From an uncultured delta proteobacterium (GTDB lineage: Bacteria; Desulfobacterota; Binatia; Binatales; Binataceae): DNA of 64,000 nucleotides. The position numbers were made by a program, and so were the translations under genes. Below the pieces are notes generated by a model that did not search any database, was not told the origin of the DNA, and saw only the letters and a program-made list of their open reading frames with translations. Numbering within the stretch: position 1 is the stretch's first letter; every line of letters starts with the position of its first letter. The stretch is taken from contig CAWCMA010000011.1 in the NCBI GenBank assembly GCA_963796565.1, positions 198,039 through 262,038 of the forward strand, in the 5' to 3' direction. This document shows, in pieces, positions 1 to 64,000 of this stretch.

Positions 1-1505
<1,505 letters not shown>

Positions 1506-1522
1506 GGCCCGCGCGGGAAGTG

Positions 1523-1819
1523 ATGTCCGAACCTGATCTGGCGCGCCTCAGGATGCGAGTGCATGGACGGGTGCAGGGAGTATTTTTTCGCCATGCGGCC
1601 GCGGAGGAAGCGCGCGAACTGGGGCTTCGCGGATGGGTGAAGAATCTGGCCAACGGCGACGTCGAAATCATTGCCGAGGGGCCGCGCCGCGAGCTAAAGA
1701 TCATGGCCGCATGGGCCATCCAGGGGCCGCGCCTGGCACGCGTAACTGGCGTTGAGGAGGAGTGGTCGGATTATCGGGGCGAGGAGGGGGCCTTTACGAT
1801 TCGTTCAGCGTGCGCTTAA
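1523..1819 (+). CDS. acyP: Acylphosphatase
   Basis: 3' end of the 161..1819 ORF; ATG at 1523; motifs VHGRVQGVFFR and GWVKNLANGDVEIIAEG. Confidence 0.9.
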   Translation: MSEPDLARLRMRVHGRVQGVFFRHAAAEEARELGLRGWVKNLANGDVEIIAEGPRRELKIMAAWAIQGPRLARVTGVEEEWSDYRGEEGAFTIRSACA

Positions 1820-1831
1820 GTATTGGACCCT

Positions 1832-1859
1832 TTCACCTTTTTCTATTATTAGCTATAGT
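1832..1859 (+). promoter_or_regulatory. Possible sigma70-type promoter for the oxidoreductase pair
   Basis: TTCACC-16 nt-TATAGT in an AT-rich patch upstream of ATG 1945. Confidence 0.3.
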
Positions 1860-1944
1860 TTCAGATGGCATTAGGACAGTAGCCCCGGCCATGACGCTGA
1901 ACGGCGCTTGCCGGGGGCATGTAGCGCAAGGAGTTTGAACAAAA

Positions 1945-3846
1945 ATGGCTCTACCACCTGAGGCAGCCGGACAAGCCGCGGAATCGCACAGCCTGGCCGG
2001 GGGCGGTGCGGGACACAAGCGGCGCGAGAAGGTCGACCACGTCGTCATTCGCTTCGCCGGCGACTCGGGCGACGGGATGCAGCTTGCCGGTATGCAGTTC
2101 ACCACCGAATCGGCGTTGGCCGGCAACGATATCGCTACCCTGCCCGACTTTCCCGCCGAGATACGCGCCCCCGCGGGAACCCTGGCCGGCGTCAGCGGCT
2201 TCCAGGTCAACTTCTCGAGCAACGAGATCTTCACCGCTGGCGACGAGCCCAACGTGCTGGTCGCGATGAACCCGGCGGCGTTGAAGGCCAACCTCGACGA
2301 CGTTCCGCCCAACGGCGTGATCATCGCGGACGTTGCAGCCTTCAGCGATTCCAACCTCAAGCGCGCGGGCTTCACCTCCAACCCGCTCAAAGACCATTCG
2401 CTCGACAAGTACCAGGTCTTCCAGGTCGACGTGACCAAGCTGACGACCCTGGCGCTGCACGACTCAGGACTCAACAACCGGGCCGTGATGCGCTGCCGCA
2501 ATCTGTTCGTGCTCGGGCTGGTGTCGTGGCTCTACCAGCGGCCGATCGAGAGCACGGAGAACTGGCTGGCCGGCCGCTTCCGCAAGACGCCCGAAGTGTT
2601 GGCCGCCAACGTCAAGGCGCTCAGGGCGGGCTACAACTACGGCGAGACCACCGAGGCATTTACCAGCTCGTACGTCGTGGACCCAGCCCACATATCCGCG
2701 GGCTTTTACCGTAACATCACCGGCAACAGCGCAACCGCGCTGGGCTTCGTGGTGGCGGCGTGCCGCGCCAAGCGCCCGCTGTTCCTGGGCTCCTATCCGA
2801 TTACGCCCGCCAGCGACGTGCTTCACGACCTCGCGGGTTTCAAGAATTTTCCGGTTTACACATTCCAGGCCGAGGACGAGATCGCAGGCATGGCCTCCGC
2901 AATCGGCGCAGCCTTCGGCGGTGCGATAGCGATTACCACGACCTCGGGCCCCGGGATGAATCTCAAGGCCGAAGCGGTGGGGCTCGCGGTCAAGACTGAG
3001 CTGCCGGTCGTCATCACGGACATCCAGCGCGCCGGCCCCTCCACCGGGATGCCGACCAAGCCGGAGCAGGCGGACTTGTTGATGGCGATGTACGGGCGGC
3101 ACGGCGAATCGCCGATTCCGATTATCGCGGCGTCGACACCGGCTGACTGCTTCGATTGCGCCTACGAGGCTGTGCGGCTGGCGGTCAAGTACATGACCCC
3201 TGTCATCCTGCTCACGGACGGCCAGTTGGCCAATGGCGCCGAGCCGTGGCTCGTGCCCGACATAAGCAAGCTGCCCGACATCAAGGTCAAATTCCGCACC
3301 GATCCCGCCGGATACATGCCTTATATTCGCGATCCGGAGACGATGTCGCGGCCGTGGGCGGTGCCCGGCACGCCCGGTCTGGAGCATCGGCTCGGCGGGC
3401 TGTCGACCGAGGATCAGACCGGCAACATCAGCTACTCGCCGGCCAACAATGAGCTGATGGTGCGTCAGCGGGCGCGCAAGATCGCCGGCATGGCGCGCGA
3501 GATTCCGCCGATCGAGATCTTCGGCGACGCCAACGGCGGCGACCTGGTGATGCTCGGATGGGGCTCGACTTTCGGGCCGATCCGCGAGGCGGTCAAGCAG
3601 TTGCGCGCCAAGGGCAAGAACGTCTCACACATTCACCTGCGCTATCTCAACCCGCTGCCGAGCGATCTCGCTGACAAGCTGCGAACGTTCCGCAAGGTGA
3701 TGGTCGCCGAGATGAACATGGGACAACTGCTCAAGATGGTGCGCGCGGACTACCTGATCGACGCCGTGGGTTGCAACAAGATCCAGGGCCGTCCGTTCAA
3801 AGTCAGCGAGCTCACCAACCGCATCACGCGCGCCCTGGAGGGCTGA
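1945..3846 (+). CDS. korA: 2-oxoacid:acceptor (ferredoxin) oxidoreductase subunit alpha, gamma-alpha fusion type
   Basis: IRFAGDSGDGMQLAG, FPAEIRAPAG, GSYPITPAS, QAEDEIAG, TTTSGPGM, IQRAGPSTGMPTK; substrate specificity not determinable. Confidence 0.9.
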   Translation: MALPPEAAGQAAESHSLAGGGAGHKRREKVDHVVIRFAGDSGDGMQLAGMQFTTESALAGNDIATLPDFPAEIRAPAGTLAGVSGFQVNFSSNEIFTAGDEPNVLVAMNPAALKANLDDVPPNGVIIADVAAFSDSNLKRAGFTSNPLKDHSLDKYQVFQVDVTKLTTLALHDSGLNNRAVMRCRNLFVLGLVSWLYQRPIESTENWLAGRFRKTPEVLAANVKALRAGYNYGETTEAFTSSYVVDPAHISAGFYRNITGNSATALGFVVAACRAKRPLFLGSYPITPASDVLHDLAGFKNFPVYTFQAEDEIAGMASAIGAAFGGAIAITTTSGPGMNLKAEAVGLAVKTELPVVITDIQRAGPSTGMPTKPEQADLLMAMYGRHGESPIPIIAASTPADCFDCAYEAVRLAVKYMTPVILLTDGQLANGAEPWLVPDISKLPDIKVKFRTDPAGYMPYIRDPETMSRPWAVPGTPGLEHRLGGLSTEDQTGNISYSPANNELMVRQRARKIAGMAREIPPIEIFGDANGGDLVMLGWGSTFGPIREAVKQLRAKGKNVSHIHLRYLNPLPSDLADKLRTFRKVMVAEMNMGQLLKMVRADYLIDAVGCNKIQGRPFKVSELTNRITRALEG

Positions 3847-3851
3847 GAGAA

Positions 3852-4850
3852 ATGGCTACCGCTTTGACTCGCAAAGACTTCATCTCCGACCAGGAAGTGC
3901 GCTGGTGTCCCGGATGCGGCGATTACGCAATCTTGGCCCAGGTGCAGAAGATAATGCCGGAGCTGGGCGTCCCGCGCGAGAACACAGTCTTCATTTCGGG
4001 CATCGGATGCTCGAGCCGCTTTCCGTACTACATGAACACCTACGGCTTCCATACGATCCACGGCCGCGCGCCCGCGGTCGCGACGGGGCTGAAAGTCACG
4101 CGGCCCGAGCTGGACGTATGGGTGGTCACGGGCGACGGCGACGGACTTTCGATCGGCGGCAATCATCTGATCCACGTGCTGCGCCGTAACGTCGACCTCA
4201 AGATTCTGCTTTTCAATAACAAGATCTATGGCCTCACCAAGGGCCAGTACTCACCGACCTCGGAGGTTGGCAAGGTCACCAAATCGACGCCGGTCGGCTC
4301 GGTTGATTTCCCCTTCAACCCGATCACGGTCGCGCTCGGAGCGCATGCGGCCTTCGTCGCGCGTACCATCGACGTCGAGCAAAAGCATCTCGGCGAAGTT
4401 CTCAAGCGCGGCCACGCCAACCGCGGCGCGTCCTTCATCGAGATCCTCCAGAACTGCAACATCTTCAACGATGACGCCTTCAAGGAAGTGAGCGACAAGA
4501 CCATCAAGGCCGACCATCAGCTCGTGCTCGAGCACGGCAAGCCGCTCATCTTCGGCAAGAACCGCGACCGCGGCATTCGCATGAACGGAATGCGTCCCGA
4601 AGTGGTACAGCTTGGCAACGGCGTGAGCGAAAGCGACCTCGTCGTGCATGACGAGGGGAACCTCTCGCTCGCCTTCATGCTGGGGAATTTCGAACCGCCG
4701 ATGCCGACCCCGGTCGGCGTCTTCTATTGCGTTCCGCGCCCGACCTACGATGCGGAGATGAACAAGCAGCTCGAAGACGCGCGTGCCAGAATGGGCGTCG
4801 GCGATCCGCAAAAGCTGCTGCGCCAGGGCGATACCTGGACGGTCAACTAA
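3852..4850 (+). CDS. korB: 2-oxoacid:ferredoxin oxidoreductase subunit beta
   Basis: WCPGCGD, SGIGCSSR, HTIHGRA, TPP motif GDGD...NN, YGLTKGQYSPT; ATG at 3852, 5 nt after the alpha stop. Confidence 0.92.
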   Translation: MATALTRKDFISDQEVRWCPGCGDYAILAQVQKIMPELGVPRENTVFISGIGCSSRFPYYMNTYGFHTIHGRAPAVATGLKVTRPELDVWVVTGDGDGLSIGGNHLIHVLRRNVDLKILLFNNKIYGLTKGQYSPTSEVGKVTKSTPVGSVDFPFNPITVALGAHAAFVARTIDVEQKHLGEVLKRGHANRGASFIEILQNCNIFNDDAFKEVSDKTIKADHQLVLEHGKPLIFGKNRDRGIRMNGMRPEVVQLGNGVSESDLVVHDEGNLSLAFMLGNFEPPMPTPVGVFYCVPRPTYDAEMNKQLEDARARMGVGDPQKLLRQGDTWTVN

Positions 4851-4874
4851 GCCGCGACAATCTGCTTCTATAGC

Positions 4875-4909
4875 AAAGGCCCGGAGGTTTCTGCCTCCGG
4901 GCCTTTTTT
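4875..4909 (+). terminator. Rho-independent terminator, possibly bidirectional
   Basis: AAAGGCCCGGAGG-tttctg-CCTCCGGGCCTTT stem followed by a T run, between convergent genes. Confidence 0.85.
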
Positions 4910-5032
4910 CACTGACCTCACGCGCCGCCGTTCCGATATCACGGCTTGAAACCGCTCGCTAACCACTGCGTTAGATCCGGTTCCGCGGAGCCGCTCCGAT
5001 GTTGCGGCGCGAAGTTGCTCGTTGCTAACCGG

Positions 5033-5455
5033 TCAGCCGCGCTGGGGTAGCTCGACTCGTGCCCATCCGGATGCGCACAGTTCGTCCTTTTGATTGCGCT
5101 CTTCGAGCTCGCATTCGACCACGCCCGCTTCGGCTTTTGCCACCGTTCCGGAGCAGGTCAACACATCGCCTGGGATAGCGATCGCGCGGTTCTGCCAGCG
5201 GAACCTGATTACGCGAGCGCGCGGCCCTGCCCAGTCCGCCACCGCCTGGTAGAGAAAGCTTCCGTGCAGATGGGCCTGCACCAGAACGTCGGGGTAGCCT
5301 TCGGTAAGCGCGTAGGGTTTGTCGAAGTGAATCCGATGCGCGTTCCAGGTCACTGCGCTGAAGCGGAAAAGCTGAACGGTGGTCGGGCGCTTCACCAGCG
5401 GCGTCAGCGCGGTGCCGATCTTTACGTCCTCGAAGCAAAGCTGATGGCCATGCAT
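5033..5455 (-). CDS. MaoC-like (R)-hydratase/dehydratase, catalytic half
   Basis: FSAVTWNAHRIHFDKPYALTEGYPDVLVQAHL hydratase-2-like motif; ATG at 5455. Confidence 0.8.
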   Translation of the reverse strand: MHGHQLCFEDVKIGTALTPLVKRPTTVQLFRFSAVTWNAHRIHFDKPYALTEGYPDVLVQAHLHGSFLYQAVADWAGPRARVIRFRWQNRAIAIPGDVLTCSGTVAKAEAGVVECELEERNQKDELCASGWARVELPQRG

Positions 5456-5472
5456 GGTCGGGCTCTCCCTGG

Positions 5473-5976
5473 TCAGCGCGCGATAAAGGTCTCGCGGCAG
5501 GTCACGAGCGGACGGTCGCCGGCGTCGCGATAAATCTGGATGACCTTGATGAGCAGCAGATCGCCGGAGCGCCCCTGCTTCAGCTCGACGCCATCCAGCC
5601 GCAGTTCCATCGACACGCGCATCCCGTCGGTCACCGGAGCGTGAAGCTCCAGGTCCTGGCCGCCGCCCATGATGCGCAGTCCCTCCAGCGGCAGGAATGC
5701 AAACTCGTGACTGGTGGTGCCATCGGGGCGCAGCGAGTCTTGCGGTGGACCGGCTTGCCAATTGCGGACCGCGCTCAGGTAGAGCGGCGGGGCAATGGCG
5801 TCGGAATAACCGGCGGCCTTGGCGGAGTCGGCCTCGAAAAACATCGGGTTGAGGTTGTCGGCAGCGACAGCAAAGCGCTGGAAGGCTTCCTTGCGGATAA
5901 TCCCCAGGTCGGTGCGTTCGCTCCGCCCCACGTAGGGTTTGAGTTCTTCAAGCAGGGCGGGAATCGAGGTGCTCAT
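5473..5976 (-). CDS. MaoC N-terminal/FAS1-type dehydratase-like hotdog protein
   Basis: RFAVAADNLNPMFF...AKAAGY..AIAPPLY and MGGGQDLELHAPV; tandem with the MaoC gene. Confidence 0.75.
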   Translation of the reverse strand: MSTSIPALLEELKPYVGRSERTDLGIIRKEAFQRFAVAADNLNPMFFEADSAKAAGYSDAIAPPLYLSAVRNWQAGPPQDSLRPDGTTSHEFAFLPLEGLRIMGGGQDLELHAPVTDGMRVSMELRLDGVELKQGRSGDLLLIKVIQIYRDAGDRPLVTCRETFIAR

Positions 5977-5989
5977 GAGCGGAATCTCC

Positions 5990-7135
5990 TCAATCGCGAG
6001 ATGATTGGCCGAGCATGTTTCGCGCGATCATCCAGCGGTGAATTTCGGCCGTGCCGTGACCGATTCGCCATACGCGCACTTGCCGGAAGAAGCTCTGAAT
6101 CGGCAGCTCGCGGGTGTAACCGAGGCCGCCGAAGATTTGGATGCAGCGGTCGGTGACGCGTTGCGCCATCTCGGTTGCGTAGAGCTTGGCGATGAACGCC
6201 TCGTTGCGGATTTTCTGCTTCGCATCGGCCATCCAGCCCGCTCGATAGACCAGCAGCCGCGCGGCTTCCAGCTCGACCTCCGAATCGGCCAGCATCCACT
6301 GGATCGCCTGTCGGCTCGCAATCGGTTTGCCCCAGGTGGTGCGCTGCTTGGCCCATTCGACCGCCATTTCGATCGAGCGCGCAGCGATTCCAAGCTGGAA
6401 GGCACCGATCTTCAGCCGCCCATGGGTGAGCTGATAATCCGCCACCGCAAAGCCGCCGTCGGCCTCGCCCAGCCGGTTCGAATCGGGGATGACGCAATCG
6501 GTGAATTGCAGCTCGTGGGGATCCCAGTTGTCGCCCATGGTGGGAATCTCGCGAGCGATTCTAAATCCCGGCGTGCCCATATCGACCAGGAAGCAGGTGA
6601 TTCCTCGGGCGCCCATCTTGGAGTTGGAAGAGGTGAACAGGATGACGAAATCCGCGCCCTCGACGTACGAGATGAAAGTCTTGGTGCCGTTGACGATCCA
6701 TCGATTTCCATCGCGCACCGCGGTAGTCCGGATGCGCGCGAGATCCGACCCGGCGTCGGGCTCGGTAAAGGCGTAGCAACTGTGCTTCTCGCCGTTGATG
6801 ATCGGGTAAAAGAACCGCTGCTTCTGCTCGTCGTTGCACAAATACAGCGCCGGTTCGGGGCTGCCGCCAAACTCGAACATCGCAGGATGCTTGAACAGTT
6901 CCTCGTTGATGAGGCACATCGCGAGCTGGCCCACGTCGTTTCCGCCGTATTCGGCCGGCACCTCGAGCGCCCAAAAGCCGGCCTCGCGCCCCTTGCGTTC
7001 GAGACCGTGGCGAACCTCGATATCGAGCTTACCCTTGAGCAGGAATTCCTTCTCAAGCGGCATCAGCTCCTTCTCGCGGAACTGGCGAACGCTGTCCACC
7101 ATCATGCGATGCTCTTCGGTAATGGCGAAATCCAT
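5990..7135 (-). CDS. Acyl-CoA dehydrogenase
   Basis: MDFAITEEH start; YAFTEPDAGSD, WIVNGTKTFIS, QRTTWGKPIA..Q.IQ, IQIFGGLGY, RIGHGTAEI. Confidence 0.93.
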   Translation of the reverse strand: MDFAITEEHRMMVDSVRQFREKELMPLEKEFLLKGKLDIEVRHGLERKGREAGFWALEVPAEYGGNDVGQLAMCLINEELFKHPAMFEFGGSPEPALYLCNDEQKQRFFYPIINGEKHSCYAFTEPDAGSDLARIRTTAVRDGNRWIVNGTKTFISYVEGADFVILFTSSNSKMGARGITCFLVDMGTPGFRIAREIPTMGDNWDPHELQFTDCVIPDSNRLGEADGGFAVADYQLTHGRLKIGAFQLGIAARSIEMAVEWAKQRTTWGKPIASRQAIQWMLADSEVELEAARLLVYRAGWMADAKQKIRNEAFIAKLYATEMAQRVTDRCIQIFGGLGYTRELPIQSFFRQVRVWRIGHGTAEIHRWMIARNMLGQSSRD

Positions 7136-7281
7136 AAATCCCTCCCGCTTAACGGCGTGCCGAATATTGACCGCGATGAGGGGTTTTTGGCAAGCGGAAT
7201 TGCCTTGAGCAAAACCTTGAATTTCGCCATCCTGTAGGGCCGGGCGCGAAGCAGCACGACTCAGAAAAACGGGAGAGCAAG

Positions 7282-8067
7282 ATGACGGAATCGAGATATG
7301 GCGACGTGTCGGTCGCGGTGAAGGACTACGTGGCGTGTGTCGAGATTCACCGGCCACCGCACAATTTTTTTGACGTTCAGCTCATCCGCGACCTGGCCAA
7401 TGCGTTCACCGCACTGGACGAAGATGCCGCCTGCCGAAGCTCCGTACTCTGCGCCGAGGGCAGATCGTTCTGCGCTGGCGCCAATTTCGCGAATCGGGCC
7501 GCGACCGGGGTCGAAGCGGGCACGGAGAAGCGCAACCCGCTTTATTCCGAGGCGGTGCGACTGTTCAGTTCCAAAAAGCCCATCGTTGGAGCAATCCAGG
7601 GACCGGCTATCGGCGGCGGTCTAGGACTCGCGCTGGTGCCGGACTTTCGCGTCGCTTCTCCCGAGGCGCGCTTCGCCGCGAACTTCGTCAAAATCGGATT
7701 TCATCCGGGCTTCGGCCTCACCTACACGTTGCCGCGACTGATCGGCGTCCAGAAAGCGAATCTGATGTTTCTTACCGGGCGGCGCATCAACGGCGAGGAG
7801 GCTTTTGCGTGGGGGCTCGCCGACCTCCTGGTCGAACCCGATCGCCTGCGCGAGGCGGCAACGAAACTCGCAGCCGAGATTGCCGAGAACGCGCCGCTGG
7901 CGGTGAATTCAACCCGCGCCACGGTCCGCCGGGGACTGGCTGAAGCTGTGCAAGCGCAAACGGATATCGAGTTCGTCGAGCAGGATTGGCTGATGCGCAC
8001 CGAAGACCATCGCGAAGGCATCAAGGCGGTTGCCGAACGGCGGCCCGGGCGCTTCGTCGGAAAGTGA
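7282..8067 (+). CDS. Enoyl-CoA hydratase/isomerase (crotonase family)
   Basis: FCAGANF, GPAIGGGLGLALVPDFR, GFHPGFG, EDHREGIKAVAERRPGRF. Confidence 0.9.
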   Translation: MTESRYGDVSVAVKDYVACVEIHRPPHNFFDVQLIRDLANAFTALDEDAACRSSVLCAEGRSFCAGANFANRAATGVEAGTEKRNPLYSEAVRLFSSKKPIVGAIQGPAIGGGLGLALVPDFRVASPEARFAANFVKIGFHPGFGLTYTLPRLIGVQKANLMFLTGRRINGEEAFAWGLADLLVEPDRLREAATKLAAEIAENAPLAVNSTRATVRRGLAEAVQAQTDIEFVEQDWLMRTEDHREGIKAVAERRPGRFVGK

Positions 8068-8086
8068 CCGGCGCGCTAGCGCCGAG

Positions 8087-9814
8087 TCATTCTAAAATCG
8101 CGACCGAGATCGGCGGCATTTCCACCGCGTCTTGCGTCACCCTGACCGGCTCCTTTGACGCGAGCGCTATCCGCGCACCGCGCTCCTGACTCTGCAGCGG
8201 CACGGGCACTTCCGAGGCGGCGAAATTGCACACGATGGTGAGCGATCCGTTCCGCATGTGGAGCCACTTGGCGGATTCATCGAAGTCCACGGTCACTTGA
8301 TCCAGGTGTAAGGGCCGGTGGCATTGTCGGCGCAGCTTGATGAGATTTCGATACCAGGCGAGCATTTCGGCAGGTTCGCCGCGCTCGCGCTCTTCCCAGT
8401 TCAACTTCGATCGTTCGAAAGTCTCGCGGGCCTGCGGATCGGGAACTTCGCCAGCGGCATCGACGAAAGGCGCGAATTCTCGGCGTCGTCCTTCACGAAC
8501 CGCTTGTGCGAGCGCGGGATCCTTATGGTCGGTGAAGTATTGAAACGGGCTCGAAGCGTTCCACTCTTCGCCTTGAAAGATCAGCGGTACGAACGCCGAG
8601 GTCATCAGCAGCGCGGATGCGATTTTGAGCATATCGGATGAAATGAGATGGCCCAGGCGTTCGCCTTTCGCACGATTGCCGATTTGATCGTGATTCTGGA
8701 TACAGACCACGAAGCGGTTCGCTTCGAGTGAAACGGCGGGCCGGCCATGAATCCGTTTTCGATGGCGCGAATAGATCCCGTCGTATACGTAGGGGCTGGT
8801 CAGCGCTTTGGCGACGTTCGCGAGCGATCCGAAATCCGCATAGTAGCCGGATTGCTCCTCGGTTAAATACGCGTGGATCGCATGATGGAAATCATCGCTC
8901 CATTGTGCGTCCAGACCGTAGCCGCCGGCGTCAAACGCGGTGATCAGGCGCGGCTGATTGAGGTCGCTTTCCGCGATCAGCATGAACTGGCGCCGTAGGA
9001 GCGACTCCAGCGCGCGCACCTCGGTCACGAGTTGTTCGAAAAAATGAATCGCGGAAGCGTCGAAGATGGCATGCACCGCATCGAGGCGGAGGCCGTCGAC
9101 GTGATAGTCGCGCAGCCACATCAAGGCGTTGTCGCACAGAAAGCGCCGGACCTCGCGACTATACTCGCCATCGAGATTGAGCGCGTCGCCCCACGGCGTC
9201 CGATAGTTATCCGTCAAGTAAGGGCCAAACTTCGGAAGAAAATTTCCACTGGGTCCGAAATGGTTGTACACGACATCGAGAATCACCCCGAGCCCATGAC
9301 GATGGCTCGCATCGACGAACCGCTTCAGCCCATCCGGCCCCCCGTACGCGTGATGCGGCGCATAGAGATCCACGCCGTCGTAACCCCATCCGCGATCGCC
9401 TGAGAACTCCGCCACCGGCATCAATTCTACGTGGCTTATGCCGAGATTCTTCAAATATTCAAGGCGATCAATCGCCGCGTCGAAGGTGCCCGCGTTGGTG
9501 AAGGTGCCGACGTGGCATTCGTAAATAATCGCCGAGCCAAGCGGCGGCTGACGCCAGCCGTCGTCGGACCAGGGGAACGCCGAATGATCGATCGGGTGCG
9601 AGAATCCCAGTACTCCTTCGGGTTGAGAGGGCGAACGCGGGTCAGGCAACGGATCGGCGTGATCCACGCTAAAGGCGTAGTCAGCACGCGCCAGGTTGTC
9701 TTCCATTTCGACTGACCACCAGCCGTTCGCATCCTCTTTCATCGCCAGCCGCTTTCCGGCGGCCACCAGTTCGACGCTTTGCGCGGACGGCGCCCATACC
9801 TGGCGCCGATTCAT
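8087..9814 (-). CDS. treZ: Malto-oligosyltrehalose trehalohydrolase (GH13)
   Basis: VWAP, DPRSPSQPEGV, WGYDGV, GLRLDAVHAI, LIAESD, IQNHDQIGNR; ATG 9814 overlaps the treY stop (ATGA). Confidence 0.93.
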   Translation of the reverse strand: MNRRQVWAPSAQSVELVAAGKRLAMKEDANGWWSVEMEDNLARADYAFSVDHADPLPDPRSPSQPEGVLGFSHPIDHSAFPWSDDGWRQPPLGSAIIYECHVGTFTNAGTFDAAIDRLEYLKNLGISHVELMPVAEFSGDRGWGYDGVDLYAPHHAYGGPDGLKRFVDASHRHGLGVILDVVYNHFGPSGNFLPKFGPYLTDNYRTPWGDALNLDGEYSREVRRFLCDNALMWLRDYHVDGLRLDAVHAIFDASAIHFFEQLVTEVRALESLLRRQFMLIAESDLNQPRLITAFDAGGYGLDAQWSDDFHHAIHAYLTEEQSGYYADFGSLANVAKALTSPYVYDGIYSRHRKRIHGRPAVSLEANRFVVCIQNHDQIGNRAKGERLGHLISSDMLKIASALLMTSAFVPLIFQGEEWNASSPFQYFTDHKDPALAQAVREGRRREFAPFVDAAGEVPDPQARETFERSKLNWEERERGEPAEMLAWYRNLIKLRRQCHRPLHLDQVTVDFDESAKWLHMRNGSLTIVCNFAASEVPVPLQSQERGARIALASKEPVRVTQDAVEMPPISVAILE

Positions 9815-12468
9815 TGCAGGTTCGCCTCGCGCGATAGCAGAGCAACGGGAAAGCGGCGCAAGAGCTCCGCGACACCGGTCAAACCCTGAACCCATCGATC
9901 GCCGGTGAGATGATTGAGCCAATTGCCTTCGGGCAGATCGATCGCCGTATCGCGCCAGTCGCCGCCCAATTTCACAACAAGTCGCGGAGCGACAGCGATC
10001 ACCGATCCGGCGCGCACGTATGCTATCGCGTGATCGGACCATCTGCCGTGCACGTTGAGTCGCTGAATATCCGCGTCAGCTCCGAACCATTCCGGATGGC
10101 GCCCGCGAAGCGCAAGCCCCTGTTTGATCAACCACAACTTGGGCAAACCATCGTCGGCACGTTCCATCACTTGTTCCGGCGTGGCATCGGGGATCTGTCT
10201 GAGCAGCGCGCGGCGCCGATCGAAGTCGACTGGCCGGCGGTTATCCGGATCGACCAGCGACAAGTCCCACAGCTCGCAGCCCTGATAAAAGTCCGGAACG
10301 CCTGGTGCCGTTAGTTTGATCAGGGTCTGCGCCAGCGAGTTGACGCGGCCCGGCTCGACTATCCCCGCGACGAATTCCTCGACCGCGCGCAGAAAGCGGG
10401 AATTCTCGTAGATCCCTTCAATGAATTTGCGGACCGAGTCCTCGTAGTCCTGATTCGGATCGGTCCAGCTCGTGTAGACCTTGGCTTCTCGCGTCGCCTT
10501 TTCCGCGTATTTGAGGATCCGCTCCCTCTCAATCGGCCACGCGCCGACGATCGCCTGATACAAATGATATTCGAAGTTGCGATCGGGGAAATTTCCAGTG
10601 CGATGCGGCTTGCTGATTTCCGACCACTCGCAACACGCGCGGCTCCAGGACTCGGGAATCTCGGACAGCACGAACAGACGCGCACGGACGTCCTCGCTGC
10701 GCTTGGTGTCATGCGTGGAGGTCGCGAGCATGGTGCGCGGCCATTTCTCGTGAATCTCGCGCGACCATTGATAGAAAGCCTGCTGGGTCATTCCGAAGGC
10801 ATCGGGGTCGCCGCCGACATCGTTGAGCGCGATCATCCGATTGAAGCTGTAGAAGGCGGTATCCTCGAGGCCTTTCGCCATCACGGCCGCGGAGGTCTGC
10901 TGAAAGCGCAAAGCCAGCTCGACCGCTACTTCGTTGGCCACTCTCAGGGTCAGAATCTCACCGAGGAAATCGAACAAACGCGGATCGAAATCGGGCCGAT
11001 ACGTTTTCGCCGCCGCGATCGCTTCGGCGATCAATCGTTCGTCCTCGCGCGAGACCTCGCCCGGGTCGCGCACGTAGGTGCGGTAAACGCCGAAGCACGC
11101 GAGCGTCGCGCGCAGGACTTCGTGAACGTCGTGCCGCGAATAGTCGCGATGCATGATGTCGGTCTCGCACAGGTCGAGGAATTGCGCGGTAAGCCGGTTG
11201 ATGTCGCTGCCCAGAGAGCCCCGCATCGCGAGCTGCTTTTTAGCCCGCACCAGCGACTGAAAATCAGCGGTCTCGCCGCTGAATTCCCGGTAGAACGCGG
11301 TCAAAGGTTCAGCGCCCGCGGGGTCGATCAGAAGCCGGCCCACGATGTTGAGAAAATCGTAGCCGGTGGTTCCGTCAATCGGCCACGAATCGCGCAGACG
11401 TTCGGTACCTGAGAGAATTTTCTCCACGACGATCCAGATGTCCGGACATACGGTTCGCAGACGCTCCAGGTAATGAAACGGATCGCGCAGGCCGTCGGGA
11501 TGATCGATCCTGAGACCGGAAAGGTGACCCTCGTTCACCCACTTCAGAGTCAGCGCGTGAGTCGCCTGGAATACCTGCACGTTCTCCATCCGCAGACCGA
11601 CCAGCGACGATATGTCGAAGAAGCGCCGATAGCCGAGATCTCTCGCGGCCATTCGCCAATACGAAAGCCGATAGTTCTGGGCTTCCAATACCTGATGCAG
11701 TTGAGCGGTATCGGCGTTGATTTGCTCGATTGCCCGATCGATGGCGTCGGCGATTGCTGGATCGTCGTGAATCAACTGGGTGAGCATCGCAGCAAACAAC
11801 TTGCGATCACGATTACGCCGCGTGATATTTCCGAGATCCGTCGAGGCTGGCGACGGGAGCTCCTCGAAAGCATCGGCGAGGTAGTCAAGCGAATCCGAGG
11901 GATAGATCCGCGCCGCCGCGGCCAGGATGAACCTGAGCGACCGCGGCCCAAGCGGGAAGATGCGATCATCGACTCTGATCACGAAGTCACCGCTCTCGTG
12001 GCCTATCTGAAGCTTGCCGGCCGCAAGCAGGACGCCATACTGATCCGCCAAAACCGGCAGCAACACCATGTTGTGCAGGCGGCGTTCCGGCGGTTCCCAA
12101 TCAACGTCGAAGAACGCGGCAAACAGACTGGACGGCCCATTTTGCAAAACGTCCCACCACCATGGATTCTCCCGGCCGGTGATCGCCATGTGGTTGGGGA
12201 CGATATCCAGCAACTGGCGCATGCCGTTGCGCTCGATCGCGGCGCACATCCGCGCGTGACCGAGCGCTCCGCCCAACTCTTCGTTGGCGCGGGAATGATC
12301 GACAACGTCATAGCCGTGGGTGCTGCCCGGCGCAGCCTGAAAATACGGCGAGCAATATAGATGATCGATTCCGAGCTCTTTCAGATACGGCACCAGATTG
12401 GCCGCCGCATCGAAATCAAACTGACGATTCAGTTGGATCCGGTAGGTCGAGGTCGGTTCACGCGCCAC
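9811..12468 (-). CDS. treY: Malto-oligosyltrehalose synthase (GH13)
   Basis: PTSTYRIQ, GSTHGYDVVD, DIVPNHM, YRRFFDI, GLRIDHPDGL, VVEKIL, STHDTKRSEDVRAR. Confidence 0.95.
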   Translation of the reverse strand: MAREPTSTYRIQLNRQFDFDAAANLVPYLKELGIDHLYCSPYFQAAPGSTHGYDVVDHSRANEELGGALGHARMCAAIERNGMRQLLDIVPNHMAITGRENPWWWDVLQNGPSSLFAAFFDVDWEPPERRLHNMVLLPVLADQYGVLLAAGKLQIGHESGDFVIRVDDRIFPLGPRSLRFILAAAARIYPSDSLDYLADAFEELPSPASTDLGNITRRNRDRKLFAAMLTQLIHDDPAIADAIDRAIEQINADTAQLHQVLEAQNYRLSYWRMAARDLGYRRFFDISSLVGLRMENVQVFQATHALTLKWVNEGHLSGLRIDHPDGLRDPFHYLERLRTVCPDIWIVVEKILSGTERLRDSWPIDGTTGYDFLNIVGRLLIDPAGAEPLTAFYREFSGETADFQSLVRAKKQLAMRGSLGSDINRLTAQFLDLCETDIMHRDYSRHDVHEVLRATLACFGVYRTYVRDPGEVSREDERLIAEAIAAAKTYRPDFDPRLFDFLGEILTLRVANEVAVELALRFQQTSAAVMAKGLEDTAFYSFNRMIALNDVGGDPDAFGMTQQAFYQWSREIHEKWPRTMLATSTHDTKRSEDVRARLFVLSEIPESWSRACCEWSEISKPHRTGNFPDRNFEYHLYQAIVGAWPIERERILKYAEKATREAKVYTSWTDPNQDYEDSVRKFIEGIYENSRFLRAVEEFVAGIVEPGRVNSLAQTLIKLTAPGVPDFYQGCELWDLSLVDPDNRRPVDFDRRRALLRQIPDATPEQVMERADDGLPKLWLIKQGLALRGRHPEWFGADADIQRLNVHGRWSDHAIAYVRAGSVIAVAPRLVVKLGGDWRDTAIDLPEGNWLNHLTGDRWVQGLTGVAELLRRFPVALLSREANLQ

Positions 12469-12554
12469 GGCTCATAACCACCAATGATCGCGGCTCGATC
12501 GAAAGCTCGCGGTGCGCCGCACGATCGCCGGCGCCGCCGTGATGAGACGTGACA

Positions 12555-13724
12555 CTAGGATTCGCAGCCGTACACGCGCATTACGTTGTCGCCCAGCACC
12601 TTGCGACGCGCCCCCTCGCTGAGTTTGGCAGCCATCTCCTCCAACTCTTCGATATAGCCGCCGGTGTGATCGGGATGCGGAAAATCCGAGGCCCAAAAGA
12701 ACTTGTCCGCGCCGCAAAGCTCGACCATCGCGGGCAACGCATGCTCGTCAGGATCGGCGGAGACCCAGCATTGGCGCTGGAAATACTCGCTCGGCTTGTG
12801 GCGCAGCGGCATCGCACGCCCGACCAGCGTCTCGTACACCGCGTCGAGCCGGTCGAGCCAGTAGCTGACCCATCCGCCGCCGACTTCGAGCACCACCAGC
12901 TTGAGGCGGGGGAAGCGGTCGAAAGTGCCGAAATGAAAAAAGCTGGTGAAGGCGTGACGAGCGGCGTCCGAGGCTGTGACGTTGAGAAACATCGGATGCT
13001 CGCGCACGTATTTGTAGTCGTAACGCCCCGGCAGCGCCCATACCGGCTCGAGCGTGGGATGAATTCCGAAGGGAACGCCAAGGTCCTGCGCTTTGGCGAA
13101 TACCACGTCGTGATCGGGATGAGCGTGCGGCTTGCGGGTCATGGTGAATTGCGCGACCCACGCCCCTTTGCATCCGTCGCGCACCGCGCGCTCGAGCTCA
13201 TTGGCGGCGGCCTCGGGATCGCCGAGCGAGAGATGAGCAATCGGGACCAGGCGCCCGCCGCTGTCCGAACAGAAGTCGACGATCCAGCGGTTGTACGCGC
13301 GCGTGTAGGCTTGCGCCAATTCGACGTCCTCGCACTCAGTCTCCCAGAACAGGCTCACGGTTGGATAGAGGAAGGCGGCGCGCAATCCTTCGAGGTCAAG
13401 CCGCGTCAGGCGATCGCGCGCATCCAGCGCGCCGAGCGGGGGATCTTCGCCGTAGCTTAGTTGCTCGATCTCGCGATGCGCATCGCGCGGCGTGCCCATC
13501 GAGCACATTCGCGCGAACACCGGCCCGCGGGTGATTTTCGAGGGGCGTCCCGCGATTTCCAGGTACTGCGTGCCGCTGGCGTCGCGCTTGATTCGAAGCG
13601 CCATCGGCTCGTACTTCGCTTCCAGGTAGTTCTCCCACAGGTCGGCCGCCTCCAAAATATGCCCGTCCGCGTCAACCGCGCCTTCGAACCGAAGTTTTTG
13701 AATCCGATCGTATTTCGCCGCCAT
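12555..13724 (-). CDS. Amidohydrolase family 2 metal-dependent hydrolase/decarboxylase
   Basis: DADGHILE, GIHP, WASDFPHPD; ATG at 13724. Confidence 0.85.
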   Translation of the reverse strand: MAAKYDRIQKLRFEGAVDADGHILEAADLWENYLEAKYEPMALRIKRDASGTQYLEIAGRPSKITRGPVFARMCSMGTPRDAHREIEQLSYGEDPPLGALDARDRLTRLDLEGLRAAFLYPTVSLFWETECEDVELAQAYTRAYNRWIVDFCSDSGGRLVPIAHLSLGDPEAAANELERAVRDGCKGAWVAQFTMTRKPHAHPDHDVVFAKAQDLGVPFGIHPTLEPVWALPGRYDYKYVREHPMFLNVTASDAARHAFTSFFHFGTFDRFPRLKLVVLEVGGGWVSYWLDRLDAVYETLVGRAMPLRHKPSEYFQRQCWVSADPDEHALPAMVELCGADKFFWASDFPHPDHTGGYIEELEEMAAKLSEGARRKVLGDNVMRVYGCES

Positions 13725-13790
13725 GTCTTCGAACCTCCCGCGCCTGGGCGCCGCCATCTAGCGAGTCGCCTGGAATCGCGGCACGCGCAC

Positions 13791-14675
13791 TTAGAGCTCC
13801 AGCGCGCTGGCCGTGCCGACGGCCGTCTTGGTGCCGTCGGATTTTTCGCACCATACCTCGACTTCGGCGCGGGTGCGAGCGCCTTCGCGCCGATGCTCCA
13901 GGATGCGGCCACGCGCAGCGCTGGTTTCGTTGGCCCACAGCACGTTGACCAGGCGCAGGTCGAAGCGTCCGCCGCAGAGGAAGCCAACTCCGAACCGCCG
14001 CGTCATCATCGCACCGGCCAGACACACCGACAGCATCCCCTGGACGACGATCTCGGGAAAGCCGAGTTCGCGCGCCGCGTCGCGGTCGGTATGGTAGTTG
14101 CGCGCCGGCCCTGAGAAGGCCATGCACATCGCTTCGCTCACGTGAATCATCGGCGATTCGATTGGCTCGCCGCCGCGCTCTCCGACCTTGAACGTGCGCG
14201 CCGCATCGCGCTCGCGCGACTTGTCGACCGCGAACGAGCCCCCAGCGGCCTCGGGCAGCAGGAAGCTCTGATGGGTGCGGCCGCGTGTCACCACCCGTCC
14301 GCCGGCGTTGAAGATCAGCGTTTCGTTGACCACGTACTCGCGGTCGCGCTTGATATAGCGCTCGACGATCACGGATCGCGAGTGCAGGCGTTCGCCCACC
14401 ATCACGGGTGCGAGAAAATCGAATTCCTGGCGCGCGTGCAGGTTGCCGTAGAGGTTGGGCAGGTACCAGCTATGCGTATGGAAGACCGCCGAGTGCACGA
14501 TCAGCGCCGGCGCGACGGGGCCCCCCAGTGGCGAGCGCCCGCGATACCAAGGATTATCGTCGCCGGTGCCTGCGATGTAGCGTTCGATCACGTCCGGAGT
14601 GATTTCGTACTCGGCTCCACCATAGTCGCGGCCTACATAGACCTCGCTCTCGTCAAACACACTCGTCGTCTCCAT
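13791..14675 (-). CDS. Double-hotdog MaoC-like dehydratase
   Basis: N-half GTGDDNPWY...PVAPALIV; C-half RNYHTDRDAARELGFPEIVVQGML. Confidence 0.75.
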   Translation of the reverse strand: METTSVFDESEVYVGRDYGGAEYEITPDVIERYIAGTGDDNPWYRGRSPLGGPVAPALIVHSAVFHTHSWYLPNLYGNLHARQEFDFLAPVMVGERLHSRSVIVERYIKRDREYVVNETLIFNAGGRVVTRGRTHQSFLLPEAAGGSFAVDKSRERDAARTFKVGERGGEPIESPMIHVSEAMCMAFSGPARNYHTDRDAARELGFPEIVVQGMLSVCLAGAMMTRRFGVGFLCGGRFDLRLVNVLWANETSAARGRILEHRREGARTRAEVEVWCEKSDGTKTAVGTASALEL

Positions 14676-14696
14676 CGCGCTCGCGCCTCATCGCCG

Positions 14697-15095
14697 TCAG
14701 GCCTTTTTGATTTTTTTCTTCAGCCGCTCGTCGAACTTCGCACGATCGGCCACCGCGCGGCTATGTGTGCCGGTCCCGATCTCGTCCATCTCGTCGGCCG
14801 CGCGCACGTTGAACTCGACGCGCCGCCCGTCGACCTTGGTCACCTCGGCGTAGGCGGTGACCTTGTGGCCCTCGGGCGTGGCGGCGAGATGCTGAACGTT
14901 GACCACGATCCCGACCGACATCTCGCCGGGCTCCATGTACGGCCTCATCGCGTCGATCGCCGCCATCTCCATCATCAGGCTCATCACGCAGGTGGCCATC
15001 ACCGGCGGCAACGACGGCTCCATCGTGCCCGCCAGATCCTTTTGTCCAACCGTGATACTGTGGCTGCCCTTGGTTCCCACCGGTATCGGTCGCAT
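14697..15095 (-). CDS. Thioesterase, fluoroacetyl-CoA thioesterase (FlK)-like
   Basis: VMATCVMSLMMEMAA...SVG..V.V.HLAATP.G carrying the Thr/Glu/His triad pattern. Confidence 0.8.
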   Translation of the reverse strand: MRPIPVGTKGSHSITVGQKDLAGTMEPSLPPVMATCVMSLMMEMAAIDAMRPYMEPGEMSVGIVVNVQHLAATPEGHKVTAYAEVTKVDGRRVEFNVRAADEMDEIGTGTHSRAVADRAKFDERLKKKIKKA

Positions 15096-15121
15096 CGTAG
15101 TCCCCGCCTCCTGGTATTCGT

Positions 15122-15745
15122 CTACGCGGCGCGCGTGCGCCGGAGCTTCATCTGGTCGAGTTTCTTTATCATCCATTCGACGCGGTCGTTGCCCCAAAAC
15201 AGCTCACCCGCGACGTTGAAGGTGGGCACGCCGAACACACCGTCACGCTCGGCTTCCGCGGCCGCGGCTCGGAGATCGCCCGCGCCGTCGCTATCCGCGT
15301 AGCGGCGAAAGCCCGCGGCATCGAGGCCAACTTCCGACATCACGGCCGCGAGCGCATCGAAGTCCTCTATATTGAGCTCGCGTTTGAAGAAGCGCTCGAA
15401 CACGCGATCCGCATACGGCCGGAAATGCCCGTTGCGCTCCGCATACAACCCGCTCATCAGCGCGAGCCGCGAGTCGAAAATCTTTTGCGGGCCGCGGATG
15501 ATGATACCGCGCTCGTTGGCGAAGCGGCGCACATCCATATAGAGGTAGCGCACTTTGTCCCAATCGCGCTGAGCGCGCTGTTCGAGTTCCCCGCCATACG
15601 CCTCGCGCACCGCGAGTTCGAGCGGGATGAAGCGCAAACGCACGCGATGTGATTCTTCGAGCCGGTACGCCGGCTCCATCGCCAGGTACGTGAACGGGCT
15701 CTTGAAGTCGTAATAGAGCTTTATTGTCTCGGCAACGTCGGCCAT
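15122..15745 (-). CDS. DsbA-family / 2-hydroxychromene-2-carboxylate isomerase-like (kappa GST) protein
   Basis: YYDFKSPFTYLA and GVFGVPTFNVAGELFWGNDR. Confidence 0.85.
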   Translation of the reverse strand: MADVAETIKLYYDFKSPFTYLAMEPAYRLEESHRVRLRFIPLELAVREAYGGELEQRAQRDWDKVRYLYMDVRRFANERGIIIRGPQKIFDSRLALMSGLYAERNGHFRPYADRVFERFFKRELNIEDFDALAAVMSEVGLDAAGFRRYADSDGAGDLRAAAAEAERDGVFGVPTFNVAGELFWGNDRVEWMIKKLDQMKLRRTRAA

Positions 15746-15915
15746 CGATACCACCCATCAAGTGGCTTAGCCTAAAAGCGCGCGGCGAAAAAGTGCGCCG
15801 AACCATCGGTGATCGGCCGCGCGCACGCAATCCCCGCTCGATTCGCCCGGCTCGGGATGCGAAGATAGTCGTTGGGCCGGTGGCAGTGTCAGGATGCTTT
15901 TCGAGGGAGCCCATA

Positions 15916-17931
15916 ATGGCAAAGAGGCGTTCCACCAATTCCAGCGCTATGTCACGCCCAGTGCAAACCGAGGCGGCCGCGGGGGCGCCGCCTCCGTCGC
16001 AATACCATGTTATCGAAACAATCACGCCGATGGTCGACTGCGGCCGCTATCCGGTCAAACGCGTGATGGGCGAACCATGTGTGGTCGAGGCCGACATTTT
16101 TCGCGACGGCGACCACGTGCTGCACGCGGTGATCAAATGGCGGTCCGGGGGCGAGACGCAATTCTCCGAATCGCCGATGGTGCACGTGGACAACGATCGC
16201 TGGCGCGGAGAGTTCCCGCTCGATCGCAATGACCGCTATTGTTTCACGATCGAGGCGTGGACCGATCTCTTCGCTTCGTGGGAGCGAGGCTTCAGGAAAA
16301 AGGCCGAAGCAGGGCGCGACGTCGCCTCTGACCTGCTCGAGGGAATCGCGTTCATCGAGTCCGGTGCGCGCCGCGCCCAAGGCCCGGACCGAACGGCGAT
16401 CGACTCCGCGCTCGAGCGGTTGCGCGCGCTCGGCGAGCCGCGCGATGCGGTCGCGATTGTTTCGGACCAGCAGTTGCTCGACCTGATGGCGCGATGGGGC
16501 GAGCGTTGGAGCGCCACCGAGTATCGGCCGTTACTTGAGGTGACGGCCGACCGACCATTGGCGCGCTGCGGCGCCTGGTACGAGATGTTCCCGCGCTCGC
16601 AAGGGGACGTCCCGGGACGTGCCGCGACGCTGCGGGATGCGGAACGCCGGCTGCCCGCGATTCGCGACCTCGGATTCGACGTCGTTTACCTCGCCCCCAT
16701 TCATCCGGTCGGCCATACGCATCGCAAGGGGCCCAACAACACGCTGACTCCGTTACCTGACAGTCCCGGCAGTCCGTGGGCGATCGGCAGCGAAGCCGGC
16801 GGCCATACGGCGATCGAGCCTGCGCTTGGCGGGCTTGATGATTTCGATCACTTCGTAGCGGCGGCCCGGCGCCTGAGGCTGGAGGTCGCGATCGATTTCG
16901 CGATCCAATGCTCGCCCGACCATCCGTGGGTGCGCGAGCATCCGGAATGGTTCCGGCATCGGCCCGACGGCTCAATCAAGTATGCGGAGAATCCGCCCAA
17001 GGAGTACCAGGACATCTATCCGCTCGACTTCGAGGGACCGGCGGCCGGAGCCTTGATGGAGGCGTGCAAGGAAGTGGTGCTGTTCTGGATCGGCCACGGC
17101 GTGCGGATTTTCCGGGTCGACAACCCGCATACCAAGCCGGTGGCGTTCTGGCGCTGGCTTATCGGAGAAGTGCGGGAGCGTCATCCGGACACCATCTTCC
17201 TGGCGGAAGCGTTCACGCGGCCCAAAGTAATGAAGGCGCTGGCCAAGGCGGGCTTTACCCAGTCGTATACTTATTTTACCTGGCGCCACACGAAAGCCGA
17301 ACTGACTGAGTATCTGACCGAATTGAGCGAACCGCCAACGAGCGATTTCTTTCGGCCAAATTTCTTTACCAACACGCCGGACATCCTGAGCCCGATTTTG
17401 CAGCGCTACGGGCGTCCGGCGTTCAAGATGCGGCTGGTGCTGGCGGCGACTCTGTCGCCGTCCTACGGCATATACAGCGGCTACGAATTGTGTGAGAACC
17501 AAGCCGTCCCCGGCACCGAGGATTATCTGAATTCCGAGAAGTACGAAATTCGCACGCGCGACTGGCACGCTCCCGGCAATATCAACGAGTTTGTCGCACG
17601 CATCAATGCGATCCGGCGCGACAATCCCTGCCTCGGCATACTGACCAACCTGCGCTTCCTGGAGACCGACAGCGACGAGATCCTCTTCTACGCCAAGGCC
17701 ACGCCCGACGGCGGCAATGTTATCCTGGTCGCGGTCAATCTCGACCCCGCCCAGCCGCATTACTGCACCGCCGTCGTGCCGCCCGATATCGTGGGCGTCG
17801 CGGCGGGAGAGAGTTATGGGGTGACGGATCTGGTGACGGGTTCGTCGTGGACCTGGGGCGAACGCAACTACGTGCGGCTTGATCCGGCGATCGAGCCGGC
17901 CCACATCCTGCTGGTCACGAGACACACATGA
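15916..17931 (+). CDS. glgE: Alpha-1,4-glucan:maltose-1-phosphate maltosyltransferase
   Basis: WYEMFPRS, PIHPVG..HRKGPNN, SPWAIGS..GGH, NPPKEYQDIYP, RVDNPHTKP, FLAEAFTRP, NTPDIL; RBS GAGGGAG before ATG 15916. Confidence 0.95.
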   Translation: MAKRRSTNSSAMSRPVQTEAAAGAPPPSQYHVIETITPMVDCGRYPVKRVMGEPCVVEADIFRDGDHVLHAVIKWRSGGETQFSESPMVHVDNDRWRGEFPLDRNDRYCFTIEAWTDLFASWERGFRKKAEAGRDVASDLLEGIAFIESGARRAQGPDRTAIDSALERLRALGEPRDAVAIVSDQQLLDLMARWGERWSATEYRPLLEVTADRPLARCGAWYEMFPRSQGDVPGRAATLRDAERRLPAIRDLGFDVVYLAPIHPVGHTHRKGPNNTLTPLPDSPGSPWAIGSEAGGHTAIEPALGGLDDFDHFVAAARRLRLEVAIDFAIQCSPDHPWVREHPEWFRHRPDGSIKYAENPPKEYQDIYPLDFEGPAAGALMEACKEVVLFWIGHGVRIFRVDNPHTKPVAFWRWLIGEVRERHPDTIFLAEAFTRPKVMKALAKAGFTQSYTYFTWRHTKAELTEYLTELSEPPTSDFFRPNFFTNTPDILSPILQRYGRPAFKMRLVLAATLSPSYGIYSGYELCENQAVPGTEDYLNSEKYEIRTRDWHAPGNINEFVARINAIRRDNPCLGILTNLRFLETDSDEILFYAKATPDGGNVILVAVNLDPAQPHYCTAVVPPDIVGVAAGESYGVTDLVTGSSWTWGERNYVRLDPAIEPAHILLVTRHT

Positions 17932-20900
17932 AGAAGAACGGCAACAACAGCGCGCTGCCCAACGATCCCCTGTGGTACAAGGACGCGATCTTTTACGAGC
18001 TGCGCGTGCGCTCGTTCTATGACAGCAATGGCGACGGGGTGGGGGACTTTCCGGGCCTGACGCGCAAGCTCGACTATTTGCGCGACCTCGGTATCACCAC
18101 GATCTGGCTGCTCCCCTTCTATCCGTCGCCGATGCGTGATGACGGGTACGACATCTCCGACTACACGGGCGTGCATCCCGACTGCGGCACGCTGGGCGAT
18201 TTCAAAGCTTTCCTGCGCGCGGCGCACGAGCGGGGACTGCGCGTAGTGACCGAGTTGGTGCTCAACCATACCTCGGACCAGCATCCGTGGTTCCAGCGCG
18301 CGCGCCGCTCCCCGCCGGGCAGCCCCTATCGCGACTTTTACGTCTGGAGCGATACGCCCGAGCGCTACAAGGAAGCGCGGGTCATCTTCAAAGACTTCGA
18401 GCTGTCGAACTGGACCTGGGATCCGGTGGCCAAGGCGTATTATTGGCATCGCTTCTATTCGCATCAGCCGGATCTCAACTACGACAATCCGGCGCTCAAG
18501 CGCGCGGCCTTTCGTGCGGTGCACTTCTGGTTCGGGATGGGAGTCGACGGCCTGCGGCTCGATGCGGTGCCGTACCTGTTCGAGCGCGATGGCACGACTT
18601 GCGAGAACCTGCCCGAGACCCACGCCTTTCTGCGCGAGTTGCGCCGCCACGTGGACGCGAACTTTACCAACCGGATGCTGCTGGCCGAGGCCAACCAGTG
18701 GCCCGAGGACGCGGTCACCTATCTCGAAGGCGGCAAGGAATGCCACATGGCGTTCCATTTTCCGATAATGCCGCGGATGTACATGGCGGTGCGGATGGAG
18801 GATCGCTTTCCGCTGACCGACATCTGGGCACAGACGCCGCCGATCGAGGAGTCCTGCCAATGGGCGATCTTTCTGCGCAATCACGACGAGCTGACACTCG
18901 AGATGGTGACTGAGGAGGAGCGCGACTTCATGTACCGCGCGTATGCGCGCGAGTCGCGGATGCGGGTCAACCTCGGCATCCGCCGCCGGCTGGCGCCGTT
19001 GCTCGGTAACAATCGCCGCGCGATGGAACTCATGAACGGCCTGTTGCTGTCGCTGCCCGGTACTCCGGTCATCTACTACGGGGACGAGATCGGGATGGGC
19101 GACAACATCTATCTCGGCGATCGCGACGGCGTGCGCACGCCGATGCAGTGGAGCGGCGATCGCAACGCGGGCTTTTCGGCGACCGATCCGCAGCGGCTCA
19201 TCCTGCCGGTGATTATCGATCACGAGTACCACTACCAGACCGTCAACGTGGAGAACCAGGAACACAACGTCCACTCGATGCTGTGGTGGATGCGCCGGGT
19301 GATCGCGCTGCGCAAGCAGTTTAAAGCCTTCGGACGCGGCACGGTCGAGTTTCTCAGCCCCGAAAATCCGCACGTGCTGGCCTTCCTGCGCATCTACCAG
19401 GACGAGCGCATCCTGGTAGTCGCCAATCTTTCGCGGTTCGTGCAGTATGTCGAACTCGACCTCGCGCGCTTCAAGGGGATGGTGCCGGTAGAGCTGTTCG
19501 GCCGTACTAAGTTTCCCGCGATCTCTGAAAAGCCCTATCTGCTCACGCTCGGGCCGCATCTGTTCGATTGGTTCTCGATCAGACCGCCGCTCCATACCCC
19601 GGTCGCGGTTGAGGGCGTGCGCAACGAGGTCGCGCGCATCGAAAGTCCGGCCGGATGGGAAGGCTTCATGCGCGGCGAGGGCTGGGAGATGCTGGCCAAG
19701 GCGATGCCGGATTTCCTGCCGCGATGCCGATGGTTCCGCAGCAAAGCGCGCTCGATAAAGGCGGTCAGGATTGCCGACACGATGGCGCTGGTTGAGGGCC
19801 CCGGCGGAGCGCATCTGGTGCTGGCCAACGTCGAGTACACCAACGCCGAGCCCGAGACCTACGTAATCCCGCTGGCTCTGGGAACCGACGGTGGTGCGCC
19901 GACCGAGGAACATCCGGAGTTGACCGTCGCGCACCTGCGGCTCAATGGCGCCCGCAATGTGGTCGAAGGGCGGCTGTTCGAGGCCTCGGCCGACCCGCGC
20001 TTTGACGAAGCGCTGCTCGAAATGGTCGAGCGGCGGCGTCGCGTGCGCGGCCAGCGCGGCGAGCTTATTGCGACGGCCGTGCCGGCGTGGCGCGGGTTGC
20101 GAGGCGACCGCGAAAGCCCGTGCGAGCCACGCGCACTCAAGGCCGAGCAGAGCAATTCCTCGGTGATCTATGGCGACCGTTTGATCCTGAAGCTCTTTCG
20201 CATGCTTGAGCCCGGTATCAATCCCGACCTCGAGATCGGCCGCATGTTCGACGCGCATGCGCACTTCGCCCACACGCCGCCGCTCGCGGGATGGCTCGAG
20301 TACCAGGTCGGACGCGACGAGCCGAGCACGGTCGGCTTGCTCCACGGCTTCATTCCCAACCAGGGCGATGCCTGGACGCATACACAGGGCGAGCTCAGCC
20401 AGTATTTCGAGCGCGCGTTGACCTTTAAGGGCCGCACGGTCGAGCTGCCGGCCAAGCCACTGGTAAGCCTGGTTGCAGAGGATCGACCGGGGCCGATGGT
20501 GACGGAGGCTATCGGAGCGTTTCTGGAAACCGCGGGGCTCCTGGGCCAGCGCACCGCCGAGCTGCATGTCGCGATGGCCGCGGCCATCGATGATCCGGCC
20601 TTTGCCCCCGAGCTCTACTCGCCGCTGTATCAGCGCTCGGAGTACCAGTCGATGCGCAATCTGGCGGGCCAGGTTCTTCGCCTGCTGCGTGCGCGTCTGC
20701 CCTTGCTGCCGGAGACCGAACGGGCGAAGGCGAGCGGCCTGCTCGCGAACCCGGAGGTCGTGACCGCGCGCTTTCAGGAGTATTTGCGGCGCAGATTCAC
20801 CGTCACGCGCATTCGCACCCACGGCGACTTACATCTCGGACAAGTGCTACACACCGGGAAGGACTTCGCCATAATCGACTTCGAGGGTGAGCCGGCGCGT

Positions 20901-21278
20901 CCTCTGAGCGAACGGCGGCGCAAGCGCTCAGCGCTGCGCGACGTGTCGGGGATGCTGCGCTCGTTTCATTACGCGGTGATGGGTTCGATGCTTGAACATC
21001 TGCGGACCGGCACGCTGAGTCCCAGCATGCTCGAAACGTTGAGGCCGTGGGCGCGGCTGTGGCAAGTATGGGCCTCGTGGGCTTATCTAAAGGAATACTT
21101 GAAGACAGCGGAAGGGGCGGATTTCGTCCCCGGCGATCGCGAAGAGCTGAGAATTCTGCTCGACGCCTTTTTGCTCGACAAGGCGATCTACGAGCTGAGC
21201 TACGAACTGAACAACCGCCCCGACTGGCTGACTATTCCGCTGCAGGGCATCAGTCAGATTCTTAGTGGGACAGTCTAG
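17928..21278 (+). CDS. treS: Trehalose synthase-maltokinase (TreS-Pep2/Mak) fusion
   Basis: [37 protein letters not shown]; C-terminal kinase motifs [26 protein letters not shown]. Confidence 0.95.
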
Positions 21279-21306
21279 CAGGGGGTGGAAGAGGAAAGGG
21301 ATTTCG

Positions 21307-23523
<2,217 letters not shown>

Positions 23524-23540
23524 AAACCTTCGCCGGTTCC

Positions 23541-23568
23541 TTGCAAACCGGTTGGGAGCGGCTATGAT
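23541..23568 (+). promoter_or_regulatory. Possible sigma70-type promoter for the SnoaL gene
   Basis: TTGCAA-16 nt-TATGAT. Confidence 0.35.
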
Positions 23569-23630
23569 GCGCGCTGTATGATGCTCGGCTTAGGATGGCC
23601 GGCTGGCGCTTCCAGGGAGGGAGCCGCGCG

Positions 23631-24197
23631 ATGAAGACTGTCGAAGAAACGCTCGTTGAACTTCTCGACCGCGAAGAGATTCGCGACCTGCCGGTGCGCT
23701 ACTGCGATTGCGTGTGGCGAGGCGACGTGGCTGGAATTGTCGAACTGTTCGCCGCCGACGGATCGTTCATCGTGAAAACCCCGAATGGTGAAACCGTCCA
23801 CAAGGGACGCGAGGCCCTGCTCAAGACTTATACCGAGGGACTGCGCGACCTGAAGCCGCGTCCTTACATTCACAACCACGTGGTCGAACTGGGCTTCTAT
23901 GGCCGCGCGACCGGGCGCTGCTACCTCGATCTGCGCAGCGAAAAACGCAACATGGAATGGATCGGATCCGGCCACTATCTCGACGAGTACGTGAAGGTGG
24001 GCGACCACTGGAAATTCTCGTCGCGCTACTTCACCGCCCTCCATTTCGATCCCGCTACCGCCGCCACGGCGAGCGCTCCCGCCAAAGCCGCCGCCCGTGC
24101 GAAGCCTGCCCGTAAAGCGGCCGCCAAACCGAAGCCCGCCAAGGCCAAGGCGGTGGTGCGCAAGAAAGCCGCACCGGCCAGGCGCAAGTCCAGGTAA
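23631..24197 (+). CDS. SnoaL/NTF2-like domain protein with an Ala/Lys/Pro-rich basic C-terminal tail
   Basis: DREEIRDL..RYCDCVWRGD...LFAADG...HNHVV...G.Y.D.YVKVGDHWKF; RBS AGGGAGG upstream. Confidence 0.8.
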   Translation: MKTVEETLVELLDREEIRDLPVRYCDCVWRGDVAGIVELFAADGSFIVKTPNGETVHKGREALLKTYTEGLRDLKPRPYIHNHVVELGFYGRATGRCYLDLRSEKRNMEWIGSGHYLDEYVKVGDHWKFSSRYFTALHFDPATAATASAPAKAAARAKPARKAAAKPKPAKAKAVVRKKAAPARRKSR

Positions 24198-24306
24198 GTC
24201 CAGACTGACAAGCTCAGATTGCCGACAAGCCCAGGCGCTGACGAGGCCGCCGTTCACGCACTATGCGCCGGGAGCGAGCGCCGGCGCCGTCGCACCTCGT
24301 TGAGTA

Positions 24307-25287
24307 TCAGGGCGGTTGTGAGATCCCGGCCCGAAGTGACTGCGCGTCGCGCAGACTGTCTTCGGTCTCGCGCAAGAGATCGGCGAACACTTCGGCGGCG
24401 GGCCTGATGCCGTCGATCAGGCCGGCACCCTGGCCGGTCGGCATGAAAGTGCGATCGGGGTCGGCTGTCTGGCCCGCGCGTCCGGAAAAACCCATCACGC
24501 CGTTGCGATACGATATCCGCACCTGTTCCGGAAATGGCTTGATCTTCGCCGGCTCGCGTTCCCACTCGAGCGCGTAGCTGGTGCGAATCACGCGGCACGG
24601 CTTGCCCGTGTAACAGCGCGTGCGCAACGTGGAATCGTCGCGCGCGTGAACGATCGCGTCGCGATAGACCGAGGCCGCCTGCGCCTCGGGAGTCGCGATG
24701 AAGCGGGTACCGATGACCACGCCCTTCGCGCCGAGCGTCAGTGCGGCCGCGACCTGGCTGCCATGCGCGATACCGCCGGCCGCGAGCACCGGCAGCTTGA
24801 CCGCGCGAATCATCTGCGGCACCAGCGACATCATTCCGATCTCGCCGGTGTGGCCGCCGGCTTCGGAGCCCTGCGCAACGACCACGTCGGCGCCGGCCTG
24901 CTCGGCCTTCTCGCCGTGATGCACTTTGCCGCACATGACGACCACTTTCATGCCGTGCTCGTGCATGGTCCGGATGAACTCGGCGGGGACGGCCAGGCCG
25001 GCGACGAAAATTTTCACCTGCTCCTCGATCAGGACCGGCATGTGGGGCCGGATCATGTCGGGAATTGGCGCCAGCAGGTCGACCGCGAACGGCTTGTCGG
25101 TAAGCTCGCGCGTATGGCGTATTTCCTCGCGCAACTCAGCGGGCGAGCATCCAGCCGCGCCGATAACGCCGAGGCCGCCAGCGTTGGAGACCGCGGCGAC
25201 CAGCCGATGCATCGCCACGCCGCCCATCCCGGCTAGCAGAATTGGGTATTCGATACCGAAATAATCGCAGATCGAAGTGTGTAGCAC
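24307..25287 (-). CDS. Nitronate monooxygenase / FabK-like FMN oxidoreductase
   Basis: YPILLAGMGGV, VSNAGGLGVI, VAQGSEAGGHTG, AAGGIAHG, GVVIGTRF. Confidence 0.88.
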   Translation of the reverse strand: MLHTSICDYFGIEYPILLAGMGGVAMHRLVAAVSNAGGLGVIGAAGCSPAELREEIRHTRELTDKPFAVDLLAPIPDMIRPHMPVLIEEQVKIFVAGLAVPAEFIRTMHEHGMKVVVMCGKVHHGEKAEQAGADVVVAQGSEAGGHTGEIGMMSLVPQMIRAVKLPVLAAGGIAHGSQVAAALTLGAKGVVIGTRFIATPEAQAASVYRDAIVHARDDSTLRTRCYTGKPCRVIRTSYALEWEREPAKIKPFPEQVRISYRNGVMGFSGRAGQTADPDRTFMPTGQGAGLIDGIRPAAEVFADLLRETEDSLRDAQSLRAGISQPP

Positions 25288-25308
25288 GGCGTCAGTCCTC
25301 TATTGCCG

Positions 25309-26391
25309 CTATTTCAGCAGCGGGAAAACCATTTCCGCGAAATCCCGGTAGACCTTGCGCTCGCGATCCATCGGAGGCCACAGCACGGTCTCACGCATGC
25401 CCGCTTTTTCGCTGGCGCGGATTTGCTCCGCGATCTCTTCGGGCCGACCCACCAGGCAGCCTGCGCTTATTGCCTCGGGCGTCACGAAGCGCCGCTCCTC
25501 GGGCTGCATGTAGACCAGGTGCCCCTCGTGGATCTGCCGGAAGCGCGCATTCTCGGGCAGGCTGAAATTTCTGACCCGCTTCAGGTAGTCCTCCCAGACA
25601 TTGGCGAAGTGCGGCGGTATCAGTTCGTCCTTTTCGCCGAGGTCCTTCCAGATTTCGTAGAAGAAATGCAGCTCGCACATCACCCATGATCCGGTTTCGT
25701 CGATCACGCGGTCATCGGTAAGCTTTTCGCCCGGGCGCAGCACGCATCCGGTCGTGATAAAGGCGGTATGGAAGTCCGGCGGCAGTTTGCGTCCTGCCTG
25801 CGCCGCTCCCTGGTTGATCTTGTCGAGCTTATGACTGGTCACCTGCGGCTGGCCGCCAACGGTGATCCATCCGTCGGCGTACACACCCGTGGCTTCGAGT
25901 GCCTTGGGTCCGTTGGCCGCGGCGTAGATCGGAATCCGCTGCTCCAGGTTGATGAAGTGGCGGTCGAGATGGAGGAACTTTATTTCGCGAGTTTTGCCCC
26001 GATACTCGTAATCCACGGCTTTGCCGTCGAGCAGGGCGCGGACCACGCGCAGGTATTCGCGAAACTCGCTGGTCCGCATCGGATCCTGCCCCATAACACG
26101 CATCGCGGTGTGGCCGGTGCCGATTCCGAGAAACACCCGCCCGGGTGCGATCTGATTGATGCTCGCGATGGAATGCGCGGTCACCGGGGCCAGGCGCGTA
26201 CCGGTGATTGCGACGCCGGTGCCGATTTTTATCCGCCTGGTGTTCGCCGCCGCCAGCGCCATCGTCGCGTAGCAGTCCGACCAAATCATCTGCGAATCGC
26301 CTACCCAGGCGCGGTCAAAGCCGAGTTCTTCGACATAGCGAATCACGTCCCAGTTTCCGATATGAGTGCTTACGCCGATTCCAAATTCCAT
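25309..26391 (-). CDS. LLM-class flavin (possibly F420)-dependent oxidoreductase
   Basis: WVGDSQMIWSDCY, TRRIKIGTGV, APGRVFLGIGTG, AANGPKAL; ATG 26391. Confidence 0.88.
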   Translation of the reverse strand: MEFGIGVSTHIGNWDVIRYVEELGFDRAWVGDSQMIWSDCYATMALAAANTRRIKIGTGVAITGTRLAPVTAHSIASINQIAPGRVFLGIGTGHTAMRVMGQDPMRTSEFREYLRVVRALLDGKAVDYEYRGKTREIKFLHLDRHFINLEQRIPIYAAANGPKALEATGVYADGWITVGGQPQVTSHKLDKINQGAAQAGRKLPPDFHTAFITTGCVLRPGEKLTDDRVIDETGSWVMCELHFFYEIWKDLGEKDELIPPHFANVWEDYLKRVRNFSLPENARFRQIHEGHLVYMQPEERRFVTPEAISAGCLVGRPEEIAEQIRASEKAGMRETVLWPPMDRERKVYRDFAEMVFPLLK

Positions 26392-26629
26392 CGCGACCTC
26401 CGATTTGTGCGGCCCCAGTGCGCCGCGTCCAGAACTAACACACGAGTAACAAAAGAGGGACTCGCTCGTCGAACATGGCGTGGTGCCCAACCCTTGAGAA
26501 AGACGACGGCCTGAGGCAGTCTCGCAATCAGTAGTGCGAGCGGCGTATTGGAGATGGGCGGAAGGCGCGGAGTGACGCGACTCGCCCCGGAACGCGCCGC
26601 CAGCCAACCATTTCCATGGAGGAGTAATC

Positions 26630-27922
26630 ATGAGCTGGGATTTTGAAACTGAACCGGAGTTCCAAAAGGAACTCGACTGGATCGATAAATTCGTGCGCGA
26701 GGAAGTCGAGCCGCTCGACTACGTGTTGCAGTCGCCTTACGAGGTCCGCGACCCCAAGCGCAACAAACTGGTGCGCCCGTTGCAAGCCGAGGTCCGCAAG
26801 CGCAAGTTGTGGGCCTGCCATCTCGAGCCCGAGCTCGGCGGCCAGGGCTACGGCCAGGTCAAGCTCGCACTGATGAACGAGATCCTCGGCCGGTCGCGCT
26901 TCGCGCCCACCGTCTTCGGCTGCCAGGCGCCGGATTCGGGCAACGGGGAGATTCTCGCCAAGTACGGCACGCCCGAGCAGAAAAAGCGCTACCTCGAACC
27001 GCTGCTCGCCAACGATATCGTCTCGTGCTTCTCGATGACCGAGCCGCAGGGCGGCGCCGACCCCAAGGTCTTCACCACGCACGCCGAACTGCATGGCGAC
27101 AACTGGGTGATCAACGGCGAGAAATGGTTCTCCTCCAACGCGCATTACTCCTCGTTTCTGATCGCGATGGTGGTTACAGACCCGGACGCGCCGCCGTACA
27201 AGCGGCTCTCGACCTTCATCGTGCCAACCGACGCTCCAGGCGTGAACATCGTGCGTCGGGTTGGCGTCGGCCAGGAGGCTGACGGCGACCACGCCTACGT
27301 GCGCTATCAGGACGTCCAGGTGCCGAAGGACCATCTGCTGGGACCGCGTGGCGGCGGCTTCGTGGTTGCGCAGACGCGCCTGGGCGGGGGGCGGATTCAC
27401 CACGCGATGCGCACCATCGGACAGGTCCGCAAGTCGTTCGACCAGATGTGCGAGCGGGCGCTCTCACGCACGACCCAGGGCTCGCTGCTGGCCGACAAGC
27501 AGATGGTGCAGGAGAAGATCGCGGACTCCTGGATCGACATCGAGCAGTTCCGCCTGCTGGTGCTGCGCACCGCGTGGCGCATCGACAAGTACAAGGACTA
27601 TCTCAAGGTGCGCAAGGACATCGCCGCCGTGAAGGCCGCGATGCCCAAGGTGTTCCACGACGTGGTGGTGCGCGCGCTCCAGGTTCACGGCTCGCTCGGA
27701 GTGACGCCGGAGATGCCGTTCGCCGAGCAGGTGATGGAGAGTTTCGTGATGGGCCTGGCGGACGGGCCGACCGAGGTCCACAAGATAACGCTCGCGCGCC
27801 AGGTGCTGCGCGATTACAAGGGCACCACCGGCCTCTTTCCAACCAGCCATATTCCGGCGCTGCGCGAAGCCGCGATTCGTAAGTTCGCCGACCGCATCGA
27901 ACTCGAGGTGGCCGCGCAATGA
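26630..27922 (+). CDS. Acyl-CoA dehydrogenase
   Basis: APDSGNGEIL, CFSMTEPQGGADP, INGEKWFSS, LGGGRIHHAMR, LADGPTEVH. Confidence 0.92.
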   Translation: MSWDFETEPEFQKELDWIDKFVREEVEPLDYVLQSPYEVRDPKRNKLVRPLQAEVRKRKLWACHLEPELGGQGYGQVKLALMNEILGRSRFAPTVFGCQAPDSGNGEILAKYGTPEQKKRYLEPLLANDIVSCFSMTEPQGGADPKVFTTHAELHGDNWVINGEKWFSSNAHYSSFLIAMVVTDPDAPPYKRLSTFIVPTDAPGVNIVRRVGVGQEADGDHAYVRYQDVQVPKDHLLGPRGGGFVVAQTRLGGGRIHHAMRTIGQVRKSFDQMCERALSRTTQGSLLADKQMVQEKIADSWIDIEQFRLLVLRTAWRIDKYKDYLKVRKDIAAVKAAMPKVFHDVVVRALQVHGSLGVTPEMPFAEQVMESFVMGLADGPTEVHKITLARQVLRDYKGTTGLFPTSHIPALREAAIRKFADRIELEVAAQ

Positions 27923-28710
27923 CGACCGCTCCCGTGCAATACGATTTCAGTGGCAAGGTGGTCGTGATAACCGGCGGCAGCCGCGGTATCGGCCACGCGA
28001 TGGCACTCGGGTTCGCGGCGGCCGGTGCCAAGCTCGCGATCGCGAGCCGCAAGCGCGATACCTGCGAGGAGACCGTCAAGGAAATCCGCGCGCTCGGCTC
28101 TGACGGCTCGGCCCACGCCGCTCACGTCGGCAAATGGGAGGATTGCAACCGGCTCGCCGATGAGGTTTACGCGCGCTGGGGGCGCGCCGACGTGCTGATC
28201 AACAATGCCGGCATTTCGCCGCTCGCGCCGTCGTCGGTGGAGACCAGCGAGGAGCTGTTCGACAAGATCATCGGCGTGAATCTAAAAGGGGCGTTTCGGC
28301 TCTCGGCGCTCTTCGGCTCGCGGATGGCGGCGGGCGAGGGCGGCGCGATCATCAACATATCCTCGACCGCGGCGATTCGTCCGGACCCGGAAACCGCGCC
28401 CTACGCCGCCGCTAAGGCCGGCCTGAATATCCTGACCGTGGCCTTCGCCAAGGAGTACGGCCCCAAGGTGCGCGTGAACTGCATCATGTGCGGCCCGTTT
28501 CATACCGACATCAGCAAGGGATGGTCGCGCACGGAGGATTTTGCAAAGCGCGCGAAGCAGACTTTTCCCTTGCAACGCGCCGGCGAGGCCGAGGAGGTCG
28601 TGGGCGCAGCGCTCTACTTCGCGAGCCCGGCCGCCAGCTACACCACCGGCGCGGTACTGACGATCGACGGCGGCTCGGCGCATCTGATCGTGCGCACCAC
28701 GTACGAGTGA
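27919..28710 (+). CDS. Short-chain dehydrogenase/reductase
   Basis: TGGSRGIG, NNAG, YAAAK; ATGA overlap with the ACAD gene. Confidence 0.92.
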   Translation: MTTAPVQYDFSGKVVVITGGSRGIGHAMALGFAAAGAKLAIASRKRDTCEETVKEIRALGSDGSAHAAHVGKWEDCNRLADEVYARWGRADVLINNAGISPLAPSSVETSEELFDKIIGVNLKGAFRLSALFGSRMAAGEGGAIINISSTAAIRPDPETAPYAAAKAGLNILTVAFAKEYGPKVRVNCIMCGPFHTDISKGWSRTEDFAKRAKQTFPLQRAGEAEEVVGAALYFASPAASYTTGAVLTIDGGSAHLIVRTTYE

Positions 28711-28750
28711 GCCTTAGCGGGTCGAGCGACCGCTCCTTCGATTCGAAAAT

Positions 28751-28784
28751 AGGGCGCCGGGCGGCGCGAGCCGTCCGGCGCCCT
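28751..28784. terminator. 15-bp GC-rich hairpin with a GCGA tetraloop between convergent genes
   Basis: AGGGCGCCGGGCGGC-GCGA-GCCGTCCGGCGCCCT; followed by ATTTT on the minus strand. Confidence 0.7.
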
Positions 28785-28803
28785 TGCGATCGCGCACAGC
28801 CGT

Positions 28804-29871
28804 TCAGTATTTCGCGATTACCTCGCGGCTGAATTCTTCGATCATCTCGCGCCCCTGCGGATAGACCACCTGGATCGCGACTTGCCGAAGCCCCGCCGCC
28901 TCCATCGCTTTGAGGCGCGCGATTATCTCCTCGGCCGTCCCGGTCAGCGTGCTGGCGCGGACTATCGGGTCGTCGAGGTATTTTTCCTCGCCCGGCTTGA
29001 GATAGATGAGATGGCCCTCGTGGACTTCGAGGTAGCGGCGATCCGCGGGCGTTTTCATTTTGGCGACATATTCGTCGCGATAGCGCTCCCATTGCTTTTG
29101 AAACGGCGAGGACGCCGACGCTGTGATCGCTGAGGCCTCCCACATCGCGTGCAGCAGCACCACGGCGAACGGGCCAACCCGCTGAATCGCGCGCGCCGAG
29201 GCCGCCGACTCGCCCGGCTTGAGCACGCAGGACGAGGTCAGCAGCATCGCGGGAAAATTGTTAAGCTTGCGCCCGGCGCGTGCCGCGCCCGCCTCGATAT
29301 GCTTGAAGTCGGCGCGGATGTGGTCGGGATCGGAGAGCGCGGTGATCCATCCGTCGCCAAGCTCGCCCGTGAGCTCGAGCGCCTTGGGGCCGTTGGCCGC
29401 AACGTGAATTGGAATCGGATCCTTCAGGTTGATATAGCCGTGGTTGGGATGGAGAAAGCGGATCGCGCGCTCGCGTTTGCCCTCGCGGTACATCACTTCC
29501 TCGCCGCGCAGCAACTTGCGGCACATCTCGATGTACTCGCGCATGCGCTCGAGCTTGACCGGCGGCAAGCCCATCGTATTGCGCCCGGTAAAGCCGGTGC
29601 CGATCCCCAGCATCGCGCGGCCCGGTGCGAGCAGGTTGATGGTCGCGATCGAGTGCGCGGTGACTGGCTCGATGCGGTTGGAGGGAATCGCGACGCCGGT
29701 GCCGAGCTTGATTCGCTTGGTATGTTCGGCCGCGAGCGCCAGGCATACGTAGACGTCGCTGTAGATCATCTGCGAATCGTAGAACCAGGCGTGAGTGAAG
29801 CCGTGGTCCTCGGCGATTACCAGATCTTTCCAGGCATCCGGACGGGCCGGGTATGCGATTGCGAATTCCAT
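28804..29871 (-). CDS. LLM-class flavin (possibly F420)-dependent oxidoreductase, paralog of 25309..26391
   Basis: WFYDSQMIYSDVY, TKRIKLGTGV, APGRAMLGIGTG, AANGPKAL; ATG 29871. Confidence 0.88.
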   Translation of the reverse strand: MEFAIAYPARPDAWKDLVIAEDHGFTHAWFYDSQMIYSDVYVCLALAAEHTKRIKLGTGVAIPSNRIEPVTAHSIATINLLAPGRAMLGIGTGFTGRNTMGLPPVKLERMREYIEMCRKLLRGEEVMYREGKRERAIRFLHPNHGYINLKDPIPIHVAANGPKALELTGELGDGWITALSDPDHIRADFKHIEAGAARAGRKLNNFPAMLLTSSCVLKPGESAASARAIQRVGPFAVVLLHAMWEASAITASASSPFQKQWERYRDEYVAKMKTPADRRYLEVHEGHLIYLKPGEEKYLDDPIVRASTLTGTAEEIIARLKAMEAAGLRQVAIQVVYPQGREMIEEFSREVIAKY

Positions 29872-30019
29872 CGCTCTGCTCTCCTTGCGGCCGCGATCGT
29901 GAGCGCCGCGCGCGCGAAAGTTTGCCCGATACCAGCGCGCCAGCCCTCCATTTGTCAAGCGAATTCCAGCGCGAGATCCCTGCTAGACCCGTGACGCCGG
30001 CAAGAGAATGCGGGGGCTG

Positions 30020-31219
30020 ATGGCCTCAACGACGCAAGCGTTCGACGTCGTGGTGCTGGGCGCCGGAGCGGCCGGGATGATGTGCGCGATAAGCGCGGCG
30101 CGGCGCGGCCGGCGCGTGCTGCTGCTCGAGCATGGCACGCAGGCGGGCGCCAAAATTCTGATCTCCGGCGGCGGACGCTGCAATTTCACCAACCTCGAGG
30201 TCGCGCCCGAGCGCTTTCTTTCCGCCAACCCACACTTCTGCAAATCCGCGCTCAGCCGCTATACCGAGCGCGACTTCATCGCGATGATCGAGCGGCATCG
30301 CATCCGCTACCACGAGAAAACCCTGGGCCAGCTTTTCTGCGACGGCTCGGCGCGCGAGATTCTGGCGATGCTACTCGCGGAATGTGCGGCGGCCGCGGTC
30401 GATCTGCGCGTCGGCCATCACATTGCGGCCGTCACCCACGCCGACCGCTTCCGCATCGAGACCAATCGCGGCAGCTTTACCGCGCCGACGCTGGCGATCG
30501 CTACGGGCGGGCTCTCGATTCCGAAGATGGGGGCGAGCGGCTTCGCCTACGATCTCGCGCGCCGCTTCGGTCTTGGAGTAATCGATCCGCGACCCGGCTT
30601 GGTGGGGCTCAAATTCACGGGCGACATGCTCGCGCTTTGCCGGTCGCTAAGCGGCGTATCGGTGGAGGCGATCGTCTCGTGCGGCCGACAAAGTTTCCGC
30701 GAGAACATTTTGTTCACTCATCGCGGCCTCTCGGGCCCCGCGATTCTTCAAATCTCGTCCTACTGGCGCGAAGGCGACACGCTTTCGATCAACCTTACGC
30801 CCAAGCTCGAAGTCGAAAACTTTCTGCGCGAGCGCAAGCGCAGCCGTCCCAGGGCGGAGCTAAAGAACGTGTTGGCCGAAATTCTGCCGGCGCGCCTCGC
30901 GCACGCGATGGCGGAGACCGTGACAGTTGACGAGACGATGGCGAATGTGCCGGACCGCAGCCTGGCTGCGATCGCCGCGCGGCTCAAGCGATGGCAAGTC
31001 ACGCCGGCGGAGTCGGAGGGATGGTCGAAGGCCGAGGTGACGGTGGGCGGCATCGATACCGCGGCGCTGTCCTCCAGGACCATGGAGGCGCGCGAGGTGC
31101 CTGGCCTCTATGTCATCGGCGAGGCGGTGGACGTCACGGGATGGCTCGGCGGATACAATTTCCAGTGGGCGTGGTCGAGCGGGTGGTGTGCGGGGCAGGC
31201 GATGGGAGAGAGGAAGTGA
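30020..31219 (+). CDS. HI0933/YhiN (BaiN-like) flavoprotein
   Basis: GAGAAG, KILISGGGRCNFTN, ATGGLSIPKMG, LFTHRGLSGP, VTGWLGGYNFQWAWSSG; start at 30008 or 30020. Confidence 0.92.
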   Translation: MASTTQAFDVVVLGAGAAGMMCAISAARRGRRVLLLEHGTQAGAKILISGGGRCNFTNLEVAPERFLSANPHFCKSALSRYTERDFIAMIERHRIRYHEKTLGQLFCDGSAREILAMLLAECAAAAVDLRVGHHIAAVTHADRFRIETNRGSFTAPTLAIATGGLSIPKMGASGFAYDLARRFGLGVIDPRPGLVGLKFTGDMLALCRSLSGVSVEAIVSCGRQSFRENILFTHRGLSGPAILQISSYWREGDTLSINLTPKLEVENFLRERKRSRPRAELKNVLAEILPARLAHAMAETVTVDETMANVPDRSLAAIAARLKRWQVTPAESEGWSKAEVTVGGIDTAALSSRTMEAREVPGLYVIGEAVDVTGWLGGYNFQWAWSSGWCAGQAMGERK

Positions 31220-31284
31220 TGAAAATTCTTCTCTCACAAGGACCGTCGTCCCCCGATATTTTCTAGAGATATGCTTTCCTTGCC

Positions 31285-32358
31285 TCAGCAGATTCGCGGC
31301 AGTTGGTCGCCGGCAAGGATATCGAGCAGGCGGGTCGGGCCAAACGCGGTTCGCAGGGCTACCCGCGGTTCGCCGCGGCGGGTGACCCTGCCGATACGAC
31401 ATGCGCTTGCTCCAAGCGGATGTAGCCGCATCGCCGCGAGTATTCGATCAGCGTGCGCTTCATCGACGATAGCGACGAGTCTGCCCTCGCAGGCCACGTA
31501 TAGTGGGTCGAGACCGAGTATCTCGCACGCGGCGCGGACCGCACCGCGCACCGGCACCGCCGACTCATCGATTACTATTTCGACCGCGGAGCTTTTTGCC
31601 AGTTCATTGATGATGGTTGCCACGCCACCGCGAGTCGCGTCGCGCATGCATCGGATGCCGCCGCCGCTGTCGAGCATTCGCGACACGAGTCCGTGAAGTG
31701 GCGCGCAGTCGCTGACCAGCGTCGTTTCGAATTCGAGTCCTTCGCGCGCCGACATCACGGCGATTCCGTGATCTCCCACGGGACCGCTCACCAACACCGC
31801 GTCGCCCGGCCGTGCCCGTTCGGGCCCTAGTTCCAAATTGCCTGGAATGACGCCGATTCCACTGGTCGTGATGAATAGTCCATCGGCTTTGCCGCGCTCG
31901 ACTACTTTGGTATCCGCCGCAATGACGGAAACTCCCGCCGCGCGCGATGCCTCCCGCATCGACTGCATAATCTGGCGCAGTTCCTCGATCGGGAGTCCCT
32001 CTTCGAGGATAAACGCCGCGGAGAGGCCGAGCGGTTGCGCTCCCGCGACCGCCAGATCGTTGATCGTGCCGTTGACCGCTAGTGAGCCGATGTCACCACC
32101 CGGGAATCTGAGCGGGCTTACCACGAATGAGTCGGTGGTGAAGACCAGCCGGCTCCCGCCGACGCTTACTTCCGCGCTGTCGTTGAGACGGTCGAGAATC
32201 GGATTCGACAACGCCGGAAGAAATACCGTGCGCACCAACTCGGCGGTCAGCCGACCGCCGCTTCCATGCCCGAGAACTATGAGGTCGTCCTTGCGCGACG
32301 GTAGTGGGCATTGCGGCACATCGGGAATGGCCGAAACTGCGCGATCGCGAACAGTCAT
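31285..32358 (-). CDS. hypE: Hydrogenase maturation protein HypE
   Basis: [38 protein letters not shown]-terminal PRIC; ATGA overlap with hypD. Confidence 0.95.
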
Positions 32359-33464
32359 TTTGCCTCCGTTGCGGCCGTCGAAACTCTGCCGGCGTGAAAA
32401 TATGCCGCGCATGCGCCTTCCGCGGAGACCATCGGAGCGCCGAGCGGATGCTCGGGGGTGCATACTCCGCCGAAAGCGGGGCATCGCGGAGGTTTCAACA
32501 AGCCGCGCAACACTTCGCCCGCGCGGCATTCGACGGGTTCAATCGCCGCTTCGTGGAACAGATCGAACCTGCGTATAGCATCGTAGGCGGCGTAGCGATC
32601 GGTCAGCGCGAGCGCGCTTTTCGGCAGCACGTCAAGTCCGCGCCATCGCCGGTCAACGATAGTGAAGATCTCCGCCATCAGCGACCGTGCGGAGAGGTTG
32701 CCCTCGGTGCGCACTGAGCGCACGTACTGGTTTTCGAGTTCAGCCCGGCCGGCCTCGAGTTGCGCCGCGCACATCGCAACACCCTGCAACAGGTCGAGCG
32801 GCTCGAAGCCGGTTACCACGATCGGCACCTTGAATTTCTCGACGAGCGGCCGATACTCCTCGATGCCCATCACCGCGCAGACGTGGCCGGCGGCCAAAAA
32901 GCCCTGGACGCGGTTGTTTTCCGATGACAAGATCGCCTCGATCGCGGGCGGGACGCGAACATGCGCGGCTATCACGGAGAAGTTGGGAAGCTTCAACCGT
33001 GAAGCGTGGAAGACCGCCATCGCGGTGGTCGGCGCGGTGGTTTCGAAGCCTACGGCGAAGAACACTACCTCGCGGGCAGGCTCACGCCGCGCCAGTTCCA
33101 GCGCGTCGAGGGGTGAGTAGACCACTCGGACGTCGGCGCCGGCGGCGCGCGCGTCGAAGAGATCGCACGAGGAGCCGGGCACCCGCAGCATGTCGCCGAA
33201 GGAGCAGAGCGTAATCTCGGGGCGCCTGGAAAGATCGATCGCGAGGTCGATCATTTCGATCGGCGTGACGCACACGGGGCATCCGGGGCCATGAACGAGA
33301 GTGATCTCGCGCGGCAGCAACTGGTCGAGTCCGTAGCGCAGGATTGTATGGGTTTGGCCGCCGCACACCTCCATGATCATCCACGGTCTGGTGACCGTTG
33401 CGCGGACGCGATCAAGAAGAGCACGGGCTGCGCCGGCGTCGCGAAATTCGTCGACGAATTTCAT
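32355..33464 (-). CDS. hypD: Hydrogenase maturation protein HypD
   Basis: [24 protein letters not shown]-terminal C..F...CTP..P.G..MVS.EGAC. Confidence 0.96.
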
Positions 33465-33721
33465 GGCTCATCTTCCTGATTGTCCCGCTGTATTTCGGGA
33501 ACCTCGATCTGTCGCATCAGTTCGAGCGTGCGCGCGGCCGCTTCCCGGTCCAGTGTGCCGATCGCGAAGCCCGCGTGAACGATTGCGTAGTCGCCTTCGA
33601 CGGCTTCCGGCACGTAGGCCAGGCAGACCCGGCGAGTGACGCCGCCGAAATCGACGTCTCCCATGCGCAGACCCTGTTGATCGACAATGCGAACTATTCG
33701 CCCAGGGACCGCAAGGCACAT
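33461..33721 (-). CDS. hypC: Hydrogenase chaperone HypC
   Basis: MCLAVPG...VHAGFAI. Confidence 0.96.
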
Positions 33722-36480
33722 GACGAACCTCCCAACCGATCGGAGTTGAGCCGCGCCGCGCCAACGACGGCCTGTCCGTATGCCAAGCCGCCGTCGTTGG
33801 CGGGCACGCTTTGATGCACCAGCACGGTAAATCCGTCTCGCTCCAGGCGCTCAACCGATGCGGCGAGCAACAGACGATTCTGAAAGCATCCGCCGCTCAA
33901 GGCCGCGACATTGATCCCGCTTTTCGCCTTCGCATCCGCCGCCATTCGCCGCACCACTTCGGCGATCGATTCGTGAAAGGCGCGGGCGATATCCGCTTTG
34001 GCCACGCCGCGAGTGATTTCGTCGAGGATCGCGCTAACCATGCCGCCGATTCGCACAACGCCGTCCTCGAGTGAGAAAGGATAGGTCCTATTGGTTCGAG
34101 ATGATTGGCGCGCGAGCGCTTCCAGTTCGATCGCCGCTTGGGCTTCGTAGGTCACCTCGTCACGCACTCCGAGGAGCGCCGCGACCGCATCGAACAGCCG
34201 GCCACAACTCGAAGTCTGAACGGTGCTGATGCGCCGCTCGATCATTTTGGTGAGGATGCGAACGCGTTCTTCGCCCAGAAATTCGCGTGACCGCGCGTCG
34301 GCAATTTCTCCAAAGAGAGTCAGCATATAAGCTGCCGCAATTCGCGCCGGGTGGCGAATCGCAGCGTCACCGCCCGCCAGCGGCATGTACTCGAGATGCG
34401 AGAGCCGGCGAAAGCCGAAAAAATCAAGGACCATTGCCTCGCCGCCCCAGATAGCGCCGTCGGCGCCGTAGCCCGTACCGTCGAAGGCGAGACCTATTGC
34501 CGGTCCCTGATGACCATGTTCGGCCATGCACGCGGCGAGGTGAGCGTGATGGTGCTGAACGGCAACGGTACCCATGCCCAGGTGCGCAGCGAGTTCGCGC
34601 GCCGCCGATTGGGGATGAAGATCATGGGCGGCGACGCGAGGTGTGATGCCGGTCAGGGCAAGCCATTTGTCGAGGGAATCGCGAAAATGATCCTGGGTCG
34701 CGACGTTTTCAAGCGTGCCGATGTGCTGGCTCATGAATGCCTGCCGGCCCGACAGGAGACAGAAGCTGTTTTTGAGATCGCCGCCGATTCCAAGAACCGG
34801 AACCGGTGCCTCGATCGGAGCCGTCAGTGCGCGAGGTGTCGCGCCGCGGCCAAGCCGGATCGGCTGAGCGCCATGTAATCCGGTCGTCCAGACACTATCG
34901 TCGCAGCGCTGATGAATCGGGCGATTGTGCAGCAGCAGCGCGTCCACCATACCGGCGAACGCAGTTCGCGTCTCCTCGCCGGTGCACGCGAGCGGCTCGC
35001 CAGGCAAATTAGCGCTGGTCATGATCAAGGGGCGTCCCACATCGTGCACAAGCAACTGATGAAGCGGCGAGTAAGCGATCATCAGTCCGACGTGGTCGTT
35101 GCCCGGAGCAACCGACGGCGCGAGTGCGATGTCTTCGCGTTTGCGCACGAGCACGATCGGCGCTTGCGATGAAGCGAGCAGGGCGGCTTCCTGATCTGAG
35201 ACGATTGCGAAGTGCAGCGCGGATCGCAACGAATCGACCATAATCGCCAGCGGCTTGTGCGTCCTTCGTTTGATCGCCCGCAGACGTAAAACCGCCGCCT
35301 CATTGGTCGCGTCGCACGAGAGATGAACGCCGCCAATCCCTTGAATGGCGATGATGCCGCCTTTGCGAAGGATAGCGGCGGCGCCGGCGATGCAGTCCTG
35401 AGGAACGAGGGACTCGCCGGTTTCCGGTTGCCGGCGGCAAACCTCGAGCCGTGCTTCAGGACCGCATTGTGGGCACGCTATCGGCTCTGCCCTGAAGCGC
35501 CGGTCCGACGGATCGAGGTATTCGCCCTCACATTTGGCACAGAGAGGAAATCCACGCAGCGTCGTGGTCTCGCGGTCGTATGGAAGCGCCTGAACGACAG
35601 TGAATCGCGGTCCGCACAAAGTGCAGTTGGTAAAGGGGTACCGGAAGCGGCGGCTCGCGGAATCGAAAATTTCATGCATGCATTCGGCACAGACGGCGAG
35701 ATCGGGTGGAATGGTCGTCGCCGCGCGGCCGCGCTCGCTCGGCATCGCGCAAAAGCCGGATTCGCCGCGCACTGAACGGCGCTCAACCTCGATCCTTTCG
35801 ATCGCGGCCGCCGGCGGCGCCTCCGACACCAGGCGCTGTCGAAATTCGCGCAAGTCATTTCGCGTGCCTTCGATTTCGATCTCGACGCCGCAGGACAGAT
35901 TGCGCACAAAACCGGCAATCTCGAGCGAGTTCGCTAAACGCCAGACGAATGGTCTGAAGCCCACTCCTTGTATGGTTCCGCTCACCACGAGGCGCTCGCG
36001 CGCTGTTTCGTTGAAATCGTTGGCCGATGCGCTCAGCTCCTCTACCCACAACCGCACCCGCGCCAGGGCGCGGCCTACCGCCCGCCGCGCAATCTGGCTG
36101 AGAAGATGCGGCCGCCGTGGCCGCGTGCGTGCGATTTCGATTCCGAGAACCCCACCTTGAGCAGGCGCCCAGCCCAATTTGCGCGCGAGTTGAACTGCCG
36201 CCGCCACACCCAGGTCGTGCGAGGAAACAAAGTGAGCCTCGCGTCGGCTGAGCTGGTCGAAGCTTAGTTCATGGAGAGTGCCCACAGGCGCGCCGGATCG
36301 CACGGCGTCGATAAGGATGGCGGAGTCGATTCCCTTCAGCAGTTCGAGGAGATTCGCACCCGGCCGATCGGCAACGATTACGTCGCAATTCGGCGGCGGT
36401 GCCTGCGCCAGGATTCGCGCGACCTCCAACCCGGCGGCATCGTCGCCGAAAGGGCTTCCGATTCCGATGATCCGAATCAA
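33694..36480 (-). CDS. hypF: Fusion: hydrogenase maturation endopeptidase (HybD/HycI-like) + carbamoyltransferase HypF
   Basis: N-terminal IIGIGSPFGDDAAG, IDAV, SSHDLG; then in frame the acylphosphatase domain (GTIQGVGFRPFV), two Zn fingers, YrdC and Kae1 domains (HDLHP, QHHHAH, DGTGYG, TSSCGRLFD, NDGGLAYGQ); probable TTG start at 36480 overlapping the large-subunit stop. Confidence 0.9.
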   Translation of the reverse strand: MIRIIGIGSPFGDDAAGLEVARILAQAPPPNCDVIVADRPGANLLELLKGIDSAILIDAVRSGAPVGTLHELSFDQLSRREAHFVSSHDLGVAAAVQLARKLGWAPAQGGVLGIEIARTRPRRPHLLSQIARRAVGRALARVRLWVEELSASANDFNETARERLVVSGTIQGVGFRPFVWRLANSLEIAGFVRNLSCGVEIEIEGTRNDLREFRQRLVSEAPPAAAIERIEVERRSVRGESGFCAMPSERGRAATTIPPDLAVCAECMHEIFDSASRRFRYPFTNCTLCGPRFTVVQALPYDRETTTLRGFPLCAKCEGEYLDPSDRRFRAEPIACPQCGPEARLEVCRRQPETGESLVPQDCIAGAAAILRKGGIIAIQGIGGVHLSCDATNEAAVLRLRAIKRRTHKPLAIMVDSLRSALHFAIVSDQEAALLASSQAPIVLVRKREDIALAPSVAPGNDHVGLMIAYSPLHQLLVHDVGRPLIMTSANLPGEPLACTGEETRTAFAGMVDALLLHNRPIHQRCDDSVWTTGLHGAQPIRLGRGATPRALTAPIEAPVPVLGIGGDLKNSFCLLSGRQAFMSQHIGTLENVATQDHFRDSLDKWLALTGITPRVAAHDLHPQSAARELAAHLGMGTVAVQHHHAHLAACMAEHGHQGPAIGLAFDGTGYGADGAIWGGEAMVLDFFGFRRLSHLEYMPLAGGDAAIRHPARIAAAYMLTLFGEIADARSREFLGEERVRILTKMIERRISTVQTSSCGRLFDAVAALLGVRDEVTYEAQAAIELEALARQSSRTNRTYPFSLEDGVVRIGGMVSAILDEITRGVAKADIARAFHESIAEVVRRMAADAKAKSGINVAALSGGCFQNRLLLAASVERLERDGFTVLVHQSVPANDGGLAYGQAVVGAARLNSDRLGGSSCALRSLGE

Positions 36481-37781
36481 TGCCGTTGGATCTCGAGTTT
36501 GAGGAAGTGCGTGGAGCAGGAGATGCACGGATCGTAGTTGCGAATTGCCATCTCGCACGCACTCGTCGCCTCTGCCTGCGATCTTTGAATTATTTCCGGA
36601 ACCAGCGCGCGCAAGTCGGCTTCGATACGCGCCTGGTTCTGCGACGTCGGCGGCACAATCCGCGCCGATCGAATCAATCCCCGCTCATCGGTCTCGTAGG
36701 CGTGAAAAAGAGAGCCGCGCGGCGCCTCCGTGATCGCACGTCCGATTCCAGCACGCGGCTCGAACGAAGCGGCAGACGCTGACGGCGGCTCGTAACCGTC
36801 AATGATCCTCAGCGCTTCGTCGATCGCATAAAGAATCTCCAACGAGCGTGCGACGATGCTCGCGTAGGGATTCGAGTTCGGCCATGGGATACCGGTGTCG
36901 CGCGCTACCGAGACGACTTCGGGCCCCAGCCGATCGAAATTGAGGTTGACCCGGGCCAGCGGTCCTAGGAAGTAGGGGCCGCGGCCTTTGACCTTGCAGT
37001 GAAGCGCGGTCGAATACGGTACCTGGTGCTCCTCGAAGAAGTCGTCGAAGTTTTCCTGGGCCGCATCGATGCCCTCGCTCGAAACTATCCTTCCTTCATT
37101 CATCGGATATTCGTCCGGATGCCGGAGCGACACGAACTCGATATCCCGGCTGATCGCGGGCAAATCAAAGCGCGAGACCCAACGCACGCATTCGACCGTG
37201 TCATCGCGCACGCGCAGAAGCTGTTCGCGCAGATCGGCAAGCTCGCCGCGCCGGGGAACGCGGGTGAAGCCGCCAATACACGCGCCCACCGGATGGACCG
37301 AACGGCCGCCGAGAATCGCCACGATGTTGTTGCCCGCCTTCTTTATTCTCAGCCCACGCTCCACTGCCTCCCGATTCTTCTCGGCCAATGTAATGACGCT
37401 CTCGCAGCCTAGAAAGTCTGGCGCCGCCAACATGTGGATGTGGAGGGCGTGGCTTTCGATCCATTCGCCGCAATAGAACAGCCGGCGCAAGGCGCGGATT
37501 GCCGGGTCAATCGCGATGCCGTACAGCCGCTCGAACGCGTGAACCGTGCTCATCTGGTAGGCGACCGGACAGATGCCGCAGATCCGGGACGTGAGGTCCG
37601 GGGCTTCGCGCGAATCGCGGCCGCGCAAAAATGATTCGAAGAAGCGGGGCGGCTCGAAAATTTCCAGGCGCAAGTCGGCCACCTCTCCGTCGCGCAACTT
37701 GATACGCAGGGCGCCTTCGCCCTCGACGCGGGTCAGATAGTTGACCTGTAGCGTTCTACTTTTTCTTCGCTGCGAGGGCAT
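36477..37781 (-). CDS. hyhL: Group 3b [NiFe]-hydrogenase large (alpha) subunit
   Basis: RVEGEG, L1 RICGICPVAY, EAPRG, L2 RNYDPCISCSTH followed by a 9-aa cleavable tail. Confidence 0.92.
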   Translation of the reverse strand: MPSQRRKSRTLQVNYLTRVEGEGALRIKLRDGEVADLRLEIFEPPRFFESFLRGRDSREAPDLTSRICGICPVAYQMSTVHAFERLYGIAIDPAIRALRRLFYCGEWIESHALHIHMLAAPDFLGCESVITLAEKNREAVERGLRIKKAGNNIVAILGGRSVHPVGACIGGFTRVPRRGELADLREQLLRVRDDTVECVRWVSRFDLPAISRDIEFVSLRHPDEYPMNEGRIVSSEGIDAAQENFDDFFEEHQVPYSTALHCKVKGRGPYFLGPLARVNLNFDRLGPEVVSVARDTGIPWPNSNPYASIVARSLEILYAIDEALRIIDGYEPPSASAASFEPRAGIGRAITEAPRGSLFHAYETDERGLIRSARIVPPTSQNQARIEADLRALVPEIIQRSQAEATSACEMAIRNYDPCISCSTHFLKLEIQRH

Positions 37782-38532
37782 CCGCGGTCTCCCGCCATGG
37801 CCGTACGTAGCCGTTGATCCCGCGCAAGCGGCGCATCGCCTCGTTTTCGGTGACGCCTTGAGCCGCCAGCAGTCCCGTGAACGACTCCATGTTCTGGTCA
37901 TCCGCCGGGCCGAAGCATCCGTAACATCCACGATTGAACGACGGACATAGCGCGCCGCATCCCGTGCGTGTCACCGGCCCGAGACACGGCTCGCCCCGCG
38001 CAACGACCACGCAGACGTTGCCACGCCGCTTGCATTCCATGCACACGCTATAACCCGGCAGGACCGGCTTCGCCCTGGACAACAGCGAACGCACGACGGT
38101 TAGCAGTTGATGCTTGTCGACCGGGCAGCCCCAGATCTCGAAATCGACGCGGACGTGTTCCGAGATCGGAGTCGAGGTCGACAGGGTCGAGATGAATTCG
38201 GGGCTCGGGTAGACGACGCGCCGGTATTGTTCGACGTCGGCCGAATTTCGCAACGCCTGGATTCCGCCCGCGGTCGCACATGCTCCGATGGTGACGAGAT
38301 AGCGGCTGTCTTCGCGCACCTTGATAATCCGCCGGGCGTCGTCAGGGGTGGTGATACTGCCCTCGACGAAGGCGATGTCGTAAGGCCCATCGAGCTGGCG
38401 GCTGCGCGCTTCCGCGAAATAGACGAAGTCAACCACTCCGGCGAGCTTCAATAGCTCATCCTCGGCGTTGAGGAATTGCAACTGGCAGCCGTCGCAAGAA
38501 GCAAACTTGAATACCGCAATACGGGGTTTCAT
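37756..38532 (-). CDS. hyhS: Group 3b hydrogenase small (delta) subunit
   Basis: FKFASCDGCQ, VEGS, GACATAGGIQ, GCP, VCMEC, CLGPVT..GC...C....RGCYGC; no Tat leader. Confidence 0.9.
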   Translation of the reverse strand: MKPRIAVFKFASCDGCQLQFLNAEDELLKLAGVVDFVYFAEARSRQLDGPYDIAFVEGSITTPDDARRIIKVREDSRYLVTIGACATAGGIQALRNSADVEQYRRVVYPSPEFISTLSTSTPISEHVRVDFEIWGCPVDKHQLLTVVRSLLSRAKPVLPGYSVCMECKRRGNVCVVVARGEPCLGPVTRTGCGALCPSFNRGCYGCFGPADDQNMESFTGLLAAQGVTENEAMRRLRGINGYVRPWRETADALAAKKK

Positions 38533-39356
38533 ATACCCGAGTGTCCGAATAGCTCTCTCACCGTGCGATAAGAGAAGATCGGCCCGTCCTTGCAGACGAA
38601 GTGCTCGCGATACTGGCAATGGCCGCAGAGCCCGACCGCGCACTCCATCCGCCGTTCCATCGATAGGTAGATAGCATCGTCGGCGATGCCCTTTTGCCGA
38701 AGCGAGTGCGCGGCGAAGCGCATCATCACCTCCGGACCGCACATCATCACCATCGACGATGGCGGTACAGTCAGCTCGTCAAACAATTCCGTGACCACAC
38801 CGATCCTGTAGTGCCAGCTCTTGTCTGGCTGGTCCGTCGTCAAGTAGACCTTGGTGCGCGGCGCGCGCCGCCATTCGTCGAATCGCTCGCGGTACAAAAG
38901 ATCATTCGGCGTCCTGACCCCGTGCAGAATATGCAGTTCGCCATACTCGTCACGCCGATGGAATATATAGTTGATTAACCCGACCACCGGTGCGCATCCA
39001 AGGCCGCCAGTGATAATTACGACGTCTCGCCCGCGCGCCGCGTCGACCGGCCATCCATTGCCATACGGACCGCGAACGCCGACTACGTCGCCCACCCTCC
39101 ACCGGGCCATCACGCCCGTTACGCGTCCCACTATCCGGATAGTGTGTTCGAGGATTTTCGGCTCCGCCGGATCCGACACGATGGAGATCGGTATCTCCCC
39201 GACGCCGAAGGCGTAGATCATGTTGAACTGCCCGGCCGCGAAGCGATACGAGCGACGCACTTCGGGATCGAGCAATCGCATGGTGAAGGTGTAGATATCC
39301 GCGCTCTCGGTCCGGCGGGCCGTGATGCGAGCCGGATGTATGGTGTAGGGGGTCAT
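38529..39356 (-). CDS. hyhG: Group 3b hydrogenase gamma subunit (FAD/NAD(P)-binding, 2Fe-2S)
   Basis: GQFNM, PISIVS, GPYGNGWP, GGLGCAP, CGPEVMM, ERRMECAVGLCGHCQ...CKDGP. Confidence 0.9.
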   Translation of the reverse strand: MTPYTIHPARITARRTESADIYTFTMRLLDPEVRRSYRFAAGQFNMIYAFGVGEIPISIVSDPAEPKILEHTIRIVGRVTGVMARWRVGDVVGVRGPYGNGWPVDAARGRDVVIITGGLGCAPVVGLINYIFHRRDEYGELHILHGVRTPNDLLYRERFDEWRRAPRTKVYLTTDQPDKSWHYRIGVVTELFDELTVPPSSMVMMCGPEVMMRFAAHSLRQKGIADDAIYLSMERRMECAVGLCGHCQYREHFVCKDGPIFSYRTVRELFGHSGI

Positions 39357-39360
39357 CGCC

Positions 39361-40467
39361 TCATCGCTCGCCCCGCTGAGCGCGGATCGCGGCGACTTCC
39401 TCGGTGAGGTCGATTCCAACCGGGCACCACGCGATACAACGGCCGCATCCAACACAGCCCGAAGTGCCGAACTGATCGATCCATGAGGCGAGCTTGTGGG
39501 TGAGCCATTGGCGGTAGCGGTTGCGGATATGCGGACGGAAGTTCATGCCGTGGATGTGCGCATGCTCGAGCGAGAAACAGGAGTCCCACTCGCGCACGCG
39601 ACGGCTCATGTTGCCCTCGAGCTCCTCGACGTCGATGACCGTGTGGCAGAAGCACGTTGGGCATACCATCGTGCAGTTGGTGCACGAGAGGCATCGGGAC
39701 GCGACGTCGTTCCAGCGAGGATTCTCGGCTTCCTCGTAAAGCAGGCGCGGCAGATCCGAAGTATCCAGGTGCCGCTGCATGGCTGCCGCGCACTCGCCAA
39801 TCCGCGCGCGTGCCGCCGTCGCTTCGTCGTCGTGGGCCGCACTCAACTGGAGCTTGGCGACGATCGCGTCACCGGCGGAAGAGGCGCTCCGCACCACGAA
39901 GCTTTCTTCCATTTCGGTTAAGGAGAGATCGAAGCCGGTGGTCGCCTCGGGCCCTGTTCCCATCGAGGTGCAGAAGCAGGTCGACGAGCTACGGGTGCAG
40001 TTGACCGCGACCAGAAAAGCGTCCTTGCGCCTGGTCTCGTAATGCGTGTCGCGAAAGCGATCGTGCAGGAAGATCCGATCCTGGACCGCCAGCGCCGCCA
40101 GATCGCAGGCCCGCACTCCGATGAACGCCAGCCGGGGCGCGGTGGGTGTTACCTCGCTGACCTTGAAGCCGCGCCGTTCTCGCTGCACTTCGAGCAGCGT
40201 TTCTTGCGGCGCGAAAAAGAACGGCTTGAGCGAACCGGCGCCGTTCACCACTCCGAAAATTTCTCCGGCGACGCCTGCCCCGAGGCGGTAGCGGCCGGGC
40301 TCCTGCGATTCGCGCATTCCCACCGGCAGGTCGGAAACCCGGCGCACCTCTTCAAAAGCCACGCCACCGTCACGCGCGACCGGGCCCAGAACCTTGAATT
40401 CCTCGCCCCACAGCAACGTGATGAGATCCTGGAGCACCGCCTTGGGCATCTTCAGGGGCTCCTTCAT
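39361..40467 (-). CDS. hyhB: Group 3b hydrogenase beta subunit (4Fe-4S dicluster, AsrA-like)
   Basis: GVRACD, C...[40 protein letters not shown]. Confidence 0.9.
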
Positions 40468-41174
40468 GCGGACTTCTCCGAGGCGTACAGGAACGTAACG
40501 CGCAGACTGCCCAGCAGGGACAGCCACTCGCCGATACCGTCCGCGCTCATAGCCGAAGCCTTGATTATTCGCGCATGCGGATTGACCGCGCGCACGTAGT
40601 CAGTCCACTCGTCGAGCTCGAAGGGCACGTACGGCAACAGATCGCACTTGTTCAATACCACGACATCGGCCGCGCGAAACATCGGCGGATATTTAAGCGC
40701 CTTGTCGACTCCTTCGGTGGGACTCGTCACCACTACGCGAAGCTGCTCGCCCAAATCGAACAGCGCCGGACAGACCAGATTGCCCACGTTTTCAATGAAG
40801 AGCACGCCACCCCTGGTGAGTTCGAGATGGTGAAGGGCGCGATGAATCTGAGCGGCATCAAGATGGCACCCGAGCCCGGTCTCCACCTGATACGCGGTCG
40901 CGCCTGCGGAGCGGATGCGCGCGCTGTCGCGGTCCGTTGCCTGGTCTCCCTCAATTACTGCGATCCGTCCGGAATCCCGCCACGACGCGATCGTAGTTTC
41001 GAGCAGCGAGGTCTTTCCCGCGCCTGGCGCGCCCATCAGATTGATCGCGAAAACTCCCTGTTTCGCAAAGTGAGTCCGGTTGTGTTCTGCTGTAGCCGCG
41101 TTCGCGGCGAGCAACCGCTCGTTGACCTCGATTGTGCGCACCGACGGAGTGCCGCAGCCACACGTGTCACACAT
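40464..41174 (-). CDS. hypB: Hydrogenase nickel GTPase HypB
   Basis: N-terminal MCDTCGC, GAPGAGKT, GCH, ENVGNLVCP, KYP, NKCD. Confidence 0.96.
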   Translation of the reverse strand: MCDTCGCGTPSVRTIEVNERLLAANAATAEHNRTHFAKQGVFAINLMGAPGAGKTSLLETTIASWRDSGRIAVIEGDQATDRDSARIRSAGATAYQVETGLGCHLDAAQIHRALHHLELTRGGVLFIENVGNLVCPALFDLGEQLRVVVTSPTEGVDKALKYPPMFRAADVVVLNKCDLLPYVPFELDEWTDYVRAVNPHARIIKASAMSADGIGEWLSLLGSLRVTFLYASEKSA

Positions 41175-41511
41175 TGGCCACCTCGATTGTCCGCAGTATC
41201 ATCTCGTCGCCGGACAACAGTTCTCCGCCCAGTCGCCCGCAGCCCGGGCAATGACCGATCAGGCCTTCGAAGTCAAAGCGTAAGCCGCAACCATCGCAGC
41301 GGCTGCGACCGGGCAGGGTGGTTATCGAGAGCTTGGCGCCGTCCGCTCGAGTTCCTTTGGCCAGAACGCGGAATCCAAAACATAACGATTCCGGGGCGAT
41401 TCCGGCCGCCGATCCGACGCTCACACTGACGCCCACGACCCTGACGTCGCCGGGCCCCAGGTTGCGTTCGATCGCGGCCAGCAGGTCGCGTGCAAGCGAC
41501 AGTTCATGCAT
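41167..41511 (-). CDS. hypA: Hydrogenase nickel chaperone HypA
   Basis: MHE start, CDGC...CPGC, GDEMIL. Confidence 0.93.
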   Translation of the reverse strand: MHELSLARDLLAAIERNLGPGDVRVVGVSVSVGSAAGIAPESLCFGFRVLAKGTRADGAKLSITTLPGRSRCDGCGLRFDFEGLIGHCPGCGRLGGELLSGDEMILRTIEVANV

Positions 41512-41529
41512 GTGAGTTCCGCCGTGATC

Positions 41530-41624
41530 GTAACTGGTTACTTCTTTCTTTCGAGCACGGTGAAGCGAAATTTTCTGCCTTAATTCCGATTCAGCCTCGC
41601 ACCAGCGCTGGACGGTTTGCAAAC
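41530..41624. promoter_or_regulatory. Two palindromes upstream of hypA, candidate operators
   Basis: GTAAC-TG-GTTAC at 41530-41541 and GTTTGCAAAC at 41615-41624. Confidence 0.3.
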
Positions 41625-41635
41625 GTAACGGAAAT

Positions 41636-42808
41636 CTATCCTCCGTGGGCGTTGCGCGGGACCCTGCGCGACAGCGAGCCCCACTTGGGAAGCGCCAGGT
41701 TCTTTCCGATCGCGAGGGCGAGGAGTTCGCCGGCGCGCACGCTGAGTGCGACGCCGTGGCCCGCGTACCCACCGGACACTAGCAGGCGAGGGTTCGCGGG
41801 ATGCGCCCCGAGCAGCGGAATCGAATCGTTCGCGAATGCGATCGGCCCCGCCCAAGCCGCCTCGAACCGCGTCTCGTGCAGCGCCGGATGCAGTCCGCGC
41901 ACCCGCTTGCGCAGTCGATCGAGCACCGCGCCGGAGCTGCCCTTGCGAACGTCGGTCTCCTCGAGCTCGGGCGGTTCGCCGAACACCAATCCCGCGCCAA
42001 ATATCACCCGCCCGTCACGAATCGTGCGGCCCCACAGATAGGGTAGGTCGCTGGTGTAAAACGGCACGCCTTCATCCAATCCGATTGCGGCCAGCGAGGC
42101 GGCGTCGAGAGGCTCGGTCGCGCACGCGAAGGTTAGCGAGCTATGCAGCGGCGGAGCGTCGGGCAGCGTCGCATTGATCCACGCATTGGTGGCGACCACG
42201 ATGTGCCCTGGCCGGATTCGCTGGCCGCCGACTTCCAGGGATAATTCGGGTCCAGGAACGATTCGCGTGACCGGCGACTGCTCGCGGATGATCGCTCCGA
42301 GCCGCGCCGCCGCCTGCGCAATCCCGATCGTCAATGCCGCAGGCTGTACGACCCCGCCGCTGACCGTCCTCGCGATACCCACCGGGCGGCCGTCATCCGA
42401 CCACGGCAGCATACGCTCCGGCGCGGTCTTTCGATGCTCGATTTCCCAGCATCCGGGCAGGAAGAGGTCGCAATCGATTCCCTCTTCATCGACCAGCCGC
42501 TCGAGGCCCGGCACGCACACGTCGACTCGCTCGAGGATGCCAGCCGCCGTACCTTCGAGGACCAGGCCGCCGGTCCTACCGCTGGCGCCATCGGCGATTA
42601 GTCCGGCTTCGAAAAGGGCCGCGCGGATTCTCATTTTGGCCAGATGATAGGCGGCCGAGACGCCCGTCAGTCCGCCACCGACGATCGCGACATCCACGAC
42701 CGCGGGAATCGTTGAGGACACTGCGGGAGGCGCAGTGTTATCCGCCGCAGAAGGGAGAGGTCGTTGCCATGGAGCAGCGCCCCACTTTGATCGCAGCTTC
42801 AACATCAT
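41636..42808 (-). CDS. FAD-dependent oxidoreductase (DAO/PuuB-like)
   Basis: DVAIVGGGLTG, GASGRTGG, VVATNAW, WAGPIAF, SGGYAGHGVA. Confidence 0.85.
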   Translation of the reverse strand: MMLKLRSKWGAAPWQRPLPSAADNTAPPAVSSTIPAVVDVAIVGGGLTGVSAAYHLAKMRIRAALFEAGLIADGASGRTGGLVLEGTAAGILERVDVCVPGLERLVDEEGIDCDLFLPGCWEIEHRKTAPERMLPWSDDGRPVGIARTVSGGVVQPAALTIGIAQAAARLGAIIREQSPVTRIVPGPELSLEVGGQRIRPGHIVVATNAWINATLPDAPPLHSSLTFACATEPLDAASLAAIGLDEGVPFYTSDLPYLWGRTIRDGRVIFGAGLVFGEPPELEETDVRKGSSGAVLDRLRKRVRGLHPALHETRFEAAWAGPIAFANDSIPLLGAHPANPRLLVSGGYAGHGVALSVRAGELLALAIGKNLALPKWGSLSRRVPRNAHGG

Positions 42809-42880
42809 CTACAACGTCGCATCATCCAAGCATAACAGGCCTCCCGCACCGACGCCGCAGCCTGACCGGGTGCCGACCAC

Positions 42881-44203
42881 TCAACCGGCTGCTGACCAGG
42901 ACAGGAACGAAGGGACCGTGCGCGTGCGGGAGAGCACCGCGACCGCTCGCAGGCCGTCGGTAAAGTAACTATCGCCCGTGAGGTTGCGGCGCGGGGCCGC
43001 GGCGGGGGCAGCCTCCACGCCGCGGACGTAACCGAGGCGTGCGACACGACCGGCGGCCCGCAAACCGTCCAGCACATAGTCCCGCGCCTCATCGACGTCG
43101 GGATCGATCAGATGAGTTGTCAGGTTCCAGGTTCTCAGCGTAAAGCGCACGCCGATATCGCGGCTAACCTGGCCGATCCACACCGGCTGGCCGTCAAAGA
43201 GCATGCTGGTCGCCCACAACCGCATATGGAGGCGCTGGTTGAGACTCATGCGGGCTCGTTGCAGCGCGACATCCTGCTGACGTCTATCGAGATATAGCGG
43301 ACTTACCGGAGAGTAGCGGTATTGCGACTCCAGCAGGAAAGCCCTGGCGGTCTTCCAGGCGGTGCCGAGCGTGAGCGACTCGGTCTCGTCCCACGCGCCC
43401 AGGCACTCCTGGATGCTGGTGCGGTCGCCCACGATGACCAGATTGAGCGGGTCACCCTCGACGGTCCCCCGCGCGTTGCTGGTGCAGCGCGGCTGCTCTT
43501 CGAGCCAAGTCTGGAGCGCCGCCTCGTCGAGAGTTTCGGTCTTGCCGGCAGTCTGCGCCTGCTCTAGCGGACGCGGCAGCACCAGCCCCGGCACCTCGAC
43601 CGTGAACGGGAAGTCCAGGGAGCGGCTGCGGCCCAGCAACCGCACGTCAACCCGCTTCACCGCCTCATCCAAAGGGGTGAACAGGAAACCGCTGACCTTC
43701 TTTCCGGGCGGAATCACCCCGGTGAGGAAGCCTATCGCGCGAAAAAGTTTGTTCAGGTGCTGGTTGGCGGCGCGCGCGCCCAGAAGCTTGAGCGGTACGA
43801 GTGGGAGGAGCGGAAGGAACAGCCATCCGAGCAACCCGAAGGCCACCAGCCGCTTGCCCATCGCAAAGTGCACCAGGTGAGCGGCCTCCAGCGGAGTGTA
43901 GTAGTCCGGATCGAGTTGGACCCGGTCCAGCCATAACGGTTCCCCGCCGCCGTTCGCTACCTCCAACCATACCGCCTGCAGCCCGTGGCGCGCCATCCGG
44001 ACCCCAAATATCCGTTCGCTTTCCCGGTCGCTCGGCACCGCAACTGTGGTTTCGACCTCACCCTCGTGGCGGGTTTGTGCCCGCTCCAGGAACGAGCGCT
44101 CGTCGGGACGCGGCGAGTAATCTATGGTCAGCCACTTGAGCGGCCTGAAACTGCCACGGGTTACGCGCTCGCCAGCAAGCGAATTTTGATCTCGACGAAC
44201 CAG
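42881..44203 (-). CDS. LssY C-terminal domain protein; start uncertain (first canonical start 44038, frame open to 44209)
   Basis: GDPLNLVIVG, YRYSPVSPLY, RLHMRLW, WIGQVSRDIG, THLIDPDVDEARD; upstream frame reads FLERAQTR.EGEVETTVAVPS. Confidence 0.7.
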   Translation of the reverse strand: MVRRDQNSLAGERVTRGSFRPLKWLTIDYSPRPDERSFLERAQTRHEGEVETTVAVPSDRESERIFGVRMARHGLQAVWLEVANGGGEPLWLDRVQLDPDYYTPLEAAHLVHFAMGKRLVAFGLLGWLFLPLLPLVPLKLLGARAANQHLNKLFRAIGFLTGVIPPGKKVSGFLFTPLDEAVKRVDVRLLGRSRSLDFPFTVEVPGLVLPRPLEQAQTAGKTETLDEAALQTWLEEQPRCTSNARGTVEGDPLNLVIVGDRTSIQECLGAWDETESLTLGTAWKTARAFLLESQYRYSPVSPLYLDRRQQDVALQRARMSLNQRLHMRLWATSMLFDGQPVWIGQVSRDIGVRFTLRTWNLTTHLIDPDVDEARDYVLDGLRAAGRVARLGYVRGVEAAPAAAPRRNLTGDSYFTDGLRAVAVLSRTRTVPSFLSWSAAG

Positions 44204-44308
44204 GATCTCTCAACTCCACCTGTCGAGCACCCCCAACACGGGGGCCGGTCTCCATTGCACGTCAACCCGTATGTAGCGACCCGGAGACGTTTTCGCCAGG
44301 GACAATTC

Positions 44309-44348
44309 GTTCGACCTGCCGGCTTCGCACCAAGCCGGCAGGCCGAAC
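44309..44348. terminator. 17-bp hairpin (one mismatch) just downstream of the beta-helix gene
   Basis: GTTCGACCTGCCGGCTT-cgcacc-AAGCCGGCAGGCCGAAC; no clear U tract. Confidence 0.5.
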
Positions 44349-44363
44349 TTCAGATCAGTTGAG

Positions 44364-46562
44364 CTACTCGAACGCGCCTATATCATTGCCAGCGTTTTGC
44401 GGCCGCGATTGGCCCGTGTAGTCGTGCGTGACCAGGGGTTCAGCGGTGCCAGCTCCGATCAGAGGCGAGCCGGCGCCAAGCGTGAAGTTGAGCCCCGAGG
44501 CGTTGACGAAATCCGGGTTTTCATTAAGGGACGGCGCGTTACTACCGTAGGTCCCGGGCTTAGACCCATCGGCCATCCACATGTCATTGCTTTCGGCCGT
44601 GTAAGTTGCCGAACCGCTATCGGCGGATAGGTAATTGTCGCCGCCGTTACCAACGTTGTAAAAGATGTTGTTGGCAATATCCGCATCAGTGTTCTCGATC
44701 AGGTCGACGCCCTCCTGGGTCACCGTATCGATGGTGTTGTTGTAAAATCTCACGTCGATGGGACCACCGCTGGTGCCGCCATCGACCAACAACCCTTGGA
44801 AGAGATTGATAAACACATTGTTCATGAACAGCAGGCCGCTGGTGGCGCCGGAACTCTGCTCGATCATGGCGATGTGATTGGTTCCGCCTCCGCTGTTGCC
44901 CGGCCCCGGGAGCTGGCACCAGTTGGAGTCGAACGTCATGTTACTGGCCGGTCCCCAACTCTGGAAGCAATCGGTATGCGGGTTGGTGTTGTAGGTTGTG
45001 CCGGGCAGGGGGATGTTCTCGATGGTGTTGTTCACAAACTGCCCATTGGTGCCGAAGAAGCGGAACCCGTCGGCGTCGGCCCCGTTACGCCTCGCGCATC
45101 CCGACGGCAACTGGTAGGTCCCATCGACCACGTTTCCCTTGACCAGGTAGCCGTCGCCGTCGAGTTGCGCGCCGGCCATCTCAGTGTGCAGGAACGTATT
45201 GTTAAGCAAGGTGGTGTTGGCGGAGGACGGTTCGACGTAAACTCCTTCTGCGCAAAGATTTTGAATCTGGTTGTTTTCTATTAAATTTCCGATGCCATCA
45301 ACATGAATGCCAATATCGCCCGGATCGCCATTGGCTTTGAAGTCGATCGTGAAACCGCTGATTACGATCCAGTTTGCAGCGACATCGAAACCCTTCATGG
45401 TCACTGCGCCGGTCGCCGACGGATCGATCTCGAAAGTGATCGGAGTCGACTGCTTGCCTGAAGTCGAGACCGACACGCGCTCGGCATAGGTGCCCGGTTC
45501 GACCAAGGTCGTATCACCCGGACGCATCGTCGCGGCGGCATGGCCTATCGTCAGCCAGGCCGAAGCAATTGATTGCCCGCTGCTCGAGTCGCTCCCGGTC
45601 GGCGCTACATAGTAGGTGTTGCCCGCAGTCGGGGTCGGTGTTGCCTTCGGGCTCGGCGTCGGCGTAGGAGCCGGTGCCGGGGTCGAGGTTGGTTTGGGCG
45701 TGGCTATCGGGGTCGAAGTTGGTGGAGGCGTTGCGATCGGCGTCGGAGCCGGTGACGATGTAGGTTTTGGCGTCGGTGGCGGAGTTGGAGAAGGAGCTGG
45801 AGTCGGGGTGGGTGTCGCGCCAGATGTTCCGGAGCTGGATAACAGAGCGATCAGCGCTCCGACGTTACTTGCACTGCGAGACGCGGTGCCGACCTCGTTG
45901 CCGGTCGCACCTCCCGTCGTGGCCGCGTCGCCCATCCCGATGCCGATGCCATAGCCGGTAGCCCTGAAGGACCAGCGCATCGCCATACTCGACGGCGGAT
46001 TGATCGGGGCGCCAGAGGCAAGACCAAAGAAACCCAGAAGTAGATATGTACTGCCGTTAGCCGGGATCGAAATCGACGGCGCGACCACGCTCGTCGAGCT
46101 TGGATTGGCTTCGCCGCCTTGAGCGGCGACCGGTGATGAGGTATTGACGCCGGCATAGTCCGCGATTCCGGCCGCGGCGTCATTGCCACCAGTGAAGGAC
46201 CAGGTGTAGTTGGACGGTTCGCTCGCGGGTGCATTCGAGACACGAGTATAGATCGCCTGCGCGATTGCGCCACCGTAGTTGTCGCGCCTTACCATGGTCC
46301 AGCCTGAGGGCGCGTGGATAGGCAGGTTCGTACCACCGCGGATAGCGATCTGTGCGACCAGTAGATCGCCGGCCGCAACAGTCGATGGCCGCGTCAGAGT
46401 AAGGTAATTGCCGCCACCGTTGGCGGTGCTCGTAGTGACGACCGTTCGAAGCGTTATTCCGGTCTGACCTGTGGACGATTGTGCAGGACTGCTCAACCCC
46501 ACGAGTAGGAGAATGAATCCGGCAAGAAGATAACCTCCCGCCACACCACGCCGATGGCCCAT
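44364..46562 (-). CDS. Secreted modular protein: signal peptide, beta-rich N domain, Pro/Thr linker, right-handed beta-helix with a choice-of-anchor-Q-like end
   Basis: Hydrophobic leader ending SPAQS; YYVAPTGSD...GDT..V.PGTY; repeated NN-turn strands; SPLIGAG...D..G..RP....DIGAFE. Confidence 0.8.
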   Translation of the reverse strand: MGHRRGVAGGYLLAGFILLLVGLSSPAQSSTGQTGITLRTVVTTSTANGGGNYLTLTRPSTVAAGDLLVAQIAIRGGTNLPIHAPSGWTMVRRDNYGGAIAQAIYTRVSNAPASEPSNYTWSFTGGNDAAAGIADYAGVNTSSPVAAQGGEANPSSTSVVAPSISIPANGSTYLLLGFFGLASGAPINPPSSMAMRWSFRATGYGIGIGMGDAATTGGATGNEVGTASRSASNVGALIALLSSSGTSGATPTPTPAPSPTPPPTPKPTSSPAPTPIATPPPTSTPIATPKPTSTPAPAPTPTPSPKATPTPTAGNTYYVAPTGSDSSSGQSIASAWLTIGHAAATMRPGDTTLVEPGTYAERVSVSTSGKQSTPITFEIDPSATGAVTMKGFDVAANWIVISGFTIDFKANGDPGDIGIHVDGIGNLIENNQIQNLCAEGVYVEPSSANTTLLNNTFLHTEMAGAQLDGDGYLVKGNVVDGTYQLPSGCARRNGADADGFRFFGTNGQFVNNTIENIPLPGTTYNTNPHTDCFQSWGPASNMTFDSNWCQLPGPGNSGGGTNHIAMIEQSSGATSGLLFMNNVFINLFQGLLVDGGTSGGPIDVRFYNNTIDTVTQEGVDLIENTDADIANNIFYNVGNGGDNYLSADSGSATYTAESNDMWMADGSKPGTYGSNAPSLNENPDFVNASGLNFTLGAGSPLIGAGTAEPLVTHDYTGQSRPQNAGNDIGAFE
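45627..45815 (-). repeat. Pro/Thr-rich low-complexity linker
   Basis: TPTPTPAPSPTPPPTPKPTSSPAPTPIATPPPTSTPIATPKPTSTPAPAPTPTPSPKATPTPT. Confidence 0.85.
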
Positions 46563-47019
46563 GTTGTTCCCCCTTGATTGTCGAATCGCCCCGCAACTTG
46601 TTCCGGCGAGAGTGAAGTCAGTTTCATTTGCACGCGCGGGCGGAGAAGCGTTCGCCTTGACGCCGATGGCAAATTTGCTGTTCGGCTTTTCCGGCGATGC
46701 CTGTTCAGCGCAGCCATCATTTCGCCATCGAAAGTTGCAGAATTATTCGCCCAGACCACTAACGGAATATTGCTGGCAGGGGAAGCTCTGAATTAAAAAA
46801 AACCAAGCCTTTTCACGTATTTAGGGCATATCCCGGTTATAATGACTTCTACCTTCTTCAATCCTTTTTTGAACGGCCGAAGCGTGACGCGTCAATGAAC
46901 TATCGCCAAATTTGAGCGTTAACCCGCGATGACTGGCAGGGCAGTAAGAGAGAACGAGCTCGCAGTTCAGTCCGCGAGTTTCGGCGGAGCGTGCTTACGA
47001 TCAACGATGAATCGCGAGA

Positions 47020-48459
47020 TCAGCGAGAATGAAACGCGCCGATATCGATGTGACCGAGCTGCTCTGGCGGACTACCAGGACTGTCGGCGCCGAGCCTTAC
47101 GCCCGCGCCGATTAGCGGCGATGAAGACTGCAGACGAAAATCGAGTGCCGACGGGTCGACGAATTTCGGATCGACCGTTAAATGACCGGCGCTGCTGCCG
47201 TAACTGCCGGGAGCGGCCCCGTCGCTCATGTACATGTCGTTCTTGCTGGCGACGAAATCAGCCGAAGCGGCGTCAACCGCCAGAAAACCATCCTTATGAC
47301 TGCCCACGTCGTAAAAGATGTTGTTGTCAATTTGTGCGCGCGGCGTGTTACGCAAAACCACCGCCTCCTGCTGCATGTTGACGACGGTATTGTTTATAAA
47401 TCGAAGGCCGGTGATCCCACCTGGAGCGCTACTGTAAACGATCAATCCCTGCCCCAGGTTGGAGAAGAAGTTGTTTATGAACAGTAGGTTCACCACCCGT
47501 CCGGACTTGTCTTCAATCATACCGATATGGTTGCTGGCCCCGCCTGAAGCTACGCTGGGAGCCGGCATCCGGCACCAGTTCGAATCGAAGGTCATATCGG
47601 CGGCAGGTCCCCAGCTCTGGAAACAATCCGTATGCGGATTGAGATTGTACTGGGTTCCGGGCACCGCAATGTCGTGAATGCGATTGCCGCGGAAAATGTG
47701 GCCGCGGCCGAAAAACCGAAAGCCGTCGGCGTCAGCGCGGTAACGCCGCGCACATCCGGGCGGATATTGGCGGGTGTCGGCAACGTCATTGTACTCGACC
47801 AGATTGCGCTCGCCGCCAATTTGCGCGCCGCTCATCTCGGCGCGGACTATGGTATTTCGGCTGATGATGTTACCGGACGCGGCGCTCGATGAGCCGCTGC
47901 CGTCGGTGGCAAAAATTCCCTCAAAGCAGAGGTCGTGAATACTGTTGCCACTCACGACATCGTGCGAACCGGTGAGGTAGACGCCAACTCCCCGCTCTTG
48001 CGTGGCGTTATGATTGGTTATTTCGAAGCCTGCGATCTCGACGTAGTTCCCTCGAATTTCAAAGCCCTGGACCACTACCTTTGCTCCCCTCGCCGCGATC
48101 AATTTGATTGGGTGTCCAGCCTCGCCGGAAACGTTGATAACGACCCGCTCATCGTAGGTGCCCGCTGCTACCAGCACCGTGTCGCCAGGCTTGGTTAGTT
48201 CGGCGGCGCGCTGTATCGTCCGCAAGGGAAGCTTCTGCGACAACCCAGGGTTAGAATCCGCACCAGATAACGCTACATAGAATGTTTTACCATCAGAGAC
48301 GAGGGCATTCCGGGCGACCACGGTCGTTTGATCCTGGCCCTCGGTGATGCGCTCCGTAGCAGTATAAAGACCGTTTCGCTGACGCAATTGCCTTGTTTTG
48401 GGGACGGCAGCCAGGCCGATGAGGGCGCATCCGACAGCGATCACAAAGCTCGGTTTCAT
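47020..48459 (-). CDS. Right-handed beta-helix protein with an N-terminal hydrophobic segment; paralog of the C-domain of 44364..46562
   Basis: FYVALSGADSNPG...GDTVLVAAGTY; shared ADADGFRFFG and NPHTDCFQSWGPA..MTFDSNWC; start at 48459 or 48474. Confidence 0.82.
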   Translation of the reverse strand: MKPSFVIAVGCALIGLAAVPKTRQLRQRNGLYTATERITEGQDQTTVVARNALVSDGKTFYVALSGADSNPGLSQKLPLRTIQRAAELTKPGDTVLVAAGTYDERVVINVSGEAGHPIKLIAARGAKVVVQGFEIRGNYVEIAGFEITNHNATQERGVGVYLTGSHDVVSGNSIHDLCFEGIFATDGSGSSSAASGNIISRNTIVRAEMSGAQIGGERNLVEYNDVADTRQYPPGCARRYRADADGFRFFGRGHIFRGNRIHDIAVPGTQYNLNPHTDCFQSWGPAADMTFDSNWCRMPAPSVASGGASNHIGMIEDKSGRVVNLLFINNFFSNLGQGLIVYSSAPGGITGLRFINNTVVNMQQEAVVLRNTPRAQIDNNIFYDVGSHKDGFLAVDAASADFVASKNDMYMSDGAAPGSYGSSAGHLTVDPKFVDPSALDFRLQSSSPLIGAGVRLGADSPGSPPEQLGHIDIGAFHSR

Positions 48460-48487
48460 AAAACTCACCACCAAATTCTGATTTCTC

Positions 48488-48502
48488 GCGACGCGATGCC
48501 AG
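48488..48502 (-). promoter_or_regulatory. Possible sigma54 -24/-12 element
   Basis: CTGGCATCGCGTCGC (GG-N10-GC) just upstream of the second beta-helix gene. Confidence 0.25.
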
Positions 48503-48661
48503 ATTCTCCAACAGGCATCATGCTTTGACCTCTTCTAAAATGAGGCTCGATCCGAACTAGTCGGCAATTTTCGTCATTTATTCGCTCATGACAGATCACA
48601 GATCAATGACTTGATGTTTAAATCATTGCCTTTCGCGCGCTATCTTTAATTTACCGCTCGT

Positions 48662-48690
48662 TTGACAACTTCAGACTCTTGACCCATTCT
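48662..48690 (+). promoter_or_regulatory. Probable sigma70-type promoter of the EPS export operon
   Basis: TTGACA-17 nt-CATTCT in an AT-rich divergent intergenic region. Confidence 0.5.
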
Positions 48691-48730
48691 AATCTAGCTG
48701 ATACTTACTTACCAATAGGTAATTCAGGTT

Positions 48731-49489
48731 ATGTTCTGCTATTTTAGGATTTGGTCATCATTGTTAATCGTTTTGTTGCTGTTAACCGTCATCATCGGTG
48801 GATGCTCCTCTGCCGGAGTCAGCTCAGACACGCGTCAGGCGGCGCCTGCAATCGGCACTCAGATTTCGCCCGAGACCTGTGCGGCAATGGCCAGCGCGGA
48901 TACTGGGACGCAAGACGAAGCCAGCTACCAAATTCAGCCGGGTGACGTGCTCGGTATTCGCTTCTATATGAGCCCGGAGCTTGACGATGAGCCTACAGTC
49001 CGTCCCGACGGCAAAATAACCGTACGTGAGGTAGGCGACGTGGTTGCGGCAGGACGGACGCCGGTGCAACTCGCGGCCGCTCTGGACCAAGCGTATTCGA
49101 CCGAGCTCAGGGCACCAGAGGCCACTGTACACGTCAAGGCCACGCCGAGTCGCCAGGTCTATGTGGACGGGCAGGTCTCGCATCCAGGAAGCTTCGCACT
49201 CGAGCCGCGGATGTCGGCGATACAGGCGGTTGCCCAGGCGGGTGGAGTGACCGAGGATGCGGCGCCCACGGCGGCGTTGCTCATACGGCGCGATCAATGC
49301 GGGCGGCCGAGCGGGATTGGATTCGATCTGGCGCGAGCAGAGAAACAGCCGGAAAGCGATCAGGACGTGCGGCTTTTGCCAGGCGATATCATCTACGTCC
49401 CGCGCAGCAAGATCAGCGAGATGGGTCTCTTCGTTAAGCACTACGTGAAGGACCTGTTGCCGGTGCAGCCGTATCTCCCGATTTTTTAG
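48731..49489 (+). CDS. Polysaccharide export lipoprotein (OPX/Wza family, short form)
   Basis: Lipobox IIGGC; PES motif YQIQPGDVLGI...VRPDGKITV..VGDV.AAG.T; one SLBB domain; C-terminal amphipathic helix ending LLP. Confidence 0.88.
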   Translation: MFCYFRIWSSLLIVLLLLTVIIGGCSSAGVSSDTRQAAPAIGTQISPETCAAMASADTGTQDEASYQIQPGDVLGIRFYMSPELDDEPTVRPDGKITVREVGDVVAAGRTPVQLAAALDQAYSTELRAPEATVHVKATPSRQVYVDGQVSHPGSFALEPRMSAIQAVAQAGGVTEDAAPTAALLIRRDQCGRPSGIGFDLARAEKQPESDQDVRLLPGDIIYVPRSKISEMGLFVKHYVKDLLPVQPYLPIF

Positions 49490-49506
49490 CGCAATGGAGT
49501 CTTCGT

Positions 49507-51021
49507 TTGCCTAACAATTTTGCAGCCTGGATCGAATTGCTGTTCAGACGATGGCATCAGTTCATCTACTGGACCGCCGTGGTGTTCGCGTCGGTGGTCG
49601 TAGTCACGATGCTGTGGCCGCCCTCCTATGTATCGAGCGCCAAGATTCTGGTGCAGGACGATCGCGCCCCGCTGCCCGCATCGCCGGCGATCGAAGCCGC
49701 GCCGCAAACCCTGCAGGGTTCCGTCGACTCCGCACCCGCGGAGCAGGACATGAACTCCGAGATGGAGCTGCTCACCAGCGCGTATCTCATCCAGCAGACC
49801 GTCGCAGGTCTCACGCCGGCCAAGAAGAGTCTTGCTGAACGCCTGATGGCGTCCATTTCGACATGGATGAATCTGCCCAACACTCTATACACCCTGCTAC
49901 ATACCGGGCCTGTGCCTGATGCGCAGCATCTTTGGATCGAAAAACTCGGCCGCCATCTCGACTGCACCTTGATCAAACGCTCGAACATAATCGAGGTAAC
50001 GTTTGCCAGCCGCAACGCGCAGTGGTCGCACGACTTTCTTGCGCACCTGCTGGACCATTACCTGCAACTTCGCGGAGAGATTTCCCACGACCCCCAGGCC
50101 GAGCGCTTCTTCATGCATCAGGCGGAATTGCTGCGGACGAAGCTGGTGCAATCGCAGAACAGGCTGCGCGCGCTGGAGGTTCAGACCGGGGTCACCGATT
50201 TCGACGAACAGCAAAAAGCGGTTGTCGATCAGCTCGCGTCCTTCCAGGCGAAATACCGCAAAAATCAATCAGACCTGGCGGGGACCGTCGAGCAGGTAGA
50301 CTATCTAAGCAAGGAAATTCAGAAATATCCGGAACGGATCGATACCGAGGCGAAAACGGTCCAGAACATCGCCTTGCAAACGTTGAAACCACAAGTACTA
50401 AAGCTCGAAACCGAGAAGGCCGAGTTGCTAAGCCGCTATCTGCCGGATAGCAAGCGAATCCAGTCGATCGATGCCGAATTGCAAGCGGCGCAGACCCTGC
50501 TGCGACACGAAAACACTCGTGACGTGCAGGAAGTCAGCACCAGCATAAACCCCATCTGGCAAACGCTATCCAGTACGCTGGCCCAGGCCAAGGTCACTGC
50601 CGCCGCGCTGACGGCGAGCCAGACCGAACTGGCCCAACAGATCGCGATCTATCAGCAGCAGTTGAAGGACGTCGGCGACAACGGGGTCGAGATCGAACAG
50701 TTACGCCAACAGGTCGACACCGACAAGGAAATATACTTGTCCTACCTGCGTAAAGGAGAAGAGGCGCGTGCGGCCGCTGCACTCAATTTGAATAAGATCC
50801 TCGACGTGAATGTCGCCGAACCGCCGACGCTGCCAGTCGAACCAAGCTTTCCCAAAATGTCTATCAATCTGGTTGCCGGACTTCTGCTCGCCTGGGCTAT
50901 AGCCTTCGCGATCATATATCAGGCCGAGATGCGCGATCCGCGGATTTACTCGCCGGAAATGGTAAGCGAGGTCAGCGGTGTGCCGACCATAGCGGTCGTC
51001 TCGATCGCCATCAGAGAATAG
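49507..51021 (+). CDS. Polysaccharide co-polymerase / chain-length determinant (GumC/Wzc N-part)
   Basis: Two TM segments, PPSYVSSAKILV, long coiled coil, VAEPPTLPVEPSFP before TM2, RDPRIYSPE..S...GVPTIAVV. Confidence 0.88.
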   Translation: MPNNFAAWIELLFRRWHQFIYWTAVVFASVVVVTMLWPPSYVSSAKILVQDDRAPLPASPAIEAAPQTLQGSVDSAPAEQDMNSEMELLTSAYLIQQTVAGLTPAKKSLAERLMASISTWMNLPNTLYTLLHTGPVPDAQHLWIEKLGRHLDCTLIKRSNIIEVTFASRNAQWSHDFLAHLLDHYLQLRGEISHDPQAERFFMHQAELLRTKLVQSQNRLRALEVQTGVTDFDEQQKAVVDQLASFQAKYRKNQSDLAGTVEQVDYLSKEIQKYPERIDTEAKTVQNIALQTLKPQVLKLETEKAELLSRYLPDSKRIQSIDAELQAAQTLLRHENTRDVQEVSTSINPIWQTLSSTLAQAKVTAAALTASQTELAQQIAIYQQQLKDVGDNGVEIEQLRQQVDTDKEIYLSYLRKGEEARAAAALNLNKILDVNVAEPPTLPVEPSFPKMSINLVAGLLLAWAIAFAIIYQAEMRDPRIYSPEMVSEVSGVPTIAVVSIAIRE

Positions 51022-51024
51022 TCA

Positions 51025-52425
51025 ATGTATTACTCGTACTTCGGTCTGAATGCCGCGCCATTTCAGCTCACCCCTACCCAGGGTATGCCATTTCTCGGGC
51101 GTACGCATCGCGAGGCCCTGGCCGCGCTCGAATGGGGAATGACTGATCCGAACGGGTTTGCGCTTCTGATCGGCGAGCCCGGGACTGGCAAAACCTCGCT
51201 CATCCTGACTCTGACGGAGGCGGATCACGCGGGCATCCGCGTGATTCATATCAATCGGCCGATAGCATTCAAGGAAATCGTACACTTGATCGCAAGCGAG
51301 GCTGGCATCGCGGAATGCGACGAGCCCTCGATGGAATTCATGCAGTCGTTCCGCGAACGTATGGCTTTCCAGAAGCTCCGGCCTGTAATCATCATCGACG
51401 AAGCGCAAGGCCTGGCGGACGAGACCCTCGAAAGCCTGCGGCTGTTAGCCAATGATGCCGCGGACGGACGGTTTGCCTTGCAGATGATTTTGGTCGGTCA
51501 GCCCGATCTGCTGAATCGGCTCAAACGCTCACCACTGCGAGCGTTGGACCAGCGTATCAGCACGCGCGCCGTGCTGAAGCGTCTCGAGCGTAGCGAGGTC
51601 CACGATTATATCGATCATAGACTGCAGATTTGTGGCTCCAGCGCGGCGCAACTTTTCAGCGCCGCCGCGATGCGCGCTCTGACACGGCGCGGGTCACGCA
51701 TTCCACGCGAAATCAATTTGCTCTGTCATAATTCGCTCATTCTTGCGTACGCCGCCGGGCGGGACCGTGTGGACGCATCCATGGTGCGAGCGGCGGCCGC
51801 GGAATACGAGACCCAGGCCCGGTCGATAGGCCGCTCCGGCTTGGGCGGCTTCTTCGACCGTCTGCGCAATTTTCAGAATTTGTCCCGCGGCGGTTTGGTA
51901 ATAGCTACATTGCTGGGCGGAGCGGCATTAGGCTGGCCGCTGGCCGCGCATACGCGGGCGGCGATGCGTCCACGTTTCTCGAAACCGAGCGTGGCCGCCG
52001 AGGTTACTCTCGAAACGCCGGCGAACGACAGTGCGCGCGGTGAGGTTGCGCGGGTCGATCAGAGCGACGGAGATCGGGCTGCCCAGGCCGTTACTCCCAC
52101 AGATCGACCCGCTCAGTCCGTAGTCGCCCCTGATCAGTCCGCGCAGCCCGTTGCTGCTTTGGGTCAGCCTGCCCAGCCCGTTACGCCCACAGCGCTGGAA
52201 CGGCCGGCACAGCCTCAATCCCCGAATTCGACTTCATCGAACACCAGTCCGCTCAGGGCGGTCGTGATCGAAGCCGGCGACAACCTCAGCAGCATTGCAG
52301 AGCAATACCTCGGTTCGAAGGAACCAGCCGCAATTCAGCGGCTGGTCGCGGCGAATCCGCAGATATCGGATATGAACCTGATTCATCCTGGCGAAATTGT
52401 TCATTTGCCTTCCGGGGACAAGTAG
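51025..52425 (+). CDS. ExeA/GspA-family AAA+ ATPase with a TM segment, repeat linker and C-terminal LysM domain
   Basis: MYYSYFGLNAAPF, Walker A GEPGTGKT, Walker B IIIDEAQ, ILVGQPDL, G.PREIN.LC; LysM VIEAGDNLSSIA...NP.I.D.NLIHPGEIVHLP. Confidence 0.88.
   Translation: MYYSYFGLNAAPFQLTPTQGMPFLGRTHREALAALEWGMTDPNGFALLIGEPGTGKTSLILTLTEADHAGIRVIHINRPIAFKEIVHLIASEAGIAECDEPSMEFMQSFRERMAFQKLRPVIIIDEAQGLADETLESLRLLANDAADGRFALQMILVGQPDLLNRLKRSPLRALDQRISTRAVLKRLERSEVHDYIDHRLQICGSSAAQLFSAAAMRALTRRGSRIPREINLLCHNSLILAYAAGRDRVDASMVRAAAAEYETQARSIGRSGLGGFFDRLRNFQNLSRGGLVIATLLGGAALGWPLAAHTRAAMRPRFSKPSVAAEVTLETPANDSARGEVARVDQSDGDRAAQAVTPTDRPAQSVVAPDQSAQPVAALGQPAQPVTPTALERPAQPQSPNSTSSNTSPLRAVVIEAGDNLSSIAEQYLGSKEPAAIQRLVAANPQISDMNLIHPGEIVHLPSGDK
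52081..52218 (+). repeat. Degenerate 30-nt (10-aa) tandem repeat in the ATPase linker
   Basis: AQAVTPTDRP / AQSVVAPDQS / AQPVAALGQP / AQPVTPTALERP / AQPQ. Confidence 0.8.
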
Positions 52426-52445
52426 CCGGATGGAGGCCCAACGTC

Positions 52446-53237
52446 GTGTCTAAATTCTTCGAAGCGCTGAATCGTACTTTCACCGAACACGAGACTCCTG
52501 AGCCCTTGGTGTCGGCACGCGCGGCCGCGAAGCCGTCGACCGTGCGTGTCTTGAGTCCGGCATTTCAGCCCGGCACGCCTGCGACGGTTCGCGATGAGGC
52601 TGCGGTAGTCTCCGCGCTTTCGCGCATGGAATCGATTCGGCGGGTGACGGAAACGCTGGCGCCGGCCGCGAGATACAGCGGCGATTTACGCGTAGTGGTC
52701 GCGGGCTGCGGCTCCGGCGATGGCGCCTCCAGCGTGGCCGGCGCAATCGCGGTCGACCTGAGTCAGCGGCTGGGAGTGCGCACACTGCTGGTCGACGGCA
52801 ATCTGCGGCGTTCCCGCATCGTCAAAATATTCGGCCAGCAGGAACGTGCGCTGCCCGAAGCAACGACTGCGGGCAAGGTACTGATGCGCGAGACCAAATG
52901 GCTGCAGCTCGACGTCGCGAGTTTCAGCTTTCCCTCCGACAAAATCGAGCAGACGAGACTGTTCGAAGAATTGTCGCAGTGCATGGTCAAATTTCCGGTT
53001 TCCGTAGTCGATATGGGCGCCGTCAGGCTCGATGGCAGCCTGCTACCTCTGGTCAGGTCGGACGATCCTGTGCTGGTGGTGGTGCGCGCGGGTCATACCG
53101 AGCGCAAGGACCTGAGCACGACCGCCAACGTATTCGCGACTTTGAGCAACTCGATTAGGGGCATCATCTTGAACGCCGCGGTGCCAGCGACGCCGAGCTG
53201 GATTCGGCGCCTGCTTGCACATGGGAGAACCGCATGA
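52446..53237 (+). CDS. CpsD/CapB-family BY-kinase homolog, degenerate (probable pseudokinase)
   Basis: MSKFFEAL start; P-loop GCGSGDGASS; LLVDGNLRR; VVDMGA; LVVVRAGHT; GIILN; no C-terminal Tyr cluster. Confidence 0.8.
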   Translation: MSKFFEALNRTFTEHETPEPLVSARAAAKPSTVRVLSPAFQPGTPATVRDEAAVVSALSRMESIRRVTETLAPAARYSGDLRVVVAGCGSGDGASSVAGAIAVDLSQRLGVRTLLVDGNLRRSRIVKIFGQQERALPEATTAGKVLMRETKWLQLDVASFSFPSDKIEQTRLFEELSQCMVKFPVSVVDMGAVRLDGSLLPLVRSDDPVLVVVRAGHTERKDLSTTANVFATLSNSIRGIILNAAVPATPSWIRRLLAHGRTA

Positions 53238-54334
53238 GAACAGCGTCACAAAGTCTTATTGTAAGTAATCGCTTCGAACAGCCGGACAGCCAGCCCGATC
53301 AATTGCGCGGCATGGCGGTGGTGGGACTCGGCTACTGGGGTCCGAACTGGGTGCGCAATTTGACCCAGGTGCGCGCTGCGAAACGGCTCGTCTGCTGCGA
53401 TCTATCGCCCGAGCGCCGTGACCGGATTGGCCAGCTCTATCCGAATGTCGAGCTCAGTTCGCAATTCGACGAAATCCTGGCTGATCCTGATATCGAAGGG
53501 GTCATCGTCGCCACCCCGGTCAATACGCACTACGAAATCGCCCGGCGCTGCCTGGACCGCGGCAAGTCAGTGCTGGTCGAAAAGCCTCTGGCTACTTCGC
53601 AGCTGCACGCGTCCGACCTGGTACAGCGCGCACGCGACAACGGCCAAGTACTGATGGTCGGACATACCTTTGAATACAGCGCTCCGGTACTGAAGATCCG
53701 CAAGATTCTCGAGTCCGGCGAGCTCGGTCAGGTCCTGTACGTGAGCTCGACTCGCGCCAATCTCGGTCTCTTCCAGCATCATGTCAATGTGGTATGGGAC
53801 CTCGCCACTCATGACATATCGATTATTCTGATGCTGCTCGGCCTGATGCCGCAGCAGGTGAGTTGCCAGGGACAGAGCCACTACAAGACGGGCGAGGAGG
53901 ATGTCGCTTTGCTCACTCTTCGCTTCACCAACGACATAATGGCGTTCGTGCACGTGAGCTGGCTCGATCCGAACAAGATTAGGCAAATGACCATTGTCGG
54001 CTCGCGCAAGATGCTCGTTTACGATGACACCGCGGTCCAGGAAAAAATACGCATCTACGACAAGGGAGTGAATGTCAGCCGGTACTATGATACCTACGGC
54101 GACTTTCAGTTCTCCTACCGCTACGGCGACATTACCATACCGCGAATCGAAGAGAGCGAGCCGCTCAAATCCGAGTGCGAACACTTCGTCGAATGCATAC
54201 GCAACAGCAGCGTTCCGGCTACCGACGGAATAAATGGACTGCGCGTGGTCAGCGTGCTCGAAGCCGCGAACAAATCAATGCGCCGCGGCGGCCAGCCGAC
54301 GCCGATCGAAATCCCGATGGGTTGGCAGAAATGA
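53234..54334 (+). CDS. Gfo/Idh/MocA NAD-dependent sugar-nucleotide oxidoreductase (WbpB/WlbA-like role)
   Basis: GLGYWG, VEKPL, VGHTFEY, DLATHD. Confidence 0.88.
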   Translation: MRTASQSLIVSNRFEQPDSQPDQLRGMAVVGLGYWGPNWVRNLTQVRAAKRLVCCDLSPERRDRIGQLYPNVELSSQFDEILADPDIEGVIVATPVNTHYEIARRCLDRGKSVLVEKPLATSQLHASDLVQRARDNGQVLMVGHTFEYSAPVLKIRKILESGELGQVLYVSSTRANLGLFQHHVNVVWDLATHDISIILMLLGLMPQQVSCQGQSHYKTGEEDVALLTLRFTNDIMAFVHVSWLDPNKIRQMTIVGSRKMLVYDDTAVQEKIRIYDKGVNVSRYYDTYGDFQFSYRYGDITIPRIEESEPLKSECEHFVECIRNSSVPATDGINGLRVVSVLEAANKSMRRGGQPTPIEIPMGWQK

Positions 54335-54858
54335 AGACACGCAACTTTGGTCCGTACAGCAGCGTGGCCGAAGACGTCCGCCTGGGAGAGCGCGTGCGCC
54401 TGAGCGCATTCGTGAATCTCTATGGATGCGAGGTCGGCGACGACTCACGGTTGGGGGCGTTCGTCGAGGTTCAGCGCGACGCGACAATCGGCCGGCGCTG
54501 CAAAATTTCAAGCCACTCGTTCATATGCAGCGGCGTGAAGATCGAGGATGAAGTCTTCATCGGTCACGGTGTCATCTTCATCAACGACCGGCGTCCGCGC
54601 GCCACAAAGGAAAACGGAGCGCTCCAGACCGAGGATGACTGGGAGTTGGAGCACACACTGGTGCGGCGCGGCGCTTCGATCGGTAGTGGCGCGATCGTCA
54701 TGTGTGGAGTGGAGATCGGCGAGGGTGCACTGGTCGGCGCCGGAGCGCTGGTCACGCATGACGTGGCCCCCGGCGCGACAGTAATCGGCAGCCCGGCGCG
54801 TGTTCGAATGATCGCCAGAGCAGAAGGGGGGGTGTCAGGTGAGAATCAAATTCGTTGA
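54331..54858 (+). CDS. Hexapeptide-repeat N-acetyltransferase (WbpD/WxcM-like)
   Basis: IGRRCKISSHSFIC.GV.IEDEVFIGHGVIFIND..PRA; GASIGSGA; GSPAR; ATGA overlap. Confidence 0.88.
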   Translation: MKTRNFGPYSSVAEDVRLGERVRLSAFVNLYGCEVGDDSRLGAFVEVQRDATIGRRCKISSHSFICSGVKIEDEVFIGHGVIFINDRRPRATKENGALQTEDDWELEHTLVRRGASIGSGAIVMCGVEIGEGALVGAGALVTHDVAPGATVIGSPARVRMIARAEGGVSGENQIR

Positions 54859-55975
54859 TCTTGCGGCGCAGGACGCCGAAATATCCGATGACGTTGAGCG
54901 GCGCTTTAGCGAAGTCAAGGACGCGACGGCGTACGTTGGCGGTCCCACGGTGGCGGCCTTCGAGCGCGAATTTGCGGAGTTTCTGGGCGTCCGCAACGTT
55001 GTGGGAGTCGCCAGCGGCACCGACGCTCTGCGCCTGGCTCTGGCCGCAATGGGTATCGGCGCCGGTGACGGAGTAATCACGTCACCGATGACCTTCATTG
55101 CGACGGTCGCGGCAATAGTGCAGAGCGGAGCGCACCCGGTCTTCGTCGATATTGACTATGAAACCGGAAATCTCAGCGTCCCGGCCCTGCTCCAGCATCT
55201 CGATACCCATCGGTCCGAGTCTTCGAAGGGCGTTCGAGCGATTCTGCCGGTCGACCTCTATGGTCTGCCGGCGCCGATGCCAGAATTGCGGGAGATAGCA
55301 AATCGCCATCATCTTGGACTGCTGGAGGATTCCTGCCAGGCGCACGGCGCGAGAATCAGGATGGGCGACCAATGGATGATGTCGGGCGACGGGGTCGCGG
55401 ATGCGAGTTGTTTCAGCTTTTATCCGGGCAAAAATCTGGGTGCGTGGGGCGACGGCGGGGCGGTAACGAGCAACGACGACGCGCTCGCCGGCAAGGTGCG
55501 CAAGCTGCGCGATCACGGTCGGGTGTCCCATTACGAACATAGCGAGATCGGCTGCAACTCCAGGCTCGATTCACTTCAGGCGGCGGTGCTTTCGTCCAAG
55601 CTTTCGCGGCTGGCTGATTGGAACCGTCGCCGCCGCACAATCGCCGCCTTGTATGGTGAGCTGTTGGCAGGCACCGATCTCGAGCTGCCGCGCGAGGCCG
55701 AGGGCTTCGAGTCCTGTTATCATCTTTACGTGGTGCGCACCGCGCATCGAGATCGGATTGGACAGGCGCTGACGGAGGCGGATATCGCCTGGGGCATTCA
55801 CTATCCGATCCCGCTTCATTTGCAGCCGGCTTGCCGGTTTCTCGGCTACCAGCCCGGAGATCTGCCCGCGGCGGAAAAATTTGCCGCCCGCGTAATCTCG
55901 TTGCCGATGCATCCACATCTTCGCGATGAAGAAGTCGAGGAGATTGCGCAGGTCGTTCGCAGCGCGATCGCATAA
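54839..55975 (+). CDS. DegT/DnrJ/EryC1/StrS sugar aminotransferase (WbpE/WlbC-like role)
   Basis: SGTDAL, EDSCQAHGA, SFYPGKNLGAWGDGG (PLP Lys), NSRLD, HYP.PLHLQ. Confidence 0.92.
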   Translation: MRIKFVDLAAQDAEISDDVERRFSEVKDATAYVGGPTVAAFEREFAEFLGVRNVVGVASGTDALRLALAAMGIGAGDGVITSPMTFIATVAAIVQSGAHPVFVDIDYETGNLSVPALLQHLDTHRSESSKGVRAILPVDLYGLPAPMPELREIANRHHLGLLEDSCQAHGARIRMGDQWMMSGDGVADASCFSFYPGKNLGAWGDGGAVTSNDDALAGKVRKLRDHGRVSHYEHSEIGCNSRLDSLQAAVLSSKLSRLADWNRRRRTIAALYGELLAGTDLELPREAEGFESCYHLYVVRTAHRDRIGQALTEADIAWGIHYPIPLHLQPACRFLGYQPGDLPAAEKFAARVISLPMHPHLRDEEVEEIAQVVRSAIA

Positions 55976-55984
55976 TAGGCAGTC

Positions 55985-57424
55985 ATGTTCGCAGGCGAAC
56001 AGCGCAGGCAGAAAGCCATTTTTGCGATTGTAGACGCGATCGCGATACTGATCGCGTTTCGTGGCGCGCTCGCGCTGCATGATCCATATCACCTTATGAC
56101 GGCGCGGCTCCATCAAGCCAACCCGTCGCTAGTCTACGGCGCCATCATCGTGCTCGTTGGCATGTGGCTGATGGTATTTCACGCCTGCGATCTATACCGC
56201 TTTAGAAGCGGCGGCGTGCGTGAACTGGCGCACATCGTTAAGGCTTGCATGATCGCAACCGCGCTAAGCCTGTTGCTTGGGTACTTCGCACATCTGACTG
56301 ACGTTCCGCGATTGCTCATTGGGACCGGATTTCTGCTCAGTATCGGCCTGGTGGTGCTCGGCCGCACGGTTACGCGCGATCTGATCCGATCGCTGTATGC
56401 CGATCCCAAGATTACCATCCCGCTCGCGATCGTCGGTTTCACGCCGCTGGCTCACTTCCTGTGTGATCAGATTGTTGAGGATCTGAGTCAATACGAATTT
56501 CTCGGGTTTTTCGATGATCATGCGCTCGCGAATGCGGCCCATCGAGGTTTCCCGGTGCTTGGGGCGACGACGAGGATCGGAACGCTCAGGGCGGCGCATC
56601 CGAATCTCGAAGTCATTATCGTGTGCGCCGATGAAGCGGACGAGGACTGCCGCAACGTAATCCGGACGTGCGAGGCAAGCCGCGTTCGATGGCGAATGGT
56701 GCCGCCCCTTTGGCGCTCGATACCTGGGGCTCTGCGCTTCGATCTAATTGGCGGCGTCCCGCTGCTCGGTCCCAGTTCATCGAACATCGAAGGGCTCAAC
56801 TTTATTCTCAAGCGGGTCTTCGATGTTGTGGTCGCGGGCGCCGCGCTGGCCGTCGCGCTACCCGTGATGCTGCTGGTGAGCGTTGCAATCTGGATGTTTG
56901 ACGGACGGCCGATTCTGTTTCGCCAGAGGCGCGTCGGAATCCGCGGCGAAACCTTCGAATTGTTGAAGTTTCGAACCATGCGTCCGGGCAGCGACAGCAT
57001 CCACCGCGAATACGTGCGTAACTGGATAACTGTAAATGGCGATGCCAAACTCAGTGACTCCGATGGCACAAAAGTCTTCAAACTGGTGAACGACCCGCGC
57101 GTGACCGGGATTGGACGGATACTGCGCCAGTTTTGTCTCGACGAAATGCCACAGTTGATAAACGTGCTGCGCGGCGAGATGAGCCTGGTGGGGCCGCGAC
57201 CTGCACTGCCCTACGAGATCGAGTTATATCAGGATTGGCACAAGCGCAGACTCGAAGGTTTGCCGGGAATCACCGGGCTTTGGCAAGTGGGAGGGCGTAA
57301 CCAGCTCGGCTTCGACGAGATGGTACGACTGGACATCGAATACCTTGATGGCTGGAGCTTAAGCGAAGATCTTAGAATTCTGCTCCGAACAATTCCCGCG
57401 GTATTGTACGGGTCCGGTTATTGA
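55985..57424 (+). CDS. Priming polyprenyl glycosylphosphotransferase (WcaJ/WbaP family)
   Basis: N-terminal TMs; KRVFD, FRQRRVG, KFRTM, DPRVT, LDEMPQ, GEMSLVGPRP, PGITGLWQV. Confidence 0.93.
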   Translation: MFAGEQRRQKAIFAIVDAIAILIAFRGALALHDPYHLMTARLHQANPSLVYGAIIVLVGMWLMVFHACDLYRFRSGGVRELAHIVKACMIATALSLLLGYFAHLTDVPRLLIGTGFLLSIGLVVLGRTVTRDLIRSLYADPKITIPLAIVGFTPLAHFLCDQIVEDLSQYEFLGFFDDHALANAAHRGFPVLGATTRIGTLRAAHPNLEVIIVCADEADEDCRNVIRTCEASRVRWRMVPPLWRSIPGALRFDLIGGVPLLGPSSSNIEGLNFILKRVFDVVVAGAALAVALPVMLLVSVAIWMFDGRPILFRQRRVGIRGETFELLKFRTMRPGSDSIHREYVRNWITVNGDAKLSDSDGTKVFKLVNDPRVTGIGRILRQFCLDEMPQLINVLRGEMSLVGPRPALPYEIELYQDWHKRRLEGLPGITGLWQVGGRNQLGFDEMVRLDIEYLDGWSLSEDLRILLRTIPAVLYGSGY

Positions 57425-57563
57425 TCACTAAGGTTGTTTGGGTCGAAGGTAGAGCAGGGTCAGGTCGGAAACTGCAATTAGCTAAACGCATGCGGTATGT
57501 AACGATAGTCGCCGCTTACAAGGCGGCTGTCGACTTAGTTCTGAAGACGGAGGAATCGAGAAT

Positions 57564-58379
57564 ATGAATCGAGGCAAGCCACTAGTCGTTGGTCTTGGTG
57601 AAGTGGGCGGGGCGCTCAGGCAGGTCCTCGAGGCGAATGGTCCTGTGTGGCTCCTTGACGTCGAACCAGTTGAAATAACCGGACCGATCAGCGTGATGCA
57701 CGTATGCTTCCCGTTTCAGCAACGACGAGGCTTCGTGCCGGCGGTGGTTGAGCGGATCAAGCAGTTAGCACCGTCCCTGACCGTAATCAACAGCACCGTA
57801 TTGCCTGGCACTACTCGATCCATCGCTTCGGCCACTGGCTCTGCGGTTGCATACAGCCCAATCAGAGGCAAGCACGCAAAGATGGTCGAAGACCTGCGAC
57901 ACTATACCAAGTTCGTCGCTTCTCCCGATCCTGAGACAGCGCAGCGGGCCGAAGAGCATTTCCGTTCGCTCGGCATGAAAACCTCGATTATGGCCGAGCC
58001 CGAAACGCTGGAACTCGCTAAACTAGGCGAGACCACCTATTTTGGGATCCAAATTGCCTTCGCGCAGGAATTGAATCGCTATGCCGAGCGTGTCGGCGGA
58101 CAGTATTCGGAGGCGGTGAAGTTTTTCGAAGAAGTCGATTTCTTGCCCCGGGTAAACTATTTCCCGGGTTTCATTGGCGGACATTGTGTGATTCCGAATA
58201 TCGATTTGCTGCTGGAGATAGAAGGCTCTCCTCTGCTGGACGCTATTTTGGAATCGAATGTGCGACGCGCGGAGGAATTGAAAAAGAAGACGACCAACAA
58301 CGGAACCAATAAATCAATTCGGCGCATCGGTCTGAACGGTATTTCGGATAGACTCGCCGACCCATCCCACGAAAAGTAG
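57564..58379 (+). CDS. Short UDP-glucose/GDP-mannose dehydrogenase-like protein lacking the C-terminal domain
   Basis: GLGEVG, NSTVLPGTT, AKLGETTY, IAFAQEL, PGFIGGHC; 271 aa. Confidence 0.7.
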   Translation: MNRGKPLVVGLGEVGGALRQVLEANGPVWLLDVEPVEITGPISVMHVCFPFQQRRGFVPAVVERIKQLAPSLTVINSTVLPGTTRSIASATGSAVAYSPIRGKHAKMVEDLRHYTKFVASPDPETAQRAEEHFRSLGMKTSIMAEPETLELAKLGETTYFGIQIAFAQELNRYAERVGGQYSEAVKFFEEVDFLPRVNYFPGFIGGHCVIPNIDLLLEIEGSPLLDAILESNVRRAEELKKKTTNNGTNKSIRRIGLNGISDRLADPSHEK

Positions 58380-58426
58380 GCGGGCATTCCCGAGCAATCC
58401 AGCGATCCGAGATCTGGCGGCGGGTC

Positions 58427-58729
58427 CTAATGATGTCGCTGAGTTTCGGACGGATCGACGCGGCAACGATTGAGAAATTGCTCGACATCACTCCTGCGGA
58501 ACCGCTTGACGCGTCCGATCGAGTGATACGGCAGCTCACCTCTACGAGCCAAGCGATAAATCGTCATTTCAGTGATCTGGAGCAGACTGGCCAGCTGCTT
58601 TGCGGTCAAGAACAGTGACGTACCGAGAAAGCCATTGACATCAGAATCCACTTCGGCCGCCTTTGGGCGCTGTGAGCCACCCGAGCCCTCATTGACGCGA
58701 TCGTGATCGTCATGTGTCTTTGCCATCAT
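58427..58729 (-). CDS. Excisionase/MerR-like (HTH_17) DNA-binding protein
   Basis: LTAKQLASLLQITEMTIYRLARRGELP...IGRVKRFRRSDVEQFL; start at 58729 or 58765. Confidence 0.82.
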   Translation of the reverse strand: MMAKTHDDHDRVNEGSGGSQRPKAAEVDSDVNGFLGTSLFLTAKQLASLLQITEMTIYRLARRGELPYHSIGRVKRFRRSDVEQFLNRCRVDPSETQRHH

Positions 58730-58830
58730 TGCACCCTTCCATCCTTCCTGCGAGCCAGAATTCATTCTTCGTTCATATCGAGTGATTTGTCAACCTTCGG
58801 GATGATTTGACTGCACCGGAGGCCTGAAAG

Positions 58831-58845
58831 GCCATAGAATGCCAG
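58831..58845 (-). promoter_or_regulatory. Possible sigma54 -24/-12 element upstream of the HTH gene
   Basis: CTGGCATTCTATGGC (GG-N10-GC). Confidence 0.25.
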
Positions 58846-58930
58846 CATTGGGCTCGTTTTCACGGAGATGACATGCGTTGAAGCTCAGGATTCAGCAAAT
58901 CTAGGCAATTTTTTGCTATATTTACTTATC

Positions 58931-58959
58931 TTGACCCAATTCCGGATTTCGGTAATTAT
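58931..58959 (+). promoter_or_regulatory. Possible sigma70-type promoter for the RHH/ligase genes
   Basis: TTGACC-17 nt-AATTAT. Confidence 0.4.
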
Positions 58960-59031
58960 GAACGGTGACGGCAGGGGATCTCTCAACGGCTGATATCAAT
59001 CCTTAGCGGGCGTGGACTCTTTAAAGAAGAG

Positions 59032-59304
59032 ATGAATCAAACTCATATGGATCACTTGCAACGGGCCACAGACGCGATCAAGGTCACGGTCATCCTCTCA
59101 AACCAGCAGATTGTTTTCCTGGACAAGCTGGCGAACGAAATACGGGCCAGAAACGGCGCGATTGTGAGGCGAACAGGCGTGATTCGCGCACTGGTCGACG
59201 CTTTGGCGGAAGCTACCCTGGACGTAACCGCCGCGCGCTCGGAGCAGGATCTGCGATACCTTTTCTCGACTTTGCTTCACGAAAGTTCCGCTCGGTTGGA
59301 ATAG
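59032..59304 (+). CDS. Small protein with a ribbon-helix-helix-like pattern
   Basis: KVTVIL strand, NQQIVFLDKLANEIR helix, RRTGVIRALVDAL helix; 10 nt upstream of the ligase gene. Confidence 0.6.
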   Translation: MNQTHMDHLQRATDAIKVTVILSNQQIVFLDKLANEIRARNGAIVRRTGVIRALVDALAEATLDVTAARSEQDLRYLFSTLLHESSARLE

Positions 59305-59314
59305 CGATTCCTAA

Positions 59315-60880
59315 ATGCCTACGTCCCTAGACCATCAGCGCAAGATCGCTATCACCTTTGGCCCGGTTCGAAAGCACTTTCCGGCCTCGCACGGCCTGAA
59401 GCCGGTTGCTGCAGCGGGGATCGCCTTGGCGGTCCTTGCAGCGTTCTCTTGCACCGTTGTGGGCCCCCTTAGCGGCCTCACCATCGCGTTGACCGGTATC
59501 GTCGGTGCGATCTTCCTGGCGTGGAGCGCTACCTACACAACACGCCATCACGAATGGCTGCTCTTCGCGCTGCTGATGATCGAGGTGTTAACCTCGGCTG
59601 CCGCTATGCCGACCAGCGTCAATACCGCGGCGCGGTATGGTCTCGAGGCGCTGTTCTGCCTACCGATTGTTCCAGCCTTCGTGCGTTCCGGGGTTTGGCG
59701 CAAGGGCGGATTTCGACTTTTCCTGATGTACATGGCGTGGGCGCTGATAACGGTGAGTTATTCGCTCGCACCGATGTTTTCTCTTGGCCGAATCGTGAAT
59801 ACCCTGACTTTGTTCTCAGCGGTGAGTCTGTGCGCTTCAGAGATACATGACCGGCGTGACTTGCATCGGTTTGTGAGACCGTGCGTGCTCGCCTGTTCGC
59901 TGTTGGTCGCGCTACTGGCACTCTCGGTTGCAGTTTTGCCCTCTAGTCAGGTATGGGCGAGCGACATAATACTCAATGCGGCCGGCCGCGTGATCTGGAA
60001 CGGATCGGGAGGGATGTTGCGCTTTGAGGGCTTTCTTCGTACGCCCAACGAGCTTGGCGGGGCGATGTTAACCACGGTGGCGTTCGCGCTGGTCTACTGG
60101 AGCGCGGCCTCGCGCCGCGAGAAGCTGCTGCTGGCTTCGCTAATCTTGTTCGCGAGTGGCTTTACGGCACTAGCCGACTCGCGAACTTCGCTGGCCGCTG
60201 TTTTGGTCGGCGTCGCTGCATACATTGTCTGGAAGTACCGGGTTCGCGGCCTGCTGGCGTGCGCGGGCGCGACGATGCTGATGCTGGTGGTTCTGACTAT
60301 CGCGGGACATGGCGCGAAAGCGTACGTGAACCGTGGCGACGTCACCACTTTTACTGGACGTTCGGAGGTCTGGTCCTACACAGTCAATCAAATCAAGCAT
60401 CGTCCCCTTTTCGGCTATGGCTATGAAGTTGAGGGTGCGATTCTCGACCAGAGATTTCCGCTATGGTATGGACCGTGGGACGACGGCCCGCATAGCTCTC
60501 TACACGAGAACTATCTTGCGCGTGCGGTTGGAGTGGGTATACCCGCAACACTACTATGGCTATTCATCATGTTGCGCCCCTGGATGACTCTGTTTCGCGA
60601 GAAGAGCGGCGACGCGCTCGGCCTTAAGCGGCTTGGCCTCTTCGCCGCGCTACCGGTGTTCGTGCTCAACTTCGCCGAGAGTTCCGCTGCGGATTGCCGC
60701 TCCGCCGTCGGGATCTTGATGATCTTCGCTTGGGCAGTGGCGGAAATGCACAGGCTATCGAAAGCCGCGCCCGAGCCCGGCGCGGTGCGTGAACTGCTTC
60801 AGTCCGACGGCCGCTCCAAAGTGCGATCTGGATCGGTGCTTGTCTTCGACCGTGGCTCTCCGTTGCCCAGGGCTGGTTGA
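59315..60880 (+). CDS. O-antigen ligase/Wzy polymerase family membrane protein
   Basis: Many TM segments; PNELG, DSRTS, TFTGR..VW, HRPLFGYG, LHENYL. Confidence 0.85.
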   Translation: MPTSLDHQRKIAITFGPVRKHFPASHGLKPVAAAGIALAVLAAFSCTVVGPLSGLTIALTGIVGAIFLAWSATYTTRHHEWLLFALLMIEVLTSAAAMPTSVNTAARYGLEALFCLPIVPAFVRSGVWRKGGFRLFLMYMAWALITVSYSLAPMFSLGRIVNTLTLFSAVSLCASEIHDRRDLHRFVRPCVLACSLLVALLALSVAVLPSSQVWASDIILNAAGRVIWNGSGGMLRFEGFLRTPNELGGAMLTTVAFALVYWSAASRREKLLLASLILFASGFTALADSRTSLAAVLVGVAAYIVWKYRVRGLLACAGATMLMLVVLTIAGHGAKAYVNRGDVTTFTGRSEVWSYTVNQIKHRPLFGYGYEVEGAILDQRFPLWYGPWDDGPHSSLHENYLARAVGVGIPATLLWLFIMLRPWMTLFREKSGDALGLKRLGLFAALPVFVLNFAESSAADCRSAVGILMIFAWAVAEMHRLSKAAPEPGAVRELLQSDGRSKVRSGSVLVFDRGSPLPRAG

Positions 60881-61125
60881 ATCTGACCACATATGGCCGC
60901 GAAGCGATCGTGCCTTGGCCGTATGTTTCTTATCGGCTGTGGGCCGCATCTTGTGGCACAGGATTTTCTGAGCCGCCGCCGAATTGCGTTTCGCAATAGA
61001 GCATCTTTTCACTAGCCAAATCGTACAAGCCACTTTAATGCTGTCGTCAACTTTGCCATCTTAAACGGTGACCGCGTACGATTTCAGCGTAGCGCCGAAC
61101 GGCGAGCGTGTGGGAGGCCTGTCTG

Positions 61126-62802
61126 ATGCCTCGGATCACTCGAAGAGAACTCTTGACGACCGGACTACTGGCCGGAGGCTCGATTTTCGCAGGCGATCTG
61201 GCGTCGCGACTGTTGAATCTAGCCGGGCCGGCGGTTTCTGAGTATTACCGCGAAGGCGCGTTATATGCTGGCGAATCACCAATGCCGCAGCCGACTGGAC
61301 AGTCAAGGGCTCGGCTGAATCCGAAGCTGCTTACGCCTTTTGTCGATCGCTTGACGGTTCTGCCGACCAAACGGCCAGACGGCACTCGTCCGAGCCCTCT
61401 GAACACAGATGTACAGGTGCCTTACTATCGAGTTGTGATGCGTCAAATCGCAGCGAAGGTCCATCGGAATTTGCCTCCCACCACGGTGTGGGCGTATGAC
61501 GGGAGTTCTCCGGGACCTATAATTGAGGCGCGCTCGGGGCGGCCTTTGATGGTCGAATGGGTGAATGATCTTCCGCGAACGCACCTGCTTCCAATCGACC
61601 ACAATTTGTGCGGCGCGGAGCGTGGAACGCCGGACGTTCGGACGGTGGTTCATCTGCATGGCGCGCGGGTTACCGCCGAAAACGACGGTTATCCCGAGCA
61701 ATGGTACGTACCGGGCAAATCGGTGGTTTACTTCTATCCAAACCAGCAGGACGCGACGACGCTTTGGTATCACGACCACGCGATGGGCATCACGCGGCTG
61801 AACATCTTTGCCGGCCTGTTCGGTCTCTACGTCATTCGCGATCCCGTCGAAGATCGACTGAACTTGCCGCGCGGCAAAAACGAAATCGCGCTCACGATTT
61901 GCGATCGTGACTTCGATACTCAGGGGCAGCTCAACTATCCGGTTTCGCCCGATCCGGCAGCGCCGTGGGTTTCCGAGTTCGTCGGCAATGCGATCCTGGT
62001 AAACGGAACGCTCTTTCCCTTTTTTGAAGTCGAACCGCGGCGCTATCGATTGCGTCTGACCAACGTCTCGAATGGACGCACGTTCCATCTGATCTTCCCT
62101 GACGCGAAGATGTGTCACCTTATCGGCTCCGATCAGGGATTGCTCAACAGGCCGGTTGCGGCCCCCGAAATTGTACTCGCGCCGGCCGAACGCGCCGACC
62201 TAATCGTCGATTTCAGCGGTAGTGGTGGCAAACAACTGGTCATCCGCAATGACGCTGATGCGATCATCCAATTTCGTGTGTCGACCAAGCCGGTCAAGGA
62301 TCGCAGTGAGTTGCCCGCAACGTTAAGGCCGCTCGTTCGATTGCCGGAATCGCGAGCCGTCAAGACTCGCGTCCTGACTCTTGATGACCAAGAGGATAGT
62401 AATGGGAATCCGAAAATAATGATGCTCAACGGCAGCCGGTGGCGTATGCCGGTGACAGAGAACCCGGTGCTGGGCACCACCGAAATCTGGTCGTTCGTCA
62501 ATCGAACCGACGATGTTCATCCCATTCATCTGCATGCGATAAAGTTCCAGTTGCTTGATCGGCGAGTATTCGATCCGGTCGCATTCATGAAGTCGCGGAC
62601 TCTGAGCTACAACGGTCCGACGGTTCCTCCCGATCCAGCCGAAGCCGGATGGAAGGATACCGTACGTGCGTTCCCTAATATGGTCACCCGGATCATCGTG
62701 CCGTTCGACGGCTACGTCGGGCGCTACGTATGGCATTGTCATATTCTCGAGCACGAAGACAATGAGATGATGCGTCCGTATGAGATCGTGGCAGCTAAGT
62801 AG
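61126..62802 (+). CDS. Tat-exported three-domain multicopper oxidase (CotA/bilirubin oxidase/PhsA-like)
   Basis: Twin-Arg ITRRELL; HLHG, WYHDH, HPIHLH, HCHILEHEDNEMM (Met axial ligand); RBS GGGAGG before ATG 61126. Confidence 0.92.
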   Translation: MPRITRRELLTTGLLAGGSIFAGDLASRLLNLAGPAVSEYYREGALYAGESPMPQPTGQSRARLNPKLLTPFVDRLTVLPTKRPDGTRPSPLNTDVQVPYYRVVMRQIAAKVHRNLPPTTVWAYDGSSPGPIIEARSGRPLMVEWVNDLPRTHLLPIDHNLCGAERGTPDVRTVVHLHGARVTAENDGYPEQWYVPGKSVVYFYPNQQDATTLWYHDHAMGITRLNIFAGLFGLYVIRDPVEDRLNLPRGKNEIALTICDRDFDTQGQLNYPVSPDPAAPWVSEFVGNAILVNGTLFPFFEVEPRRYRLRLTNVSNGRTFHLIFPDAKMCHLIGSDQGLLNRPVAAPEIVLAPAERADLIVDFSGSGGKQLVIRNDADAIIQFRVSTKPVKDRSELPATLRPLVRLPESRAVKTRVLTLDDQEDSNGNPKIMMLNGSRWRMPVTENPVLGTTEIWSFVNRTDDVHPIHLHAIKFQLLDRRVFDPVAFMKSRTLSYNGPTVPPDPAEAGWKDTVRAFPNMVTRIIVPFDGYVGRYVWHCHILEHEDNEMMRPYEIVAAK

Positions 62803-63025
62803 ACTTCACGAATTCTTCGAAGCCTCGTTCGGCAACAGGCGCACGGCGGGAGCTGCATTATAGTAAAGCGCAGCCTCCTCGACTTCTGTGCGTCATGATT
62901 GCTTGGCGCCGCGGCTGTGCTGGCGCAGACAGTGTGTTCGCCGACTGCCAGTCAGCGGATTCACTGATCCTGACTTAAGGCTCGGGTGGAGACCCGTCGG
63001 CCATTGGCTATGAGGGCGAACTTGG

Positions 63026-64000
63026 CTAAGAAGCCGGTCGGTCCTGCAATGGCGGCTCCGCTCGGCCGCCCGGTTTGCCCGCAGCGCAGGACGGCATTCC
63101 CTCTCGGCCGAGCGCTTCCTCGATATGCGCGCACACCGTCGCGAAGTGATCGTCCCACTTCCGCCCGAGTGAGCGCTTGAGTCCGCGCATCTCGGAGCGC
63201 AGGCGATCGGCGGATTTGTCCGCTTCCAGCACCGCGTTACGGATACTCTCCGGAGAATTGTCAACGTACAGTGCCCCAGCACTGAAATAGTTCTTGAGCA
63301 CAGGCCAGTCCGAGGTGATTAGTGGCTTTTCGACCGCCACCGCCTCGTAGGCACCGCACAGCAAGGTAAGGTCGCGCTTCACCAGCACCATCACTGCGTC
63401 CGCGCGATGGAGCAGAGAGACATAGTCCGAGCGCGGAACGAAACCGGTGAACGTAACGTTGCGTGGGGCGGCCGCCAGGATCGGAGCCATTTGTTTCGGA
63501 GCGCGTCCGGTGACGAAAAAACGGTACTCCGGCAGGGTCTTGGCGGCGGCGAGCACGGCCTCGAGGGGTTCGTCCTGGGCAAACGAACTTACTACTACGA
63601 CCTTGAAGCGGTCGTCGCTCGGAACGGGAAGATCGGGCACACGATCCTCGAGCACCATCGCCGGAGCGCCCCACGATTGGACCATCTGGCGCAGCGGCTC
63701 GTTGGTAACGATCGTGCCCGCTGCGCGGCGCGACAGAAAGCGATGGACGGAAAGAAAATACTTCCATTTCCCATCAAACGCGCCAGTATGCGAATCAATT
63801 ACAAGTTGAGCGTCAAGCATCCGAGCGGCCGCATATGCAATTAGCGGCAGGACGATGGGCGGATTGCTCACTACGATAAGTTCGGGACGCTCCCGCCACA
63901 GCACCGCCAATGTATCCAGCGATTGCAGCAGATATCGCAGTGGCACGAATATTCGCGGTGCGCCCTTCATTCGCTCGATATAAAAGTCGCGGGCGCCGAG
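63026..64000 (-). CDS. Glycosyltransferase (GT4-like), 5' end outside the window
   Basis: NPPIVLP, IDSHTGAF, SSFAQDEP, FTGFVP, GAYEAVAVEKPLITSD; frame open to the window edge. Confidence 0.82.
   Translation of the reverse strand, partial: LGARDFYIERMKGAPRIFVPLRYLLQSLDTLAVLWRERPELIVVSNPPIVLPLIAYAAARMLDAQLVIDSHTGAFDGKWKYFLSVHRFLSRRAAGTIVTNEPLRQMVQSWGAPAMVLEDRVPDLPVPSDDRFKVVVVSSFAQDEPLEAVLAAAKTLPEYRFFVTGRAPKQMAPILAAAPRNVTFTGFVPRSDYVSLLHRADAVMVLVKRDLTLLCGAYEAVAVEKPLITSDWPVLKNYFSAGALYVDNSPESIRNAVLEADKSADRLRSEMRGLKRSLGRKWDDHFATVCAHIEEALGREGMPSCAAGKPGGRAEPPLQDRPAS

Follow-up and report, generated by a model that had tools for sequence, protein, structure and literature searches.

Maturation of [NiFe]-hydrogenases is understood as a relay of separate proteins. 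According to this view, HypF is the first to act and serves different hydrogenases alike; the maturation endopeptidase is the last and serves one particular enzyme. Here we report on a locus of a soil bacterium (Candidatus Binataceae) at which one gene combines the two, and we ask whether this fusion is real, how it arose and what the joining of the two proteins may do. The locus lies in a window of 64,000 nucleotides, which is the whole stretch of DNA that was analysed, and all features described below are on its minus strand (-).

Reading frame, domains and operon of the fused gene

The fused gene, hycI::hypF (33694..36480), is a stop-free frame of 928 codons translated from a TTG at 36480, and in close relatives, too, publicly available gene calls have this 928-aa product. 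Upstream of the TTG, the frame is open as far as a GTG at 36558, which would place the start 82 nt within hyhL, the gene of the hydrogenase large subunit; MIRIIGIG is the N-terminus of all homologues compared. The start codon shares bases with the hyhL stop (ATTGA, read as CAT TGA and as TTG ATT), an arrangement kept in five fused species representatives. A reading of this DNA made from the sequence only had proposed an in-frame HycI-HypF fusion of about 928 codons with a TTG start on the large-subunit stop; both proposals were confirmed, with HycI at residues 4-144 and HypF at residues 166-906. A free-standing protease of about 150-165 aa is not encoded here, as no stop follows the protease domain and the frame runs on into HypF.

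The endopeptidase domain (HycI/HybD/HoxW-type; 36016..36480, residues 1-155) was recognized by the Pfam family HycI (PF01750; 33.5 bits against a cut-off of 23, residues 25-135) and by TIGR00072 (86.9 bits against a cut-off of 47.45, residues 4-144). The motifs named in the sequence-only reading (GIGSPFGDDAAG, IDAV and SSHDLG) are present and align to D15/E16, D62 and H93 of HybD; the metal ligands D14, D58 and H88 thereby match the HybD metal-binding triad (E16, D62, H93). All 66 fused homologues have retained these residues (D13, D58 and H88 invariant; position 14 D in 63 and E in three). The AF2 model of the domain (pLDDT 87.6, pTM 0.85) was used in a fold search, whose top ten PDB matches were all hydrogenase maturation proteases, including 1cfz (E 8.9e-10, TMq 0.80). 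The dN/dS of the protease domain was 0.19-0.25, compared with 0.16-0.40 for the HypF core (residues 246-915). Judged by these ratios, the domains flanking the junction are under purifying selection, the protease (about 0.2) on a par with HypF, and from its sequence the protease domain looks active.

The HypF part has the complete domain order according to Pfam: an acylphosphatase domain (35752..35994, residues 163-243; PF00708, 75.7 bits), two zinc fingers (35461..35694, residues about 263-340; PF07503, matched twice), a YrdC/Sua5-like domain (34855..35373, residues 370-542; PF01300, 146 bits) and a Kae1-like domain (33772..34803, residues 560-903; PF17788, PF22521). TIGR00143 matched residues 166-906 with 758.4 bits against a cut-off of 466.1, covering profile positions 3-739 of 741. 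Invariant among 66 sequences were R176 and N194 of the acylphosphatase domain, the eight zinc-finger cysteines C264, C267, C286, C289, C314, C317, C336 and C339, and a histidine cluster, H643, H644 and H647. The HypF body superposed on the full-length HypF 3vth_A over 758 columns (rmsd 2.3, TMt 0.94).

The junction (35995..36033, residues about 150-162) consists of the end of the C-terminal protease helix and a tether, ELSASANDFNETA, the short linker claimed earlier; the tryptic peptide that spans it (residues 144-161) is LWVEELSASANDFNETAR. The linker was also said to lack an ATG, and the only in-frame ATG, GTG or TTG codons among codons 145-172 are indeed GTG 165 and 166, both within the first acylphosphatase strand and neither preceded by a Shine-Dalgarno sequence. 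In the 66 fused homologues, the tether is about 3 to 35 residues long and poorly conserved; its dN/dS is above that of the flanking domains, which marks it as the fast-evolving, least constrained part of the protein. In the predicted structure of the whole chain (pTM 0.76), protease helix 129-155 runs nearly straight into the first acylphosphatase strand, and confidence is lowest near the junction (pLDDT 63 for residues 151-160).

The fused gene is part of an operon that encodes the hydrogenase subunits and the full HypA-E set. Upstream are hypA (41167 to about 41511; HypA has 114 aa in the relative L111), hypB (40464-41174; hypB and hypA matched by PF02492 and PF01155), hyhB (beta subunit, 39361-40467), hyhG (gamma, 38529-39356), hyhS (small subunit, 37756-38532) and hyhL (36477..37781), which encodes a large subunit of 434 aa (PF00374) with the motifs RICGIC and DPCISCSTH. 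Downstream follow hypC (33461-33721; N-terminus MCLAVPG), hypD (32355-33464) and hypE (31285 to about 32358; C-terminus PRIC). The four subunits, among them an NAD(P)-binding gamma and an Fe-S beta subunit, were assigned to group 3b by Pfam and by their NCBIfam best matches, which are the sulfhydrogenase alpha (ShyA/HydA), delta (HydD), gamma (ShyC/HydG-type) and beta (HydB) subunits, all scoring below the archaeal equivalog cut-offs.

HyhL ends in DPCISCSTH followed by a nine-residue tail, FLKLEIQRH (36480-36506), which agrees with the cleavable tail that had been claimed and is conserved in relatives. The claim that the fused protein holds the only protease in the window could be extended to the whole 4.67 Mb genome (96% complete), which contains a single HycI domain, one HypF and one NiFe large subunit (group 3b), all within the hyh/hyp operon.

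Spread and origin of the fusion

The architecture is common to approximately 70 protein clusters (90% identity) from JGI, ENA, NCBI and Logan, with 47-96% identity to the fused protein. At least seven other intact fused genes were found in the 81 relative genomes searched, and five further fused loci among 80 species-representative loci, so that the relatives do not all encode two genes. Two Logan contigs from independent soil metagenomes (X1, study P1; X3, study P2) cover positions 35833-36664 without a single gap and with only synonymous or conservative substitutions; neither a stop nor an indel is present at the junction. The runs containing this sequence, in which it occurs as contigs, are apparently soil DNA metagenomes. 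The fusion is genuine and conserved. It is present but rare in databases, with about four representatives among the best 150 matches in a 50%-identity library of 1.84 billion proteins, and all database copies are named plain "HypF". Because they carry only this name, genome surveys would score such organisms as protease-less.

A second fused family (f45) has the same gene order, hyhBGSL, hycI::hypF, hypCDE. In the HypF tree, the fused state requires at least five changes. At least four fused clades are separate from one another, and one reversal is seen; a single fused clade was rejected (p-AU 6e-7), the group having been named only after inspection of the tree. The split state is found in a close relative, L029/P0074, in which hycI and hypF have a stop codon between them and differ in frame by +1. 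P0074 falls within the fused Binataceae clade and is a real split, and its HypF begins at an ATG situated within the linker region. P0073, a second candidate for an unfused member of this clade, was rejected; its gene call was cut short by the end of a contig, and the protease frame extends upstream. Since the close relative L029/P0074 has split genes, the fusion is dispensable. A free HycI was found in several close relatives, such as L031 (73% identity) and G419 (72%).

We also considered that the fusion may occur only with a single hydrogenase. This fits the genome of the window and that of G263 but fails in f45, whose fused genomes have three to four large-subunit genes; two of the three genomes also encode a second HycI, which is free.

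Two unfused families of the same phylum (f19 and f22) keep a single frame throughout, in which hycI ends at one stop codon and hypF begins at an ATG 9-21 nt further on, and the junction of the fused gene matches the stop codon, spacer and ATG of these unfused relatives. Because hycI and hypF of related families are adjacent and in frame with only one stop between them, loss of this stop explains the fusion. Stop-codon loss between adjacent, translationally coupled genes is a simpler reading than a scaffold.

Function of the fused protein and alternative readings

We consider it likely that the gene encodes one bifunctional maturation protein, a HycI/HybD-type endopeptidase joined to a complete HypF, which originated when hycI, already next to hypF and in frame with it, lost its stop codon. 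The first approximately 150 residues would be a nickel-sensing endopeptidase that, after nickel insertion, cuts FLKLEIQRH from HyhL, the only large subunit of the genome and encoded immediately upstream. The HypF part, joined by the short variable tether, would convert carbamoyl phosphate to carbamoyl-adenylate and carbamoylate the C-terminal cysteine of HypE (the PRIC end) to provide the cyanide ligands. Probably, the fused protein adds nothing to the two known enzymes of which it is made. The most likely effect of the fusion would be obligatory 1:1 co-synthesis; perhaps it also stabilizes the small protease. Co-synthesis is more likely than a fixed catalytic scaffold, and a loose tether with co-expression is favoured because the linker varies in length and split relatives exist.

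The sequence-only reading had inferred that the fusion couples the first and last steps of maturation on one scaffold, which is not supported in this form. A tether to HypF might place the protease in the complex of HypF, HypE, HypCD and the large subunit and so coordinate cofactor synthesis with the final proteolysis. Some benefit of the fusion is suggested by its at least four independent origins and its maintenance under purifying selection, and the predicted near-continuity of protease helix 129-155 with the first acylphosphatase strand, in the whole-chain model (pTM 0.76), would suit such a role, as would the existence of other natural fusions in the Kae1 superfamily. However, the tether is of low conservation and its length ranges from about 3 to 35 residues, so that no fixed geometry is maintained; close relatives manage with split or free-protease forms, and the fused HypF of f45 must serve three to four hydrogenases alongside a second free protease. 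No interaction between HypF and the protease is known. Coordination on a scaffold is rather unlikely. A more specific version, which we regard as unlikely, is that the precursor is bound by HypF through HypE and HypCD, with the tethered protease poised at the tail, so that insertion and cleavage would be kinetically coupled; the repeated independent fusions would then point, in the manner of a Rosetta stone, to a contact between HypF and protease that is also present, though unnoticed, in organisms with separate proteins.

Another reading is that the fusion is genetic only and that two proteins are made from one frame, by internal initiation in the linker or by post-translational cleavage of the tether. 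The ATG of the unfused P0074 HypF falls in the linker region, and the tether is both the least constrained part of the protein and the part near which model confidence is lowest. Internal initiation is implausible, however, as codons 145-172 contain no ATG, GTG or TTG with a Shine-Dalgarno sequence, and a start at GTG 165 or 166 would truncate the first acylphosphatase strand; a conserved linker start codon was found in none of the 66 fused homologues. By sequence, the linker is also unlike the DPCxxCxxH site cut by these proteases, and we consider the production of two proteins improbable.

That the protease is degenerate, with its catalysis lost and only a role left in binding or chaperoning the large-subunit tail, is very unlikely: the Pfam score is modest and solved proteases are only distantly similar in sequence (E about 0.006 for 1cfz), but all metal ligands are conserved, TIGR00072 is matched above its cut-off, dN/dS equals that of HypF, and the domain is the sole protease in a genome whose large subunit retains its tail. 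Finally, the reading that two ordinary genes were joined by an assembly or sequencing error, which erased a stop or caused a frame shift, is effectively refuted; the window does derive from a metagenome-type assembly, and such errors do occur in these data, since some long-read assemblies of relatives (L035, L061, G416, G427) are frameshifted in this gene, but the same fused frame recurs in the clusters of four databases, in the relative genomes and representative loci and, free of gaps, in the contigs of two independent studies, and the domains flanking the junction are under purifying selection.

Relation to known maturation systems

The sequence-only reading stated that HypF and the protease are normally separate proteins, which is supported by the known systems. 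The HybD/HycI proteases of E. coli and T. kodakarensis (1cfz, 2e85, 2i8l, 5ija, 5zby) share their fold with the fused domain (TMq 0.67-0.80) and have the same three metal-binding positions, and like it they are encoded directly after a cognate large subunit with a tail past DPCxxCxxH. They are, however, free-standing and about 150-165 aa long; the protease of this locus is the N-terminal domain of a 928-aa protein, with an identity to the solved proteases of only 18-24%. The HypF proteins of Caldanaerobacter subterraneus (3vth/3vti), T. kodakarensis (4g9i) and E. coli (3tsp) have the same four domains in the same order; solved full-length HypF chains are 34-39% identical (TMt 0.83-0.95), and the operon described here also encodes the partner of HypF, a HypE ending in PRIC. 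The extra N-terminal protease domain of approximately 155 residues is absent from every solved HypF chain matched.

Unfused neighbours, which include f19 and f22 as well as Nitrospira and Zixibacteria MAGs, have the same order of large subunit, hycI and hypF, and in the f19 and f22 loci examined hypD and hypE follow hypF. They differ in having a stop codon and a separate ATG, so that two proteins result; the stop-to-stop open frames of hycI and hypF are 150-330 nt apart in Nitrospira. A further comparison is offered by Kae1-Bud32 of M. jannaschii (3en9), which was among the fold-search matches and is a natural fusion with a Kae1-family domain, the superfamily of the HypF C-terminal domain. The Kae1-Bud32 fusion foreshadowed a real complex (KEOPS). 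Its partner and biology differ from those of hycI::hypF, and it is a precedent only for taking a fusion as a hint of interaction.

The fusion was, according to the sequence-only reading, not known to have been described. No report of a HypF-protease fusion was found in the full-text literature searched (HypF, HycI, HoxW, Binatia/Binatota hydrogenase), a corpus outside which most subscription journals lie, so that this absence is not proof. The main genome paper on Binatota covers group 1 hydrogenases only and leaves HypF unmentioned (PMC8262859).

A natural, selected and repeatedly evolved HycI-HypF fusion is a new domain architecture, and it indicates that the acylphosphatase N-terminus of HypF tolerates a folded domain of 17 kDa. 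The fused gene may serve as a compact all-in-one part for the heterologous expression of group 3b hydrogenases, and it is an inexpensive means of finding out whether the protease ever comes into contact with the Hyp proteins. If its effect is co-expression only, it would be a tidy stop-loss fusion of translationally coupled neighbours and nothing more.

The hycI::hypF gene and its genome setting

The fused gene is a single open frame of 928 codons without an internal stop (window 33694-36480, reverse strand), as the sequence-only reading had claimed. The overlap it described with the upstream large-subunit gene was also borne out: the last two bases of the TTG start and the next A form the TGA of hyhL (CAT TGA / TTG ATT). 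The TTG start and the identical hyhL stop overlap also occur in five fused species representatives. Upstream of the TTG the frame is open as far as a GTG at 36558, which was rejected as a start because it would sit 82 nt within hyhL and the homologues all start at MIRIIGIG. The last 28 nt of the gene (window 33694-33721) overlap the start of hypC. Residues 918-928, the last 11 of the HypF part, are modelled with a pLDDT below 50 and lack conservation, so that the true functional C-terminus lies at about residue 915.

The host genome (4.67 Mb, 13 contigs, 95.9% complete) was searched as a whole and contains one NiFe large subunit, one HypF and one HycI domain, namely the fused one, in agreement with the earlier claim of a sole protease in the window; the single hydrogenase thus has no source of either activity other than the fused protein. 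The single other Kae1-like match, a 345-aa open frame, is probably the tRNA enzyme TsaD. Each of the four hydrogenase subunits has its best NCBIfam match in an archaeal sulfhydrogenase subunit (alpha, delta, gamma and beta), by which the enzyme is assigned to group 3b, and their operon partners are HypA, HypB, HypC (beginning MCLAVPG), HypD and HypE (ending PRIC).

Domains, fold and selection

The N-terminal part of the protein matches Pfam HycI (residues 25-135; 33.5 bits, cut-off 23) and the NCBIfam hydrogenase maturation protease TIGR00072 (residues 4-144; 86.9 bits, cut-off 47.45). After it come the Pfam domains Acylphosphatase, two zf-HYPF, Sua5/YrdC, HypF_C and HypF_C_2, with a match to the HypF equivalog TIGR00143 over residues 166-906 (758 bits, cut-off 466). 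The motifs, the linker and the HyhL tail (DPCISCSTH-FLKLEIQRH, then the stop) were all present as first described. Alignment with HybD (1cfz) places the metal ligands E16, D62 and H93 at D14, D58 and H88; none of D13, D58 and H88 varies among 66 fused proteins of several lineages, and position 14 holds D in 63 of them and E in the other 3. Equally invariant in this alignment, on the HypF side, are the His cluster, all eight zinc-finger cysteines, and R and N of the acylphosphatase domain.

The AlphaFold model of residues 1-150 (pLDDT 87.6, pTM 0.85) had only hydrogenase maturation endopeptidases among its ten best PDB matches, which included 1cfz (TMq 0.80), 5ttx, 2kml, 5ija, 5zby, 2i8l and 2e85. 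The full-length model (pLDDT 85.5, pTM 0.76) superposed on the full-length HypF 3vth_A over 758 columns (rmsd 2.3, TMt 0.94). On all the sequence and fold criteria tested, both halves are ordinary members of their families, except that the protease is not free-standing, and from alignment and models they look functional.

The fused frame is not an assembly or sequencing artefact. Logan contigs from soil metagenome runs of two different studies (X1, 1576 bp; X3, 832 bp) span the junction gap-free, with neither stop nor indel, and the few substitutions in them are either synonymous or conservative (L195L, P177P, R132Q, R118H, V66A, G63G). In a search of 5.8 billion proteins clustered at 90% identity, about 70 clusters of 880-940 aa covered the first 330 residues fully or almost fully at 47-96% identity; nearly all were already annotated with PF01750 and HypF domains, and they came from JGI, ENA, NCBI and Logan. 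In pairwise comparison with eight relatives, dN/dS ranged over 0.19-0.25 in the protease domain, 0.12-0.34 in the acylphosphatase domain and 0.16-0.40 in the remainder of HypF; the segment of helix and tether gave 0.2-1.7. On this measure, two complete domain sets are shown to be under equal purifying selection.

Distribution and origin of the fusion

Among 401 genomes of the GTDB phylum, unbroken full-length matches were found in the window genome, in another genus of its family (G263; 60% identity) and in three genomes from outside that family, all of family f45 (918-923 aa, about 38% identity). All share the order hyhBGSL, hycI::hypF, (hypC), hypD, hypE. Two further families of the phylum, f19 and f22, keep this order, but hycI stops at TAA or TAG and the ATG of hypF follows 9-21 nt on, in frame. 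A single stop loss from this layout yields exactly the observed architecture, and ELSASANDFNETARE of the window corresponds to the former stop, the spacer and the first HypF codons. In three f19 loci (L023, L024 and L025, from G327, G274 and G246), the large-subunit gene that precedes the split hycI-hypF pair has one in-frame TGA near its C-terminal part, which fits the expectation for a selenocysteine-containing [NiFeSe]-type enzyme.

A survey of 80 HycI loci in species-representative genomes yielded five fused loci, in Binataceae and in MAGs labelled merely "Deltaproteobacteria" or "Proteobacteria", and two that were fused yet frameshifted, apparently in long-read assemblies. Close HycI genes were also found free (L031, 73%; L033; L039), and in Nitrospira and others hycI and hypF are separate neighbours. 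Across 81 close relatives, the fused gene was present in about nine genomes of the family and was not found in the class's other families. No match at all was obtained in 10 of 16 other same-genus genomes (including G402, G403, G405-G409, G412 and G415), which makes the group 3b hydrogenase with its maturation cassette accessory and patchy in the genus. Two genomes of genus g3 in the same family (G317, G204) carry a different hydrogenase, whose open frame of 569-689 aa matches PF00374 over its full length; it comes with a free HycI of its own and with HypF unfused. Maturation gene architecture therefore tracks the hydrogenase cassette type inside one family.

Several individual cases were also observed. 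Within the genus, G404 has a fused copy (C2) and a separate unfused HypF (C4), and G413 has two fused copies (C1, C9), one in a much shorter 442-aa frame. In two MFD long-read MAGs (L035, L061) and in G416 and G427 the fused gene is split over several frames, in L061 together with the large subunit, which looks like homopolymer-type assembly error and not pseudogenes. In P0080, a protein of 532 aa (five members in its cluster; contigs of at most 281 kb), a HycI domain 71% identical to that of the window is joined in frame not to HypF but to a class I fructose-bisphosphate aldolase (PF00274), with no stop codon between the protease helix and the aldolase Met; it may have arisen by stop loss as well, or be a gene call that reads through after a rearrangement.

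In a maximum-likelihood tree built from the HypF portion of 73 sequences, fused proteins form four separate, well-supported clades: Binataceae, the P0070-72 group, an Acidimicrobiales group (P0088, P0131), and f45 as sister to the f19/f22 group, whose genes are adjacent but split. At least five changes are required for the fused state on this tree; forcing one fused clade, a group named only after the tree had been seen, cost 587 log-likelihood units (p-AU 6e-7). One protein nested in the fused Binataceae, P0074, is a reversal, with a TAG and then an ATG in the +1 frame. Other fused cases include a protein of 982 aa and a fragment from Candidatus Eisenbacteria that is labelled "hydrogenase maturation protease, partial". 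Relatives do not all carry two genes. The architecture is rare all the same: an exhaustive HMMER search with residues 1-250 against 1.84 billion 50%-identity representatives gave about four with both domains among the best 150 matches.

Proposed role and significance

The fused protein most probably does no more than combine two functions that are already known. One polypeptide would carry out the HypF reaction (HypE carbamoylation) and the final cleavage of its cognate substrate HyhL, which retains its C-terminal tail, and the fusion may mainly ensure equimolar co-synthesis, perhaps also stability, of the small protease. The repeated independent origin and the retention of the fusion argue for some benefit. 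The sequence-only reading had proposed that the first and last maturation steps are coupled on one scaffold, and the model of this protein predicts that the C-terminal helix of the protease (129-155) leads with hardly a break into the first strand of the acylphosphatase domain. A protease held on HypF as a rigid scaffold is nevertheless less likely, because the tether is about 3 to 35 residues long, poorly conserved and faster evolving than the flanking domains, close relatives include split and free forms side by side, and the fused HypF of f45 must also serve other hydrogenases that have their own free protease.

No such fusion was found in the principal Binatota genome paper (PMC8262859) or by a full-text literature search, whose incomplete coverage makes its status as undescribed provisional. 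Where proteins of the roughly 70 clusters bear a database name, it is only "carbamoyltransferase HypF [Candidatus Binataceae bacterium]". The fusion is of note as a recurrent Rosetta-stone case and as an annotation trap, being recorded in databases as plain HypF.

Follow-up and report, generated by a model that had tools for sequence, protein, structure and literature searches.

A family-restricted polysaccharide locus of Candidatus Binataceae pairs a BY pseudokinase with an ExeA-like, LysM-bearing ATPase

In a genome of Candidatus Binataceae, genes for an OPX lipoprotein and a PCP-2 co-polymerase stand beside genes for an ATPase and for a kinase-like protein devoid of its Walker-A lysine, which raises the questions of what these genes make together and what the last two proteins do in export. 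The polysaccharide locus spans about 36 kb, from 44.3 kb in the window (the whole 64,000-nt stretch of DNA analysed) to about 80 kb if the window numbering is continued beyond its end; the studied stretch is its first two thirds (Table 1). Open reading frames together with Pfam and NCBIfam matches located every gene named in the original prediction where it had been placed. Of an Xis-like/RHH pair, however, only the Xis-like label was recovered, as an HTH_17 protein; the RHH label is unverified because the 90-aa ORF matched no family. The operon core runs from the OPX gene through PCP-2, the ExeA-like/LysM ATPase, the Lys-less BY-kinase-like protein and a three-enzyme 3-acetamido-sugar module to the priming transferase, and its intergenic distances of −4 to +20 nt are consistent with a single operon; the ATPase gene is flanked by gaps of 3 nt (PCP side) and 20 nt (pseudokinase side). 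A flippase, an exosortase and PEP-CTERM proteins had been suspected to lie beyond 64 kb: extension of the contig recovered the flippase gene immediately past the window edge, but neither exosortase nor PEP-CTERM proteins were found across the 96%-complete genome. The locus encodes a priming transferase and glycosyltransferases, a Wzx flippase and a Wzy_C membrane protein, a kinase-less PCP-2 and a class-3-type OPX lipoprotein, together with the three enzymes of a WbpB/WbpE/WbpD-type module. It is a genuine and complete cluster for surface-polysaccharide synthesis and export and, taken as a whole, probably makes a secreted or capsular polysaccharide by the Wzx/Wzy-dependent route. All component types are already known; what is new is their arrangement, with a pseudokinase paired with a predicted cell-wall-anchored ATPase.

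Table 1 Features of the locus in window coordinates, with the matches on which each assignment rests.
Feature	Position	Strand	Evidence
Beta-helix protein 1 (bh1), 732 aa	44364..46562	-	Pfam Beta_helix 32.9 bits, NF041518 36.2 bits
Beta-helix protein 2 (bh2), 484 aa	47020..48474	-	Pfam DUF1565, Beta_helix, Chondroitinas_B
OPX lipoprotein, class-3-type, 252 aa	48731..49489	+	Poly_export and one SLBB; Pfam 70.7 bits
PCP-2 co-polymerase, 504 aa, 2 TM	49507..51021	+	TIGR03007 121.7 bits vs cut-off 278.85
ExeA/GspA-like AAA+ ATPase with LysM	51025..52425	+	AAA_22 76.6, LysM 19.7, TIGR03015 183.7 bits vs 324.5
Stand-alone BY pseudokinase, 263 aa	52446..53237	+	Profile and AF2 fold matches to BY-kinases
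GFO/IDH/MocA oxidoreductase	53234..54334	+	NF040723 173.9 bits, below cut-off
Hexapeptide N-acetyltransferase (WlbB/WbpD/QdtC-like)	54331..54858	+	PDB matches 3mqg, WxcM-like protein, QdtC
DegT-family sugar 3-aminotransferase (WbpE/QdtB-like)	54839..55975	+	DegT 345.6 bits
Polyprenyl-phosphate glycosylphosphotransferase (priming; Bac_transf)	55985..57424	+	TIGR03025 356.2 bits, above cut-off 295.55
Mini NDP-sugar dehydrogenase-like protein, 271 aa	57564..58379	+	TIGR03026 81 bits, partial
HTH_17 (excisionase/MerR-type) DNA-binding protein	58427..58765	-	PF12728 56.9 bits
90-aa ORF, no family match	59032..59304	+	10 nt upstream of Wzy_C gene
Wzy_C-domain polytopic membrane protein	59315..60880	+	PF04932 59.5 bits, above cut-off 31.7
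Tat-exported multicopper oxidase	61108..62802	+	Cu-oxidase_2, Cu-oxidase_3; twin-arginine leader ITRRELL
GT4 glycosyltransferase, runs past window end	63026..64000	-	Glyco_trans_4_4, Glycos_transf_1
Wzx flippase	L001:2123-3703 (window-equivalent 64123-65703)	-	Polysacc_synt_3 200.7 bits

Comparison of gene neighbourhoods bore out the expectation that the components co-occur in other genomes. The export and sugar core, along with genes for Wzx, a FemAB-like protein, a CE4-like deacetylase, a GT4 and the mini dehydrogenase, is colinear in about 45 species-level uncultured genomes of Candidatus Binataceae, and cassette matches were confined to this family, the window's own. Over 47 loci, we counted the pseudokinase 47 times, GFO and hexapeptide enzymes 44 times each, PCP and OPX 42 times each, DegT 41, the priming transferase 40, the ATPase 37–40, Wzx 34, the deacetylase-like protein 32 and GT4 31 times; the mini dehydrogenase, with homologs of about 255–300 aa (56–61% identity) in 22 cassettes, is likewise a conserved member. 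Homologs of the HTH_17 protein (47–69% identity) flank the OPX gene in genomes G554, G490, G772 and G781, and this protein likely regulates the locus. The multicopper oxidase and the 90-aa ORF, initially listed as part of the system, fall outside the conserved set because only the sister genome (L037) has them as well. The oxidase, absent within 10 kb in all 47 compared loci and differently placed in the sister locus, is unlikely to belong to the conserved system. The locus is exosortase-free and family-restricted, and no characterized system matches it gene for gene.

The export genes nevertheless have recognizable relatives, and calling the module undescribed was an overstatement: they are distantly related to the curated XrtA/PEP-CTERM set, and PCP-2/BY-pseudokinase pairs were described in 2025 for Myxococcus xanthus EPS (EcpK/EpsV) and the Caulobacter holdfast (HfsB/HfsA) (PMC12004946). 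Among the families of XrtA/PEP-CTERM (EpsH) EPS loci compared (TIGR03027, TIGR03007, TIGR03015, TIGR03018, TIGR03019, TIGR04063 and TIGR03097), XrtA-associated families give the OPX, the PCP, the ATPase, the FemAB-like protein (TIGR03019), one GT4 and the Wzy_C protein their best or only NCBIfam match, and the kinase-like protein weakly matches the XrtA kinase family. In both systems a cytoplasmic polysaccharide-deacetylase-like protein adjoins the FemAB-like gene; the Binataceae one (u408) resembles a CE4 deacetylase (3rxz at 3e-8). However, all export-module scores lie far below the curated cut-offs (for the OPX, TIGR03027 at 111 bits against 180), the genome lacks exosortase and PEP-CTERM proteins, the ATPase, which has a TM segment and LysM, is encoded between the PCP and kinase-like genes, the kinase-like protein is Lys-less and Tyr-less, and the cassette has no TIGR03016-type outer-membrane protein. 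The OPX has the lipobox IGGC and lacks the outer-membrane-spanning C-terminal helix, a class-3-type protein by the definition used (PMC9603273). No outer-membrane beta-barrel partner is encoded within the cassette, and the sole candidate, an ORF weakly resembling TIGR03016, lies on another contig beside a different OPX. The same genome also holds a second XrtA-like module elsewhere, closer to the XrtA type than the cassette studied here.

The beta-helix proteins bh1 and bh2 are 46% identical and share the motifs GADADGFRFFG/RADADGFRFFG and NPHTDCFQSWGP. In bh1, a signal peptide precedes an N-terminal domain of about 200 aa, and a Pro/Thr linker leads to a right-handed beta-helix with a choice-of-anchor-Q-like end. 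The AF2 model of bh2 (pLDDT 85.6) matched GH136, PL9 Pel9A, PL6 and RbmB in Foldseek with probability 1.00, at TM-scores of about 0.4–0.55 and 10–19% sequence identity, and bh2 may be a polysaccharide lyase or hydrolase that is secreted or lipid-anchored. Like RbmB (the Vibrio cholerae VPS lyase), PL6/PL9 lyases and GH136, these are right-handed parallel beta-helix proteins, of predicted activity, beside a matrix-polysaccharide locus; their motifs DADGxRFFG and NPHTDCFQ, by contrast, are the family's own and not mapped to known catalytic sites. By analogy with RbmB, AlgL and PslG in other matrix systems, bh1 and bh2 would be glycanases, either lyases or hydrolases, that after export trim the polymer, release it or remodel it. 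Alternatively, they may act more generally, as secreted glycanases or adhesins directed at foreign polysaccharides, and be encoded in a variable region that happens to adjoin the locus, a possibility of some weight though an unlikely one. It would account for the absence of beta-helix genes within 10 kb of about 40 type-A cassettes, for weaker relatives (38–41% identity) unlinked to the cassette in at least 10 genomes and for fold matches that include enzymes for plant and host glycans. Yet the claimed association with the cassette holds for close orthologs (at least 43% identity), which lie 4–22 kb from the pseudokinase gene in 12 of 16 genomes from four genera, in varied arrangements, and the N-terminal domain of bh1 occurs twice in another exported protein of the locus (DMFA2_C).

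Profile and model comparisons both assign the 263-aa P-loop protein a predicted BY-kinase fold: its family profile matches the kinase domains of CapB, VpsO, BceF, Etk and Wzc, and its AF2 model matches Wzc and BceF. The Lys-less state noted originally proved to be fixed throughout the family, the Walker-A lysine being missing in 120 of the 120 best homologs checked and in the top 65 of 150 representatives in a profile search; the C-terminal tyrosine cluster, absent from the window protein, occurs in none of them. As in EcpK/EpsV and HfsB/HfsA, a stand-alone BY-kinase fold without catalytic residues or tyrosine tail accompanies a kinase-less PCP-2 in a Wzx/Wzy pathway, and the PCP ends in a short cytoplasmic tail that is a possible pseudokinase dock; this likeness is to EcpK and HfsB as described in the literature. 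In contrast, ecpK lies far from epsV, whereas the Binataceae genes are adjacent or parted by the ATPase gene alone, and neither described system has an ExeA-like ATPase. The Binataceae PCP has TM segments at residues 19–37 and 452–470, no kinase domain, weak Pfam matches to Wzz and GNVR, and a conserved cytoplasmic tail, RDPRIYSxxxVxExSGVxTIA. We suggest that the pseudokinase binds this tail and, as proposed for EcpK/EpsV and HfsB/HfsA, would act as a phosphorylation-independent scaffold of the PCP oligomer.

The ATPase has intact Walker motifs (GEPGTGKT and IIIDEAQ) and consists of an AAA_22 domain, one TM segment (290–308), a Pro/Gln linker and a C-terminal LysM. It resembles ExeA/GspA of the Aeromonas hydrophila T2SS in its N-terminal cytoplasmic AAA_22 domain, single TM segment and periplasmic peptidoglycan-binding domain, but this last is LysM rather than PG_binding_1, and the locus has an EPS-operon context and no GspB/ExeB, secretin or other T2SS gene. 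ExeA is proposed to aid the assembly of a multimeric exporter of the outer membrane through the wall (PMC4098917). On the model of ExeA and the T2SS secretin, the Binataceae ATPase could tether the machine to peptidoglycan through its periplasmic LysM and help to assemble or position the OPX and an outer-membrane porin across the wall. Its relatives bear SPOR, OmpA, PG_binding_1 or TPR tails. The ATPase gene is present in cis in 35 of 42 cassettes; among the seven genomes without it, five carry full-length homologs elsewhere and two have no homolog at E ≤ 1e-10. The proposal that ATPase and pseudokinase replace kinase cycling was not upheld: because the ATPase is absent from seven cassettes and the pseudokinase is Lys-less either way, the ATPase is a common accessory rather than an obligatory substitute. 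It is accordingly improbable that the pseudokinase locks the PCP oligomer while the peptidoglycan-anchored ATPase drives the assembly/disassembly cycle that tyrosine phosphorylation provides in Wzc systems, which would be a third mode of PCP-2 control. The position of the ATPase gene between those for PCP and pseudokinase, its intact Walker A and B, the homologs in five of the seven genomes and the lack of a phosphatase gene among Pfam and NCBIfam domain calls for the window plus extension would all fit such cycling. Against it stand the two genomes without a homolog, the equal degeneracy of the pseudokinase with and without the ATPase, a LysM-type homolog (P0022) in a non-EPS context, and the reported function of EcpK/EpsV and HfsB/HfsA without such an ATPase (PMC12004946).

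The sugar module suggests what the polymer might contain. The GFO oxidoreductase, 60–71% identical between cassettes, is likely a UDP-GlcNAc(A) 3-dehydrogenase, UDP-GlcNAc 3-dehydrogenase being its nearest NCBIfam family. The DegT aminotransferase matches QdtB (1e-75) and WbpE (9e-68) in the PDB, and the best PDB matches of the acetyltransferase include 3mqg, deposited as a lipopolysaccharides biosynthesis acetyltransferase, which we take to be WlbB. Adjacent GFO 3-dehydrogenase, DegT 3-aminotransferase and hexapeptide N-acetyltransferase genes recall WbpB-WbpE-WbpD (WlbA-C-B) of Pseudomonas aeruginosa and Bordetella, which serve UDP-2,3-diacetamido-2,3-dideoxy sugars; but the locus has no full-length WbpA-type 6-dehydrogenase, only the conserved 271-aa 'mini' homolog, and the module's substrate would be GlcNAc or GlcNAcA. 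The repeat unit would then contain a 2,3-diacetamido-2,3-dideoxy hexose, possibly a ManNAc-type epimer or uronic acid, which may be further N-deacetylated by the CE4-like protein and aminoacylated by the FemAB-like protein. The Wzy_C protein (at least 8 hydrophobic segments) is, from its sequence, a candidate polymerase, with a ligase role also possible; its homologs (33–40% identity) follow the mini dehydrogenase gene in type-B cassettes, and most type-A cassettes have none within 10 kb. Were it a WaaL/PglL-type ligase, the glycan would be attached to lipid A-core or proteins and there would be no free EPS or capsule, which we consider slightly less probable still than ATPase-driven cycling. 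Pfam does name the domain 'O-antigen ligase', its single NCBIfam match is TIGR03097, 'putative O-glycosylation ligase' (30.5 bits), and WbpB/E/D-type sugars are classic O-antigen components. But an OPX and a PCP-2 with a kinase-like partner typify the export of group-1-like capsule or EPS rather than O-antigen ligation (PMC12004946), and near most cassettes the Wzy_C gene varies or is missing, whereas OPX, PCP and pseudokinase are constant.

As to the pseudokinase itself, its P-loop reads GSGDGASS, with Ala in place of Lys, and its Walker A′ motif DGNLRR, the second Asp being lost across the family; the family has kept the Gly-rich loop, the Ser/Thr next to the lost Lys, the first Asp of Walker A′ and that of Walker B, and the protein may still bind nucleotide. 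EcpK, by contrast, lacks all Walker motifs (PMC12004946). That the retained residues serve an active NTPase or kinase with a non-canonical P-loop, Lys possibly being replaced by the Arg found five residues before it in most members (GCRPGDGAST), is the least probable alternative, given that the window protein lacks this Arg (GCGSGDGASS), no member has a tyrosine-rich tail and the second Walker A′ Asp is gone. Two gene starts were revised: for the acetyltransferase, the start at 54175 was replaced by the ATG at 54331 (175 aa, with an ATGA overlap with the GFO stop) as the most likely one, and the true GT4 start is probably further downstream than that of the longest ORF (L001:1026-2780), because the latter overlaps the wzx gene.

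The description that best fits the divergent β-helix genes, the operon beside them and the genes that follow is a variant of XrtA-like Wzx/Wzy exopolysaccharide (EPS) machinery that lacks an exosortase and is confined to Binataceae, XrtA denoting the exosortase/PEP-CTERM EPS system. This variant is best described as using a PCP-2/BY-pseudokinase pair, often together with a wall-anchored ExeA-like ATPase, and one of its subtypes as linked to predicted β-helix glycanases. Novelty lies in their arrangement and in the pseudokinase family, the component classes all being known. The original prediction had read the region as a candidate EPS/surface-matrix locus, and ORF listing together with Pfam and NCBIfam scans recovered every gene it had named at the coordinates given, except that the acetyltransferase probably starts at 54331 and that the 90-aa ORF, labelled 'RHH', had no family match in either scan. 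Adjacent genes of the operon, from the exporter gene (OPX) to the priming transferase gene (PGT), are tightly packed, separated by −4 to +20 nt. In the intergenic region between the divergent genes, scans for promoters and terminators scored no better than chance. The Wzy_C domain (59.5 bits, above cut-off) lies on a polytopic protein whose sequence does not separate polymerase from ligase. For Binataceae, which are widespread in soil and uncultured, the locus offers a first outline of how a conserved system exports polysaccharide; a full-text search of the literature on Binatota and exopolysaccharide yielded nothing related.

Features of the EPS locus, its continuation and further modules discussed in the text. 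Positions are those of the window unless prefixed; L001 is the stretch of the same contig past the window, G000 the window's genome and C a contig.
Feature	Position	Strand	Characteristics
LssY_C gene	42874-44149		Between DAO oxidoreductase gene and EPS locus
β-helix protein bh1	44364-46562	-	Divergent from operon
β-helix protein bh2	47020-48474	-	Divergent from operon
OPX exporter	48731-49489		First gene of operon; Poly_export 70.7 bits, above cut-off
Co-polymerase (PCP)	49507-51021		Two TM segments, long periplasmic region; TIGR03007 match, E 2.4e-35
ExeA-like ATPase	51025-52425		AAA_22, one TM segment, C-terminal LysM
BY-kinase-like protein (pseudokinase)	52446-53237		263 aa
GFO oxidoreductase, hexapeptide acetyltransferase (Hex), DegT aminotransferase			Next in operon, before PGT
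Priming glycosylphosphotransferase (PGT)			TIGR03025 356.2 bits (cut-off 295.55); Bac_transf 202.9 bits
NDP-sugar-dehydrogenase-like protein (mini-dehydrogenase)	57564-58379		271 aa; after PGT
HTH_17 protein, 90-aa ORF			After PGT
Wzy_C membrane protein, Tat-type multicopper oxidase, GT4			Follow in this order; GT4 crosses window end
Wzx flippase	L001:2123-3703	-	Polysacc_synt_3 200.7 bits
Exported DMFA2_C-domain protein	L001:4486-7356		956 aa
WecB-type UDP-GlcNAc 2-epimerase, second GT4	L001		Past window
Deacetylase-like protein u408	L001:9868-11094 (window-equivalent 71868-73094)		408 aa; no Pfam or NCBIfam match
FemAB-like protein	L001		Past window; adjoins u408 gene
Amino-acid--[ACP] ligase, ACP, acyl-CoA-dehydrogenase-like protein, group-II PLP decarboxylase	L001:12372-18367 (window-equivalent 74372-80367)
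Second module, closer to XrtA type	G000:C5:424000-435500 (L144:8363-19461)		OPX 136 bits; TIGR03016-like outer-membrane protein; PCP 150; kinase-like 146; FemAB 232, near cut-off
Canonical BY-kinases (two)	G000:C1:221880-224288; G000:C7:10945-12402		GEGKT; DxDLR/DxDMR; tyrosine tails

The window spans C11:198039-262038 of an assembly of 13 contigs (4.67 Mb, 96% complete), and the contig runs 36 kb further than the window. A flippase, an exosortase and a PEP-CTERM protein had been suggested to lie beyond 64 kb; the flippase gene does, just past the window end, and for the other two the whole genome gave no match. Specifically, PF09721 (exosortase XrtA/EpsH) was without a match in the genome, PF07589 (PEP-CTERM) was likewise without a match, as was its control, and a regular expression for a PEP motif, a hydrophobic run and a basic C-terminal tail retrieved none of the genome's ORFs of at least 80 aa. 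Further along, u408 is the best-conserved member of the system outside the sugar module, with 55–66% identity across 32 loci and an invariant LTHDVE motif. We considered that it might be the Wzy polymerase and rejected this, as this cytoplasmic protein is without TM segments and is, by a match of its family profile to 3rxz (E 3e-8), a remote homolog of a CE4 polysaccharide deacetylase. G+C content is 0.53–0.61 from window position 44 kb through the end of L001, compared with 0.62–0.65 upstream, and a tRNA gene, as a sign of a mobile island, was found neither in the window from 30 kb on nor along the 36 kb of contig past it. The low-G+C block is closed by the ligase/ACP/decarboxylase set (ligase NF005479, 436 bits, above cut-off), which is colinear with its counterpart in G760, a genome of the same genus, and was not detected in the 10-kb flanks of other copies of the conserved export and sugar operon, hereafter the cassette.

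The components expected to co-occur in other genomes do so, the operon genes in colinear order. Two metagenome contigs, reached through ATPase homologs of only 35–43% identity, hold the same genes as one colinear operon in the order OPX, PCP, ATPase-LysM, kinase-like, GFO, Hex, DegT, PGT, Wzx, FemAB-like, (GT2), deacetylase-like and GT4. A tblastn search with the pseudokinase alignment against one genome per species returned 45 loci (E 3e-138 to 9e-29), all in records labelled Candidatus Binataceae, 'uncultured delta proteobacterium' or 'Proteobacteria bacterium', and the matches that followed (E 3e-11 and weaker) were ordinary kinases of other phyla. When the window's proteins were mapped onto 47 loci, many of them cut by contig ends, the pseudokinase was counted in 47, GFO and Hex in 44 each, PCP and OPX in 42 each, DegT in 41, PGT in 40, the ATPase in 37–40, Wzx in 34, the deacetylase-like protein in 32, GT4 in 31, the mini-dehydrogenase in 22 and the FemAB-like protein in 15. 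Among 301 sampled genomes of the window's class, 22 gave strong pseudokinase matches, every one belonging to the same family as the window. An origin by horizontal transfer from outside the phylum was rejected: presence in the window's genome only, in a 401-genome sample of the phylum, was a sampling effect, the class-level sample having given those 22 genomes. The mini-dehydrogenase homologs (56–61% identity) close 22 related cassettes, usually directly after the GT4 gene, and because they measure about 255–300 aa everywhere, the short form is conserved and not a local truncation. Several Binataceae genomes hold two or three paralogous cassettes (locus pairs L059/L062, L064/L071, L068/L077, L069/L070, L073/L081 and L046/L079), and in three of these pairs the ATPase gene is present in one copy and missing from the other. 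All-against-all clustering of stop-to-stop ORFs around the cassettes yielded, for the most part, antisense shadow ORFs; no additional family emerged upstream.

XrtA-associated NCBIfam models are the best or only matches of OPX, PCP, the ATPase, the FemAB-like protein, one GT4 and the Wzy_C protein, and the deacetylase-like gene adjoins the FemAB-like gene as in XrtA loci. Unlike XrtA loci, however, the system lacks an exosortase and PEP-CTERM substrates, and all model scores fall far under cut-off (bits/cut-off: TIGR03027 111/180; TIGR03007 122/279; TIGR03015 184/325; TIGR03018 22/231; TIGR03019 81/260). The pseudokinase matches TIGR03018, the XrtA kinase model, only weakly, and scores best against TIGR01007 and TIGR03029, models of BY-kinases in general. 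The same genome carries a second module, on contig C5, that is closer to the XrtA type. Its kinase-like protein has SEGRSF (GRS for GKS, Lys to Arg), DADFD and one Tyr near the C-terminus, and with Arg for Lys and a single Tyr it likewise looks non-canonical.

The kinase-like protein of the cassette belongs to a discrete family of degenerate BY-kinases. Its family profile matches the kinase domains of CapB, VpsO, BceF, Etk and Wzc (E 9e-12 to 5e-7), and its AlphaFold model (pLDDT 76) retrieves Wzc K540M and BceF (both at probability 1.00), CapAB, Etk and VpsO. The lysine of the Walker A motif GxGK[ST] is replaced (GDGASS in the window; GDG[A/T/V/C]S[T/S] in all 120 best homologs), the tyrosine cluster is missing in the same 120 (0–1 Tyr among the last 25 residues), and Walker A' DxD has lost its second Asp (DGNLRR in the window; DAHLR in the family), with the Walker B Asp kept. 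Among 1.84 billion cluster representatives searched with the profile, 50 proteins scored E < 1e-30; every representative down to rank 65 lacks the lysine, and the first canonical Wzc protein, with Lys and Tyr, stands at rank 66. In terms of clusters, about 50 (50% identity) score E < 1e-30 and at least 272 (90% identity) score E ≤ 1e-5. Lys-less P-loops (DGASTV/EGTSTV/EGASTI) also occur in the long PCP-fused representatives P0403 (718 aa), P0454 (657 aa) and P0423 (486 aa), indicating that natural lysine loss is not confined to the stand-alone proteins of this family. The cytoplasmic C-terminal tail of the PCP is conserved (RDPRIYSxxxVxExSGVxTIA), and we take it to resemble the juxtamembrane segment through which CapB is activated in CapA/CapB. 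The window's genome also encodes two canonical BY-kinases, one PCP-fused and the other adjoining another OPX gene, which makes the pseudokinase a distinct paralog; the further kinase/OPX sites bring the genome to at least four OPX/PCP-type systems. BY-pseudokinase/PCP-2 pairs as a kind have already been described (Blocher et al., PMC12004946), and the Binataceae locus shares the features of the EcpK/EpsV type, namely a BYK fold, loss of the catalytic and Tyr motifs, a kinase-less PCP-2 nearby and a Wzx/Wzy locus. In contrast to EcpK (PMC12004946), the Binataceae family retains most of the P-loop scaffold, and its members are natural equivalents of Wzc K540M, the mutant used in structural work. 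A discrete, sequence-defined family is thereby added to the recently proposed phosphorylation-independent PCP-2 subfamily.

The ATPase has intact Walker A (GEPGTGKT) and Walker B (DEAQ) motifs in its AAA_22 domain (76.6 bits), a TM segment at residues 290–308 and a LysM domain that scores slightly below cut-off (19.7 against 20.9 bits) and recurs in more than 20 homolog clusters. This is the ExeA/GspA architecture, with LysM, placed periplasmic, replacing PG_binding_1; relatives carry LysM, SPOR, PG_binding_1, OmpA or TPR tails. A GspB/ExeB or secretin partner was found neither in the locus nor in related cassettes. The best curated family is the XrtA/PEP-CTERM-associated TIGR03015 (184 bits against a cut-off of 324.5), and searches of the literature on TIGR03015 and on PEP-CTERM with ExeA yielded nothing on the function of this ATPase class. 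The original prediction had proposed that the pseudokinase and a peptidoglycan-anchored ATPase together replace kinase cycling. The proposal is weakened by the existence of cassettes without the ATPase: in 7 of 42, the pseudokinase gene directly follows the PCP gene. Full-length ATPase homologs are encoded elsewhere in five of these seven genomes, and none was detected at E ≤ 1e-10 in the other two. Because such cassettes exist, because pseudokinase degeneracy is equal in cassettes with and without the ATPase, and because one LysM-type homolog lies in a non-EPS context, the ATPase appears to be a frequent accessory and not the pseudokinase's necessary counterpart. We regard it as improbable that ATP hydrolysis by a wall-tethered ATPase, in place of Tyr phosphorylation, drives the PCP-2 oligomer cycle or the exporter's assembly across the wall. 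If it did, this would give a function to the never-characterized 'XrtA-associated ATPase' class and a third regulatory mode to PCP-2 machines. The fixed register of the ATPase with PCP and pseudokinase makes the role of the class testable by heterologous expression and multimer modelling.

The two β-helix proteins are 46% identical and share the motifs DADGFRFFG and NPHTDCFQSWGP. The model of bh2 (pLDDT 85.6) is a right-handed parallel β-helix for which Foldseek retrieved GH136 lacto-N-biosidases, PL9 Pel9A, rhamnogalacturonan lyase, PL6 alginate lyases, chondroitinase B and the Vibrio matrix lyase RbmB (E 1e-11 to 1e-6); its near-invariant residues are D248, D250, R253, H281, D283 and Q286, a set not matched to any known PL or GH active site. 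These enzymes had been proposed to be dedicated to the system. β-helix genes are missing near most cassettes of the 47 loci, and in a family-wide search 33 of 151 genomes had a bh2 homolog. Homologs of at least 43% identity, however, lie 4–22 kb from a pseudokinase gene in 12 of 16 genomes, spanning four genera, and there the cassette has a second layout, type B: HTH_17 gene(s), OPX through PGT, Wzx, GT4, mini-dehydrogenase, Wzy_C and then the β-helix gene. One genome, G781, shares with the window the divergent orientation of the β-helix and OPX genes. This linkage, set against the lack near most cassettes, ties the β-helix enzymes to one cassette subtype, to which they are plausibly dedicated, and places them outside the universal core. 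The N-terminal region of bh1 (about 200 aa) recurs in two copies, at 40–41% identity, within the 956-aa DMFA2_C protein that the locus also encodes, both in its C-terminal half, hinting at a common binding module. DMFA2_C homologs also flank cassettes at L046, L064 and L069 and in G781.

As to the outer-membrane step, the lipoprotein OPX (252 aa, with a lipobox) has Poly_export at 62–135, one SLBB at 142–223 and no C-terminal pore helix (Wza_C). Class-3 OPX proteins consist of Poly_export-SLBB(n) only, at about 256 aa and without the Wza_C helix, and those of Myxococcus require a partner β-barrel porin (Saidi et al., PMC9603273); in this scheme the domain set assigns the cassette's OPX to class 3. 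ORF clustering around the cassettes found no conserved porin gene, and the genome's only TIGR03016-like ORF, the candidate β-barrel (G000:C5:428034-429443), lies on contig C5 beside another OPX.

The sugar enzymes gave these matches: DegT the 3-aminotransferases QdtB and WbpE; Hex the entry 3mqg (named 'lipopolysaccharides biosynthesis acetyltransferase' by its depositors and known as WlbB), a WxcM-like protein and QdtC; and GFO, as its best family, UDP-GlcNAc 3-dehydrogenase. From these matches and the WecB-type epimerase we predict that the repeat unit contains a 2,3-diacetamido-2,3-dideoxy hexose. The presence of CE4-like and FemAB-like proteins suggests further N-deacetylation and aminoacylation of the repeat unit.

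In G760 the locus lies in the same flanks at 78–91% nucleotide identity. Neither the multicopper oxidase gene nor the 90-aa ORF occurs in any cassette of the 47 loci other than the window's and this sister's; that the oxidase is a pure passenger, as its absence from all other cassettes would have it, is softened by its retention in G760. Inversion of the whole locus relative to LssY_C, which the position of that gene in G760 had suggested, was ruled out by contig alignment, the LssY_C, multicopper oxidase and DMFA2_C genes being the only rearranged parts. In G760, LssY_C lies at C11:42865-44140, some 40 kb distant and on the opposite side of the locus.

What the first reader, a model, noticed from the sequence alone, without database searches (positions are those of the whole stretch)
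44364..48459. Tandem beta-helix paralogs with an identical putative active site but opposite charge and different targeting
Seen: both share LC.EG, EM.GAQ, GCARR..ADADGFRFFG and NPHTDCFQSWGPA..MTFDSNWC, including four conserved Cys. The first is acidic and Asn/Thr-rich, with a cleavable-looking leader and extra N-terminal modules. The second is Arg-rich, with a hydrophobic N-segment followed by basic residues and no clear AxA site. Known: the N-terminal YV...G.D...G...GDT....GTY pattern is PL9/DUF1565-like, and clustered Asp/His residues on beta-helix grooves form lyase/hydrolase sites; EPS loci often carry a degrading enzyme (AlgL, PslG). Inference: a membrane-anchored clearing or chain-length enzyme plus a released matrix-remodelling or adhesin form, possibly a new CAZy subfamily.
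Basis: partly seen in the sequence, partly recalled or inferred. Interest (0 to 1): 0.62.

Follow-up and report, generated by a model that had tools for sequence, protein, structure and literature searches.

The report
Paired secreted beta-helix enzymes beside EPS locus
Two neighbouring genes in an uncultured soil bacterium (Binataceae) encode exported beta-helix proteins from a large, uncharacterised family that most likely cut or trim the cell's own exopolysaccharide. This is an ordinary kind of system built from a family nobody has studied.

Summary
Two minus-strand genes, P1 (44364-46562, 732 aa) and P2 (47020-48459, 479 aa), share a 420-residue right-handed beta-helix domain at 46% identity. 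All the quoted motifs are present.

"Opposite charge" is wrong. Both catalytic domains are acidic (pI 4.1 and 5.9), and no family member examined is basic.

The four conserved Cys behave as two co-varying pairs, most simply two structural disulfides rather than catalytic residues.

D243/D245/R248 and H276/D278/Q281 (P2 numbering) are 92-100% conserved in 64 relatives. From the model's strand register they stack on adjacent coils. This was not measured on coordinates.

The fold, N-cap and C-cap resemble PL9, GH120 and GH136. No characterised family aligns over the motif region, and no Lys is conserved, so the family does not meet PL9.

The family is large (over 12,000 clusters at E<=1e-30) and its members are mostly Sec-exported. 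It often occurs in tandem arrays or as fused double domains. In several phyla it lies next to Wzy-type glycan loci.

P1 carries an undescribed mobile beta-sandwich module on a Pro/Thr linker. Orthologue sequences do not support a membrane anchor for P2.

Best reading (about 0.5): a pair of EPS-processing depolymerases. Whether they act as lyases or hydrolases is unresolved.

The parts
44364..46562 (-). P1: 732-aa long paralog (signal peptide, beta-sandwich module, Pro/Thr linker, beta-helix domain)
   Evidence: ORF and translation. Pfam Beta_helix 6e-8 and NCBIfam choice_anch_Q 36 bits against a 25-bit cut-off. dN/dS about 0.23 against the sister-genome orthologue.
46476..46562 (-). P1 Sec-type signal peptide (residues 1-27/29, ...GLSSPA|QS)
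   Evidence: Read from the sequence. The top hydrophobic 15-mer starts at residue 7. No SignalP run was possible.
45828..46478 (-). P1 N-terminal beta-sandwich module (residues 29-245, conserved PSGW)
   Evidence: No Pfam hit at E<=10. AF2 pLDDT 93.6, all-beta. Best PDB fold match has TM <=0.27. Found fused to subtilases, LRR, Calx-beta, FN3, LamG and PA14 proteins.
45624..45827 (-). P1 Pro/Thr-rich linker (residues 246-313)
   Evidence: 27 Pro and 19 Thr in 68 residues.
44367..45623 (-). P1 beta-helix domain (residues 314-732), pI 4.07, net charge -31
45051..45077 (-). P1 DADGFRFFG motif (D496, D498, R501)
   Evidence: Translation check. Family conservation.
44961..44984 (-). P1 NPHTDCFQ motif (H529, D531, Q534)
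   Evidence: Translation check. Family conservation.
46563..47019 (-). 457-bp spacer between P2 and P1 (51% GC, contains a T-run)
   Evidence: No promoter or terminator signal above the shuffled expectation. No Rfam hit.
47020..48459 (-). P2: 479-aa short paralog
   Evidence: ORF and translation. Pfam DUF1565 1e-16, Beta_helix 3e-13, Chondroitinas_B 5e-8. AF2 model pLDDT 86. dN/dS about 0.25.
48403..48459 (-). P2 N-terminal hydrophobic export segment (residues 1-19, MKPSFVIAVGCALIGLAAV)
   Evidence: Whether it is a cleavable signal, an anchor or a lipobox is unresolved.
48292..48402 (-). P2 basic, low-confidence linker (residues 20-56)
   Evidence: pLDDT below 50 for residues 1-54. Residues 1-56 have pI 9.8.
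47023..48291 (-). P2 beta-helix domain (residues 57-479), pI 5.9, net charge -6
47707..47733 (-). P2 DADGFRFFG motif (D243, D245, R248)
47617..47640 (-). P2 NPHTDCFQ motif (H276, D278, Q281)
48460..48730 (.). 271-bp AT-rich (41% GC) divergent intergenic region between P2 and the EPS export operon
   Evidence: The same divergent layout is kept in the sister genome L013.
48731..60880 (+). Adjacent Wzy-type, XrtA-like EPS locus, the presumed source of the substrate. Genes in order: Wza-like exporter, chain-length determinant, ATPase-LysM, kinase-like protein, WbpB/D/E-like trio, priming transferase, mini NDP-sugar dehydrogenase, Wzy_C protein.
   Evidence: Pfam and NCBIfam scans.

Best explanation
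P1 and P2 are two anciently diverged, exported members of a large uncharacterised right-handed beta-helix family. The family is distantly related to PL9, GH120 and GH136 through its N-cap and C-cap.

I read them as glycan-cleaving enzymes that process the exopolysaccharide made by the adjacent Wzy-type locus. Possible roles are chain trimming, release, or clearing of mis-exported polymer.

The proposed active site is a grid on the PB1 face of two successive coils: D243-x-D245...R248 above H276-x-D278...Q281. It is flanked by E180, E208 and E/D292 and by long T3 loops, one of which appears stapled by a C178-C236 disulfide.

My preferred chemistry is cation-assisted beta-elimination. The DxD/HxD carboxylates would hold Ca2+, and the basic residue at 248 (R, sometimes H or K) would act as the base. 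I put this at about 0.4 and a GH28/GH87-like Asp-triad hydrolase at about 0.3.

P2 is the bare catalytic domain, probably periplasmic or cell-proximal. P1 adds a mobile beta-sandwich binding module on a Pro/Thr linker and would act on the assembled matrix.

Shown: paralogy, family-wide conservation, predicted fold, Cys co-variation, export signals, genomic linkage, purifying selection. Inferred: spatial clustering of the motifs, catalysis, substrate and cellular location.
For: - Paralogy: 46% identity, E 2e-119.
- Conservation: D243, D245, H276 and D278 are 97-100% conserved, R248 92% and E/D292 98% in 64 relatives that share 32-55% identity. Among complete domains of 145 representative clusters the signature D-D-[R/H/K]-H-D predominates.
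- Model: the AF2 model (pLDDT 86) is an 11-coil beta-helix. Its DSSP register puts D243/H276 and D245/D278 at equivalent positions of consecutive coils, with R248/Q281 three residues on.
- Fold neighbours are all glycan-cleaving enzymes: Pel9A (E 2e-10), GH136, GH120, PL9 rhamnogalacturonan lyase, PL6, the Vibrio EPS lyase RbmB, PL31 and GH87.
- DxD motifs bind the catalytic cations of classical pectate lyases, and Arg is the base in PL1 enzymes and VexL (PMC6003464). The PL9 Ca-1 site lies on coils 5 and 6 (PMC6627557).
- C178/C236 co-occur in 34 rows and are both absent in 30, never singly. C279/C296 co-occur in 57 of 64 rows. This fits two disulfides and hence an extracytoplasmic protein.
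- Most members have Sec signal peptides.
- The binding-module, PT-linker, catalytic-domain layout is that of secreted carbohydrate-active enzymes.
- Linkage: the whole arrangement is kept in a congeneric genome. Glycan genes lie within 10 kb in about 25 of about 80 loci from Binatia, Acidobacteriota, Chloroflexota and Planctomycetota. One Binatia EPS locus is bracketed by two paralogs.
- dN/dS is about 0.23-0.25 for both genes.
Against: - There are no biochemical data for any family member, and no characterised family aligns over the motif region.
- No Lys is conserved, so the PL9, PL6 and RbmB type of base is absent.
- All domains are acidic, which is unusual for enzymes that bind polyanions unless a cation bridges them.
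- The only NDP-sugar dehydrogenase in the locus is a 271-aa mini form, so uronic acid in the substrate is uncertain.
- About two thirds of loci show no homologue of this window's EPS genes within 10 kb.
- A conserved acidic ladder could equally be a purely structural metal site.
Confidence: 0.5

Rival explanations
1. The proteins are depolymerases, but for foreign glycans: nutrition or competition in soil, such as plant, fungal or neighbours' EPS. On this reading their position beside the EPS locus is incidental or reflects a shared accessory island.
For: Tandem arrays of 2-5 diverged copies, swappable N-terminal binding modules and PT linkers are typical of catabolic enzyme batteries. Most loci lack homologues of this window's EPS genes nearby. 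The family is patchy within the genus, present in 9 of 41 relatives.
Against: No transporter, SusCD-like genes or sugar-catabolic genes lie next to the pair in the window. Linkage to Wzy_C, WbpB/D/E-like and priming-transferase genes recurs across phyla, and P2 shares a divergent promoter region with the export operon in two genomes.
Confidence: 0.15
2. The proteins are polymer-modifying enzymes rather than cleaving ones. One option is an AlgG/AlgE-like C5-epimerase acting on a uronic-acid polymer; another is a CE8-like esterase.
For: The [N/D]-P-H-x-D motif resembles, from my memory, the DPHD/DPHE motif of alginate epimerases. Epimerases and lyases share proton-abstraction chemistry. AlgG is a periplasmic beta-helix protein encoded in its EPS operon. 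CE8 esterases use two Asp plus Gln and Arg on a beta-helix (established knowledge, not tested here).
Against: No AlgG/AlgE or CE8 model or structure appears among the Pfam, NCBIfam or PDB sequence hits, or in the top 50 fold matches. The motif has an extra residue relative to DPHD. Having two or more diverged copies per locus is not typical of epimerases.
Confidence: 0.12
3. The proteins are non-catalytic surface or matrix proteins (adhesins or scaffolds). On this reading the conserved acidic ladder is a structural Ca2+ site.
For: The C-terminal choice-of-anchor-Q domain is typical of surface proteins. The profile also hits giant multi-repeat proteins of 2,000-7,700 aa. Fused double-domain relatives often have one domain without the His, for example DDRSD, DDRQD and GALVC. 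P1 carries a binding-type module.
Against: Conservation of 97-100% for a D-x-D / H-x-D / basic-residue grid across 32-55% identical sequences from many phyla is more typical of catalysis. Both window copies keep the full signature. Neither protein has a sorting signal after the C-cap.
Confidence: 0.13

Closest known systems
PL9 pectate / rhamnogalacturonan lyases (Pel9A, PDB 1RU4; BT4170, PDB 5OLQ)
   Same: Best fold match (1RU4: E 2e-10, TMq 0.56, TMt 0.66). The N-terminal cap motif and the C-terminal cap (...SP.I.AG...D.GAF) align by HMM. Both are beta-helices of about 10-11 coils. Conserved Asp residues fall on roughly coils 5-6, where PL9 holds Ca-1 (PMC6627557).
   Different: Identity is only 15-19%. 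PL9 models (Pfam Pel9A-like; NCBIfam PelN and PelX) match only residues of about 47-109. No Lys is conserved anywhere, whereas PL9 uses a coil-7 Lys as base. This family also has extra T3 loops and inferred disulfides.
GH120 beta-xylosidase XylC (PDB 3VST) and GH136 lacto-N-biosidases (PDB 5GQC, 7V6M)
   Same: XylC is the best PDB sequence hit for the family profile (E 7e-23). The DUF1565 plus Beta_helix annotation is shared with GH120 (PMC12229491). Fold E-values are 1e-9 to 1e-10.
   Different: Only the N-cap aligns well. XylC Asp382 aligns to a non-conserved column. This family has no inserted beta-sandwich. The DxD/HxD motif region has no aligned counterpart.
VexL (PL1), the periplasmic Vi-antigen depolymerase encoded in the Burkholderiales capsule locus (PMC6003464)
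   Same: The concept matches: a Sec-exported, disulfide-bearing beta-helix enzyme encoded inside the biosynthesis locus of its own substrate. VexL uses an Arg as catalytic base.
   Different: There is no detectable sequence or top-50 fold relation. VexL lacks DxD motifs, is metal-independent and has an electropositive groove. VexL is single-copy.
RbmB, the Vibrio cholerae VPS lyase (PDB 9OZD; PMC12993940)
   Same: It is a beta-helix matrix-degrading enzyme encoded with the matrix genes. Fold match E 2e-6, TMt 0.64.
   Different: Identity is 12-13%. RbmB uses K227 activated by E253 as base, and no equivalent Lys is conserved here.
WceF of Pantoea stewartii (PMC7949094), and AlgL/PslG-type locus-encoded glycanases
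   Same: These are EPS-cluster-encoded, exported enzymes that modify the biofilm glycan or control chain length.
   Different: WceF is tailspike-like and trimeric; AlgL and PslG have other folds. None was tested for homology here.

Membership tests
PL9 polysaccharide lyases | Pel9A-type N-cap plus right-handed beta-helix fold | tested here: met
   Foldseek 1RU4 E 2e-10. The family profile aligns to Pel9A residues 11-171 and 277-397.
PL9 polysaccharide lyases | Lysine catalytic base on coil 7 | tested here: not met
   No alignment column reaches 60% Lys in 64 sequences. Coil 7 (residues 279-311) conserves Q281, W283, E/D292, N294 and C296 only.
PL9 polysaccharide lyases | Ca-1 site formed by Asp residues on coils 5 and 6 | tested here: inconclusive
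   D243/D245 and D278 lie on successive coils at about the right position by my coil count. No residue-level superposition was possible because coordinates are not exposed.
PL9 polysaccharide lyases | Full-length match to family models | tested here: not met
   Pfam PF22842 matches residues 56-102 only, at 21 bits against a 25-bit cut-off. NCBIfam PelN scores 36 against 740 and PelX 35 against 1490.
GH120 | Catalytic Asp382/Glu405 (numbering recalled from the XylC literature) and an inserted beta-sandwich domain | tested here: not met
   Asp382 in WLDWEAQG aligns to a variable column. The model is a single uninterrupted beta-helix.
GH136 | Catalytic Asp pair and dependence on an LnbY-type chaperone | not tested
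   Only the N-cap of 7V6M aligns by sequence. Fold E is about 1e-10 at 14-18% identity.
PL1 (PelC / VexL type) | Arg catalytic base, with DxD cation sites in the metal-dependent members | tested here: inconclusive
   An invariant DxD plus a 92% conserved Arg three residues later are present. No PL1 model or structure is among the hits.
PL6 | Lys base and Arg acid with a Ca site | tested here: not met
   Only residues of about 80-179 match the chondroitinase B model and PL6 chains. No Lys is conserved.
AlgG/AlgE mannuronan C5-epimerases | DPH[D/E] motif on a CASH-type beta-helix | tested here: inconclusive
   The family has [N34/D24]-P59-H63-x-D64 of 64 rows, one residue longer than DPHD. No epimerase appears among the sequence hits or top-50 fold hits.
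choice-of-anchor Q domain (NF041518) | C-terminal domain scoring above the 25-bit cut-off | tested here: met
   P1 scores 36.2 bits (met). P2 scores 17 bits, below the cut-off. Neither has a sorting signal after the domain.
Bacterial lipoprotein / signal-anchor (claimed for P2) | Lipobox Cys at a suitable distance, or an uncleaved hydrophobic helix | tested here: inconclusive
   AVGC with Cys11 is kept in four orthologues but lies very near the N-terminus. The orthologues have AAA|K and VLA|K signal-peptidase-I-like sites. No SignalP or TM predictor was available.

The most novel reading that the evidence does not exclude
The DxD-G-x-[R/H/K] ... [N/D]-P-H-x-D-x-F-Q beta-helix proteins are a new, very widespread CAZy-level family of glycan-cleaving enzymes whose catalytic apparatus differs from PL9, PL6, PL1 and GH28. 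They would work as recurrent 'short plus long' pairs. These pairs are sometimes fused, and in fusions one domain is sometimes degenerate. Together they would form a dedicated two-component EPS-processing module in Binatia, Acidobacteriota, Chloroflexota, CPR bacteria and archaea.
Probability: 0.3. Interest if true: 0.6.

Novelty: new variant of a known kind. Interest (0 to 1): 0.38.

Why it matters
Locus-encoded depolymerases such as AlgL, PslG, VexL, RbmB and WceF set the chain length, release and turnover of bacterial matrix polymers, and they are used as biofilm-dispersing tools. This family is large: more than 12,000 clusters at 50% identity score E<=1e-30. It is common in the dominant uncultured soil phyla and has no characterised or solved member that aligns over its conserved motif region.

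Characterising one member would annotate thousands of hypothetical proteins and could found a new lyase or hydrolase family. It would also give a first handle on the unknown exopolysaccharides of Binatia and Acidobacteriota. The biology itself, a glycanase next to an EPS locus, is not surprising.

Tried and rejected
- **Rfam:** an E-value scan of 43800-49000 found nothing.
- **Promoter and terminator scan:** counts were not above the shuffled expectation, so I make no claim about transcription units beyond the 457-bp spacer.
- **PHROGs:** only the N-cap resembles phage tail-fibre or tailspike families. The viral fold search gave generic beta-helix tail proteins at 10-18% identity. This is no evidence of phage origin.
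- **PDB 9RX2** ('parallel beta-helix repeat protein', E 5e-17): it aligns over the motif region but has N and I at the DxD positions and R at the His position, so it is not the same family. No paper mentions it.
- **P2 as a lipoprotein:** the AVGC Cys sits at residue 11 when counted from the better-supported ATG, which is too close to the N-terminus, so I set this aside as unlikely.
- **'Opposite charge' as a functional clue:** rejected on the numbers.
- **Recent tandem duplication:** rejected. P1 and P2 are not sisters in the tree and are separated by long branches.
- **Transcription:** one soil 'RNA-Seq' run holds 90-99% similar short contigs over parts of both genes. These come from relatives rather than this strain, and DNA carry-over cannot be excluded, so the evidence is weak.
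- **Measuring distances between motif residues:** not possible, because model coordinates are not exposed to the Python box.
- **dbCAN, SignalP and TM predictors:** not available.

Full report
**What is there.**
Two intact ORFs lie on the minus strand. P1 is at 44364-46562 (732 aa). P2 is at 47020-48459 (479 aa from an ATG preceded by GGTGAG; a TTG lies 15 nt upstream). A 457-bp spacer of 51% GC separates them.

BLASTP aligns P1 314-732 with P2 57-477 at 46% identity, E 2e-119. DADGFRFFG and NPHTDCFQ are letter-identical in the two proteins. The genome holds only these two copies.

**The family.**
A word-indexed search found about 70 full-length relatives at 30-98% identity. All are unnamed or annotated 'hypothetical' or 'right-handed beta-helix'.

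In an alignment of 64 relatives the strongest polar conservation is as follows (P2 numbering):
- D243 in 62 of 64 rows
- D245 in 63
- R248 in 59
- H276 in 63
- D278 in 64
- Q281 in 61
- E/D292 in 63
- N294 in 64
- E180 acidic in 53
- E208 as Glu in 37

An exhaustive profile search of 1.84 billion representatives gave 12,537 clusters at E<=1e-30. Among the best 145, complete domains mostly read D-D-[R/H/K]-H-D at positions 243, 245, 248, 276 and 278. No alignment column conserves Lys.

**Cysteines.**
C178 and C236 are present together in 34 rows and absent together in 30, never singly. C279 and C296 co-occur in 57 of 64 rows. This pattern is best explained by two disulfides. The 'four conserved Cys' are therefore structural and indicate an extracytoplasmic protein. 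They are not active-site residues.

**Fold and relatives.**
The AF2 model of P2 (pLDDT 86, pTM 0.85) is a beta-helix spanning residues 58-445. Residues 1-54 have low confidence.

The best PDB fold matches are Pel9A (E 2e-10), GH136 lacto-N-biosidases, GH120 XylC, the PL9 rhamnogalacturonan lyase, PL6 lyases, the Vibrio VPS lyase RbmB, PL31 and GH87. All are at 11-19% identity with TM about 0.5.

By sequence, Pfam, NCBIfam and PDB matches cover only the N-cap, generic PbH1 repeats and the C-cap. The motif region aligns to no characterised protein. 9RX2 aligns there but lacks the DxD and the His. XylC's Asp382 falls on a variable column.

The family is therefore PL9-like in architecture. It fails the PL9 test on the Lys base and on full-length model matches.

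**Putative site.**
I laid the sequence on the model's strand register.
- C178, E208, D243 and H276 occupy one ladder position on four successive coils.
- E180, S210, D245, D278 and H311 occupy the next position.
- R248 and Q281 lie three residues into PB1.
- Long T3 loops (228-242 and 263-275) flank this face. The first is probably tied down by the C178-C236 pair.

This is the usual location of beta-helix active sites. However, I could not measure distances, because coordinates are not exposed. Clustering is an inference.

DxD motifs coordinate the cations of classical pectate lyases, and Arg is the base in PL1 enzymes and VexL (PMC6003464). PL9 holds Ca-1 on coils 5 and 6 (PMC6627557). An Asp triad plus His is also the design of the inverting GH28 and GH87 hydrolases (my knowledge, not tested here). 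The lyase-versus-hydrolase question stays open.

**Charge and targeting.**
The P1 helix domain has pI 4.07 (net -31). The P2 helix domain has pI 5.9 (net -6 to -7). The 64 family domains span pI 4.05-6.7 with a median of 4.9. 'Opposite charge' is therefore not correct.

P1 has a classic Sec leader. P2 has MKPSFVIAVGCALIGLAAV followed by a basic, disordered 37-residue linker. Its orthologues read ...GFAAA|K and ...AVLA|K, and most family members have plain signal peptides directly before the helix. A cleavable signal is at least as likely as an anchor for P2.

**P1 extra module.**
Residues 29-245 have no Pfam match even at E<=10. They fold confidently (pLDDT 93.6) into a beta-sandwich. No PDB neighbour exceeds TM 0.27.

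The module recurs fused to subtilases, LRR, Calx-beta, FN3, LamG and PA14 proteins.

A metagenomic protein, P0028, has a helix domain essentially identical to that of P1. It carries an Ig-like module instead, joined at the Pro/Thr linker. The N-modules are therefore swappable.

**Context and distribution.**
P2 is divergent from a Wzy-type, XrtA-like EPS locus. In order, the locus encodes:
- a Wza-like exporter
- a chain-length determinant
- an ATPase-LysM protein
- a kinase-like protein
- a WbpB/D/E-like trio
- a priming transferase
- a mini NDP-sugar dehydrogenase
- a Wzy_C protein

.

The whole layout is kept in a congeneric genome (L013). The closest named relatives are Candidatus Binataceae or 'delta proteobacterium' MAGs.

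Within 10 kb of family members in about 80 loci, homologues of the window's EPS genes occur as follows:
- mini dehydrogenase: 19 loci
- Wzy_C: 14 loci
- GT4: 9 loci
- priming transferase: 8 loci

These loci include Acidobacteriota, Chloroflexota and Planctomycetota. In one Binatia genome two paralogs bracket the same type of EPS locus (L036 and L034).

Nineteen loci hold 2-5 same-strand copies. Another short-plus-long pair occurs in L088. Fused double or triple domains also exist, and several have one domain lacking the His.

Only 9 of 41 relatives carry the family. The region has lower GC than the rest of the window (0.58 against 0.63). This is an accessory locus.

**Evolution.**
P1 and P2 fall in one well-supported 25-member clade but are not sisters. 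The duplication is old. dN/dS against the sister genome is about 0.25 for P2 and 0.23 for P1.

**Verdict.**
It is unsupported in its details: the anchor-versus-released split, and the Cys as part of the active site.

The most likely function is cleavage of the cognate EPS, with the mechanism unresolved. Rival readings are foreign-glycan catabolism, polymer modification, and non-catalytic surface proteins.

This is a new variant of a known kind of system, and of moderate interest.

Noticed in passing
window 45828-46478 (-): The P1 N-terminal domain is a mobile beta-sandwich module with an invariant PSGW motif. It has no Pfam model and no PDB fold neighbour above TM 0.27. Elsewhere it is fused to subtilases, LRR, Calx-beta, FN3, LamG and PA14 proteins, sometimes in two copies.
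   Followed up: partly
metagenomic protein P0028 compared with window 44367-45623: P0028 has a beta-helix domain essentially identical to that of P1. It carries an Ig-like N-terminal module instead of the beta-sandwich, joined at the Pro/Thr linker. This looks like a recent module swap.
   Followed up: partly
representative proteins P0153, P0154, P0155, P0160, P0202, P0221: These are single polypeptides with two or three family domains. In several, one domain keeps D-D-R/H/K-H-D while the other has lost the His (DDRSD, DDRQD, DDRPD, GALVC). This suggests active plus degenerate pairs.
   Followed up: partly
window 57564-58379 (+): A 271-aa mini NDP-sugar dehydrogenase matches only positions 100-322 of the 413-position model. 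It is conserved at 50-65% identity next to Wzy_C in many loci from several phyla, so it is not a local truncation.
   Followed up: partly
window 42881-44038 (-): An LssY_C-domain gene lies between P1 and the DAO oxidoreductase. It is absent from the otherwise syntenic sister genome (L013).
   Followed up: no
window 58427-58765 (-) and 59032-59304 (+): A small excisionase/MerR-like HTH ORF and a 90-aa ORF sit inside the EPS locus between the mini dehydrogenase and the Wzy_C gene. They may be a remnant of a mobile element or a local regulator.
   Followed up: no
window 44000-60900: GC is about 0.58 here against 0.63 for the first 44 kb. The P2/Wza intergenic region is 41% GC. Together with the patchy distribution in the genus, this suggests an accessory, possibly transferred, glycan island.
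   Followed up: partly
window 52446-53237 (+): The BY-kinase-like protein scores far below the family cut-offs (36 bits against 108).
   Followed up: no
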